A stretch of 64,000 nt of DNA. It comes from Balanoglossus misakiensis. Its lineage: Eukaryota > Animalia > Hemichordata. Both the position numbers and the translations under genes were made by a program. The first letter of the stretch is position 1. Every line of letters begins with the position of its first letter. The stretch lies in the NCBI GenBank assembly GCA_040954595.2, contig CM082586.2:9393337-9457336 (forward strand), in the 5' to 3' direction. The notes beneath the pieces were generated by a model, which was given only the letters and a program-made list of their open reading frames with translations, was not told where the DNA came from and did no database searches. Of the stretch, positions 1-64,000 are shown one piece after another.

Positions 1-92
1 TAGCAAGTTTGAGAAGTGTACCTGCAGCGGTGTCTGAGATCTAGAGCGACAAAGAAATGACACAAGAATAAAGAAAGAAGAAAGAAAGACAG

Positions 93-1588
93 ATTAAAGC
101 TGCAAGCAGCATTGTCCGGGCCCAAGCTCTATTATCTGATCTGATATTAGATATGCACATAATTAATGAGTAGAAACATAATGCTCTGTTTTATCCCATG
201 AAATATCAAGGTTATATCTATGTTTGGTGTTGATATAGTGTTAAGTAGGTCAAAGGTCTCCCAGGGGTCACCCACAATTTGGGCAGAAAATTTTGACCCA
301 TAGTGGTCCATGTCCAACAAAAACCAGACCTCTAGCCCTTTTGGTTAGCCTGGAATTAGGTATGCACATAAATAATGAGTTAAGCAGGTGTCACAGGTGA
401 CCCAAAACTTTGGCTTTTCATTATGGCCCCATACCTCCAAACGCCAAGGTTGTATCTGCTGTGGATGTCGAGATATGCAAAAGTAGGTCAAAGGTCACCC
501 GAGGTCACCCAACATTTGGGCAAAATATTTTGACCCCATACTGGTCCATGTATAACAAAAACAAAACCTCTAGGTCTATTGGTTCATCATTAATTAGGTA
601 TGCGCATATTTAATGAGGTCACCAGAGGTCAAAGGGGTCATGAAAAGTAGCAAAAATTTTTGGTCACATACAAATCCACATACATCAAAAACCAAACTTA
701 TAGCCCTATTGGTTAGCCTGGAATTAGATATGCAGAAAAATGATGCGTCAAAAGTAGGTCAAAGGTCATTGCCAAAATTACCAAAATATTTATAGCTTAT
801 TCTTGTCATATGATGATTCATATCCATAAAAAGAATTTCTGTGCTATCAATTTTTAGGCTAGAAAAGGAATTTTTACTTTTTAATCGTTTTTCACAAAAT
901 CCAATATGGCCGCCATAATCTTCGACCAATCACATTCCTCTTCGCAAACTTGATAGACATCTGTTTAATGACCACACACACCAAATCTTGTGACTCGGTT
1001 ATCGCCCGTTCTTGAGAAGAAGATTTTTGAAGTTTTACTATGGTTTTTCGAAAATCCAATATGGCCGCCATAATCTTCGACCAATCACAATGATCTTCGC
1101 AAACTTGATAGACATCAGTTAGGTGACCACATACCCCAAACCGCGTGACTTAGTTATCACCGGTTCTGGAGAAGAAGATTTTTGAAATTTAAGCCAGATT
1201 TCAGAAAAAAAATTGTAGCAAAAAAACTGCAACATTTACAGCAAAATATCCAATTACAAAAATGATGAGTAGAAGGTAGACTACCTGCACACCAAATTTG
1301 AAGTCGATCTGACTTGTAGTTTCTGAGATCTGAGATTTGCATTTTTTCAGAAAATCCAATATGGCCGCCAGGTCACGTGACTAATTAAAAATTCAAGGGT
1401 TCAATGCACGACTACTCATTGACCTTGACCACTGTAGCAAGTTTCAGAAGTGTACCTGCAGCGGTGTCTGAGATCTAGAGCGACAAAGAATTGACAGAAG
1501 AATAAAGAAAGAAAGAAAGAAAGAAGGAAAGACAGAAAAACCCCAACGAAACCAATAGGGCCCAAGCGCTGGCTTGCGCTTGGGCCCT
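93..1588 (-). mobile_element. One complete uninterrupted HINE copy (3'-end subtype A)
   Basis: 3' stem-loop and subTIR at 93-128, body, microsatellite ~1500-1535, head hairpin 1557-1588. Other complete copies include 31509-32995 and 39139-40630. Confidence 0.8.
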
Positions 1589-1719
1589 AAAAAACCCCAA
1601 CGAAACCAATAGGGCCCAAGCGCTGGTATGCGCTTGGGCCCTAAAGAAAGAAAGCAAGCAAGAAAGAAAAATTCCAACGAAACCAATAGGGCCCAAGCGC
1701 TTGCGTGCGCTTGGGCCCT
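1536..1719 (-). repeat. Stack of 3 HINE 5' heads
   Basis: (CC/TT)CCAACGAAACCAATAGGGCCCAAGCGC-loop-GCGCTTGGGCCCT x3; + strand loops TGGCTT, TGGTAT, TTGCGT. Confidence 0.9.
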
Positions 1720-4700
1720 AATTAAAGCTGCGAGCAGCATTGTCGGGCCCAAGCGCTGATCTTGAATTATATATGCACAGTATGAATGAGGAGAAACAGA
1801 ATTTTCTATCGGGTGTATTATCTCATGACATAACAAGGACATATGTATTTTTGCTGCTGAAATTGGGTAAAGTAGGTCAAAGGTCACCTGAGGTCACCCA
1901 ACATTTGGGCAAAAAATTTTGACCTATGCTGGGCCATGTCCAACAAAAACCAAAACTCTAGCTCTTTTGGTTCGGATGTAATTAGGTATGTGCATATTTA
2001 ATGAGGTCAGCAGGTGTCACAGGTGACCCAAAAATGTGGCTTTACATTCTGGTCCCATCCTACAAAATGCCATGGCTGTATCTGCTCTGGATGCTGAGAT
2101 ATGCGAAAGTAGGTCAAAGGTCACCAGAGGTCACCCAACAATTGGGCAAAAAATTTTGATCCCATACTGGTCCATGTCCAACAAAAACCAAACCTCTAGC
2201 TCTATTGGTTCGCCTGTAATTAGCTATGCGCATAATTAATGAGGTCAACAGAGGTCAAAGGGGTCATGAAAAGTAGCAAAATATTTTGATCACACACTAA
2301 TCCACATGCATCAAAAACCAAAAGTCTAGCCCTATAGGTTAGCCTGGAATTAGATATGCAGAAATAATAACGCGTGATAAGTAGGTCAAAGGTCATGTGA
2401 AAAATCGCCAAAAATTTGTAACATATTTTAGTCATATGATGATTGATATCCATGAAAAGAATTTGTATGCTGTCAATTTTTAGACTAAGAAAAGGAATTT
2501 CAATTTTTCACTGCTTTTTACAAAATCCAATATGGCCGCCATAATCTTCGACCAATCACAATGCTCTTTGCAAACTTGATAGACATCAGTGTTGTGACCA
2601 TACTCCCCGAATCTTGCGACTCAGTTATCGCCCGTTCTGGAGAAGAAGATTTTTGCAGTTTTACTATGGTTTTTCGAAAATCCAATATGGCCGCCATAAT
2701 CTTCGACCAATCACAATGCTTCTTATCAAACTTGATAGACATCAGTTAGGTGACCACATACCCCAAACCGCGTCACTCGGTTATCACCGGTTCTGGAGAA
2801 GAAGATTTTTGAAATTTAAGCCAGATTTCAGAAAAAAAATTGTAGCAAAAAAACTGCAACATTGACAGCAAAATATCCAATTACAAAAATGATGGGTAGA
2901 AGGTAGACTACCTGCACACCAAATTTGAAGTCGATCTGACTTGTAGTTTCTGAGATCTGAGATTTGCATTTTTTCAGAAAATCCAATATGGCCGCCATGT
3001 CACGTGACTAATTAAAAATTCAAGAGTTCAATGCACGACTACCCATTGACCTTGACCACTGTAGCAAGTTTGAGAAGTGTACCTGCAGCGGTGTCTGAGA
3101 TCTAGAGCGACAAAGAAATGACACAAGAATAAAGAAAGAAAGAAAGACAGATTAAAGCTGCGAGCAGCATTGTCGGGCCCAAGCGCTGATCTTGAATTAC
3201 ATATGCACAGTATGAATGAGAAGAAACAGAATTTTCTATCGGATGTATTATCTCATGACATAACAAGGATGTGTGTATTTTTGCTGCTGAAATAGGGTGA
3301 AGTAGGTCAAAGGTCACCTGAGGTCACCAACATTTGGGCAATTTTTTTGACCCATACTGGTCCATGTCCAACAAAAACCAAAACTCTAGCTTTATTGGTT
3401 CGTCTGTAATTAGGTATGTGCATATTTAATGAGGTCAGCAGGTGTCACAGGTGACCCAAAAATGTGGCTTTACATTTTGGTCCCATCCTACCAAATGCCA
3501 TGGCTGTATCTGCTCTGGATGCTGAGATATGCGAAAGTAGGTCAAAGGTCACCAGAGGTCACCCAACATTTGGGGAAAAAAAATTGATCCCATACTGGTC
3601 CATGTCCAACAAAAACCAAACCTCTAGCTCTATTGGTTCGCCTGTAATTAGCTATGCACATAATTAATGAGGTCAGCAGAGGTCAAAGTGGTCATGAAAA
3701 GTAGCAAAATATTTTGATCACACACTAATCCACATGCATCAAAAACCAAAAGTCTAGCCCTATAGGTTAGCCTGGAATTAGATATGCAGAAATAATAACG
3801 TGTGATAAGTAGGTCAAAGGTCGTGTGAAAAATCGCCAAAAATTTGTAACATATTTTAGTCACATGACGATTGATATCCATGAAAAGAATTTAGATGCTA
3901 TCAATTTTTAGACAAGGAAAAGGAATTTCAATTTTTCACTGCTTTTTACAAAATCCAATATGGCCGCCATAATCTTCGACCAATCACAATGCTCTTTGCA
4001 AACTTTATAGACATCAGTGTTGTGACCATACTCCCCGAATCTTGCGACTCAGTTATTGCTCGTTCTGGAGAAGAAGATTTTTGCAGTTTTACTATAGTTT
4101 TTCGAAAATCCAATATGGCCGCCATAATCTTCGACCAATCACAATGCTTCTTATCAAACTTGATAGACATCAGTAAGGTGACCACATACCCCAAACCGTG
4201 TCACTCAGTTATCACCGGTTCTGGAGAAGAAGATTTTTGAAATTTAAGCCAGATTTCAGAAAAAAAATTGTAGCAAAAAAACTGCAACATTTACAGCAAA
4301 ATATCCAATTACAAAAATGATGGGTAGAAGGTAGATTACCTGCACAGCAAATTTGAAGTCGATCTGACTTGTAGTTTCTGAGATCTGAGATTTGCATTTT
4401 TTCAGAAAATCCAATATGGCCGCCAGGTCACGTGACTAATTAAAAATTCAAGAGTTCAATGCACGACTACCCATTGACCTTGACCACTGTAGCAAGTTTG
4501 AGAAGTGTACCTGCAGCGGTGTCTGAGATCTAGAGCGACAAAGAAATGACACAAGAATAAAGAAAGAAGAAAGAAAGACAGAATTAAAGCTGCGAGCAGC
4601 ATTGTCGGGCCCAAGCGCTGATCTCGAATTATATATGCACAGTATGAATGAGAAGAAACAGAATTTTCTATCGGGTGTATCTCATGACATAACAAGGACG

Positions 4701-6008
4701 TGTGTATTTTTGCTGCTGAAATAGGGTGAAGTATGCCAAAGGTCACTTGAGGTCACCCAACATTTGGGCAACTTTTTTTGACCGATACTGGTCCATGTCC
4801 AACAGAAACCAAAACTCTAGCTCTATTGGTTCGCCTGTAATTAGGAATGTGCATATTTAATGAGGTCAGCAGGTGTCACAGGTGACCCAAAAATGTGGCT
4901 TTACATTTTGGTCCCATCCTGCCAAATGCCATGGCTGTATCTGCTCTGGATGCTGAGATATGCGAAAGTAGGTCAAAGGTCACCAGAGGTCATCCAACAT
5001 TTGGGCAAAAAATTTTGACCACATACTGGTCCATGTCCAACAAACACCGAACCACTAGCTCTATTGGTTCGCCTGTAATTAGCTATGCACATAATTAATG
5101 AGGTCAACAGAGGTCAAAGGGGTCATGAAAAGTAGCAAAAATATTTTGATCACACACTAATACACATGCATCAAAAACCAAACATCTAGGCCTATAGGTT
5201 AGCCTGGAAATAGATATGCAGAAATAATAACGTGTGAAAAGTAGGTCAAAGGTTATGTGAAAAATCGCCAAAAATTTGTAACATATTTTAGTCATATGAC
5301 GATTGATATCCATGAAAAGAATTTGTATGCTAACAATTTTTAGACTAGGAAAAGGAATTTCAATTTTTCACTGCTTTTTACAAAATCCAATATGGCCGCC
5401 ATAATCTTCGACCAATCACAATGCTCTTTGCAAACTTGATAGACATCAGTGTTGTGACCATACTCCCCGAATCTTGCGACTCAGTTATCGCCCATTCTGG
5501 AGAAGAAGATTTTTGCAGTTTTACCATGGTTTTTCGAAAATCCAATATGGCCGCCATAATCTTCGACCAATCACAATGCTTCTTATCAAACTTGATAGAC
5601 ATCAGTTAGGTGACCACATACCCCAAACTGCGTGACTCGGTTATTACCGGTTCTGGAGAAGAAGATTTTTGAAATTTAAGCCAGATTTCAGAAAAAAAAT
5701 TGTAGCAAAAAAACTGCAACACTGCAGCAAAATTTCCAATTACAAAAATGATGGGTAGAATGTAGTCTACCTGCATGCCAAATTTGAAGTCGATCTGACT
5801 TGTAGTTTCTGAGATCTGAGATGTGATTTTTTTCAGAAAATCCAATATGGCCGCCACGTCACGTGACTAATTAAGTATTCACAAGTCACTGCACATCTAC
5901 TCATAGACCTTGACCACTGTAGCAAGTTTGAGCAGTGTACCTGCAGTAGTTTCAGAGATTTAGTTGGCCGAAGAATTGACACAAGAATAAAGAAAGAAAG
6001 AAAGAAAG

Positions 6009-6114
6009 AAAAATTCCAACGAAACCAATAGGGCCCAAGCGCAAGCAAGCGCTTGGGCCCTAAAAACCCCAACGAAACCAATAGGGCCCAAGCGCTGGTA
6101 TGCGCTTGGGCCCT
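6009..6114 (-). repeat. Stack of 2 HINE 5' heads
   Basis: Loops AAGCAA, TGGTAT. Confidence 0.9.
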
Positions 6115-9100
6115 AATTAAAGCTGCGAGCAGCATTGTCGGGCCCAAGCGCTGATCTTGAATTACATATGCACAGTATGAATTAGAAGAAACAGAATTTT
6201 CTATCGGATGTATTATCTCATGACATAACAAGGATGTGTGTATTTTTGCTGCTGAAATAGGGTGAAGTAGGTCAAAGGTCACCTGAGGTCACCCAACATT
6301 TGGGCAATTTTTTTGACCCATACTGGTCCATGTCCAACAAAAACCAAAACTCTAACTCTATTGGTTCGCCTGTAATTAGGTATGTGCATATTTAATGAGG
6401 TCAGCAGGTGTCACAGGTGACCCAAAAATGTGGCTTTACATTTTGGTCCAGGTCACCCAACATTTGGGCAAAAAATTTTGATCCCATACTGGTACATGTC
6501 CAACAAAAACCAAACCTCTAGCTCTATTGGTTCGCCTGTAATTAGCTATGCACATAATTAATGAGGTCAGCAGAGGTCAAAGGGGTCATGAAAAGTAGCA
6601 AAATATTTTGATCAGACACTAATCCACATGCATCAAAAACCAAAAGTCTAGCCCTATAGGTTAGCCTGGAATTAGATATGCAGAAATAATAACGCGTGAT
6701 AATTAGGTCAAAGGTCATGTGAAAAATCGCCAAAAATTTGTGACATATTATAGTCACATGACGATTGATATCCATGAAAAGAATTTAGATGCTATCAATT
6801 TTTAGACTAGGAAAAGGAATTTCAATTTTTCACTGCTTTTTACAAAATCCAATATGGCCGCCATTATCTTCGACCAATCACAATGCTCTTTGCAAACTTG
6901 ATAGACATCAGTGTTGTGACCATACTCCCCGAATCTTGCGACTCAGTTATCGCCCGTTCTGGAGAAGAAGATTTTTGCAGTTTTACTATAGTTTTTCGAA
7001 AATCCAATATGGCCGCCATAATCTTCGACCAATCACAATGCTTCTTATCAAACTTGATAGACATCAATTAGGTGACCACATACCCCAAACCGCGTCACTC
7101 GGTTATCACCGGTTCTGGAGAAGAAGATTTTTTAAATTTAAGCCAGATTTCAGAAAAAAAATTGTAGCAAAAAAACTGCAACATTTACAGCAAAATATCC
7201 AATTACAAAAATGATGGGTAGAATGTAGACTACCAGCACAGCAAATTTGAAATCGATCTGACTTGTAGTTTCTGAGATCTGACATTTGCATTTTTTCAGA
7301 AAATCCAATATGGCCGCCATGTCACGTGACTAATTAAAAATTCAAGAGTTCAATGCACGACTACCCATTGACCTTGACCACTGTAGCAAGTTTGAGAAGT
7401 GTACCTGCAGCGGTGTCTGAGATCTAGAGCGACAAAGAAATGACACAAGAATAAAGAAAGAATTAAAGCTGCAAGCAGCATTGTCGGGCCCAAGCGCTGA
7501 TCTCGAATTATATATGCACAGTATGAATGAGAAGAAATATAATTTTCTATCGGGTGTATTATCTCATGACATAACAAGGACGTATGTATTTTTGCTGCTT
7601 AAATAGGGTGAGTAGGTCAAAGGTCACCTGAGGTCACCCAACATTTGGGCAATTTTTTTTTTACCCATACTGGTCCATGTCCAACAAAAACCAAAACTCT
7701 AGCTCTATTGGTTCGCCTGTAATTAGGTATGTGCATATTTAATGAGGTTAGCAGGTGTAACAGGTGACCAAAAAATGTGCTTTACATTTTGTTCCCATCC
7801 TGCCAAATGCCATGGCTGTATCTGCTCTGGATGCTGAGATATGCGAAAGTAGGTCAAAGGTCACAAGAGGTCACCCAAAATTTGGGCAAAAATTTTGATC
7901 CCATACTGGTCCATGTCCAACAAAAATCAAACCTCTAGCTCTATTGGTTCGCCTGAAATTAGCTATGCACATAATTAATGAGGTCAGCAGAGGTCAAAGG
8001 GGTCATGAAAAGTAGCAAAATATTTTGATCACACACTAATCCACATTCATCAAAAACCAAACCTCTAGCCCTATAGGTTAGCCTGGAATTAGATATGCAG
8101 AAATAATAACGCATGATAAGTAGGTCAAAGGTCATGTGAAAAATCACCAAAAAATTGTAGCATATTTTAGTCACATGACGACTGATATCCATAAAAAGAA
8201 TTTGTATGCTATCAATTTTTAGACTAGAAAAAGGAATTTCAATTTGTCACTGCTTTTTACAAAATCCAATATGGCCGCCATAATCTTCGACCAATCACAA
8301 TGCTCTTTGCAAACTTGATAGACATCAGTGTAGTGACCATACTCCCCGAATCTTGCGACTCAGTCATCGGTCGTTCTGGAGAAGAAGATTTTTGCAGTTT
8401 TACTATGGTTTTTCGAAAATCCAATATGGCCGCCATAATCTTCAACCAATCACAATGATCTTCGCAAACTTGATAGACATCAGTTAGGTGACCACATACC
8501 CCAAACCCCGTGTCTCGGTTATCACTGGTTCTGGAGAAGAAGATTTTTGAAATTTAAGCCAGATTTGATAAAAACAACTGTAGCAAAAAAACTGCAACAT
8601 TGACAGCAAAATTTCCAATTACACAAATGATGGGTAGAAGGTAGTCTACCTGCATGCCAAATTTGAAGTCGATCTGACTTGTAGTTTCTGAGATCTGAGA
8701 TTTGATTTTTTTCAGAAAATCCAATATGGCCGCCAGGTCACGTGACTAATTAAGTATTCACAAGTCACTGCACATCTACTCATTGACCTTGACCACTGTA
8801 GCAAGTTTGAGAAGTGTACCTGCAGCGGTGTCTGAGATCTCGTTGCCCAAAGAATTGACACAAGAATAAAGAAAGAAAGAAAGAAAGATTAAAGCTGCGA
8901 GCAGCATTGTCGGGCCCAAGCGCTGATCTTGAATTATATATGCACAGTATGAATGAGAAGAAACAGAATTTTCTATCAGATGTATTATCTCATGACATAA
9001 CAAGGATGTGTGTATTTTTGCTGCTGAAATAGGGTGAAGTAGGTCAAAGGTCACCTGAGGTCACCCAACATTTGGGCAAAAAATTTTGAACCCATACTGG

Positions 9101-12100
9101 TCTATGTCCAACAAAAACCAAAACACTAGCTCTATTGGTTCGCGTGTAATTAGGTATGTGCATATTTAATGAGGTCAGCAGGTGTCACAGGTGACCCAAA
9201 AATGTGGCTTTACATTTTGGTCCCATCCTATCAAATGCCATGGCTGTATCTGCTCTGGATGCTGAGATATGCGAAAGTAGGTCAAAGGTCACCAGAGGTC
9301 ACCCAACATTTGGGCAAAAAATTTTGATCCCATACTTGTCCATGTCCAACAAAAACCAAACCTCTAGCTCTATTGGTTCACCTGTAATTAGCTATGCACA
9401 TAATTAATGAGGTCAGCAGAGGTCAAAGGGGTCATGAAAAGTAGCAAAATATTTTGATCACACACTAATCCACAAGCATCAAAAACCAAACGTCTAGCCC
9501 TATAGGTTAGCCTGGAATTAGATATGCAGAAATAATAACGCGTGATAAGTAGGTCAAAGGTCATGTGAAAAATCGCCAAAAAATTGTAACATATTTTAGT
9601 CACATGACGATTGATATCCATAAAAAGAATTTGTATGCTATCAGTTTTTGGACTAGAAAACGGAATTTCAATTTTTCACTGCTTTTTACAAAATCCAATA
9701 TGGCCGCCATAATCTTCAACCAATCACAATGCTCTTTGCAAACTTGATAGACATCAGTGTAGTGACCATACTCCCCGAATCTTGCGACTCAGTCATCGCC
9801 CGTTCTGGAGAAGAAGATTTTTGGAGTTTAACTATGGTTTTTCGAAAATCCAATATGGCCGCCATAATCTTCGACCAATCACGATGATCTTCGCAAACTT
9901 GATAGACATCACTTAGGTGACCACATACCCCAAACCCCGTGTTTCGGTTATCACTGGTTCTGGAGAAGAAGATTTTTGAAATTTAAGCCAGATTTCAGAA
10001 AAAAAATTGTAGCAAAAAAACTGCAACATTGACAGCAAAATTTCCAATTACAAAAATGATGGGCAGAAGGTAGTCTACCTGCATGCCAAATTTGAAGTCG
10101 ATCTGACTTGTAGTTTCTGAGATCTGAGATTTGAATTTTTTCAGAAAATCCAATATGGCCGCCAGGTCACGTGACTAATTAAGTATTCACAAGTCACTGC
10201 ACATCTACTCATAGACCTTGACCACTGTAGCAAGTTTGAGCAGTGTACCTGCAGTAGTTTCTGAGATTTAGTTGGCCGAAGAATTGACACAAGAATAAAG
10301 AAAGAAAGAAAGAAAGCAAGCAAGAAAGATTAAAGCTGCAAGCAGCATTGTCCGGGCCCAAGCTCTATTATCTGATCTGATATTAGATATGCACATAATT
10401 AATGAGTAGAAACATAATGCTCTGTTTTATCCCATGAAATATCAAGGTTATATCTATGTTTGGTGTTGATATAGTGTTAAGTAGGTCAAAGGTCTCCCAG
10501 GGGTCACCCACAATTTGGGCAGAAAATTTTGACCCATAGTGGTCCATGTCCAACAAAAACCAGACCTCTAGCCCTTTTGGTTAGCCTGGAATTAGGTATG
10601 CACATAAATAATGAGTTAAGCAGGTGTCACAGGTGACCCAAAACTTTGGCTTTTCATTATGGCCCCATACCTCCAAACGCCAAGGTTGTATCTGCTGTGG
10701 ATGTCGAGATATGCAAAAGTAGGTCAAAGGTCACCCGAGGTCACCCAACATTTGGGCAAAATATTTTGACCCCATACTGGTCCATGTATAACAAAAACAA
10801 AACCTCTAGGTCTATTGGTTCATCATTAATTAGGTATGCGCATATTTAATGAGGTCACCAGAGGTCAAAGGGGTCATGAAAAGTAGCAAAAATTTTTGAT
10901 CACATACAAATCCACATACATCAAAAACCAAACTTATAGCCCTATTGGTTAGCCTGGAATTAGATATGCAGAAAAATGATGCGTCAAAAGTAGGTCAAAG
11001 GTCATTGCCAAAATTACCAAAATATTTATAGCTTATTCTTGTCATATGATGATTCATATCCATAAAAAGAATTTCTGTGCTATCAATTTTTAGGCTAGAA
11101 AAGGAATTTTTACTTTTTAATCGTTTTTCACAAAATCCAATATGGCCGCCATAATCTTCGACCAATCACATTCTTCTTCGCAAACTTGATAGACATCTGT
11201 TTAATGACCACACACACCAAATCTTGTGACTCGGTTATCGCCCGTTCTTGAGAAGAAGATTTTTGAAGTTTTACTATGGTTTTTCGAAAATCCAATATGG
11301 CCGCCATAATCTTCGACCAATCACAATGACCTTCGCAAACTTGATAGACATCAGTTAGGTGACCACATACCCCAAACCGCGTGACTTAGTTATCACCGGT
11401 TCTGGAGAAGAAGATTTTTGAAATTTAAGCCAGATTTCAGAAAAAAAATTGTAGCAAAAAAACTGCAACATTTACAGCAAAATATCCAATTACAAAAATG
11501 ATGAGTAGAAGGTAGACTACCTGCACACCAAATTTGAAGTCGATCTGACTTGTAGTTTCTGAGATCTGAGATTTGCATTTTTTCAGAAAATCCAATATGG
11601 CCGCCAGGTCACGTGACTAATTAAAAATTCAAGGGTTCAATGCACGACTACTCATTGACCTTGACCACTGTAGCAAGTTTCAGAAGTGTACCTGCAGCGG
11701 TGTCTGAGATCTAGAGCGACAAAGAATTGACAGAAGAATAAAGAAAGAAAGAAAGAAAGAAGGAAAGACAGATTAAAGCTGCAAGCAGCATTGTCCGGGC
11801 CCAAGCTCTATTATCTGATCAGATTATTAGATATGCACATAATTAATGAGTAGAAACATAATGCTGTGTTTTATCCCATGAAATATCAAGGTTATATCTA
11901 TGTTTGGTGTTGATATAGTGTTAGGTAGGTCAAAGGTCACCCAGAGGTCACCCACAATTTGGGCAGAAAATTTTGATCCATAGTGGTCCATGTCCAACAA
12001 AAACCAGACCTCTAGCCCTTTTGGTTAGCCCGGAATTAGGTATGCACATAAATAATGAGTTAAGCAGGTGTCAAAGGTGACCCAAAACTTTGGCTTTTCA

Positions 12101-13206
12101 TTATGGCCCCATACCTCCAAACGCCAAGGTTGTATCTGCTGTGGATGTCGAGATATGCAAAAGTAGGTCAAAGGTCACCCGAGGTCACCCAACATTTGGG
12201 CAAAATATTTTGACCCCATACTGGTCCATGTATAACAAAAGCAAAACCTCTAGGTCTATTGGTTCATCATTAATTAGGTATGCGCATATTTAATGAGGTC
12301 ACCAGAGGTCAAAGGGGTCATGAAAAGTAGCAACATTTTTTGATCACATACAAATCCACATACATCAAAAACCAAACTTATAGCCCTATTGGTAAGCCTG
12401 GAATTAGATATGCAGAAAAATGATGCGTCAAAAGTAGGTCAAAGGTCATTGCCAAAATTACCAAAATATTTATAGCTTATTCTTGTCATATGATGATTCA
12501 TATCCATAAAAAGAATTTCCGTGCTATCAATTTTTAGGCTAGAAAAGGAATTTTTACTTTTTAATCGTTTTTCACAAAATCCAATATGGCCGCCATAATC
12601 TTCGACCAATCACATTCCCCTTCGCAAACTTGATAGACACCTGTTTAATGACCACACACACCAAATCTTGTGACTCGGTTATCGCCCGTTCTTGAGAAGA
12701 AGATTTTTGAAGTTTTACTATGGTTTTTCGAAAATCCAATATGGCCGCCATAATCTTCGACCAATCACAATGATCTTCGCAAACTTGATAGACATCTGTT
12801 AGGTGACCACATACCCCAAACCGCGTGACTCAGTTATCACCGGTTCTGGAGAAGAAGATTTTTGAAATTTAAGCCAGATTTCAGAAAAAAAATTGTAGCA
12901 AAAAAACTGCAACATTTACAGCAAAATATCCAATTACAAAAATGATGGGTAGAAGGTAGACTACCTGCACACCAAATTTGAAGTCGATCTGACTTGTAGT
13001 TTCTGAGATCTGAGATTTGCATTTTTTCAGAAAATCCAATATGGCCGCCAGGTCACGTGACTAATTAAAAATTCACAGGTTCAATGCACGACTACTCATT
13101 GACCTTGACCACTGTAGCAAGTTTCAGAAGTGTACCTGCAGCGGTGTCTGAGATCTAGAGCGACAAAGAATTGACACAAGAATAAAGAAAGAAAGAAAGA
13201 AGAAAG

Positions 13207-13421
13207 AAAAACCCCAACGAAACCAATAGGGCCCAAGCGCTGGCTTGCGCTTGGGCCCTAAAAAACCCCAACGAAACCAATAGGGCCCAAGCGCTGGCTT
13301 GCGCTTGGGCCCTAAAAAATTCCAACGAAACCAATAGGGCCCAAGCGCTTGCGTGCGCTTGGGCCCTAAAAAATTCCAACGAAACCAATAGGGCCCAAGC
13401 GCTTGCGTGCGCTTGGGCCCT
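13207..13421 (-). repeat. Stack of 4 HINE 5' heads
   Basis: Loops TGGCTT, TGGCTT, TTGCGT, TTGCGT. Confidence 0.9.
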
Positions 13422-14019
13422 AATTAAAGCTGCAAGCAGCATTGTCGGGCCCAAGCGCTGATCTTGACTTATATATGCACAGTATGAATGAGAAAAAACA
13501 GAATTTTCTATCGTATGTATTATCTGATGACATAACAAGGATGTGTGTATTTTTGCTGCTGAAATAGGGTGAAGTAGGTCAAAGGTCACCAGAGGTCACG
13601 CAACATTTGGGCAAAAAATTTTGATCCCATACTGGTCCATGTCCAACAAAAAACAAAACTCTAGCTCTATTGGTTCGCCTGTAATTAGGTATGTGCATAT
13701 TTAATGAGGTCAGCAGGTGTCACAGGTGACTCAAAAATGTGGCTTTACATTTTGGTCCCATCCTACCAAATGCCATGGCTGTATCTGCTCTGGATGCTGA
13801 GATATGCGAAAGTAGGTCAAAGGTCACCAGAGGTCACGCAACATTTGGGCAAAATTTTTTGATCTCATACTGGTCTGTGTCCAACAAAAACCAAACCTCT
13901 AGCTCTATTGGTTTGCCTGTAATTAGCTATGCACATAATTAATGAGGTCAGCAGAGGTCAAAGGGGTCATGAAAAGTAGCAAAATATTTTGATCACACAC
14001 TAATCCACATTCATCAAAA

Positions 14020-15841
14020 CAGTCAGATCGCACGGTGCTCATTTGCATATGAAAGTTCGTCAAGCCAGCGACCGTTAATTTTCAAACAGACGGCAATAGG
14101 CCAGTTTTCAAGGTGATTTTCAACTTGATTTTTACACTCCGTGGTACAATAAAATACCATGCTAGCTCGATAAATTTCGAAAGTGATTCCTATTTTGCAC
14201 TGCAGACGTAAATTTTATGAGAATCTGTCGGTAATAGTAGTAGTTTTTAGCGTGTTTTCGGTGGTATGTTGGTGACCTCGGAAGAGACGTCCACAAACGT
14301 GCCAAAAATCATTTGAAGACGACCTCGGAAGTTAACCAAGTTTTCGTGACAGATAGGTCTAATATCGGTCCCAACATCCGTGAAAAGAAATTAACTCGAA
14401 ATGCTTGTGTAACGGTCAGCTTAAAAATAATCGATGTAGTTCGACGATATGACCCGGAAGTATAGGCCCTACGTTGACCTCTCCATGTTAGGCTTGTAAA
14501 TACGGAAGTGTTGCGTTGCTCGTGAAACGACACGTTTATCGTGGGGAAAAGTTTCTAAAAGACACTTGTCCAGTAAAAGTTACTGGATAGTGTATAACAC
14601 TCTAAGGTAACATATCAGCCAAGTTTTAACTTAATTACTGGCCTGATTTCGACACAACATCGATCAATCGCACGAGTGCCGCGCCCGGGTGCTCCACACC
14701 GTTCGCCTACATTGGGCTACAAACAAATATTTGATTACCCATGCACAGAATGCCAGGTTTACCGTTCGTGAGGAGCTCAGCTGACGTATTTTGTATATAT
14801 TTTTTTCTCCGCATCGTGGGATATAAGTAGACTTTTCGAAAATGCCAAGTGTAACTTCGAAACCACTTCCCTTTATTCGCCGATGATATATGCAATAAAT
14901 ACAACATTTGTGTCTGAAGGCGAGCGATTTGTCATCATTGCATTGGGTCGATAAATAATAATAATAGTAATTTATTTATTAAACAGTGTTCAAAATACTA
15001 CTACAAAATACAGGATAAAGAGTTAAAAATACAACAAAATACAGAATAAATTGTCAACTCAGACAGCTAAAATAAAACAGTCAACTGCAACACCACCACC
15101 ACAAAAATCAGTCTTCATCAATCTGAAAGAACAATAAAATTAAAAAAAGTGAGTTTCCTTGACGGGCAAACCTTCATAAAATAATTGTTAGGGTTTAGTA
15201 AAACTCGGGATTACATATCAGCAATCAAAATTTCTTCGCACGAGAGAGGAGGGAAAACTACGCAGCTGGTACAACCCAGGATCAAGCCTGCGCCAGCGTA
15301 TATACGTACACATGCATGCTGTCTTCTCCCGCCATTTTGCAGAAGAAGTGGCGCTCACGGGTTGAAAAGTAAACAAAATGGCGCTCACAGGTTGAAAGGT
15401 AAACAAAATTGAACTGGTCATATCGTCACTATCAAAGCTTGGAAGTGAATGAAAACTCAAAGAGAGGGAGTTTGATGTCTATATTTTGATAAAAGTTTGA
15501 AATTTCGTGGTAAAATCCATGTGTAACGGTCAGCTTAAAAATAATCGAGAGGATGTCAACGCTATGTGTTTTTTCACAGTCGTCAGAAATTTCGTGATTA
15601 CAAAGAAACTACTCGACAGAAGTTGCCAAAAAATCATTCAGTAACAATCCAGTATACCTACCTTCAAGTGAATCCACGGTTTTGTCTTAAAATAATCCAC
15701 ATCGCCTGAAAACAGCTCTATAATATCGAGTAAAAAAATGGCCTATTTCGCGACCCTTCAGCGGGGCCCACTCTAACGGCTACATGGTTTGAAGTACTTT
15801 CTTCATTTGCATATGTTAATGAATGCCGTGCGATCTGACTG
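14020..15841. mobile_element. Non-autonomous TIR DNA transposon (~1.8 kb), superfamily not assigned
   Basis: Perfect 16-bp TIR CAGTCAGATCGCACGG...CCGTGCGATCTGACTG. It interrupts the HINE motif CATCAAAAACCAAAC; 4 A on the left plus 5 A on the right versus 5 A in sister units implies a 4-bp AAAA duplication. Internal direct repeat TGTGTAACGGTCAGCTTAAAAATAATCGA at ~14406 and ~15520. No convincing ORF. Confidence 0.85.
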
Positions 15842-18800
15842 AAAAACCAAACGTCTAGCCCTATAGGTTAGCCTGGAATTAGATATGCAGAAATACTAAC
15901 GCGTGATAAGTAGGTCAAAGGTCATATGAAAAATCGCCAAAAAATTGTAACATATTTTAGTCACATGACGATTGATATCCATAAAAAGAATTTGTATGCT
16001 ATCAATTTTTAGACTAGAAAAAGGAATTTCAATGTTTCACTGCTTTTTACAAATTCCAATATGGCCGCCATAATCTTCGACCAATCACAATGCTCTTTGC
16101 AAACTTGATAGACATCAATGTAGTGACCATACTCCCCGAATCTTGCGACTCAGTCATCGCCCGTTCTGGAGAAGAAGATTTTTGGAGTTTAACTATGGTT
16201 TTTCTAAAATCCAATATGGCCGCCATAATCTTCGACCAATCACACTGATCTTCGCAAACTTGATAGACATCAGTTAGGTGACCACATACCCCAAACCCCG
16301 TGTCTCGGTTATCACTGGTTCTGGAGAAGAAGATTTTTGAAATTTAAGCCAGATTTCAGAAAAAAAATTGTAGCAAAAAAACTGCAACATTGACAGCAAA
16401 ATTTCCAATTACAAAAATGATGGGTAGAAGGTAGTCTACCTGCATGCCAAATTTGAAGTCGATCTGACTTGTAGTTTCTGAGATCTGAGATTTGAATTTT
16501 TTCAGAAAATCCAATATGGCCGCCAGGTCACGTGACTAATTAATTATTCACAAGTCACTGCACATCTACTCATTGACCTTGACCACTGTAGCAAGTTTGA
16601 GAAGTGTACCTGCAGTAGTTTCAGAGATCTCGTTGGCCGAAGAAATTGACACAAGAAAAAAGAAAGAAAGAATTAAAGCTGCAAGCAGCATTGTCCGGGC
16701 CCAAGCTCTATTATCTGATCTGATTATTAGATATGCACATAATTAATGAGTAGAAACATAATGCTGTGTTTTATCCCATGAAATATCAAGTTTATATCTA
16801 TGTTTGGTGTTGATATAGTGTTAAGTAGGTCAAAGGTCACCCAGAGGTCACCCACAATTTGGGCAGAAAATTTTGACCCATAGTGGTCCATGTTCAACAA
16901 AAACCAGATCTCTAGCCCTTTTGGTTAGCCCGTAATTAGGTATGCACATAAATAATGAGTTAAGCAGGTGTCACAGGTGACCAAAAACTTTGGCTTTTCA
17001 TTATGGCCCCATACCTCCAAACGCCAAGGCTGTATCTGCTGTGGATGTCAAGATATGGAAAAGTAGGTCAAAGGTCACCCGAGGTCACCCAACATTTGGG
17101 CAAAATATTTTGACCCCATAGTGGTCCATGTATAACAAAAACAAAATCTCTAGGTCTATTGGTTCATCTGTAATTAGGTATGTGCATATTTAATGAGGTC
17201 AGCAGAGGTCAAAGTGGTCATGAAAAGTATCAAAATTTTTTGATCACATACAAATCCACATACATCAAAAACCAAACTTATAGCCCTATTGGTTAGCCTG
17301 GAATTAGATATGCAGAAAAAGGATGCGTCAAAAGTAGGTCAAAGGTCATTGTCAAAATTACCAAAATATTTATAGCTTATTCTTGTCATATGATGATTCA
17401 TATCCTTAAAAAGAATTTATGTGCTATCAATTTTTAGGCCAGAAAGGGAATTTTTACTTTTTAATGGTTTTTCACAAAATCCAATATGGCCGCCATAATC
17501 TTCGACCAATCACATTCTTCTTAGCAAACTTGATAGACATCTTTTTAATGACCACACACACCAAATCTTGTGACTCGGTTATCGCCGGTTCTTGAGAAGA
17601 AGATTTTTGAAATTTTACTAGGGTTTTTCGAAAATCCAATATGGCCGCCATAATCTTCGACCAATCACAATGATCTTCGCAAACTTGATAGACATCAGTT
17701 AGGTGACCACATACACCAAACCCTGTGTCTCGGTTATCACCGGTTCTGGAGAAGAAGATTTTTGAAATTTAAGCCAAATTTCAGAAAAAAAATTGTAGCA
17801 AAAAACTGCAACTTTGTCAGCATAATTTCCAATTACAAAAATGATGGGCAGAAGGTAGTCTACCAGCATGCCAAATTTGAAGTCGATCTGACTTGTAGTT
17901 TCTGAGATCTGAGATTTGCATTTTTTCAGAAAATCCAAGATGGCCGCCAGGTCACGTGACTAATTAAAAATTCAAGGGTTCAATGCACGACTACTCATTG
18001 ACCTTGACCACTGTAGCAAGTTTCAGAAGTGTACCTGCAGCGGTGTCTGAGATCTCGTGGGTCAAAGAATTGACACAAGAATAAAGAAAGAAAGAAAGAA
18101 AGTATTAAAGCTGCAAGCAGCATTGTCCGGGCCCAAGCTCTATTATCTGATCTGATGCTGATATAGTGTTAAGTAGGTCAAAGGTCACCCGAGGTCACCC
18201 AACATTTGGGCAAAATATTTTGACCCCATACTGGTCCATGTATAACAAAAACAAAACCTCTAGGTCTATTGGTTCATCTGTAATTAGGTATGTGCATATT
18301 TAATGAGGTCAGCAGAGGTCAAAGGGGTCATGAAAAGTAGCAAAATTTTTTGATCACATACAAATCCACATACATCAAAAACCAGAATGATAGCCTTACA
18401 GGTTAGCCTGGAATTAGATATGCAGAAAAATGATGCGTCAAAAGTAGGTCAAAGGTCATTGCCAAAATTACCAAAATATTTATAGCTTATTCTTGGCATA
18501 TGATGATTCATATCCATAAAAAGAATTTCTGTGCTATCAATTTTTAGGCTAGAAAGGGAATTTTTACTTTTTAATCGTTTTTCACAAAATCCAATATGGC
18601 CGCCATAATCTTCGACCAATCACATTCCCCTTCGCAAACTTGATAGACATCTGTTTAATGACCACACACACCAAATATTGTGACTCAGTTATCTCCGGTT
18701 CTTGAGAAGAAGATTTTTGAAATTTTACTAGGGTTTTTCGAAAATCCAATATGGCCGCCGTAATCTTCCACCAATCACAATGATCTTCGCAAACTTGATA

Positions 18801-20319
18801 GACCTCAGTTTGGTGACCACATACCCCAAACCGCGTGACTCGGTTATCGCCGGTTCTGGAGAAGAAGATTTTTGAAATTTTGACCAGATTTCAGAAAAAA
18901 AATTGTAGCAAAAAAACTGCAACATTGACAGCAAAATATCCAATTACAAAAATGATGGGTAGAAGGTAGACTACCTGCACACCAAGTTTGAAGTCGATCT
19001 GACTTGTAGTTTCTGAGATCTGAGATTTGCATTTTTTCAGAAAATCTAATATGGCCGCCAGGTCACGTGACTAATTAAAAATTCAAGGGTTCAATGCACA
19101 TCTACTCATTGACCTTGACCACTGTAGCAAGTTTGAGAAGTGTACTTGCAGTGGTGTCTGAGATCTAGAGCGACAAAGAATTGACACAAGAATAAAGAAA
19201 GATTAAAGCTGCAAGCAGCATTGTCCGGGCCCAAGCTCTATTATCTGATCTGATGCTGATATAGTGTTAAGTAGGTCAAAGGTCACCCGAGGTCACCCAA
19301 CATTTGGGCAAAATATTTTGACCCCATACTGGTCCATGTATAACAAAAACTAAACCTCTAGGTCTATTGGTTCATCTGTAATTAGGTATGTGCATATTTA
19401 ATGAGGTCAGCAGAGGTCAAAGGGGTCATGAAAAGTAGCAACATTTTTTGATCACATACAAATCCACATACATCAAAAACCAGAATGATAGCCTTAAAGG
19501 TTAGCCTGGAATTAGATATGCAGAAAAATGATGCGTCAAAAGTAGGTCAAAGGTCATTGCCAAAATTACCAAAATATTTATAGCTTATTCTTGGCATATG
19601 ATGATTCATATCCATAAAAAGAATTTCTGTGCTATCAATTTTTAGGCTAGAAAGGGAATTTTTACTTTTTAATCGTTTTTCACAAAATCCAATATGGCCG
19701 CCATAATCTTCGACCAATCACATTCCTCTTCGCAAACTTGATAGACATCTGTTTAATGACCACACACACCAAATATTGTGACTCAGTTATCTCCGGTTCT
19801 TGAGAAGAAGATTTTTGAAATTTTACTAGGGTTTTTCGAAAATCCAATATGGCCGCCGTAATCTTCGACCAATCACAATGATCTTCGCAAACTTGATAGA
19901 CATCAGTTAGGTGACCACATACCCCAAACCCCGTGTCTCGGTTATCACCGGGTCTGGAGAAGAAGATTTTTGAAATTTAAGCCAGATTTCAGAAAAAAAA
20001 TTGTAGCAAAAAAACTGCAACATTGACAGCATAATTTCCAATTACAAAAATGATTGACAGAAGGTAGTCTACCTGCACGCCAAATTTGAAGTCGATCTGA
20101 CATGTAGTTTCTGAGATCTGAGATTTGCATTTTTTCAGAAAATCCAATATGGCCGCCAGGTCACGTGACTAATTAAAAATTCATGGGTTCAATGCACGAC
20201 TACTCATTGACCTTGACCACTGTAGCAAGTTTGAAAACTGTACCTGCAGTGGTGTCTGAGATCTAGAGCGACAAAGAATTGACATAAGAATAAAGAAAGA
20301 AAGAAAGAAAGAAAGACTG

Positions 20320-20732
20320 AAAAATACCAACGAAACCAATAGGGCCCAAGCCTGGCTTGGCTTGGGCCCTAAAGAAAGAAGAAAGAAGGAAAGACAGAAA
20401 AACCCCAACGAAACCAATAGGGCCCAAGCGCTGGTATGCGCTTGGGCCCTAAAAATTCCAACGAAACCAATACGGGCCCAAGCCTGGCTTGGCTTGGGCC
20501 CGTAAAAACCCCAACGAAACCAATAGGGCCCAAGCGCTTGCGTGCGCTTGGGCCCTAAAGAAAGAAAGACAGAAAAACCCCAACGAAACCAATAGGGCCC
20601 AAGCGCTGGTATGCGCTTGGGCCCTAAAAATTCCAACGAAACCAATAGGGCCCAAGCGCTTGCTTGCGCTTGGGCCCTAAAAAACCCCAACGAAACCAAT
20701 AGGGCCCAAGCGCTTGCTTGCGCTTGGGCCCT
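20320..20732 (-). repeat. Stack of 7 HINE 5' heads with intervening microsatellite remnants
   Basis: Loops TGGCTT (short stem), TGGTAT, TGGCTT (ACGGG stem), TTGCGT, TGGTAT, TTGCTT, TTGCTT. Confidence 0.9.
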
Positions 20733-21384
20733 AAAGATTAAAGCTGCGAGCAGCATTGTCGGGCCCAAGCGCTGATCTTGAATTATATATGCACAGTATG
20801 AATGAGAAGAAACAGAATTTTCTATCGGATGTATTATCTCATGACATAATAAGGATGTGTGTATTGTTGCTGCTGAAATAGGGTGAAGTAGGTCAAAGGT
20901 CACCTAAGGTCACCCAACATTTGGGCAATTTTTTTTTACCCATACTGGTCCATGTCCAACAAAAACCAAAACTGTAGCTCTTTTGGTTCGGATGTAATTA
21001 GGTATGTGCATATTTAATGAGGTCAGCAGGTGTCACAGGTGACCCAAAAATGTGGCTTTACATTCTGGTCCCATCCTACAAAATACCATGGCTGTATCTG
21101 CTCCGGATGCTGAGATATGCAAAAGTAGGTCAAAGGTCACCAGAGGTCACCCAACATTTGGGCAAAAAAATTTGATCCCATACTGGTCCATGCCCAACAA
21201 AAACCAAACCTCTAGCTCTATTGGTTCGCCTGTAATTAGCTATGCACATAATTAATGAGGTCAGCAAAGGTCAAAGGGGTCATGAAAAGTAGCAAAATAT
21301 TTTGATCACACACTTGCATGAAAAACCAAACGTCTAGCCCTATAGGTTAGCCTGGAATTAGATATGCAGAAATAATAACGCGTG

Positions 21385-21436
21385 CACGGCTGTTAATATC
21401 GTACGTAAGGCGAATTCTAGTTGGAGTAAAGAAATA
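21385..21436 (+). repeat. Left bipartite TIR of Chapaev element
   Basis: CACGGCT + 20-bp spacer + GAATTCTAGTTGGAGTAAAGAAATA (21412-21436). Confidence 0.85.
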
Positions 21437-21505
21437 ACAATGTCAAACGCACGAGATCTCGTGTATAGGGAGAACTCGCGGCGGGATTTCGATCACATGT
21501 TTTTT

Positions 21506-21932
21506 TAGTCTCGGTTACCCAGAGCCCTCTGCTTCTTCCGTTAGGCACTCCAGAAAGAGGGTCTGGGGAAACCCGGTAGACAAACCGTCAGGCGGAATCG
21601 GGACAGCTGCGATGCATGACGGGAGATTAATATTCGATACGATATTATGATATGTCGATATTAGAAAACTATTTACCGAACTTCTCTCTCTCTTTTCAAT
21701 TTGTATACAGTTTTAGCAGGTCTAGCACTTCTCAGCATGTTTTCTTTATCGTATGTCATACATGTCGGCCGTGAGGTTCGCGCGCAGGACGTCGCCATTT
21801 TGGAATATTAATCTCCCGTCATGCATCGCAGCTGTCCCGATTCCGCCTGACGGTTTGTCTACCGGGTTTCCCCAGACCCTCTTTCTGGAGTGCCTAACGG
21901 AAGAAGCAGAGGGCTCTGGGTAACCGAGACTA
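21506..21932. mobile_element. MITE with 130-bp TIRs, AcademH-like, nested in the Chapaev 5' region
   Basis: TAGTCTCGGTTACCCAGAG...CTCTGGGTAACCGAGACTA. TIRs 21506-21635 and 21803-21932; 9-bp TSD ATGTTTTTT (21497-21505, 21933-21941). TAG termini with a 9-bp TSD fit AcademH, but MULE is not excluded. Confidence 0.85.
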
Positions 21933-22448
21933 ATGTTTTTTGAGAATTGCCGCCGATCGGACGAAGCAAGTTCTGGGCGGGGTAACTACCTAATATGGAC
22001 ATAATCGTGACATTTGCTAAGTATAATTGGTTTCCGAAGATGTCCGAACAACCTCACTGATATTTTGCTGGCTTCCGGATGTACTGCAATCGCCTCAAAG
22101 TGTGATTTTGTGGTTGCGTTAGTGGCGATTTTTTTCACGGTAGCCGTGCGATCTGTAGGTGAGCATGATTATGATGTGTATTTTTTTGAGCTTGATTTAA
22201 AATTAAATCAATTTTCACAACGTAAATAACAAATTTCTGGGGTAATTTGCTGTATGTACGATCGTTTTGTAGTGTTGGTGTGGCTTCGGAATTTAGCGTG
22301 TGGCTACGTAATTACACTTTCGGTAGAGTTCGTGATTGTGATTGACGTAAATTGACTCAATGTCACCATGGTCACGGCGTCTATACGCTACCTGTTACCG
22401 GTGCCTGTGGCGCCATAATCAAAATACAGATCATCTTTGAAGCAAAAT

Positions 22449-25400
22449 ATGGCCACCAAGAAAGATTTGGATGCACATTTGGGTCTAATCTCAACACTGT
22501 GTAGAATTTGTGGTACAAAAATCGTCAGTACTTCGTACGCGTGTAAGAGCTTCCAAACCCAATTGCGCGATACGTTCAATGTTGACGTAAACAACGACGA
22601 ATCGACAGTTCATCCAAATAGTTTCTGCAAGAATTGCAAGCGGACAGTCGACTACTGTTTACATGTAACACAGGTCAGTACAGCTAGCTATAGCCCGAGA
22701 ACGAAGGTGACATTGTGGAAAAAACATCCGCGAAACGGTGAGTGTGATGTTTGCCTTCGGTCTCGACCCGGAAGGAAACCAAAACAGACGAAACGAGGAC
22801 GTGAAAAAAAAAAGTTAAATATCGTGTCTACTCCTAATGACTCTGATGATAGGAAGTTGGGTTCAGGAACTCAAAGTCAAACTGACACACCCGTTGATAT
22901 AGATTTCGTCAATGTTGTAAAGACCAAAGCAGGCAAGAGGTTTAGGTGTTCACTGGGACTGTCTCCACAACGATTCATTCACGGCACATATATTGGCCAA
23001 GAACTCGATTGCCCTATTTGCAAAGAAATTGTGGACGAGCCTGTCCAAATTCTGTGTGCTAACCCCCACACATTTTGTTCCCCCTGCTTGGCAGAGTGGT
23101 TCAAAGTTTCCCCAACATGTCCTGTCTGTCGGGTTACAATAGACAGCAATTTAGTTGCTTCGATTCCAGTCATGTTGGGAAATATCCTAAGTTCACTAAC
23201 AATACACTGCGATTATAGTAATTGGGGATGTACTAGAGAACTGCCATTGATGGATCTGAAAGGCCATTTTGAAAGCTGCCCCTACACATCAATTGCCCAT
23301 GATCATCATTATGCGTCAGCCAAGCTCCCTGAACAGCAACAGCAATTACATGTAAATTGCAATGACACTGACATCGATGTGAATGGGTCGGTACACCAGC
23401 CAGAGACCGTGAAAACAACCAGTACTATATCCCCACAAGAAGCACTTGACACCATTGCTAACTGTTCTGAAAAAATCGACAAGATGGCTGGTTTCGATAC
23501 AGTGGCAACCAAAATAATCAAACTGAAACTGGAACAAACCCCTGGCTCTAGAAAGGGAGAGGCGATAACATTCAAAACTAGATCAAAGGTAAGGAAAAAA
23601 CAGTGTTGATTTGAAATTAATGTCATAATTATTATGACTGTAGTAGGAATGAATAAGTAGTTATAGTGTTTTGTAATATTGTCACAATGTTCAATTGTTG
23701 ACATATCTGATATGTTTAAGCATGACATATGTATTTGTGTGTAATTTTTCCTAGTAAGGCCATTTACCTGCATTACATATGTCCCCATGTTAATAAAATA
23801 TTTGTGTGTGTCATTTTTCTCCCATAAGCCTATTCACCTGATGTATGTCCCAAAGGCAGCGAAGGATTCCACCAGAGTATCAACTCGTACACAGGCACAT
23901 CGAGCAACCATTGTAGAGAAGACAAGAGAAAGTGCGTCAGGTGCGTCAGGTGACAGCAAAGCGGTAGCACAACAGGTTAGGCGGGAGCTGGGCAGATTTG
24001 GGAAGACTGAACTACATTCCCTTGGTCTTTTGCCTAATGTTCCTCCTGGAGCTGGTCTAATGCTAAAGACCAGTTTGTCACTACCATGGAATAAGTTGAG
24101 GGCACTGAGGAGGTAAGGATTAAGTGGGTGTGTATGCCAGCGTTTTTATAGCATATTTTACTAGTACAGTCAAACCTGTCAATAGTGGCAATGTGTCATG
24201 GGATGGGTAAGTACACATGCATTTCAACATAATCTATTTTTTTCCTCAGATGGTTGCGAAATTGGAACATACATGTCCAAGGAGAGACAAGGGACAGGGA
24301 AATTGCTGAAACGCTATCCCTGCCCCTTTCTGCGGAAAGACTTCCCTTCACATTTAAAGTGAGGGGAACAGATGGCAAACACTGCACAGAAATCAGACTT
24401 GCACCATTGGTAGTAATAGAGAATGTGAAGGATGCAATCATTACTAGGCTTGAGTGTTTGGAAAGGTAACATTGAGAATAATCAACAAATTTGGATTTTA
24501 CTTTCAGTTATCCCTAAAATGTTCTTGTGAATGCTGGTAGGGAGTATAATTTGGAGTTAACATTCAACTTCATTGACATAAAAATGAAAGACATCATATA
24601 ATGTCAAAAATAAATAGTATGTTTTGTTTTGACCTTACTTTACACATTTTCAATTGAATTAAATTAGACTAATGGTACCTACCTTTCACTTCACATTTTA
24701 GACAATATTTTGTACACGTGGTCTTTTCATTCTCATTCTTCAACATTTTTTACTACCATGTTTGTAATGCATTTATTATATTGATATTATTATATCAATC
24801 TACTTTATATTTCAGAGAAAATAAACTTACTTGGCAGGAAAGCACTATTCCCTGTGATGAAGTCTGGTGTAAAGTTGGGGGCGATAAGGGAGGTGGCAGC
24901 ATGAAATCTGTCTTTCAGATTTGTAATGTGGCCAACCTTAATTCAATTGAAAACACAGTGGTGTGGAATATTTTTGCTGCACCGGATACAAGGCATAACC
25001 TTGAGATTGCCTACAAGGTTAATTTAGACCAAATCAACTCATTAGAGAGTTGCACATGGAGGTGAGTACATGATATACATGTAAATGATGCAAATATTTC
25101 AATTATGCATTAAAATATCTAGTCATAGTTTTCTCTTCTGCAGCATTACCCATGGTAGAGGATTGTACATACCTGTTCAGCTCTATTCAAACTGATGCAC
25201 ACCTTTTCTTACAATGGCTGGTTTTCTGACACTCAGTACATGTAGCTGTAACTTTTATTTCTTTCAGATACTTTTAGCTTGACTCTTTCAACTAACACTG
25301 TGTTGTCTGTTCCTTATACCATGTTGAAACACACAATATCGATTCTGTCAGCACAACCAGTGTATGTATAACAAACACTGTTATCGCTTACAATTGAAAT

Positions 25401-28400
25401 CAATTCAATTGTCAACAATAGCAGTGCTGGCCATACTCATAGTGACTGTGCTGGCAAACTGAATATTTGTTATTTCAACATGTTTTATGCTATGTACCAT
25501 GCCTTTAACTTTCAAACCTTTCTTCCATAGAGATAAGAAGGTTATTCCTTTTCTTGCTGGTGACTATGAATATCTGACAACCATTTATGGGTTATCAGGT
25601 GCAAGTGGTAAGTACACATAAGGTATAAGTCAATTGTGAGCTACTAATCACTTGTTTTCCATTCATGAATGATGAAGTTATTAGATAATAGTATTGTGCT
25701 CTAGTGTTTATCAGCAGCTTTGTTTATCAGTCAGCCAGTCACTATATGTAATTTACCATGTGAAAGAATGATTATAATTTATTTTCAGCAAATGTACAAA
25801 ATGTGCAATAATTCATGGGTAATTTGTCTTTAGGCAGATATTTCTGTCTTTGGTGTACTATTACCAAGGAGGAAGCAAAGCGTGAACCAGGAGACAGACC
25901 AGAAATAAAACAACGGTCCCTTGAGCAACTGAAAGCTGACAACCAGGCCTATGTAGCAGCAGGGAGTGATAAGAAGACTGCGTTGATGTTCAACAACTGT
26001 ATCAACAAGCCTTTGTTTGATATTCCTCTAAACAGGGTGTGCAGTTTAATCAATAATTGTCATTTTGACTTGGTTGTTAAACAGTTTTATTTGCTCCTAG
26101 CATTACCAGTTGTCACTTTACCATATGATATGCACATGTGATGGAGACATGCAGGATCAAATTGCAACTAAAGAAGAAGTCTTTTTTTAGCTTGGGAAGT
26201 TAGCTTAGTGGGTTTGAGTCCTGGCTTTGTGAATGCTACTTCAGGTCTTGGGTTTGTCTCAAAAAAATCTAAAATATGTAAAACATAACTGTATACTGAT
26301 GATCTTCTCTATAAATAATTACATTTATTGTTGAGGGAATACTAAGTAGCCAGACAGTATATTCCAAATAGGCCTGTTAAAGTTTACTTAACTCAGTATT
26401 TTTTTTATTCACAGTTACATTGATTTTGTTTTGCTTCCAGGTTGCAATTCCAGCACTGCATATAAGCCTTGGCTTATATAAGAGGTTTTTTGAGTTGCTG
26501 GAAAATGCATGTGCAGAACTTGATCTTAAGATATTCTGTGCTATGGAAAAAAATGACGACATTGATGAACCTGTCTTCAAACCAGCACGTTTTGATGCAT
26601 ATGTGTCATTGCTTCGTGAGGCCCTTGTCTTGGAAAGGGAGGCCGACTCTCAAGAAGCCAGGGCTGCTGCCATGGAGAATAACATTCAGAGACAACTTCT
26701 TGATGATGATAGTGATGACGACAGCGATGACGATTCCCTTTCATTAGCTGCTATTTCAAAAGCATCAGATGTGCAGGAAAAGCTAATTGCAAGTGCCAAG
26801 GCCAAGGTTAGGGTTAGAGTACTTTGCAGTGTTTGTTTCTCATGCTAGGTTTTGATCATGTCAATGATTTTTTTTCTATTTGCAGTAATAGAAACAGAAT
26901 AATATAATGTTTCATATGACACCAGAAAAAAGAAAACCAAATTTTATGTGTACTCATAACAGGAAAATTGTTGCCATAGTTATTTCAAGTGCTGAGGTAT
27001 GAGAAACAAACATTTATTTTGGACATAATCCTAGTCTTTCACCTCATTTTCACCTGTCTTTTGGATAACCATGCTACTCTTGATTTCATACTTCAGCTTT
27101 GCAATAGTTTCACTGACAGTTTTGTTTCCACCCAGAGAGAGGATGCAGCAAGCCTGAAAGGAAACTTACCAAGGGATGCTGGATATACAGTCAGGAAACT
27201 TGATAGGAGTCTAAATAAAATTCATGTGTACAGACAGGCTTACCATGGAAAGTCTTTCATTGGAAACCATGTCAACACATGCTGCAAGGTTTCTATAATA
27301 CTAGTATATTGTATTGCTTCCCAAATATTCAAGTTTTAAATCTAGTGAAGAAATTGTTTTACTTCAGAGGATAAGAGTAACTGCAAAATAAGGCATGATT
27401 TGTGGTTATTGACCCCAGTTCATTTTTTTATGTAGATAACAATGGCATGCAGCTTTCTTAAAATTTTAAGTTTCCCCAAGGCAGTAAGTTATCTGCTGCT
27501 TGTATGCTTGCCTGTTGGTATTTTCATTTCATACAGGTCAAATCCTAGAAATGAAAAGGTTAAATTAATATTTAGTTTTACTCTGCTTTTGTTGTAGATA
27601 TTCACAAATACATTTTCAATTTGTTTCTGACATTTTCTTATTCATGCATTCATGCAAACACGTACACCTATTAAACATAAGATCTTTTCAATCTCACATT
27701 CAGGACAAGAATATCAACATCATTGTTGATAGTGTGGTACAGTGTACTGAGGAGATGACACCAGAACTGATTACTGATGCAGAGGCCATAAGGGACAAAT
27801 TCAAACCATTACTGACACTGTTTGCATCATGCCACAACACATATTCTCTTTCAAGGAGGTTGACCCAAGATGAAATAACTGAGCTTGGTGACTATTCTTA
27901 TCAAGATAATCACATTTGTTCAATTATTTATAATGTATTTGAACTAACCGTGTTCTATGGTGTTTTTTTTCTATTTGGCAGTTTGTAGATACTTGAATTA
28001 TACCAGAGAAGCCACGGGCAGATTTAGAAGCCTGGTTGCTGCATGCTGTAAATGTATTCAATGTTGAAGTTTGCATAAAATAAGTATTATTTTCTTGTTT
28101 GGATAATCAACGATAATTTATTTTGTATTTGTATTTTTTCTTGTGTTCACCTTTTTTGTTCTCTCTCTGAGTGTATAATTTTTATATTTATTGTATTTGA
28201 TTTTATTTTGATGTTTACATTTATATGTATGTTCATGTTGTAGTTGTAACTCTTTACATTTGGATTCCTTAGTGTTTAGTGGATAAAGTGATAAACCTCT
28301 TGCAATTTCTTAAATTACCACTCACTAAGGATTTTATATTTTCTCTTTTTCTCCTAGGTATCAACATACGAGGGCTCATGGAATATTACAGATCAAATTT

Positions 28401-28668
28401 CCCTAAAGAATCTGTGTTTCCAAAGATGCACCTTCTTGAATGTCATGTTGTCAGTCAAATTGAAATGACAAATATGGGGCTGGGTTTTCTAGGTGAGCAA
28501 GGTATTGAGGTCATTCACCATCACTTCAACACAGCAGAGAGGAGTTATGCCTCAATGCCAAATGACGTAGACAGGTTGAAGTGCATGGTGAAAGATCATC
28601 ATATCAGGAATCACCCAGGAAACCCTAAACCACCTATAAGGAAAAGGGCTCGCAAAGATAGCAGCTAA
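22449..28668 (+). CDS. Chapaev/RAG1-like DDE transposase, 10 exons, 1059 aa, apparently intact
   Basis: GT-AG exons 22449-23588, 23829-24112, 24250-24465, 24816-25061, 25531-25607, 25834-26036, 26441-26806, 27136-27288, 27704-27887, 28358-28668 join in frame (3180 nt). Motifs: Chapa/RAG1 N-terminal finger H-X7-CRICG...D-X4-HP...CKNC...W..H...CDVC; RING CPIC...C..PH.FC..C...CPVC; C..C..H..C finger; GGDKGG (D1); GDYEYL..YGLSGASGRYFCLWC (D2 plus C2); LHISLG; FIGNH; PKMHLLECH (H2); GEQGIE (E). Confidence 0.9.
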
Positions 28669-28712
28669 ATGTTTAAGATGAAGTGATATGCATGCACTTT
28701 GCTAAAGAAAAG

Positions 28713-28718
28713 AATAAA
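28713..28718 (+). promoter_or_regulatory. Candidate polyadenylation signal of the transposase gene
   Basis: AATAAA 45 bp after the stop codon. Confidence 0.5.
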
Positions 28719-28807
28719 TGGTTAAAAAAGTACAAGTTTTATCAGTAATCATTTCTTGTGATGTTTGGATGTAGTTAATAGAGGTGTGAGTGTATGGATC
28801 GGAACAC

Positions 28808-28941
28808 ACATATATACCGGTATATATTTATATAAGTGTGTGCGTGTGTGCCCATGTGTCTAAATATTACATATATACATATATATAGATATGTGTCTAT
28901 ATATATATATATATATATAGATATAGATATATATATATATA
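28808..28941. repeat. (AT)n/(GT)n microsatellite within the Chapaev 3' region
   Basis: Visible ATAT/GTGT runs. Confidence 0.85.
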
Positions 28942-29255
28942 CAATCCCCTATTGTCATATTTTTTAGTATATCCAGTGAACAGATCCCACCAAATGGTTC
29001 ATGGTATGTCCAACAAAACAAGAGCAATGATTTTTTAAGGTCGTGGCCAAAAAAATTAATTAAAAATATAATTTAATTGAAAAAATCTATGAATTTAAAA
29101 GTGAAATAATATAAATTTTCAAACTACATACATTTTTTTTAAAACTTGTACTTTTAAAATGTGTATTGTATTAAATTTGTGACCACAGCACAGATCAGGA
29201 TTGCCATATGAATATCGCCCTCTATCGATGTAATTTGGTAAGGTTTGTGAGTTTG

Positions 29256-29298
29256 TATTTCTTTACTCCAACTAGAATTCAAGCTGAATACGGCTGTG
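29256..29298 (-). repeat. Right bipartite TIR of Chapaev element
   Basis: Reverse complement: CACAGCC + 11-bp spacer + GAATTCTAGTTGGAGTAAAGAAATA. Confidence 0.85.
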
Positions 29299-32200
29299 CG
29301 TGATAAGTAGGTCAAAGGTCATGTGAAAAATCGCCAAAAATTTGTAATATATTTTAGTCATATGACGATTGATATCCATGAAAAGAATTTGTATGCTGTC
29401 AATTTTTAGACTAGGAAAAGGAATTTCAATTTTTCACTGCTTTTTACAAAATCGAATATGGCCGCCATAATCTTCGACCAATCACAATGCTCTTTGCAAA
29501 CTTGATAGACATCAGTGTTGTGACCATACTCCCCGAATCTTGCGACTCAGTTATCGCCCGTTCTGGAGAAGAAGATTTTTTGCAGTTTTACTATGGTTTT
29601 TCGAAAATCCAATATGGCCGCCATAATCTTCGACCAATCACAATGCTTCTTATCAAACTTGATAGACATCAGTTAGGTGACCACATACCCCAAACCGCGT
29701 CACTCGGTTATCACCGGTTCTGGAGAAGAAGATTTTTGAAATTTAAGCCAGATTTCAGAAAAAAAATTGTAGCAAAAAAACTGCAACATTTACAGCAAAA
29801 TATCCAATTACAAAAATGATGGGTAGAAGGTAGACTACCTGCACACCAAATTTGAAGTCGATCTGACTTGTAGTTTCTGAGATCTGAGATTTGCATTTTT
29901 TCAGAAAATCCAATATGGCCGCCATGTCACGTGACTAATTAAAAATTCAAGAGTTCAATGCACGACTACCCATTGACCTTGACCACTGTAGCAAGTTTGA
30001 GAAGTGTACCTGCAGCGGTGTCTGAGATCTAGAGCGACAAAGAAATGACACAAGAATAAAGAAAGAAAGAAAGAATTAAAGCTGCGAGCAGCATTGTCGG
30101 GCCCAAGCGCTGATCTTGAATTATATATGCACAGTATGAATGAGAAGAAACAGAATTTTTATCGGATGTATTATCTCATGACATATCAAGGATGTGTGTA
30201 TTTTTGCTGCTGAAATAGGGTGAAGTAGGTCAAAGGTCACCTGAGGTCACCCACAATTTGGGCAATTTTTTTTACCCATACTGGTCCATGTCCAACAAAA
30301 ACCAAAACTCTAGCTCTATTGGTTCGCCTGTAATTAGGTATGTGCATATTTAATGAGGTCAGCAGATGTTACAGGTGACCCAAAAATGTGGCTTTACATA
30401 TTGGTCCCATCCTACCAAATGCCATGGCTGTATCTGCTCTGGATGCTGAGATATGCGAAAGTAGGTCAAAGGTCACCAGAGGTCACCCAACATTTGGGCA
30501 AAAAATGTTGATCCCATACTGGTCCATGTCCAACAAAAACCAAACCTCTAGCTCTATTGGTTCCTGTAATTAGCTATGCACATAATTAATGAGGTCAGCT
30601 GAGGTCAAAGGGGTCATGAAAAGTAGCAAAATATTTTGATCACACACTAATCCACATTCATCAAAAACCAAACGTCTAGCCTTATAGGTTAGCCTGGAAT
30701 TAGATATGCAGAAATAATAACGCGTGATAAGTAGGTCAAAGGTCATGTGAAAAATCGCCAATAAATTGTAACATATTTTAGTCATATGACGATTGATATC
30801 CATAAAAAGAATTTATATGCTATCAATTTTTAGACTAGAAAAAGGAATTTCAATTTGTCACTGCTTTTTACAAAATCCAATATGGCCGCCATAATCTTCG
30901 ACCAATCACAATGCTCTTTGCAAACTTGATAGACATCAGTGTAGTGACCATACTCCCCAAATCTTGCGACTCAGTCATCGCCCGTTCTGGAGAAGAAGAT
31001 TTTTGGAGTTTAACTATGGTTTTTCGAAAATCCAATATGGCCGCCATAATCTCCGACCAATCACAATGCTTCTTATCAAACTTGATAGACATCAGTTAGG
31101 TGACCACATACCCCAAACCGCGTCACTCGGTTATCACCGGTTCTGGAGAAGAAGATTTTTGAAATTTAAGCCAGATTTCAGAAAAAAAATTGTAGCAAAA
31201 AAACTGCAACATTTACAGCAAAATATCCAATTACAAAAATGATCGGTAGAAGGTAGACTACGTGCACACTAAATTTGAAGTCGATCTGACTTGTAGTTTC
31301 TGAGATCTGAGATTTGCATTTTTTCAGAAAATCCAATATGGCCGCCAGGTCACGTGACTAATTAAAAATTCAAGGGTTCAATGCACGACTACTCATTGAC
31401 CTTGACCACTGTAGCAAGTTTGAAAACTGTACCTGCAGTGGTGTCTGAGATCTAGAGCGACAAAGAAGTGAACCAAGAATAAAGAAAGAAAGAAAGAAAG
31501 AAAGAAAGAATTAAAGCTGCAAGCAGCATTGTCGGGCCCAAGCGCTGATCCGGAATTATATATGCACAGTATGAATGACAAGAAACAGAATGCTCTATCA
31601 GGTTTTTTATCTCATGACATAACAAGGCCATGTGTTTTTTTGGTGCAGAAATAGAGTAAAGTAGGTCAAAGGTCACCTGAGGTCACCCAAATTTTGGGAA
31701 ATTTTTTTGGACCCATATTCGTCCATGTCCAACAAAAACCAAAACTCTAGCTCTATTGGTTCGCCTGTAATTAGGTATGTGCATATTTAATGAGGTCAGC
31801 AGGTGTCACAGGTGACCCAAAAATGTGGCTTTACATTTTGGTCCTATCCTTCCAAATGCCAAGGCTGTATCTGCTCTGGATGCTGAGATATGCGAAAGTA
31901 GGTCAAAGGTCACCAGAGGTCATCAACATTTGGGCAAAACATGTTGACCCCATACTGGTCCATGTCCAACAAAAACCAAACAACTAGCTCTATTGGTTCG
32001 CCTGTAATTAGCTATGCACATAATTAATGAGGTCAACAGAGGTCAAAGGGGTCATGAAAAGTAGCAAAATATTTTGATCACACACTAATCCACATACATC
32101 AAAAACTAAACGTCTAGCCCTATAGGTTAGCCTGGAATTAGATATGCAGAAATAATAACGTGCGAAAATTAGGTCAAAGGTCATGTGAAAAATCGCCAAA

Positions 32201-32942
32201 AATGTGTAACATATTTTAGTCATATGGCGATTGATATCCATGAAAAGAATTTGTATGCTATTAATTTTTAGACTAGGAAAAGGAATTTCAATTTTTCACT
32301 GCTTTTTACAAAATCCAATATGGCCGCCATAATCTTCGACCAATCACAATGCTCTTTGCAAACTTGATAGACATCAGTGTAGTGACCATACTCCCCGAAT
32401 CTTGCGACTCAGTTATCGCCCGTTCTGGAGAAGAAGATTTTTGGAGTTTTACTATGGTTTTTCGAAAATCCAATATGGCCGCCATAATCTTCGACCAATA
32501 ACAATGCTTCTTATCAAACTTGATAGACATCTGTTAGGTGACCACATACACCAAACCCCGTGACTCGGTTATCACCGGTTCTGGAGAAGAAGATTTTTGA
32601 AATTTAAGCCAGATTTCAGAAAAAAAAATTGTAGCAAAAAAACTGCAACATTTACAGCAAAATATCCAATTACAAAAATGATGGGCAGATGGTAGTCTAC
32701 CTGCATGCCAAATTTGAAGTCGATCTGACTTGTAGTTTCTGAGATCTGAGATTTGCATTTTTTCAGAAAATCCAATATGGCCACCAGGTCACGTGACTAA
32801 TTAAAAATTCAAGAGTTCAATGCACGACTACCCATTGACCTTGACCACTGTAGCAAGTTTGAGAAGTGTACCTGCAGCGGTGTCTGAGATCTAGAGCGAC
32901 AAAGAAATGACACAAGAATAAAGAAAGAAGAAAGAAAGACAG

Positions 32943-32995
32943 AAAAACCCCAACGAAACCAATAGGGCCCAAGCGCTGGTATGCGCTTGGGCCCT
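32943..32995 (-). repeat. Single HINE 5' head
   Basis: Loop TGGTAT; directly abuts the next unit's 3' end (CCCT-AATTAAAGCTGC). Confidence 0.9.
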
Positions 32996-34400
32996 AATTA
33001 AAGCTGCGAGCAGCATTGTCGGGCCCAAGCGCTGATCTTGAATTATATATGCACAGTATGAATGAGAAGAAACAGAATTTTCTATCGGATGTATTATCGC
33101 ATGACATAACAAGGATGTGTGTATTTTTGCTGCTAAAATAGGGTGAAGTAGGTCAAAGGTCACCTAAGGTCACAAGGGCAATTTTTTTTTACCCATACTG
33201 GTCCATGTCCAACAAAAAACAAAACTCTAGCTCTATTGGTTCGCCTGTAATTAGGTATGTGCATATTTAATGAGGTCAGCAGGTGTCACAGGTGACCCAA
33301 AAATGTGGCTTTACATTTTGGTCCCATCCTGCCAAATACCACGGCTGTATCTGCTCTGGATGCTGAGATATGCGAAAGTAGGTCAAAGGTCACCAGAGGT
33401 CAAGCAACATTTGGGCAAACAATTTTGATCCCATACTGGTCCATGTCCAACAAAAACCAAACCTCTGGCTCTATTGGTTCGCCTGTAATTAGCTATGCAC
33501 ATAATTAATGAGGTCAGCAGAGGTCAAAGGGGTCATGAAAAGTAGCAAAATATTTTGATCACACACTAATCCACATGCATCAAAAACCAAACGTCTAGCC
33601 CTATAGGTTAGCCTGGAATTAGATATGCAGAAATAATAACGCGTGATAAGTAGGTCAAAGGTCATGTGAAAAATCGCCAAAAATTTGTAACATATTTTAG
33701 TCACATGACGATTGATATCCATCAAAAGAATTTGTATGCTATCAATTTTTAGACTAGAAAAAGGAATTTCAATTTTTCACTGCTTTTTACGAAATCCAAT
33801 ATGGCCGCCATAATCTTCGACCAATCACAATGCTCTTTGCAAACTTGATAGACATCAGTGTAGTGACCATACTCCCCGAATCTTGCGACTCAGTTATCGC
33901 CAGTTCTGGAGTAGAAGATTTTTGCAGTTTTACTATGGTTTTTCGAAAATCCAATATGGCCGCCATAATCTTCGACCAATCACAATGCTTCTTATCAAAC
34001 TTGATAGACATCAGTTAGGTGACCACATACCCCAAACCGCGTCACTCGGTTATCACCGGTTCTGGAGAAGAAGATTTTTGAAATTTAAGCCAGATTTCAG
34101 AAAAAAAATTGTAGCAAAAAAACTGCAACATTTACAGCAAAATATCAAATTACAAAAATGATGGGTAGAAGGTAGACTACCTGCACACCAAATTTGAAGT
34201 CGATCTGACTTGTAGTTTCTGAGATCTGAGATTTGCATTTTTTCAGAAAATCCAATATGGCCGCCAGGTCACGTGACTAATTAAAAATTCAAGGGTTCAA
34301 TGCACGACTACTCATTGACCTTGACCACTGTAGCAAGTTTGAAAACTGTACCTGCAGTGGTGTCTGAGATCTAGAGCGACAAAGAAGTGAACCAAGAATA

Positions 34401-34433
<33 letters not shown>

Positions 34434-37336
34434 TAAAGCTGCAAGCAGCATTGTCCGGGCCCAAGCTCTATTATCTGATCCGATATTAGATATGCACATA
34501 ATTAATGAGTAGAAACATAATGCTGTTCTATCCCATGAAATATCAAGGTTATATCTATGTTTGGTGCTGATAAAGTGTTAAGTAGGTCAAAGGTCACCCA
34601 GAGGTCACCCAACATTTGGGCAGAAAATTTTAATCCATAGTTGTCCATGTCCAACAAAAACCAGACCTCTAGCCCTTTTGGTTAGCCTATAATTAGGTAT
34701 GCACATAATTAATGAGTTAAGCAGGTGTCACAGGTGACCCAAAACTTTGGCTTTTCATTATGGCCCCATACCTCCAAATGCCAAGGCTGTATCTGCTGTG
34801 GATGTCGAGATATGCAAAAGTAGGTCAAAGGTCACCTGAGGTCACCCAACATTTGGGCAAAATATTTTGACCCCATACTGGTCCATGTATAACAAAAACA
34901 AAACCTCTAGGTCTATTGGTTCATCTGTAATTAGGTATGTACATATTTAATGAGGTCAGCAGAGGTCAAAGGGGTCATGAAAAGTAGCAAAATTTTTGGA
35001 TCACATACAAATCGACATACATCAAAAACCAAACTTATAGCCCTATTGGTTAGCCTGGAATTAGATATGCAGAAAAATCATGCGTCAAAAGTAGGTCAAA
35101 GGTCATTGCCAAAATTACCAAAATATGTATAGCTTATTCTTGTCATATGATGATTCATATCCATAAAAAGAATTTCTGTGCTATCAATTTTTAGGCTAGA
35201 AAGGGAATTTTTACTTTTTAATCGTTGTTCACAAAATCCAATATGGCCGCCATAATCTTCGACCAATCACATTCCTCTTCGCAAACTTGATAGACATCTG
35301 TTTAGTGACCACACACACCAAATCTTGTGACTCGGTTATCGCCGGTTCTTGAGAAGAAGATTTTTGAAATTTTATTAGGGTTTTTCAAAAATCCAATATG
35401 GCCGCCATAATCTTCAACCAATCACAATGATCTTCGCAAACTTGATAGACATCAGTTAGGTGACCACATACCCCAAACCGCGTGACTCGGTTATCACCGG
35501 TTCTGGAGAAGAAGATTTTTGAAATTTAAGCCAGATTTCAGAAAAAAAATTGTAGCAAAAAAACTGCAACATTGACAGCATAATTTCCAATTACAAAAAT
35601 GATGGGTAGAAGGTAAACTACCTGCACACCAAATTTGAAGTCGATTTGACTTGTAGTTTCTGAGATCTGAGATTTGCATTTTTTCAGAATATCCAATATG
35701 GCCGCCAGGTCACGTGACTAATTAAAAATTCAAGGGTTCAATGCACGACTACTCATTGACCTTGACCACTGTAGCAAGTTTCAGAAGTGTACCTGCATCG
35801 GTGTCTGAGATCTCGTGGGTCAAAGAATTGACACAAGAATAAAGAAAGAAAGAAAGAATTAAAGCTGCGAGCAGCATTGTCGGGCCCAAGCGCTGATCTT
35901 GAATTATATATGCACAGTATGAATGAGAAGAAACAGAATTTTCTATCGGGTGTATTATCTCATGACATAACAAGGACGTGTGTATTTTTGCGGCTGAAAT
36001 AGGGTAAAGTAGGTCTAAGGTCACCTGAGGTCACCAAACATTTGGGCAAAATTTTTTGACCCATACTGGTCCATGTCAAACAAAAACTAAAACTCTAGCT
36101 CTATTGGTTCGCCTGTAATTAGGTATGTGCATATTTAATGAGGTCAGCAGGTGTCACAGGTGACCCAAAAATGTGGCTGTACATTTTGGCCCCATCCTGC
36201 CAAATGCCAAGGCTGTATCTGCTCTGGATGCTGAGATATGCGAAAGTAGGTCAAAGGTGACCAGAGGTCACCCAACATTTGGGCAAAAAATTTTGTTCCC
36301 ATAGTGGTCCATGTCCAACAAAAACCAAATCTCTAGCTCTATTGGTTCGCCTGTAATTAGCTATGTGCATAATTAATGAGGTCAGCAGAGGTCAAAGGGG
36401 TCATGAAAAGTAGCAAAATATTTTGATCACACACTAATCCACATGCATCAAAAACCAAACGTCTAGCCCTATAGGTTAGCCTGGAAATAGATATGCAGAA
36501 ATAATAACGTGTGAAAAGTAGGTCAAAGGTCATGTGAAAAATCGCCAAAAAATTGTAACATAATTTAGTCACATGACGATTGATATCCATAAAAAGAGTT
36601 TGTATGCTATCAATTTTTACACTAGGAAAAGGAATTTCAATTTTTCACTGCTTTTTACATAATCCAATATGGCCGCCATAATCTTCGACCAATCACAATG
36701 CTCTTTGCAAACTTGATAGACATCAGTGAAGTGACCAAACTCCCCGAATCTTGCGACTCAGTTATCGCCCGTTCTGGAGAAGAAGATTTTTTGAGTTTTA
36801 CTATGGTTTTTCGAAAATCCAATATGGCCGCCATAATCTTCGACCAATCACAATGATCTTCGCAAACTTGATAGACATCAGTTAGGTGACCACATACACC
36901 AAACCCCGTGTCTCGGTTATCACCGGTTCTGGAGAAGAAGATTTTTGAAATTTTGACCAGATTTAAGAAAAAAAATTGTGGCAAAAAAACTGCAACATTG
37001 ACAGCATAATTTCCAATTACAAAAATGATGGGCAGAAGGTAGTCTACCTGCACGCCAAATTTGAAGTCGATCTGACTTGTAGTTTCTGAGATCTGAGATT
37101 TGCATTTTTTCAGAAAATCCAAGATGGCCGCCAGGTCATGTGACTAATTAAAAATTCAAGGGTTCAATGCACGACTACTCATTGACCTTGACCACTGTAG
37201 CAAGTTTCAGAAGTGTACCTGCAGTGGTCTCTGAGATCTAGAGCGACAAAGAATTGACACAAGAATAAAGAAAGAATTAAAGCTGCAAGCAGCATTGTCC
37301 GGGCCCAAGCTCTATTATCTGATCTGATGCTAATAT

Positions 37337-38081
37337 GGCTAGTTATACTTTGCGAAACAACGAAACAGCGAAACGAAACAGCGAAACGACGAAACCATTA
37401 TTAAAATAGGGGCCAGTCATCAAGACGGTGGCGTATTATTATTTTAAAAGTTTCCAAATAAGTTCCTGGTCTGCGGCCTGGTACTAGTGGTTGCGCGCCA
37501 AAAAAGAATCCCGCCCCAAAAGGTCAATGTACGAGTATATTCACAGGGCTAAGGATTAGTTGAAACAAAGCAGTAGTGTCCGTAAGCTTTCGAGGGTCAA
37601 ACACTGATGGGGGGTAAGAGTAGTAGTTATATATAGAAACACATGTAACTCACACAACACAGTATCATTGTCGAAATTTCTTTATTATCTTAATTGCAAT
37701 TCATGCCTCCCCGCCTTGTGGTATTTAAGGAAATAGTGTCAGTTGCTGCCGCATTTTGAGGTTTCGATCTTTTGTGGTTTCGTTGTGTATATGTAGCAGT
37801 TTGGCATGAATCGTTTGCGCGCACACGACGTCGACTCTACCACTACATAGTACCAGGCCGCAGACCAGGAACTGGCGACCCGCCGTTTGTTTCCAACGCC
37901 AAATTCTAATGTTGAATTTCCGAGAAAACAATTTATCTGACATGTAGTTTTCTTGGCTCGCTTACGTTTTAATTTGGAAACTTTAAAAAAAATCATACGC
38001 CACCGTCTTGATGACTGGCCCCTATTTTAATAATGGTTTCGTCGTTTCGCTGTTTCGTTGTTTCGCAAAGTATAACTAGCC
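37337..38081. mobile_element. MITE with ~90-100-bp TIRs and 8-bp TSD (MULE/Merlin-like)
   Basis: GGCTAGTTATACTTTGCGAAAC...GTTTCGCAAAGTATAACTAGCC; TSD GCTAATAT at 37329-37336 and 38082-38089; CGAAA subrepeats in the TIRs. Confidence 0.88.
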
Positions 38082-40578
38082 GCTAATATAGTGTTAAATA
38101 GGTCAAAGGTCACCCGAGGTCACCCAACATTTGGGCAAAATATTTTGACCCCATACTGGTCCATGTATAACAAAAACAAAACCTCTAGGTCTATTGGTTC
38201 ATCATTAATTAGGTATGTGCATATTTAATGAGGTCAACAGAGGTCAAAGGGGTTATGAAAAGTAGCAAAATTTTTTGATCACATACAAATCCACATACAT
38301 CAAAAACCAAACTTATAGCCCTATTGGTTAGCCTGGAATTAGATATGCAGAAAAATGATGCGTCAAAAGTAGGTCAAAGGTCATTGCCAAAATTACCAAA
38401 ATATTTATAGCTTATTCTTGGCATATGATGATTCATATCCATTAAAAAGAATTTCTGATCTATCAATTTTTAGGCTGGAAAGGGAATTTTTACTTTTTAA
38501 TCGTTTTTCACAAAATCCAATATGGCCGCCATAATCTTCGACCAATCACATTCATCTTCGCAAACTTGATAGACATCTGTTTAATGACCACAAACACCAA
38601 ATCTTGTGACTCAGTTATCGCCGGTTCTTGAGAAGAAGATTTTTGAAATTTTACTAGGGTTTTCGAAAATCCAATATGGCCGCCATAATCTTCGACCAAT
38701 CACAATGATCTTCGCAAACTTGATAGACCTCAGTTTGGTGACCACATACCCCAAACCGCGTGACTCGGTTATCGCCGGTTCTGGAGAAGAAGATTTTTGA
38801 AATTTTGACCAGATTTCAGAAAAAAAATTGTAGCAAAAAAACTGCAACATTGACAGCAAAATATCCAATTACAAAAATGATGGGCAGAAGGTACATTACC
38901 AGCACACCAAATCTGAAGTAAATCTGACTTGTAGTTTCTGAGATCTGAGATTTGCATTTTTTCAGAAAATCCAATATGGCCGCCATGTCACGTGACTAAT
39001 TAAAAATTCAAGAGTTCAATGCACGACTACCCATTGACCTTGACCACTGTAGCAAGTTTGAGAAGTGTACCTGCAGCGGTGTCTGAGATCTAGAGCGACA
39101 AAGAAATGACACAAGAATAAAGAAAGAAAGAAAGAAAGATTAAAGCTGCAAGCAGCATTGTCCGGGCCCAAGCTCTATTAACTGATCTGATTATTAGATA
39201 TGCACGTAATTAATGAGTAGAAACATAATGCTGTGTTTTATCCCATGAAATATCAAGGTTATATCTATGTTTGGTGCTGATATAGTGTTAAGTAGGTCAA
39301 AGGTCACCCAGAGGTCACCCACAATTTGGGCAGAAAATTTTGACCCATAGTGGTCCATGTCCAACAAAAAACAGACCTCTACCCCTTTTGGTTAGCCCGG
39401 AATTAGGTATGCACATAAATAATGAGTTAAGCAGGTGTCACAGATGACCAAAAACTTTGGCTTTTCATTATGGCCCCATACCTCCAAACGCCAAGGCTGT
39501 ATCTGCTGTGGATGCTGAGATTTGCGAAAGTAGGTCAAAGGTCACCAGAGGTCACCCAACATTTGGGTAAAAAATTTTGACCCCATACTTGTCCTGTCCT
39601 ACAAAAACAAAACCTCTAGGTCTATTGGTTCGCCTGTAATTAGCTATGCACATAATTAATGAGGTCAGCAGGGGTCAATGGGGTCATGAAAAGTAGCAAA
39701 ATATTTTGATCACACACTAATCCACATACATGAAAAACCAAACTTATAGCCCTATTGGTTAGCCTGGAATTAGATATGCAAAAAAATGATGCGTCAAAAG
39801 TAGGTCAAAGGTCATTGCCAAAATTACCAAAATATTTATAGCACATTGTAGTCATATGATGATTCATATCCATAAAAAGAATTTCTGTGCTATCAATTTT
39901 TAGGCTAGAAAGGGAATTTTTACTTTTTAATCGTTTTTCACAAAATCCAATATGGCCGCCATAATCTTCGACCAATCACAATGCTCTTTGCAAACTTGAT
40001 AGACATCTGTTTAATGACCACACACACCAAATCTTGTGACTCGGTTATCGCCGGTTCTTGAGAAGAAGATTTTTGAAATTTTACTAGGGTTTTTCGAAAA
40101 TCCAATATGGCCGCCAAAATCTTCGACCAATCACAATGATCTTCGCAAACTTGATAGACATCAGTTAGGTGACCACATACACCAAACCCTGTGTCTCGGT
40201 TATCACCGGTTCTGGAGAAGAAGATTTTTGAAATTTAAGCCAGATTTCAGAAAAAAAATTGTAGCAAAAAAACTGCAACATTGACAGCATAATTTCTATT
40301 TACAAAAATGATGGGCAGAATGAAATCTACCTGCACGCCAAATTTGAAGTCGATCTGACTTGTAGTTTCTGAGATCTGAGATTTGCTTTTTTTAAGAAAA
40401 TCCAAGATGGCCGCCAGGTCACGTGACTAATTAAAAATTCAAGGGTTCAATGCACGACTACTCATTGACCTTGACCACTGTACCAAGTTTGAGAAGTGTA
40501 CCTGCAGCGGTGTCTGAGATCTCGTGGGTCAAAGAATTGACACAAGAATAAAGAAAGAAAGAAAGAAAGAAAGAAAGT

Positions 40579-40684
40579 AAAATTCCAACGAAACCAATAC
40601 GGGCCCAAGCCTGGCTTGGCTTGGGCCCGTAAAAAACCCCAACGAAACCAATAGGGCCCAAGCGCTGGTATGCGCTTGGGCCCT
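40579..40684 (-). repeat. Stack of 2 HINE 5' heads
   Basis: ACGGG-stem TGGCTT head, then TGGTAT head. Confidence 0.9.
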
Positions 40685-43600
40685 AATTAAAGCTGCAAGC
40701 AGCATTGTCCGGGCCCAAGCTCTATTATCTGATCTGATTATTAGATATGCACATAATTAATGAGTAGAAACATAATGCTGTGTTTTATCCCATGAAATAT
40801 CAAGGTTATATCTATGTTTGGTGCTGATATAGTGTTAAGTAGGTCAAAGGTCACCCAGGGGTCACCCACAATTTGGGCAGAATATTTTGACCCATAGTGG
40901 TCCATGTCCAACAAAAACCAGACCTCTAGCCATTTTGGTTAACCCGGAATTAGGTATGCACATAAATAATGCGTAAAGCAGGTGTCACAGGTGACCACAA
41001 AACTTTGGCTTTTCATTATGGCCCCATACCTCCAAACGCCAAGGTTGTACCTGCTTTGGATGCCGAGATATGCAAAAGTAGGTCAAACGTCATCTGATAT
41101 CATCCAAAATTTGGGCAGAAAATTTTGACCCATAGTGGTCCATGTCCAACAAAAACCAGACCTCTAGCCCTTTTGGTTAGCCTGGAATTAGGTATGCACA
41201 TATTTAATGAGTTAAGCAGGTGTCACAGGTGACCCAAAACTTTTGCTATTCATTATGGCCCCATACCTCCAAACGCCAAGGCTGTATCTGCTGTGGATGT
41301 CGAGATATGCAAAAGTAGGTCAAAGGTCACCCGAGGTCACCCAACATTTGGGCAAAATATTTTGACCCCATACTGGTCCATGTATAACAAAAACAAAACC
41401 TCTAGGTCTATTGGTTCATCTGTAATTAGGTATGTGCATATTTAATGAGGTCAGCAGAGGTCAAAGGGGTCATGAAAAGTAGCAAAATTTTTTGATCACA
41501 TACAAATCCACATACATCAAAAACCAAACTTATAGCCCTATTGGTTAGCCTGGAATTAGATATGCAGAAAATTGATGCGTCAAAAGTAGGTCAAAGGTCA
41601 TTGCCAAAATTACCAAAATATTTATAGGTTATTCTTGTTATATGATGATTCATATCCATAAAAAGAATTTCTGTGCTATCAATTTTTAGGCTAGAAAGGG
41701 AATTTTTACTTTTTAATCGTTTTTCACAAAATCCAATATGGCCGCCATAATCTTCGACCAATCACATTCTTCTTCGCAAACTTGATAGACATCTGTTGAA
41801 TGACCACACACACCAAATCTTGTGATTCGGTTATCGCCGGTTCTCGAGAAGAAGATTTTTGAAATTTTACTAGGGTTTTTCGAAAATCCAATATGGCCGC
41901 CATAATCTTCGACCAATCACAATGATCTTCGCAAACTTGATAGACATCCGTTAGGTGACCACATACCCCAAACCCCGTGTCTCGGTTATCAACGGTTCTG
42001 GAGAAGAAGATTTTTGACATTTAAGCCGGATTTCAGAAAAAAAATTGTAGCAAAAAAACTGCAACATTGACAGCAAAATATCCAATTACAAAAATGATGG
42101 GTAGAAGGTAGACTACCTGCACACCAAATTTGAAGTCGATCTGACTTGTAGTTTCTGAGATCTGAGATTAGCATTTTTTCAGAAAATCCAATATGGCCGC
42201 CAGGTCACGTGACTAATTAAAAATTCATGGGTTCAATGCACAACTACTCATTGACCTTGACCACTGTAGCAAGTTTGAAAACTGTACCTGCATTGGTGTC
42301 TGAGATCTAGAGCGACAAAGAATTGACATAAGAATAAAGAAAGATTAAAGCTGCAAGCAGCATTGTCCGGGCCCAAGCTCTATTATCTGATCAGATTATT
42401 AGATATGCACATAATTAATGAGTAGAAACATAATGCTGTGTTTTATCCCACGAAATATCAAGGTTATATCTATGTTTGGTGTTGATATAGTGTTAAGTAG
42501 GTCAAAGGTCACCCAGAGGTCACCCACAATTTGGGCAGAAAATTTTGACCCATAGTGGTCCATGTCCAACAAAAACCAGACCTCTATCCCTTTTGGTTAG
42601 CCCGGAATTAGGTATGCACATAAATAATGAGTTAAGCAGGTGTCACAGGTGACCCAAAACTTTGGCTTTTCATTATGGCCCCATACCTCCAAACGCCAAG
42701 GCTGTATCTGCTGTGGATGTCGAGATATGCAAAAGTAGGTCAAAGGTCATCCGAGGTCACCCAACATTTGGGCAAAAAAATTTGACCCAATACTGGTTCA
42801 TGTCCAACAAAAACCAAACCTCTAGGTCTATTGGTTCATCTGTAATTAGGTATGCGCATATTTAATGAGGTCAGCAGAGGTCAAAGGGGTCATGAAAAGT
42901 AGCGAAATTTTTTGATTGCATACAAATCCACATACATCAAAAACCAAACTTATAGCCCTATTAGTTAGCCTGGAATTAGATATGCAGAAAAATGATGTGT
43001 CAAAAGTAGGTCAAAGGTCATTGCCAAAATTACCAAAATATTTATAGCTTATTCTTGGCATATGATGATTCATATCCATAAAAAGAATTTCTGTGCTATC
43101 AATTTTTAGGCTAGAAAGGGAATTTTTACTTTTTAATCGTTTTTCACAAAATCCAATATGGCCGCCATAATCTTCGACCAATCACATTCACCTTCGCAAA
43201 CTTGATAGACATCTGTTTAATGACCACACACACCAAATCTTGTGACTCAGTTATCGCCGGTTCTTGAGAAGAAGATTTTTGAAATTTTACTAGGGTTTTT
43301 CGAAAATCCAATATGGCCGCCATAATCTTCGACCAATCACAATGATCTTCGCAAACTTGATAGACCTCAGTTAGGTGACCACATACCCCAAACCACGTGA
43401 CTCGGTTATTGCCGGTTCTGGAGAAGAAGATTTTTGAAATTTTGACCAGATTTCAGAAAAAAAATTGTAGCAAAAAAACTGCAACATTGACAGCAAAATA
43501 TCCAATTACAAAAATGATGGGCAGAAGGTACACTACCAGCACACCAAATCTGAAGTAAATCTGACTTGTAGTTTCTGAGATCTGAGATTTGCATTTTTTC

Positions 43601-45468
43601 AGAAAATCCAATATGGCCGCCATGTCACGTGACTAATTAAAAATTCAAGAGTTCAATGCACGACTACCCATTGACCTTGACCACTGTAGCAAGTTTGAGA
43701 AGTGTACCTGCAGCGGTGTCTGAGATCTAGAGCGACAAAGAAATGACAGAAGAATAAAGAAAGAAGGAAAGACAGAATTAAAGCTGCAAGCAGCATTGTC
43801 CGGGCCCAAGCTCTATTATCTGATCTGATTATTAGATATGCACATAATTAATGAGTAGAAACATAATGCAGTGTTTTATCCCATGAAATATCAAGGTTAT
43901 ATCTATGTTTGGTGCTGATATAGTGTTAAGTAGGTCAAAGGTCACCCAGGGGTCACCCACAATTTGGGCAGAATATTTTGACCCATAGTGGTCAATGTCC
44001 AACAAAAACCAGACCTCTAGCCCTTTTGGTTAACCCGGAATTAGGTATGCACATAAATAATGCGTAAAGCAGGTGTCACAGGTGACCCCACAACTTTGGC
44101 TTTTCATTATGGCCCCATACCTCCAAACGCCAAGGTTGTACCTGCTTTGGATGCTGAGATATGCAAAAGTAGGTCAAAGGTCATCTGAGGTCACCCAAAA
44201 TTTGGGTAGAAAATTTTGACCCGTAGTGGTCCATGTATAACAAAAACAAAACCTCTAGGTCTATTGGTTCATCTGTAATTAGGTATGTGCATATTTAATG
44301 AGTAAAGCAGGTGTCACAGGTGACCCAAAACTTTGGCTTTTCATTATGGCCCCATACCTCCAAACGCCAAGGCTGTATCTGGTGTGGATGTCGAGATATG
44401 CAAAAGTAGGTCAAAGGTCACCCGAGGTCACCCAACATTTGGGCAAAATATTTTGACCCCATACTGGTCCATGTATAACAAAAACAAAACCTCTAGGTCT
44501 ATTGGTTCATCTGTAATTAGGTATATGCATATTTAATGAGGTCAGCAGAGGTCAAAGGGGTCATGAAAAGTAGCAAAATTTTTTGATCACATACAAATCC
44601 ACATACATCTAAAACCAAACTTATAGCCCTATTGGTTAGCCAGGAATTAGATATGCAGAAATAATAATGCATGATAAGTAGGTCAAAGGTCATTGCCAAA
44701 ATTACCAAAATATTTACAGCTTATTCTTGGCATATGATGATTCATATCCATAAAAAGAATTTCTGTGCTATCAATTTTTAGGCTAGAAACAGAATTTTTA
44801 CTTTTTAATCGTTGTTCACAAAATCCAATATGGCCGCCAAAATCTTCGACCAATCACAATGATCTTCGCAAACTTGATAGACATCTGTTTAATGACCACA
44901 CACACCAAATCTTGTGACTCGGTTATCGCCGGTTCTTGAGAAGAAGATTTTTGAAATTTTACTAGGGTTTTTCGAAAATCCAATATGGCCGCCATAATCT
45001 TCCACCAATCACAATGATCTTCGCAAACTTGATAGACCTCAGTTTGGTGACCACATACCCCAAACCGCGTGACTCGGTTATCGCCGGTTCTGGAGAAGAA
45101 GATTTTTGAAATTTTGACCAGATTTCAGAAAAACAACTGTAGCAAAAAAACTGCAACATTGACAGCAAAATATCCAATTACAAAAATGATGGGTAGAAGG
45201 TAGACTACCTGCACACCAAGTTTGAAGTCGATCTGACTTGTAGTTTCTGAGATCTGAGATTTGCATTTTTTCAGAAAATCTAATATGGCCGCCAGGTCAC
45301 GTGACTAATTAAAAATTCAAGGGTTCAATGCACATCTACTCATTGACCTTGACCACTGTAGCAAGTTTGAGAAGTGTACCTGCAGTGGTGTCTGAGATCT
45401 AGAGCGACAAAGAATTGACACAAGAATAAAGAAAGAAGAAAGAAGAAAGAAGAAAGAAGGAAAGACAG

Positions 45469-45574
45469 AAAAACCCCAACGAAACCAATAGGGCCCAAGC
45501 GCTGGTATGCGCTTGGGCCCTAAAAACCCCAACGAAACCAATAGGGCCCAAGCGCTGGTATGCGCTTGGGCCCT
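45469..45574 (-). repeat. Stack of 2 HINE 5' heads
   Basis: Loops TGGTAT x2. Confidence 0.9.
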
Positions 45575-48500
45575 AATTAAAGCTGCGAGCAGCATTGTCG
45601 GGCCCAAGCGCTGATCTCGAATTATATATGCACAGTATGAGGTCAAAGGGGTCATGAAAAGTAGCAAAATATTTTGATCACACACTAATCCACATGCATC
45701 AAAAACCAAACGTCTAGCCCTATAGGTTAGCCTTGAATTAGATATGCAGAAATAATAATGCGTGATAAGTAGGTCAAAGGTCATGTGAAAAATCGCCAAA
45801 AATTTGTAACATATTTTAGTCATATGACGAATGATATCCATGAAAAGAATTTGTATGCTATCAATTTTTAGACTAGGAAAAGGAATTTCAATTTTTCACT
45901 GCTTTTTACGAAATCCAATATGGCGGCCATAATCTTCGACCAATCACAATGCTCGTTGCAAACTTGATAGACATCAGTGTTGTGACCATACTCCCCGAAT
46001 CTTGCGACTCAGTTATCGCCAGTTCTGGAGTAGAAGATTTTTGCAGTTTTACTATGGTTTTCCGAAAATCCAATATGGCCGCCATAATCTTCGACCAATC
46101 ACAATGCTTCTTATCAAACTTGATAGACATCAGTTAGGTGACCACATACCCCAAACCGCGTCACTCGGTTATCACCGGTTCTGGAGAAGAAGATTTTTGA
46201 AATTTAAGCCAGATTTCAGAAAAAAAATTGTAGCAAAAAAACTGCAACATTTACAGCAAAATATCCAATTACAAAAATGATGGGTAGAAGGTAGACTACC
46301 TGCACACCAAATTTGAAGTCGATCTGACTTGTAGTTTCTGAGATCTGAGATTTGCATTTTTTCAGAAAATCCAATATGGCCGCCAGGTCACGTGACTAAT
46401 TAAAAATTCAAGGGTTCAATGCACGACTACTCATTGACCTTGACCACTGTAGCAAGTTTGAAAACTGTACCTGCAGTGGTGTCTGAGATCTAGAGCGACA
46501 AAGAAGTGAACCAAGAATAAAGAAAGAAAGAAAGAAAGAAAGAAAGAATTAAAGCTGCAAGCAGCATTGTCGGGCCCAAGCGCTGATCCGGAATTATATA
46601 TGCACAGTATGAATGAGAAGAAACAGAATGCTCTATCAGGTTTTCTATCTCATGACATAACAAGGACGTATGTATTTTTGCTGCAGAAATAGAGTAAAGT
46701 AGGTAAAAGGTCACCTGAGGTCATCTAAATTTTGGGAAATTTTTTTTGACCCATACTGGTCCATGTCCAACAAAAACCAAAACTCTAGCTCTATTGGTTC
46801 GCCTGTAATTAGGTATGTGCATATTTAATGAGGTCAGCAGGTGTCACAGGTGACCCAAAAATGTGGCTTTACATTTTGGTCCCATCCTGCCAAATGCCAT
46901 GGCTGTATCTGCTCTGGATGCTGAGATATGCGAAAGTAGGTCAAAGGTCACCAGAGGTCTTCCAAAATTTGGGCAAAAAATATTGATCCCATACATGTCC
47001 ATGTCCAACAAAAACCAAACCTCTAGCTCTATTGGTTCGCCTGTAATTAGCTATGCACATAATTAATGAGGTCAGCAGAGGTCAAAGGGGTCATGAAAAG
47101 TAGCAAAATATTTTGATCACACACTAATCCACATGCATCAAAAACCAAACGTCTAGCCCTATAGGTTAGCCTTGAATTAGATATGCAGAAATAATAATGC
47201 GTGATAAGTAGGTCAAAGGTCATGTGAAAAATCGCCAAAAATTTGTAACATATTTTAGTCATATAACGATTGATATCCATGAAAAGAATTTGTATGCTAT
47301 CAATTTTTAGACTAGGAAAAGGAATTTCAATTTTTCACTGCTTTTTACGAAATCCAATATGGCCGCCATAATCTTCGACCAATCACAATGCTTCTTATCA
47401 AACTTGATAGACATCAGTTAGGTGACCACATACCCCAAACCGCGTCACTCGGTTATCACCGGTTCTGGAGAAGAAGATTTTTGAAATTTAAGCCAGATTT
47501 CAGAAAAAAAATTGTAGCAAAAAAACTGCAACATTTACAGCAAAATATCCAATTACAAAAATGATGGGTAGAAGGTAGACTACCTGCACACCAAATTTGA
47601 AGTCGATCTGACTTGTAGTTTCTGAGATCTGAGATTTGCATTTTTTCAGAAAATCCAATATGGCCGCCAGGTCACGTGACTAATTAAAAATTCAAGGGTT
47701 CAATGCACGACTACTCATTGACCTTGACCACTGTAGCAAGTTTGAAAACTGTACCTGCAGTGGTGTCTGAGATCTAGAGCGACAAAGAAGTGAACCAAGA
47801 ATAAAGAAAGAAAGAAAGAAAGAAAGAAAGAATTAAAGCTGCAAGCAGCATTGTCGGGCCCAAGCGCTGATCCGGAATTATATATGCACAGTATGAATGA
47901 GAAGAAACAGAATGCTCTATCAGGTTTTCTATCTCATGACATAACAAGGACGTATGTATTTTTGCTGCAGAAATAGAGTAAAGTAGGTAAAAGGTCACCT
48001 GAGGTCATCTAAATTTTGGGAAATTTTTTTTGACCCATACTGGTCCATGTCCAACAAAAACCAAAACTCTAGCTCTATTGGTTCGCCTGTAGTTAGGTAT
48101 GTGCATATTTAATGAGGTCAGCAGGTGTCACAGGTGACCCAAAAATGTGGCTTTACATTTTGGTCCCATCCTGCCAAATGCCATGGCTGTATCTGCTCTG
48201 GATGCTGAGATATGCGAAAGTAGGTCAAAGGTCACCAGAGGTCTTCCAAAATTTGGGCAAAAAATATTGATCCCATACATGTCCATGTCCAACAAAAACC
48301 AAACCTCTAGCTCTATTGGTTCGCCTGTAATTAGCTATGCACATAATTAATGAGGTCAGCAGAGGTCAAAGGGGTCATGAAAAGTAGCAAAATATTTTGA
48401 TCACACACTAATCCACATGCATCAAAAACCAAACGTCTAGCCCTATAGGTTAGCCTTGAATTAGATATGCAGAAATAATAATGCGTGATAAGTAGGTCAA

Positions 48501-49102
48501 AGGTCATGTGAAAAATCGCCAAAAATTTGTAACATATTTTAGTCATATAACGATTGATATCCATGAAAAGAATTTGTATGCTATCAATTTTTAGACTAGG
48601 AAAAGGAATTTCAATTTTTCACTGCTTTTTACGAAATCCAATATGGCCGCCATAATCTTCGACCAATCACAATGCTTCTTATCAAACTTGATAGACATCA
48701 GTTAGGTGACCACATACCCCAAACCGCGTCACTCGGTTATCACCGGTTCTGGAGAAGAAGATTTTTGAAATTTAAGCCAGATTTCAGAAAAAAAATTGTA
48801 GCAAAAAAACTGCAACATTTACAGCAAAATATCCAATTACAAAAATGATGGGTAGAAGGTAGACTACCTGCACACCAAATTTGAAGTCGATCTGACTTGT
48901 AGTTTCTGAGATCTGAGATTTGCATTTTTTCAGAAAATCCAATATGGCCGCCAGGTCACGTGACTAATTAAAAATTCAAGGGTTCAATGCACGACTACTC
49001 ATTGACCTTGACCACTGTAGCAAGTTTGAAAACTGTACCTGCAGTGGTGTCTGAGATCTAGAGCGACAAAGAAGTGAACCAAGAATAAAGAAAGAAAGAA
49101 AG

Positions 49103-49323
49103 AAAAACCCCAACGAAACCAATAGGGCCCAAGCGCTGCTATGCGCTTGGGCCCTAAAAACCCCAACGAAACCAATAGGGCCCAAGCGCTGCTATGCGCT
49201 TGGGCCCTAAAAAACCCCAACGAAACCAATAGGGCCCAAGCGCTGCTATGCGCTTGGGCCCTAAAGAAAGAAAAACCCCAACGAAACCAATAGGGCCCAA
49301 GCGCTGGCTTGCGCTTGGGCCCT
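49103..49323 (-). repeat. Terminal stack of 4 HINE 5' heads (outer boundary of the array)
   Basis: Loops TGCTAT x3, TGGCTT; unrelated LINE sequence follows at 49324. Confidence 0.9.
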
Positions 49324-50940
49324 AATAACTTTGATAGCCTCAGTTGGCAGGTAACCATGAACAATCATAGCATTAATACAACAAGTCAAAATGGTAAAAT
49401 AGAGGAGTCTGAGAATTTGAGGTGCTCAGCTGAAATATTGTCAATGCCAGCTGTCTTGTCGTCAGGTAACTTGTGTATAGCAGAAATTACTTCGTCTTCA
49501 GAAACATACATATCAGAAGAAAAGTTAACATACTTCATTTTCTCCTCGATGTCATTTTTACCAGTCTGAGCCTGGACAGAATTCAAAATATCACTGAAAT
49601 GCTTGTGCCACATAATTGCAATTTCACTCTCACCAGTCGCTCCACCTACAGTGTCAGAAAGTGGCGTTTTTCTGCTAGTTTGCTTTCTGACTTCCTTCCA
49701 GAAGTCGTTCTGTTTGTGGCAGCATAAATTGTCAGCCATCTTGTCAGCCCTATTTTGATTCTCAATCTTTTTACAAGCACGTAAAGCATACTTAAAACGA
49801 GCTCTGAAAGATTTCATGGTTTCAAAAAGCGGGCCTTGTTTAGGTTTACCCCCATTAACCCATAATAAAAAACATGGAACGGGCATAGTCGTGACTTTCT
49901 TTTACAAAATCGTTCCAGCCAGGTACAACATGAACTTTCTGGTGAAACTTACCCCTAATGGTATATTTTGCAGCACAATTCAATGCGTCCACAATACTAC
50001 TATAACAAGTATCAATTGCCTGTAAATGCGAAGGGTCTGTACAGTTCACATTAGTGCAGAATAACTGTTCGGATAAATTAATCTTATCAATCTTGGCTTT
50101 GGTACAAGGGTGTAGGCGGATATATTCTGCTGTGACAATTTTTTTCCAATCAACTCGAAAATTACATTGCTTGAAGGAACTACTGCTGAAGCTTTCATCA
50201 GCAGAAGTGTTGAAATGAACCTCTATTGAAACAGGAATATGGTCGGAGTCAACAACATTGCAAAGGCTCGAAATTGAAAGAACATTGCTATGAGAAACTT
50301 CAGTGGTAACACAGTGGTCAATCCATGAAGTACTGCCATGAGCATCGCTAATCTAAGTAAACGTACCAGACTCCCTGCCTAGCAACTCAACATCAGAAAC
50401 GATGTAACCAAATTGCTCACAATGCTCCATCAACTCACGGCCAAAGCCTGTATCAGTAGTTACATCAGCATTCCAGTCACCAATAAAAAAGACATTCCCA
50501 GTGTTAATATCAGAAACAATGGAATTGATTTTCGCCAAGTACTCACTGAACACTTCAAAATTATCATTAGTATTGGTGGGCAAATAACAGTTTACAATAA
50601 CAAGTTTGTCAGTATCATTTTCTAAAACTAAACCAAGCAAGCGACTATCAGCAAACTCAACAATACTGGCAAGTTTGCCAAGCGATCTACGCCAAAGAAT
50701 TGCAACCCCCCCGTACGGTCTACCAATACGGAGTTCAGACGAATCAAAAGCAGATACTCCGAATGACATAAAATCCAAATGTATGTCATGTAAAATTGAC
50801 AGCTCTTCCTTAGCAAGCCAGTGTTCTTGTAAAAGACAGATATCATGGGTTTCACATAATTCATACACAGAATGAAAGCTTGATTTCACAGAGCGACAGT
50901 TAAATGACACAATCCGTAAACTATTTTTGCGTTTTGTCAT
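49324..50940 (-). pseudogene. Non-LTR retrotransposon ORF2 (APE endonuclease and linker up to the start of RT), disrupted; RTE-X-like
   Basis: SFNCRS, LLQEHWL, GRPYGGVAI, NCYLP, IGDWNAD, in-frame stop at 50353, then SWIDHCV and SDHIP; PGWN...GKP...FKYALR; KTAGIDNISAEHLKF...HGYLP. Several frameshifts; cut at 49324 by the HINE array. Confidence 0.85.
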
Positions 50941-51245
50941 GGCGTCTGAGATTTATAGTATTTTCTTACAAGAGTATCCTGAGGCCAATTTACAGGATCA
51001 AGGGCAACTCTAATGTCTACATCAGATAATTCAACCATAAAAGAAGCATACATATCATACTTTGTTTTCAGTTTTGTACAGTTCACACCTACATCAAATT
51101 TGTCCGCAGCATAGCGCTCAACATTTTCACATGTTGTTGCTGGATTCAGCCGGGACACGAAAAGTGTACATACACGCCACGGTCTTGCGCCTTGGAGGCC
51201 AGCTGTAGTACTCAGCGCAGTTCCAATCACAGGCTGGGTTCTCTT
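50937..51245 (-). pseudogene. C-terminal part of ORF1 of the same LINE (5'-truncated)
   Basis: LFVSRL.P.T...KLKTKY..YASF.V...NWP...LVRKY; its stop overlaps the ORF2 start (ATGA at 50937-50940). Confidence 0.7.
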
Positions 51246-51605
51246 AAGAGGGATCTGAGGGTGAAAGGCTTGACAGAGCCTTTTGCTGAGGATCTAGACA
51301 GGGATTCAAGACTGAGAAAAAAACCCAGAAAAGGCCCTCTGCTATAAACATGTTTTTGTGGTCCATGTGTGTCACTAGTGTGGGTATAGCCCTGACATTG
51401 TTCCTAAATCACCAGTGGCAATATTGTGGCGTTGATGAGTTTTTTTTCGATCACTATAGCCGAGATGGTTTGGCCAGGCAAGGCTAGACTTGATCAGCCA
51501 TGCACACATCTACATACTGGTATGTGTGTCACTAAGATATATGCACAATTTCATTTGAATAAATGTCTCAAAACATAAGTATTTTTCCCCATTGTTTATT
51601 CACAG

Positions 51606-52864
51606 ATGTTCCAAATCGAGAGTACCCTACCAGATTCAGATGACGTCATTGTTCTTGATCCCCAATGGTTATGTTCTAGAATATTCGGTACCATGCTGGC
51701 TCCTGAAATATTTGAGCAGTTTGCAAACCGCTTGCCGCGGAAGTCCTTACATATGAGAAGCGAAATTGAGGAAGTTTTCCATGGTCTGGCAGATATTGAT
51801 TTGCTGATAAATCTTCTCAAAGAGTTTGCCCTTCTCTATGAGGTCATTTCTGAATCCAATACTGTAACTGGGTATGTAATACCTGAGTTGTTGGACACAG
51901 ATATGCCTGCAAATCAGTGGAAACAGGATGCTACTAAAAGATTTACTATGGTAGACGGTTCCAATGCAGAGATGATGCTGATAGTTTCTCGCCAGGATTT
52001 TCCCCCCGACTTAATGCCCGAATAGAACGCCATTTCCGAAAGATCAACCGACGGACAAGTGGTATATGAAAAAATGGCATCAAAGTGTGTCACAATGCAG
52101 AAGGCTTGGTGTATATGACAAAAGGTTGGAGAGCTATCCATGTTTGTGTTAGAGCAGAGAAAGAAGAGGAAATCGGCGAATGCTACAAATTATTAGAGAC
52201 AATAACTGATATTGTCTATGAAGTGTTAGAGATCTGCTGTCCTGGTACAAGACTTGACATCCACGTGTTGAGTTCAGATTCTCTTCGAATCCATCGCAAC
52301 CCTGAAGATGTCACATTCTATACATTGAAGCAAATTCGGGAAGCAGAAGAGAGGAATGAGAAGGTGTACAACGAGGAGATGGTGATTTCAGAAGCAGCTA
52401 CTGACTTTCTTTGTGCTGGGTATGATACAACCATCCTCTGACACAGTGGATATGAAAGTGATGTCAAGTGGATGCTGAAGGATGCCCTCAAGATATTTTC
52501 TAATATCATGGATATCATCCGTTTATCCGGCAATGACTACAGGGCTATGGCAGACTTGATGGGGATCCCTCGCATGGAGGTGGATTCATGGCAATACAGT
52601 GCATTGATTCAATCCCCAACACAACATGCTTTATCTGTTTGGTCCAAGGGCTGTGGAGGACAACAACGTGCAGGCCAACAGCCAACTGCAGATAAGAAAT
52701 TCTGTAAGAGCAATTTTTCCAACCTGGTTAAAATTTTTGAGCAAGAAAGTTGTGATGTCTACGCTGCCAGAGAAGAAATACATGAGATGTTCCGAAAACT
52801 TGGTGTGTCAGCTGATCATCATGATGTTGAAGGTGACATGGCTAATCTACATCTTACATCTTAA
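51606..52864 (+). pseudogene. Terminal exon of a DAPK-like Roco gene (COR + death domain), disabled
   Basis: Acceptor TTTATTCACAG at 51605; VLDPQWLCSRIFG, YVIPELL, YYGRRFQC...FSPGF.PRL, CCPG; death-like NDYRAMADLMGI...SPTQHALSVW. Frameshift at ~51937; TGA stops at 52067 and 52439. Confidence 0.7.
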
Positions 52865-54265
52865 GATGATGACATCAACATCTCTGAAGCAGACCATTGT
52901 GACGTCAGTATATCAATTTCTGATTAGTATGGCAAACGATGGCAGTATTTCCATGGAACTTGTTGCAATGTCTGAGAAATTTAACTGAGTAACGTAATGT
53001 GTGTGTGCAAGGAAAAGGTTCCGTACACACATACTGTTATAAGCCCTGCAGAGAAATCAAAGCCAATACACCAAACCACCCTCCACCATTACTGTCTTCT
53101 CAATAACCAGGCTGTACAACGAGGAGATGGTGATTGCAGAAACAGCTACCAACAGGTGACACAACTAATGATAAATGAATGGAATCTGTGACATAGATCT
53201 AGCATGAGATAACAGAAAGTGAATTACCCAAATACAGTACAAGACCATCCTGCAGATACTGACCTATTTGAAGTGTATGTAATGGTTAATTACAAATTAA
53301 ATCACTCTAAGGAACATGATGTCATGTCAGCTTCACAAGATGGAGACACATGCAAATAAAGTGAGTCAATTACAATTATGAGAAAGTGACAACTAAGAAA
53401 TTGTCATGTTGAGTTTACAAACTGCAGCTAATGACATCAATGACCATTATAGCAAAATAAAGTTGATTTTTTAAAAATTCTAGTGATTTTTGTGATTTGT
53501 TGCAACATTTTTTATTCAAATTATTGTTTTCACCAAAAAGCTGTACAGTAATATTTTTAATCCTGATCATCAATATCTTCAGTAGAAACATTACTTTTGT
53601 TTGTTGACAGATTTAGGAAATTCACTCTATGTTTTGCAGATGTTCATTTTGAGCCAAAAAAGCTGAAACATACATATCCTGTCAGTATACAATGTCTCTG
53701 ATTTGTAAAGCCAAATTAGTTTGTAAAGAGTTAGTTTGTTTCAAATTGCACTAACAATAATTCCAATAAGTTTAAGCAGAAATCTGAAACACATGTTAAG
53801 AACATGTTCACAATGATTTTGTGTAATGTTCTGGACTTCAGTTTTGATGTGTACTATTTCCCAAAAGCAAATGACTAACCAAGAATATGCAATTTAAGAG
53901 AGGTTGTCATACACTTCTTGCTTTCAATTACATTGAACACACTCTCAACATCTTTTTTCTATGTACACAAGTTGTCACTTCAAGATCATTCATATTAGGA
54001 TTGAGAAACTATTTTCTTAATTTTGAATTATAAACTAATACAGACATCACCATTCACATTTTGCAGACATGCTATTTAGGTGGTCGACATATCTTTATAT
54101 TTTTAGTATTAAAATGTGGGAAGAGTCACTTTGAAAACAGAAAAAAATTTGCTTTCTCAAAAATAAAAATACTTCAAATTTTCTCAATACACATTGAAGG
54201 GTGGCCATCTTGATTTTAAAATTTGAATCAGTTTCGCTTTATCATTCAAAATTATGCCTGTTTAA

Positions 54266-54404
54266 AGGATATAAGAGTAAAAATCTCGCCAAAATGAATA
54301 AACGGTAGAGACTGATTATTCATTTTGACGAGTGTTTTACTCTCGTGTCTACAAGTGGGATGGAAGTTGTGGGTGGTCGAACGTTGATTCACTATATATC
54401 CACA
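54266..54404 (+). repeat. Short dispersed repeat (MITE-like); inverted copy at 63727-63860
   Basis: AAAATGAATAA..GGTAGAGAC.GATTATTCATTT...CAAGTGGGATGGAAGTTGTG..TGGTC is matched in reverse complement near 63800. Confidence 0.65.
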
Positions 54405-56360
54405 GTCTTGTATCAAACATAATTAACAGAAAAATGGCAGCAAGAGAGAGATTTTGTCCCTTTAAATGTTATTCCATGTATGACCTCATCTTGGATATGA
54501 ATATTATCTGTTACCAATCCTTGCAATGCAGTTTCCATAACTGCAGTTTTACAGTTCTTTTTCATGAGGACTTGAGAAATGAATTATTTACTGCTTCTTC
54601 ACAGCCAGAAAGATTCTTTATAGGTTTTTAAAATCCTTGATGTGTTCAAAATAAATCTTTTACTTTTGCAATCTTTTGTGTATATGTGTGTCCATTGTTA
54701 GCATTCCCCCCCCCCCCCACCCCCCACCCCCCGAGTTGAACACGGGCTGCCAAATTATTGCAATACAAGACATGAACTATTCCTACTGCTTCTCATGTTT
54801 GGTTTTAATGTGCACCTTCAAAATCAGTCATATTCTCCTCAATACAACTTTAGATTATTCTTGCTTAAAACAAAGAATACAGATTAATTATTCACCGTAA
54901 AAATTTGAATGACAAAAATTGTCTCAAATTTGAAATTCAAAATGGCCGCTATAACTCCATGGTGAACATTGTTTATTTTTTTATGAAACCAAGGTGATGA
55001 AAATCTTTTTTTTTTCAAATCGACTTCATATACACTTTAATACAAAAACATGGAAGAGTTTGGAGGACTGATCTTTGTGAAAATAACCAACTTAATGATT
55101 TTTTTTTTCACTCAACTACTGGAAAGTAAGCTGTGCTTTGATTGGTTGCTGACTGAGACAAATGTGTAGATAACCAATCACAACACAGCTACCTTCATGA
55201 TTGAGCATGTAGAAAGTGTAGTCTCCCTCAGAAATCGCCCAAAACATCGCTATTAATGCGAGCAGAGGATAGCATGTATGAACTTTGACATGAAATTGGT
55301 AGTTACCCTGGTTACGACGTTGATTTGTGACTGGTACACTTTCCACCCTTTGAAGAAAGAAAAAAAGAAACAAGTTCTTTTCTGTGCAACACTTCAGAGT
55401 CACAAGTGATTTTCATCAAGAGAAACTTCTATCAGGCAAATTTTACTTGAAATGTTTGAAGAATTGGCACTGGGTTGATTTTATTTTGGAGTGAGTTAAG
55501 TACTCAGGGAGTCATCATTTGGTATCCCCAGGGGGGGTCTAGATGCTGTTTTCTGATGGGAGAGACAATTCATTCCAGTGGAATGTGACACTTAGGAAAT
55601 AAATAGACCATAGCACCAAAAAGAACAATTTCAGAATAAAATCCCTCATAACATATCAGCTCACAATCAGAATGCAGATAAGTATATGAGATAAGAGAAA
55701 TTCCAACAAATGTCTTCATATTTGACTTCCAGTCCAACTTGAGTGGAAATGGCATAAACTTCAATGATTTTGTGCCCTTGAGCAAGGCACTTTTTATTCT
55801 CATTGATCTGGGGGGACTGACTTTGTATAGATGATTGTTCTAGTCATCCTATCCTAGGTAGACAACATTTCTGTGTTTGATATGGATGAATTTAATAAAT
55901 TAAAAACTGCATCGTTAGCCATTTTTGAATGCTGCTAAATAATAAATATATCCAGAGTTTGATAAAACAATTCTATTTGAAATCCATTGTTTTCTTTGGC
56001 AATATATGACCATAATTTTGTCGCAAATATATAAATGGTATATATACAGTATTATATTATATCATGCTACCGTCCGCAATTCTGATTGGACGAGAGCTCA
56101 ATCCAGCGATGCTAAAATACTCATAATGCACTGCTGGCAGAGCTAAAACGGGCCCCTGCTGAACTAGCATATGGCAGCAAAAACCACAGTCGCGCGTGTT
56201 TAAACCAAATAAATAAAACAACAATACTGTTGAATTAACGGACGTTTTATTTTGAAATTGCTCTGTGGAAATATTTTTCACTTTGCCACGCGCGATGCCC
56301 GTCTTGTCACTTTTTGTTGTCTGCTTCATGTTTAATGCTCGATCCCGGCTGGATCCCGGC

Positions 56361-56507
56361 CTTGCCGTTGTATGGGCATGCGAACGATTCCACTTGTATG
56401 TATATGGTCAGAAATTCACCATTGTGACAGACCACAAGCCGTTGGTCCACATATACAACAATCCAATTTCGAAACCACCTGCCAGAATCGAACGTTGGGC
56501 ACTGAAG
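56361..56507 (+). pseudogene. Ty3/Gypsy pol RNase H fragment
   Basis: LAVVWACERFHLYVYGQKFTIVTDHKPL...PPARIERWAL. Confidence 0.85.
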
Positions 56508-58899
56508 CCGTCGGCACAGAAATTAAAAAGAAGAAGAAGAAGAAGAAAATGAGCACGAGTTACACGTCTATAAAATTTACAGCTTGTTGAAATTAGGAAG
56601 GTTACTTTTCAATATCAGTAGCGCGATACGAGACAAACAACCCTCTATATACCGATAAGAAGTTGTTACCATGGTGATAAAATAAACATCTGTAAGACTG
56701 AGATCTGTCAATTATTTTTTTTCATTCATGCATAAGAAATAGATCACTAATCGAAAAATTAAAATTAAATCTTAATACTCAACAACAGGGTTCGGCCTTA
56801 ATGTCAAAATTACTCTATTCTATAAATAGCTCTCAACGGTTAGATTTTTTGAAAGTAAAGTATTGCTGATGGTTGGAATACTTAATTTTCAATCTCAGAT
56901 TCCGTGAAAATATTACAAAATAATACAGGATAAAGTCGATGGCGTTTTAATTGTCACTAATGCATTCTATACGTCCCCTGGAGGTAACCCAGGGAGATTC
57001 CTGAACGAAACAGGGATGGTGTCCCATTGTGAAGGTTGTCTATGGGAGGAAACTGATGGCTTTAGTTTTCCAGCTGAAAAATTAATGCGTTTCGTGTTTA
57101 TTTATCTGTGATGTGCCTAAAGTACCCCAAACCTTCCGTTTCTACAGTCAACTTGTCGTCATATTTCATTTTTCTAAAATTGTGAAAAGAACACAAAACA
57201 ATTTAAATTTGCTTCTCCAAGAACATTTTACTTCTGTTCTACAAAATAAAGGGGGAAAAATGTGTCATTTGTCTGTCGATGTTTAAAGGGGCAATTTTCA
57301 ATCCCTGGTTTTCGCATTAGTAGGTGCTCCTCCTAGTCAAACATTAGGCTAGTTGCGATGCTTAACCTACAGTACGTTAAAAACACACTCCAATCACAAC
57401 AGTTTACCACCTTAGCTAATCCTATAAAGGGTGCTAGGTATTACAGATAACGATAACGGCCGTGCCATGGTCTAGCTGCACACGAGTACAGTAGAGACTG
57501 TTTACGGTCAACTGGAAAGCAAGAGGCCGATCGCTCTAACCACTTCGACGCTCAATTCTCCCAAGCGCGCACAGGTGCAAGCTCTGGAATGCGATCGCGA
57601 AACTTCGGACAATGCTCTGTAAAGTAAGCCCTACAACGCAATCTCGCACAAAGAAGCTGTATTCACCTCACTATGATCTGAAATCAGCGAGTATTGATTC
57701 TTACTTGCATTTGTCCTGCGAGGCAGGACCGTCTTGATGACGACTTTGACCTCAAGCAATTGTGATTGGAGGCGCAGCCGGCAGCATGCAAAACAGTCAT
57801 CCTGCATGCATGACCGGCTACCGTACCACGCGTCGGTCAATCCACTTGCGCCCGGCTGGGGCGGCTCGGCACAGGCCTGTCTATAATTTTCCTATCAACT
57901 TGAGAGCGGATCGCTACTCAAAATAGGCGTTGAAATGTCTGAATTCGCGATCATCAAGTTTATAGATCGACATCGATACAAACCCAGTTCAAGCTAGACT
58001 GATCCCCGGAAATGAACGATGCGAAAATGTCCGCATTGTTTTAATTGCTGACAATCGCGATCGTGGCGTCGGTAATTTTTGAAGGGAGCTCAGATGCTTG
58101 TCGAAAATTCCACATGAAAGGAATACAAGTCGAATTACCAAAACTATAAATGATTGGCAGCATGTCTTGATACTTGGTGCGTCATGATTTGCAGGTAGAA
58201 AGTCCTATCTATTGCTATTGCGACATGGGCCTATAGGCGCAGCTATATGCACTCGTGAAGCTGTCGCGCCCGTGTACAGCAGCACGCACGCTCAGGCACA
58301 GTTACGTTAGCATTCAAATATCCAGATGACGGGCAACTTCAATAGCGTGGAGGCATTATACCTGATACATGGTACGTGTCTGGCGGTTTTTAAAATAAAA
58401 ACATACTTGGAAAAATCTTTTACTGAATGGCGAAATATTGCTTGCCCGTCACTTGGAAATGACAACGCCGTGGGTCACATGGCCAGATCACGTGATTGAT
58501 AGCAAAACAATTCTTTGACTGACTTTCTGCGTTTCCGTACGTTTCGATATTTCATCAAATCCGGGCATCACTGAAGTCAAGAGTCCGTTTAAGGTTTTTT
58601 AAGAGACGACATTATTGTACATATTATAATGCGATACATCTTTATTTTTGGCAGTTTTCTTTGAGTGGTGATTGTTTTTGACAAAAATGAATGGTACATT
58701 AAAATAACACCAAAGTCATATCCTCGGGTGTGTAGTGTACTTCTTTATTCACTTTTATATGTGAGTATGTGTGCCTGTGTAATGATTTGTGCATTTCTTT
58801 TTAATTTTTTATTACGAAGTGTTTTGGTGATTACGGTAGTTCTCTTTTTGAAGGATGTGGTGGCCCTGATAAGGGCCGTTTGGTATGTGTATGCACTAG

Positions 58900-61556
58900 A
58901 GCATACGTCTCTGGGTTTCTACAGAGAGGCACTAAAAACTTCTTCGACAAAACGCCTCCACACATTGGTCCTCCAACGACTTGTTTTTTTTCCGTCAATA
59001 CCCTGCGCTCAGACCTCCTCCTGTACTGCCTTCCTCGCCGACTCTTCCTGGTATTGGTTGACACCACTTTCGCTTCTGCGTCATATTTTATTGTTTTGTC
59101 AGTGATAAGCTTGCACAGAAACATTGTAAATTATCATGGGGAAAACATGAACACACTCGGAAATAAAATAAAACTTACCCAGTCCAGACAGGTGAGATCA
59201 CTCCTGAATTTATAGGAGTTTTTTTTAATGGGATGCGCAACATTGTTGAAGCTCTCAACATAGTGTGTGTCTTTACACTAGAATGGAAAATAAAATAAAA
59301 TCTTTACAAAGAGTAGAGACTTTGGTTTTCCATAATCGTGTCTGCATATAGCTGACAAAAACTACAGCATAATCTCGGTACAAGAAAGCCTGAGAGAAAT
59401 ACTGCTATGCTCTATCTGCTGCATGGTGGTGTTCAAACACTGCACATTGTAACTACATGTACCTGTATTCTGAAATCGTGTTTCAAGCTAAACATTGTCA
59501 TTCAATACACATAGCTAAGCACACCTACATTTACCTCATGCTATGTAATACTTAAAAAACTCACATCAACATAATTCTCTGGCTTCTTGTACAGCTGCGT
59601 CTTTCTAACTGCATGCCTCAGGAGGTCAGCTGCTTTCGATTGCCTGATTGGGCGGAACGATGCTTCGTAATTCGCGCTATTCCGACACCTCGATTTTGGG
59701 TCACACCCAGCGTGATTATCCTACAGATCGAAAAGATAACATGTACCGTCTATTTGATGGAATTTAAGAAGCACAGTCACGGTTTTGTCCTGATGTTGGC
59801 ATCCACAGATAACTTTAAAAGAATGTGTGATGGCGATGGTTACATTTTCAACTATTTTATTTAATCAAAAAAGTTATTTTTGTTTCATTCAAAGGTAATT
59901 ACCTGATAATGAGCGACAATATTGTCTAATTTTTTTTCGGATTAGCGCCGCTGCTTCGGTTCGTGCCCGGGTTGTGTTGCCATTGTCCAGAAGGTGTTGT
60001 TTTGCCCGTGTCATGGCCCAGTAGCAATGTGTCTTTACATTGGCCCCTGTGGAGAGGTGAACACATAGTTGAATTTGTAATAATTGTTATCACAAACGAA
60101 ATGGCTTTACGTTTAATATCTCCATTTTCAAAGCTGCATAAGAGGAAAAAAAATATTCAACGCATAAAACTGAACATGAAACAGAAACTCGTAACCACAG
60201 ATACCTGACCAAAAGTGAAAACTTAACATTGCGATTGAGAAAACATAAAATGTGTGTGATTTTACCTTTATCTGCAAGTTCAGGGTGCCAGGTTACGTTC
60301 ATGTTTCGTTGTGTCCCCGTGGTTACTCGTTTCATCTCTCGGCCTATTGCCTTGGTAACTGTAAAATAAAAACAAGCATTGATGTTACAGCTCCTCGCCT
60401 ACGTGTACACGATGAAACAGAATCAATTAATGGTGCCTGGATTGATGCAACTCTGCCTTGAAAACAAACCTGAATACACATATTCACTTTCAAATTATAA
60501 GTTTACAGATGATCAAAAGTCGTCAGCTAAAAATGTATGTGACGTCCTTATGTACATGTACTAAATTGGAGTGTTTTTGCTGCTACACCTTCCCCTGTCA
60601 AGTAAGAATGAAGCCTTACCATGCCATGTGTCGTTGCTGCTGATGGTATCTGGCCTTTCCTCTCGCAGGAATTTGTTTACAGACGCGTTGTTGTCGTGGC
60701 CATGAACTAAAATTGGAACCCCTGTAAATGTAATCATTTGCAATAGCCGGTTGTCAGTGTGACATATTTTCTTGCATAGAATTATAATTATCGTTTTATA
60801 TGTGGTCCATGTACATGCCTCAAGTTTTGTAAAAACATTTAGCAAGGATTTTACTGATACTGATGGGAAAGCACCGTGTTAATACTATGTTTTACCTTTT
60901 TCATCAGCCCAGTTATAAAATCGCCTGATCCCAACCATCTCGTGTCTTTGGGAACACGGGTCATCGTGCTTCCTGACCAACTTCTTATGGATGCACTTAT
61001 GGGTTCGAAAACAAAGAAAAATAGTTACAAATAAAGTTATTCGAATTTAATCCAAAATTGCCATATATTACAATAACAGTATACGTCAAAGCATGTCAGT
61101 TCGGAGAAGTGTGTTGATGCCAAACACAATACTCACTGTCGACAGAAATAGCGATGCGATTGAGTGCGTGTAAGGGTAACACATTACCATACATATAACC
61201 ATCATTGCCATAGAGATGAAAAATGTTATTTCTAACGAAAAGTTGTTACATACATGTCACCAAGTACAACTATGTCAGAGTTTTGTGCATTCTTTCATGT
61301 ACCATGTCGTGCATCGCTCATATTTTCAATCCCCAGCTTAATGGTGCGGTCTTCCGATGCGATTTCCTGAAATTGGATTCAAAAACAAAATGTATTAGGC
61401 CTATATGAACACACGGATAAAATGTGGCATGATAAAAATATCAAATAACATTTATTTAGTTGTTTTTGGGTGGTGAAATGTCATACCTCGTTTAATGCAT
61501 CATCCATGGATTTGACCGCTTCATTGTGGACAGTTTGTCGGTACTTCTCAAAAACT
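58900..61556 (-). pseudogene. Multi-exon DDE transposase (Kolobok/Mutator-like), decayed and 5'-interrupted
   Basis: Minus-strand GT-AG exons: FEKYRQ..LNE (~61487-61556); SDARHGT*KNA..SD (~61253-61366, in-frame TGA); DDPCSQRHE (~60896-61003); HGHDNNASVNK..DTWH (~60618-60721); WHPELADK; LDNIVAHYQ; DNHAGC..SRC; DTHYVESFNN (~59178-59278). A possible Kolobok-like end TTAA|AGGGG at 57283 is unconfirmed. Confidence 0.6.
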
Positions 61557-62248
61557 GAATAAAAAAAAAAGACAGACGAGAAATGGGCCGCCGCAAGGGA
61601 AAAGGGCCCTTATGCATGGATTTTTCGATTTTTATTTTTTGTCGTTTTTTGATAGTACCTGTGCTCCTCTTTTCATATGTGTGCCGCTCACTATGAACTT
61701 ACACCTGGAAATGGCATTTGTGGCCCATTGAATGTGACATATGACCTTTGACCTCAGCCCACAAATAAAATTCACTGTTTTTGTTTCACAATAAAGAGGT
61801 TTAAAAACCAAACATCTTTTCCCAACTACATGGAAGATCTGTATCCATTTATACCGTAGGTACTGACTAAATCAACTTTTTAGGGGGAGAGGGGGTGTCT
61901 GTCATTCCATTATATCATAGGGGTGGAAAGCACACAAGATGATGCTAGTTCTATTTAAAAATACATTTTATTAGACACCACAAGTGCCAAAACTCTACAC
62001 ATCACATCCTCCGAAAATATGAATATTTACATGACATTATTGACATAACTGTTGCCATGGCTACCAGCAGTCTCCATCTAAACTGTTGCCATGGCTACCT
62101 GTAGTGTCAGAACTCCAACCATTACATCACTGATATTGCTACATACAATTCTAACTATCATTTTTTTCAGATAACATTTAAATATTTACAAGTTTGCATT
62201 TATTTTCAGTACTACATACATGCAAGAGTATTCAGTGGGTTTTTGGAT

Positions 62249-63562
62249 TTACTCTTCAGGGCAAAATGCATGTCTAAATGGCTGTCTGACAAATGGAACA
62301 ATTTCCTTCTGTAACTCTCTCCATCTGGCTAAACTCATTCCTCCAGCAGGCAATACAGAGGGTTTTATATGTGGTGATGGAGGCCAAGTAGCATTTCTTT
62401 TGAGCAGATCTATACGGATTTCATCATCTGTGACTAATTTTCTAACATATACAGCACCAGGATCATTCTTGGTGAATCTAAAATGATGATAAACACGAAT
62501 TCCCTTCAATGGTTTGAGAAATGAAGAAAAAAATGAATCCCACTCAAACCATTGAAAGTTGGGATCAGAATTCCGACTGCCATAACATTTCACATTGTTT
62601 ATTCGTGAACTTTTTGACACAATGTCTGCCAGCTGCTGAACTGTGTCAACATCACTTCTACGATACACTTGCCGAATCTTACCGAAACAAGCATCACAAA
62701 TGCACTTTGTATGACCTGGTTCCAAGAAATGATAATTAATTTCGTCATGTTAACCAGTACTGGTACGGTAACAAAAATAATGAATGACAGTTTTGTTTTT
62801 ATTCTGACCTCCACAGTTGTCAGCATGGCAATGACAACTCTTTTCACCCAATCCATGCTCCTCAAAATAATTGTGAAGCATGCTAACTACATTATTGGCA
62901 CCATGGCACTTTCTGTTATCAATGCCAATGGTCTCAGACTCATCAAACAGATAATTCATTTGAGATTGTTGACTATCATTACATATACCAAAGCAATTTA
63001 CACGTAGTGGATTCAGAAAATACAGTGGACTAACTTGACGAGACTGATGGGGCAGCAGAAAACTCTGTGCAAAATCAAATGTATAATGAACATTATGTAA
63101 ATCATAAGAGCAAGGACTACATGGGGGCTGAACTTCAATGTCTCTGAGTTCATCCTGTGCCTTTCTAATGCACAAGTTCAGAAATTCTCTTTCATTTTGT
63201 GATTTCAAAATGTGTCCTGAGAATGCAATACTAGAGTTCAGTTTGTCTTCTTCTGTTGAGGCAAACTGAATTTCATTCCGGAAGTGTTCACATTTGGCAC
63301 ACTCATCTGTACGAGGTTCCATTCGCTGAATGTGTGGTACACACAATTTCCAGATATTTCGGAAAGTTGTCTCCCCCACAGGCTGCTTGGTTGGCTGACA
63401 AACATTACAGGCCTCCACATACTTCTTATACATACCAGCCTTGGTGTCACAGGATGGAAGATAAATTGGAGGCCTTCCATCTCTACCACAAGGAGCAGCT
63501 GGCATAGGCAGACCATTGTCATCTGCATATCTGACCAGGAACTGAACAGCATCTTGCACTGT
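62249..63562 (-). pseudogene. Sola-type transposase, last exon, with one in-frame stop
   Basis: DECAKC, DFAQ...P...Q..PLYF, FGI, DE...GAN.V.S, HADNCGGQNKN, GHTK...D..FG. ORFs 62750-63595 and 62249-62725 are in the same frame, separated by TAA at 62750-62752. Splice acceptor at ~63563. Confidence 0.8.
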
Positions 63563-63726
63563 CTGTTTGGAAAAAAGAATAGTTAAGTCACTCAAAATAA
63601 ATTAGTGAACACTGAGAACACATATACAGGTTAGATAGCAAACCACCTAAAGGGACAAAGTCTCTCTCTCACTGCCCTTTTTTCCATTAATTATGTTTGA
63701 TACAAGACACCATTTGTTATTCTACG

Positions 63727-63900
63727 TGTGGATATAGGGAATCAATGTTGACCAAACACAACTTCCATCCCACTTGAAGATGCGAGAGTGAAAAACTGGC
63801 CGAAATGAATAATCGGTCTCTACCATTTATTCATTTTGACAAGATTTTTATTCTCATCCTGCAAAGTGGATGTTGTGTGTGGTCGAGCACTGATTCAATG
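63727..63900. repeat. Imperfect palindromic MITE-like element in the Sola intron
   Basis: ATCAATGTTGACCAAACACAACTTCCATCCCAC...GTGGATGTTGTGTGTGGTCGAGCACTGATT; related to 54266-54404. Confidence 0.55.
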
Positions 63901-64000
63901 TCGGAGGGTCCATGTGAAAGTCTCAGTGTCAATTGGGCATGCTCCAAACTGTGGGTGAAAAATACTACTTCAAGATGGCCAGCATATGAAGCAGCTGTCA

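Follow-up and report, generated by a model that had tools for sequence, protein, structure and literature searches.

An array of nested HINE-like Helentron-type units with stacked 5' heads in Balanoglossus misakiensis

The window, a stretch of 64,000 nucleotides from Balanoglossus misakiensis, carries on its minus strand (1..49324) an array of HINE-like units of 0.9–1.7 kb each, whose left end lies beyond the window start. The array comprises 28 bodies, 27 3' ends and 25 5' heads, all on the same strand (inverted units, 0/28), and the bodies diverge from one another by 0.1–15% over all pairs. As exemplified by the intact unit at 93..1589 (minus strand), a unit consists of a 5' hairpin head, a T-run, a (CTTT)n linker, a body with internal repeats of 155 bp and 238 bp, a 3' subterminal repeat and a short palindrome. 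Eight of the 28 bodies still have their own head attached, while 20 stop within the A/G microsatellite linker and then abut the 3' end of another unit. The heads lie in eight groups of 3, 2, 4, 7, 1, 2, 2 and 4. Re-mapping bore out the positions of units and head stacks, as well as the orientation, that had been proposed from the sequence before this analysis. Of the 49 kb, about 10.5 kb belong to three unrelated transposons: a TIR element inside body 13424 (14020..15841, strand not assigned; about 16-bp TIR, apparent 4-bp A duplication), a 7.9-kb DNA transposon with CAC...GTG ends in the interior of body 20738 (21385..29298, plus strand), and a 745-bp TIR element with an 8-bp duplication in the interior of body 37277 (37337..38081, strand not assigned). 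At its right edge the array cuts a multicopy LINE, whose 5' part (49325..50952, minus strand) includes an AP endonuclease domain and the following frames.

The array family is Helentron-type (HINE-like) and consists of small, apparently non-coding rolling-circle-type transposons. Both ends carry 10–12-bp subterminal inverted repeats with a GGGCCCAAGC core, placed 2 nt from the 5' end and finishing about 24 nt from the 3' end, a little nearer the 3' end than the 38–60 bp of mite HINEs. Beside the 5' subterminal repeat is a short inverted repeat of the DINE-1 type with a 13–14-bp stem, and the 5' hairpin folds at −18.9 kcal/mol with z-scores of −8.5 and −6.6; the single head of unit 31511 (32943..32996, minus strand) has a 14-bp stem, with −18.9 kcal/mol and z −8.5. 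A 5-bp palindrome is found by sequence near all 27 3' ends, and as a fold it is weak, with a centroid of a 4-bp stem only (z +1.4). The microsatellite and the central tandem repeats are represented by the (AAAG)n linker and by the 155-bp and 238-bp repeats. Insertion into T-rich sequence proceeds with no target duplication, and 13 of 15 linkers re-join with two added T's. One terminal T per end fits every site; two at the 5' end misfit the LINE site. Stop-to-stop frames across the units do not exceed 240 aa and extend through the repeats. Metagenome pattern scans with the exact head motif and with the stacked-head pattern gave 0 matches, and an autonomous partner was not found. HINE and DINE-1 elements, which are non-autonomous Helentrons (Thomas, Vadnagara & Pritham 2014, PMC4067079; oyster Cg_HINE, PMC7492417), share the subterminal inverted repeats, the 5' hairpin overlapping the 5' repeat with a microsatellite behind it, the central tandem repeats, the short 3' palindrome at the level of sequence, and the T-rich target without duplication, including the uncertain number of terminal T's. 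The portions of these accounts used here describe dispersed copies and mention neither nesting at a fixed position behind the head nor heads stacked in order.

A last-in-first-out parse, with 3' ends as opening and heads as closing brackets, finds 8 units intact and a further 15 pairs that can be re-joined. Heads 1689 and 20702, whose bodies lie beyond the window, are excluded from the pair counts; body 0, with 63 bases inside the window, is included in the 15-pair tests and absent from the alignment and distance correlation (14 pairs). The best-resolved nest (6116..20626) spans five levels, host 6117 containing 7463[8889[10330[11773]]] and 13424[16673[18105[19203]]], and 9/9 of its bodies are closed in register. 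Specifically, the four heads at 13207..13422 close 11773, 10330, 8889 and 7463, while the seven heads at 20320..20733 represent six types, five of the heads fitting 19203, 18105, 16673, 13424 and 6117 and the sixth misfitting 1722. The smaller stacks, likewise on the minus strand, comprise three heads at 1535..1720, the third closing a body outside the window; two at 6009..6115, closing 4584 and 3152; two at 40578..40685, the rare ACGGG head on 39140 followed by the head of 37277; and two at 45469..45575, closing 43778 and 42345. The terminal stack (49103..49324) holds four heads against about nine owed, and its last head adjoins the LINE.

The order of the heads was compared with the bodies by predicting the head type of each re-joined pair from the nearest of the 8 intact units. 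With the last 60 or 150 nt the predicted type was exact in 10 of 15 pairs (8 of 15 with the last 300 nt), against a mean of 2.9 in 100,000 global shuffles (p 1e-5). All 51,840 within-stack orders gave a mean of 6.3 (p 0.003), and first-in-first-out pairing gave only 4 exact types. Body and head distances also correlated, head-body congruence being a check that the sequence-only reading had called for, with a rank r of 0.45–0.57 over the last 150–600 columns (14 pairs, p 0.003–0.005). These results support last-in-first-out nested self-insertion. Under a grammar written after the sequences had been seen, and assuming two A/T added per insertion, the linkers fall back into register in 13 of 15 cases (p 0.02); the register test alone was not significant for within-stack order (p 0.41), and when another statistic was applied to the largest stack, 72 of its 720 orders scored equally well.

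Most of the individual pairings foreseen by that reading were recovered. Body 16673 is closed by head 20474, of the rare short-armed ACGGG type that 39140 still carries, and body 18105 by head 20420, which matches in type the one on 43778; bodies 10330 and 11773 receive TGGCTT heads like that of unit 94, and bodies 7463, 8889 and 13424 receive TTGCGT heads. The proposal that three bodies ending in GAAGTGAACC pair with three TGCTAT heads fared less well: the three heads are present, but five bodies carry this end (30076, 32998, 45577, 46549 and 47833). The pair 45577/49232 misses its register by one A, and the proposal is weak since body 46549 is a tandem duplicate, a headless copy of unit 47833 (46548..47831, minus strand) that likely arose by unequal crossover. 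Additionally, 5 of the 15 pairs deviate from the nearest intact head type, 3 of them belonging to a subfamily that has no same-head intact unit in the window, and 2 of the 15 fail register; the head assigned to body 1722 is wrong in both type and register. Five bodies (20738, 30076, 32998, 34433 and 35859) are never closed. With these unclosed bodies and failed pairs, one tandem duplicate and mosaic bodies, the array is not a clean insertion record. Nor were inner copies measurably younger than outer ones, a point that the sequence-only reading had proposed to test: by private substitutions, a proxy confounded by sister copies and mosaics, the host exceeded the guest in 8 and fell below it in 14 of 24 host-guest pairs (p 0.29, rho 0.00).

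The junctions are confined to one part of the unit. All 27 lie in the head zone and 0 in 36,530 body bases, and the head zone contains only 5–34% of candidate T-runs, depending on the definition tried; P-values for the zone are indicative only, because they assume uniform T-run use and 25 independent events, and all insertion statistics derive from one locus chosen as a stack. The unrelated transposons, by comparison, lie inside body interiors (3/3). The detached heads were cut 21–22 nt from the hairpin arm in 13 of 17 cases and within the microsatellite, 29–48 nt from the hairpin, in the other 4. In the 8 intact units, unused T5+C sites number 15 on the same strand and 21 on the opposite strand in bodies versus 7 in linkers. 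Direct head-to-3'-end junctions show a single register in 6/6, while linker sites divide 10:10. The claimed preference for sites beside the family's own 5' hairpin is strong at this locus, and it may work through use of the hairpin by the enzyme. In public contigs, which come from three runs of one sample that is possibly the assembly's source and of which no piece spans a stack, both stacked and dispersed family copies occur, from which no rate is derivable. Their summed depth is very high, depth not being copy number; head-to-head joints and heads followed by unrelated A-rich flanks are both present (6 and 5 contigs among those listed). The outermost head of the array itself lies within the LINE at a simple tract of four A's, and intact LINE copies in public contigs continue across this tract without a Helentron, which suggests that ordinary T-runs are usable where no hairpin is near.

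We conclude, with a probability of roughly 0.6, that the array consists of nested, apparently non-coding Helentron-type copies and grew by self-insertion beside resident 5' hairpins. New copies would insert, in constant direction and without target duplication, at T-runs next to a resident 5' hairpin, the site probably being picked through hairpin recognition by a partner transposase. Landing 21–48 nt downstream of the hairpin would split the resident into head and body, and repeated splitting would leave runs of headless bodies followed by head stacks in last-in-first-out order. Landing at the resident's boundary would instead create exact end-to-head neighbours. Later unequal exchange between repeats may then have copied one or more bodies, deleted some of the heads and produced mosaics. 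As a tentative generalization, which we hold to be quite possible and somewhat short of even odds, Helentron transposases may use the resident 5' hairpin as a landing pad, cutting two helical turns (21–22 nt) downstream or at the resident's end, so that the target is renewed with each insertion; animal HINE stacks would then be insertion sinks, seeds of long-unit satellites and records of subfamily order. In the peel-and-paste transposition of IS200/IS605 elements, an HUH transposase recognises hairpins in subterminal position and makes its single-strand cuts a set distance away. These are bacterial Y1 enzymes with a short target chosen by base pairing, and the comparison would be one of analogy only. 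For Helentrons, target choice is described as biochemically open (PMC4067079, in the portion used here).

The same nesting could arise if the enzyme preferred the T-run and the following (CTTT)n pyrimidine tract behind every head, the hairpin being irrelevant. We regard this as unlikely but worth keeping in view, and the data from this locus may fit either account. T-rich targets are preferred by HINEs in the parts of the literature drawn on (PMC4067079, PMC7492417), a lepidopteran Helitron-like family is said to disrupt (GAAA)n microsatellites (a title in the reference list of PMC4067079), and the four microsatellite cuts fall where such a taste would place them. The 13 remaining cuts, however, concentrate at the one T-run closest to the hairpin and do not spread across the 5–8 TTT units, the direct neighbours keep a single register, and the LINE target lacks (CTTT)n. 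A rather improbable variant has an incoming single-stranded circle pair by homology with the resident, which would set the orientation and bring the enzyme, or invokes local hopping. The uniform orientation accords with it, as does the observation that distances between guest and host, taken across the entire body, are smaller than in shuffled pairs (0.073 vs 0.092, p 0.005; 23 pairs, tandem duplicate left out). In the 150–300 columns nearest the head significance is lost (p 0.07–0.10), 7 of the 23 pairs straddle the two main clades, which are about 12–14% apart, and the similarity could equally well come from periods of activity in common or from conversion among neighbouring copies.

Recombination has left traces of its own, and these bear on whether the array is mainly a satellite, built by rolling-circle concatemers and unequal crossover with heads and bodies amplified separately and the bracket match incidental. 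Between the duplicate 46549 and 47833 there is a single difference in 1248 aligned bases, with the junction identical over 483+259 bases; a 308-nt junction tract is shared with 31511; and together with the mosaic bodies and the unbalanced count these point to recombination having acted. Plant concatemers with several 5' ends have also been described (according to the part of review PMC12628747 used here). Nevertheless, we judge a mainly satellite origin very improbable and already largely refuted. At 24 of 27 junctions there is no long exact cross-junction match to any other, and copies 94 and 10330, which have 3 differences, lie in different hosts with their identity stopping at the unit boundary, so that these copies appear to be separate insertions and not block copies. 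All 5 direct neighbour pairs differ by 2.3–13.6%, near-identity being confined to 46549/47833, and on this divergence fresh rolling-circle dimers and crossover-integrated circles are rejected as the origin of the direct neighbours. Mixed head types within stacks and the global shuffle result argue in the same direction. That the array is an assembly artefact has a negligible probability: mis-assembly could account for the duplicate and for the shortness of the terminal stack, the comparison covering contigs only, but the units of the array are up to 15% apart, its junctions are unique, and head-to-head joints recur in the public contigs, subject to the caveat on their source.

The mechanism had been put forward as perhaps undescribed at this scale; self-insertion with stacked 5' ends is already published for Fusarium and maize, and this locus extends a habit reported for fungi and maize. 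As far as the sections used here go, FoHeli1 of Fusarium oxysporum, a Helitron2-type element, acquires up to five short 5' termini through self-insertion near its 5' end, several 5' ends per one 3' end being read as jointly moving composites (PMC5148889, PMC13342296). Here, unlike in FoHeli, 3' ends and heads are nearly balanced at 27:25, the bodies of different subfamilies are matched in order to heads of their own, and the insertion site is known to single-base precision. Maize Helitrons likewise insert in or near other Helitrons, giving same-superfamily nesting and multiple termini (PMC3288121, citing Yang & Bennetzen); they are canonical, AT-inserting elements, and no single target position or bracket order is reported in that part of the source. 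Double insertion as the seed of TE-derived satellites (McGurk & Barbash 2018, PMC5932611, in the portion used) also turns a site preference into tandem elements that unequal exchange can expand; it reuses a host target or target duplication, whereas here each copy carries a fresh target inside, hence the nesting. Neither a fixed site at 21–22 nt from the hairpin nor an order test at base resolution turned up in the literature searched.

Self-insertion as such being known and the locus being a single one, the array offers about 25 independent base-mapped insertions at one natural site, from which a fixed hairpin distance becomes testable. Nesting would be a third route from rolling-circle element to satellite-like array, beside concatemers and double insertion. 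The locus yields a relative chronology of subfamilies, part of which was probably erased by recombination, and annotation pipelines would label such loci as truncated fragments plus a 54-bp satellite.

The insert at 21385..29298 is a putative Chapaev-like transposon, judging from its gene content and ends. It contains a multi-exon gene with RAG1 N-terminal-like (PF12560, E 1e-10), RING (E 4e-8) and DUF1280 domains, and is flanked by a 4-bp duplication, CGTG. Its CAC...GTG ends and the length of this duplication presumably fit Chapaev. A RAG1 N-terminal-like (Chapa) domain followed by RING is the architecture of two Chapaev subgroups (PMC4411706, in the part used), and the 5-bp target duplication given for Transib in the material used differs from the 4 bp seen here.

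The window consists of repeat DNA of eukaryotic type, and its self-comparison shows a single family spanning 1–49.3 kb, interrupted by three gaps and with almost no inverted matches. Read on the minus strand, each unit consists of a 5' hairpin, or head (13–14-bp stem, z −8.5 and −6.6), ~22 nt closing in a T-run, a (CTTT)n linker, a body of 0.9–1.6 kb containing 155-bp and 238-bp internal repeats, and a 3' end, in which a copy of the hairpin arm forms the 3' subterminal repeat, followed by a 5-bp palindrome and T's. The same layout is described for DINE-1/HINE elements in PMC4067079. In total, the window holds 28 bodies, 27 3' ends and 25 heads in a single orientation; 20 of the 28 bodies break off inside the linker, adjoining another unit's 3' end, while the remaining seven 3' ends come after a head, six directly and one with three linker bases between. 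The subfamilies are mosaic: bodies 18105, 19203 and 37277 (named by start position) share an internal deletion combined with different head-proximal ends, and bodies 40687 and 43778 have an extra 238-bp repeat in common and differ in their head-proximal ends.

All 27 junctions lie in the head zone, which holds 5–34% of candidate T-runs, and none within 36,530 body bases. Three unrelated transposons are each inserted in a body, and bodies therefore tolerate insertions. Among 17 detached heads, the cut lies 21–22 nt from the hairpin arm in 13 and 29–48 nt in four. Linker sites divide 10:10 over two registers, while direct neighbours show a single register (6/6), which hints at a cut exactly at the resident's end. 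Additionally, in public contigs from one sample, possibly the source of the assembly, intact LINE copies run through a four-A tract at the point matching 49325 and heads adjoin unrelated A-rich flanks, so the family also inserts at ordinary T-runs; head-to-head joints in these contigs indicate that stacks exist in those data. The insertions appear separate: in 24 of the 27 junctions, no more than 48 bases across both sides match any other junction exactly, and units 94 and 10330, alike at all but 3 positions, occupy separate hosts, one intact and one interrupted. Direct neighbours were rejected as rolling-circle dimers, since they diverge by 2.3–13.6%.

A last-in-first-out parse, in which 3' ends open and heads close, yields eight intact units and 15 re-joinable pairs, leaving two heads that belong to bodies beyond the window's left edge, together with five bodies still open; the five-level nest at 6116–20626 closes error-free. 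Specifically, when the predicted head was taken as that of the nearest intact unit, the type was exact in 10 of 15 pairs (last 60 or 150 nt) or 8 of 15 (last 300 nt), against 2.3–2.9 expected from global shuffles (p 1e-5 to 9e-5), a mean of 5.3–6.3 over all 51,840 within-stack orders (p 0.003–0.011) and 4 under reverse order. Three of the five misses belong to the TTGCGT subfamily and are mutually consistent, its sole intact relative in the window having a variant loop. Rejoining re-forms the intact-linker pattern in 13 of 15 linkers versus 8.8 in shuffles (p 0.02–0.025), under a grammar composed after inspecting the sequences and assuming two A/T added per insertion; this register test does not discriminate order within stacks (p 0.41). 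Distances between bodies and between heads correlate at 0.45–0.57 over head-proximal columns (p 0.003–0.005); the weak correlation over the first 1000 columns (0.10, p 0.06) is expected if bodies are mosaic. The last-in-first-out pairing proposed in the sequence-only reading is borne out by exact type (10/15, p 1e-5), and falls short in the five open bodies and two pairs that do not fit.

The two ill-fitting pairs concern body 1722, which is without its own head, and 45577/49232, which is out by one; owing to body 1722, a nearest-neighbour statistic rates 72 of the 720 orders in the largest stack equally well. By eye, head 49232 would better match body 32998, and the last head, adjoining the LINE, would suit a founder with the linker remnant 20734–20736; under this re-pairing, we infer that the terminal stack lost about four heads. 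Unit 46549 duplicates 47833 in tandem, with 1 difference between them, and its linker is as long as that of 45577, an outcome expected of unequal crossover. Over 308 bases the junction at 31511 is identical to these, which may reflect a conversion tract or coincidence.

Together, we consider nested self-insertion followed by unequal exchange the history of the array, with a probability of roughly 0.9. The sequence-only observation holds with corrections, and its interpretation is supported in part, including the nested order; private substitutions do not show inner copies to be younger (8 vs 14 of 24 pairs). For the choice of site, we lean towards a putative partner transposase that would recognise the hairpin of a resident copy, the commonest cut lying at 21–22 nt from its arm. 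The same nesting could arise through a preference for the T-run–(CTTT)n context, which seems rather unlikely. A lepidopteran family reportedly disrupts (GAAA)n. Homology pairing, less probable still, would suit the resemblance of guests to hosts over the whole body (distance 0.073 vs 0.092, p 0.005), a likeness that falls short of significance near the head (p 0.07–0.10).

T-rich targets without target duplication are established (PMC4067079, PMC7492417). Several short 5' termini of Fusarium FoHeli are attributed to proposed self-insertion (PMC5148889), with as many as five such termini (PMC13342296), and maize Helitron insertions are placed inside or near other Helitrons (PMC3288121). In the full-text literature searched, supplements and most subscription papers aside, we found neither a target site fixed in position behind the head nor head stacks that are ordered and matched by type.

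Other elements accompany the array. A 7.9-kb Chapaev-like DNA transposon (21385–29298, plus strand) has CAC...GTG ends, a 4-bp duplication, a 25-bp perfect subterminal inverted match and a 131-bp perfect internal inverted repeat. Its multi-exon gene encodes a RAG1 N-terminal-like domain, a RING finger and DUF1280, with eight coding segments 52–69% identical to a 933-aa Ptychodera flava protein; the element looks intact and may be young. Two non-coding TIR elements lie in HINE bodies, at 14020–15841 (apparent 4-bp duplication) and 37337–38081 (long TIRs, apparent 8-bp duplication). The array interrupts a multicopy LINE (49325–50952, minus strand) in its four-A tract, and the LINE's 3' portion is expected beyond the window, at the left end of the array. 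Further right are ROC-COR-type gene fragments interrupted by stops (51579–52864, plus strand; COR-A E 5.5e-4, below the Pfam cut-off) and frames of a probable transposase-like gene (62249–63601, minus strand; weak DUF7869, E 0.007).
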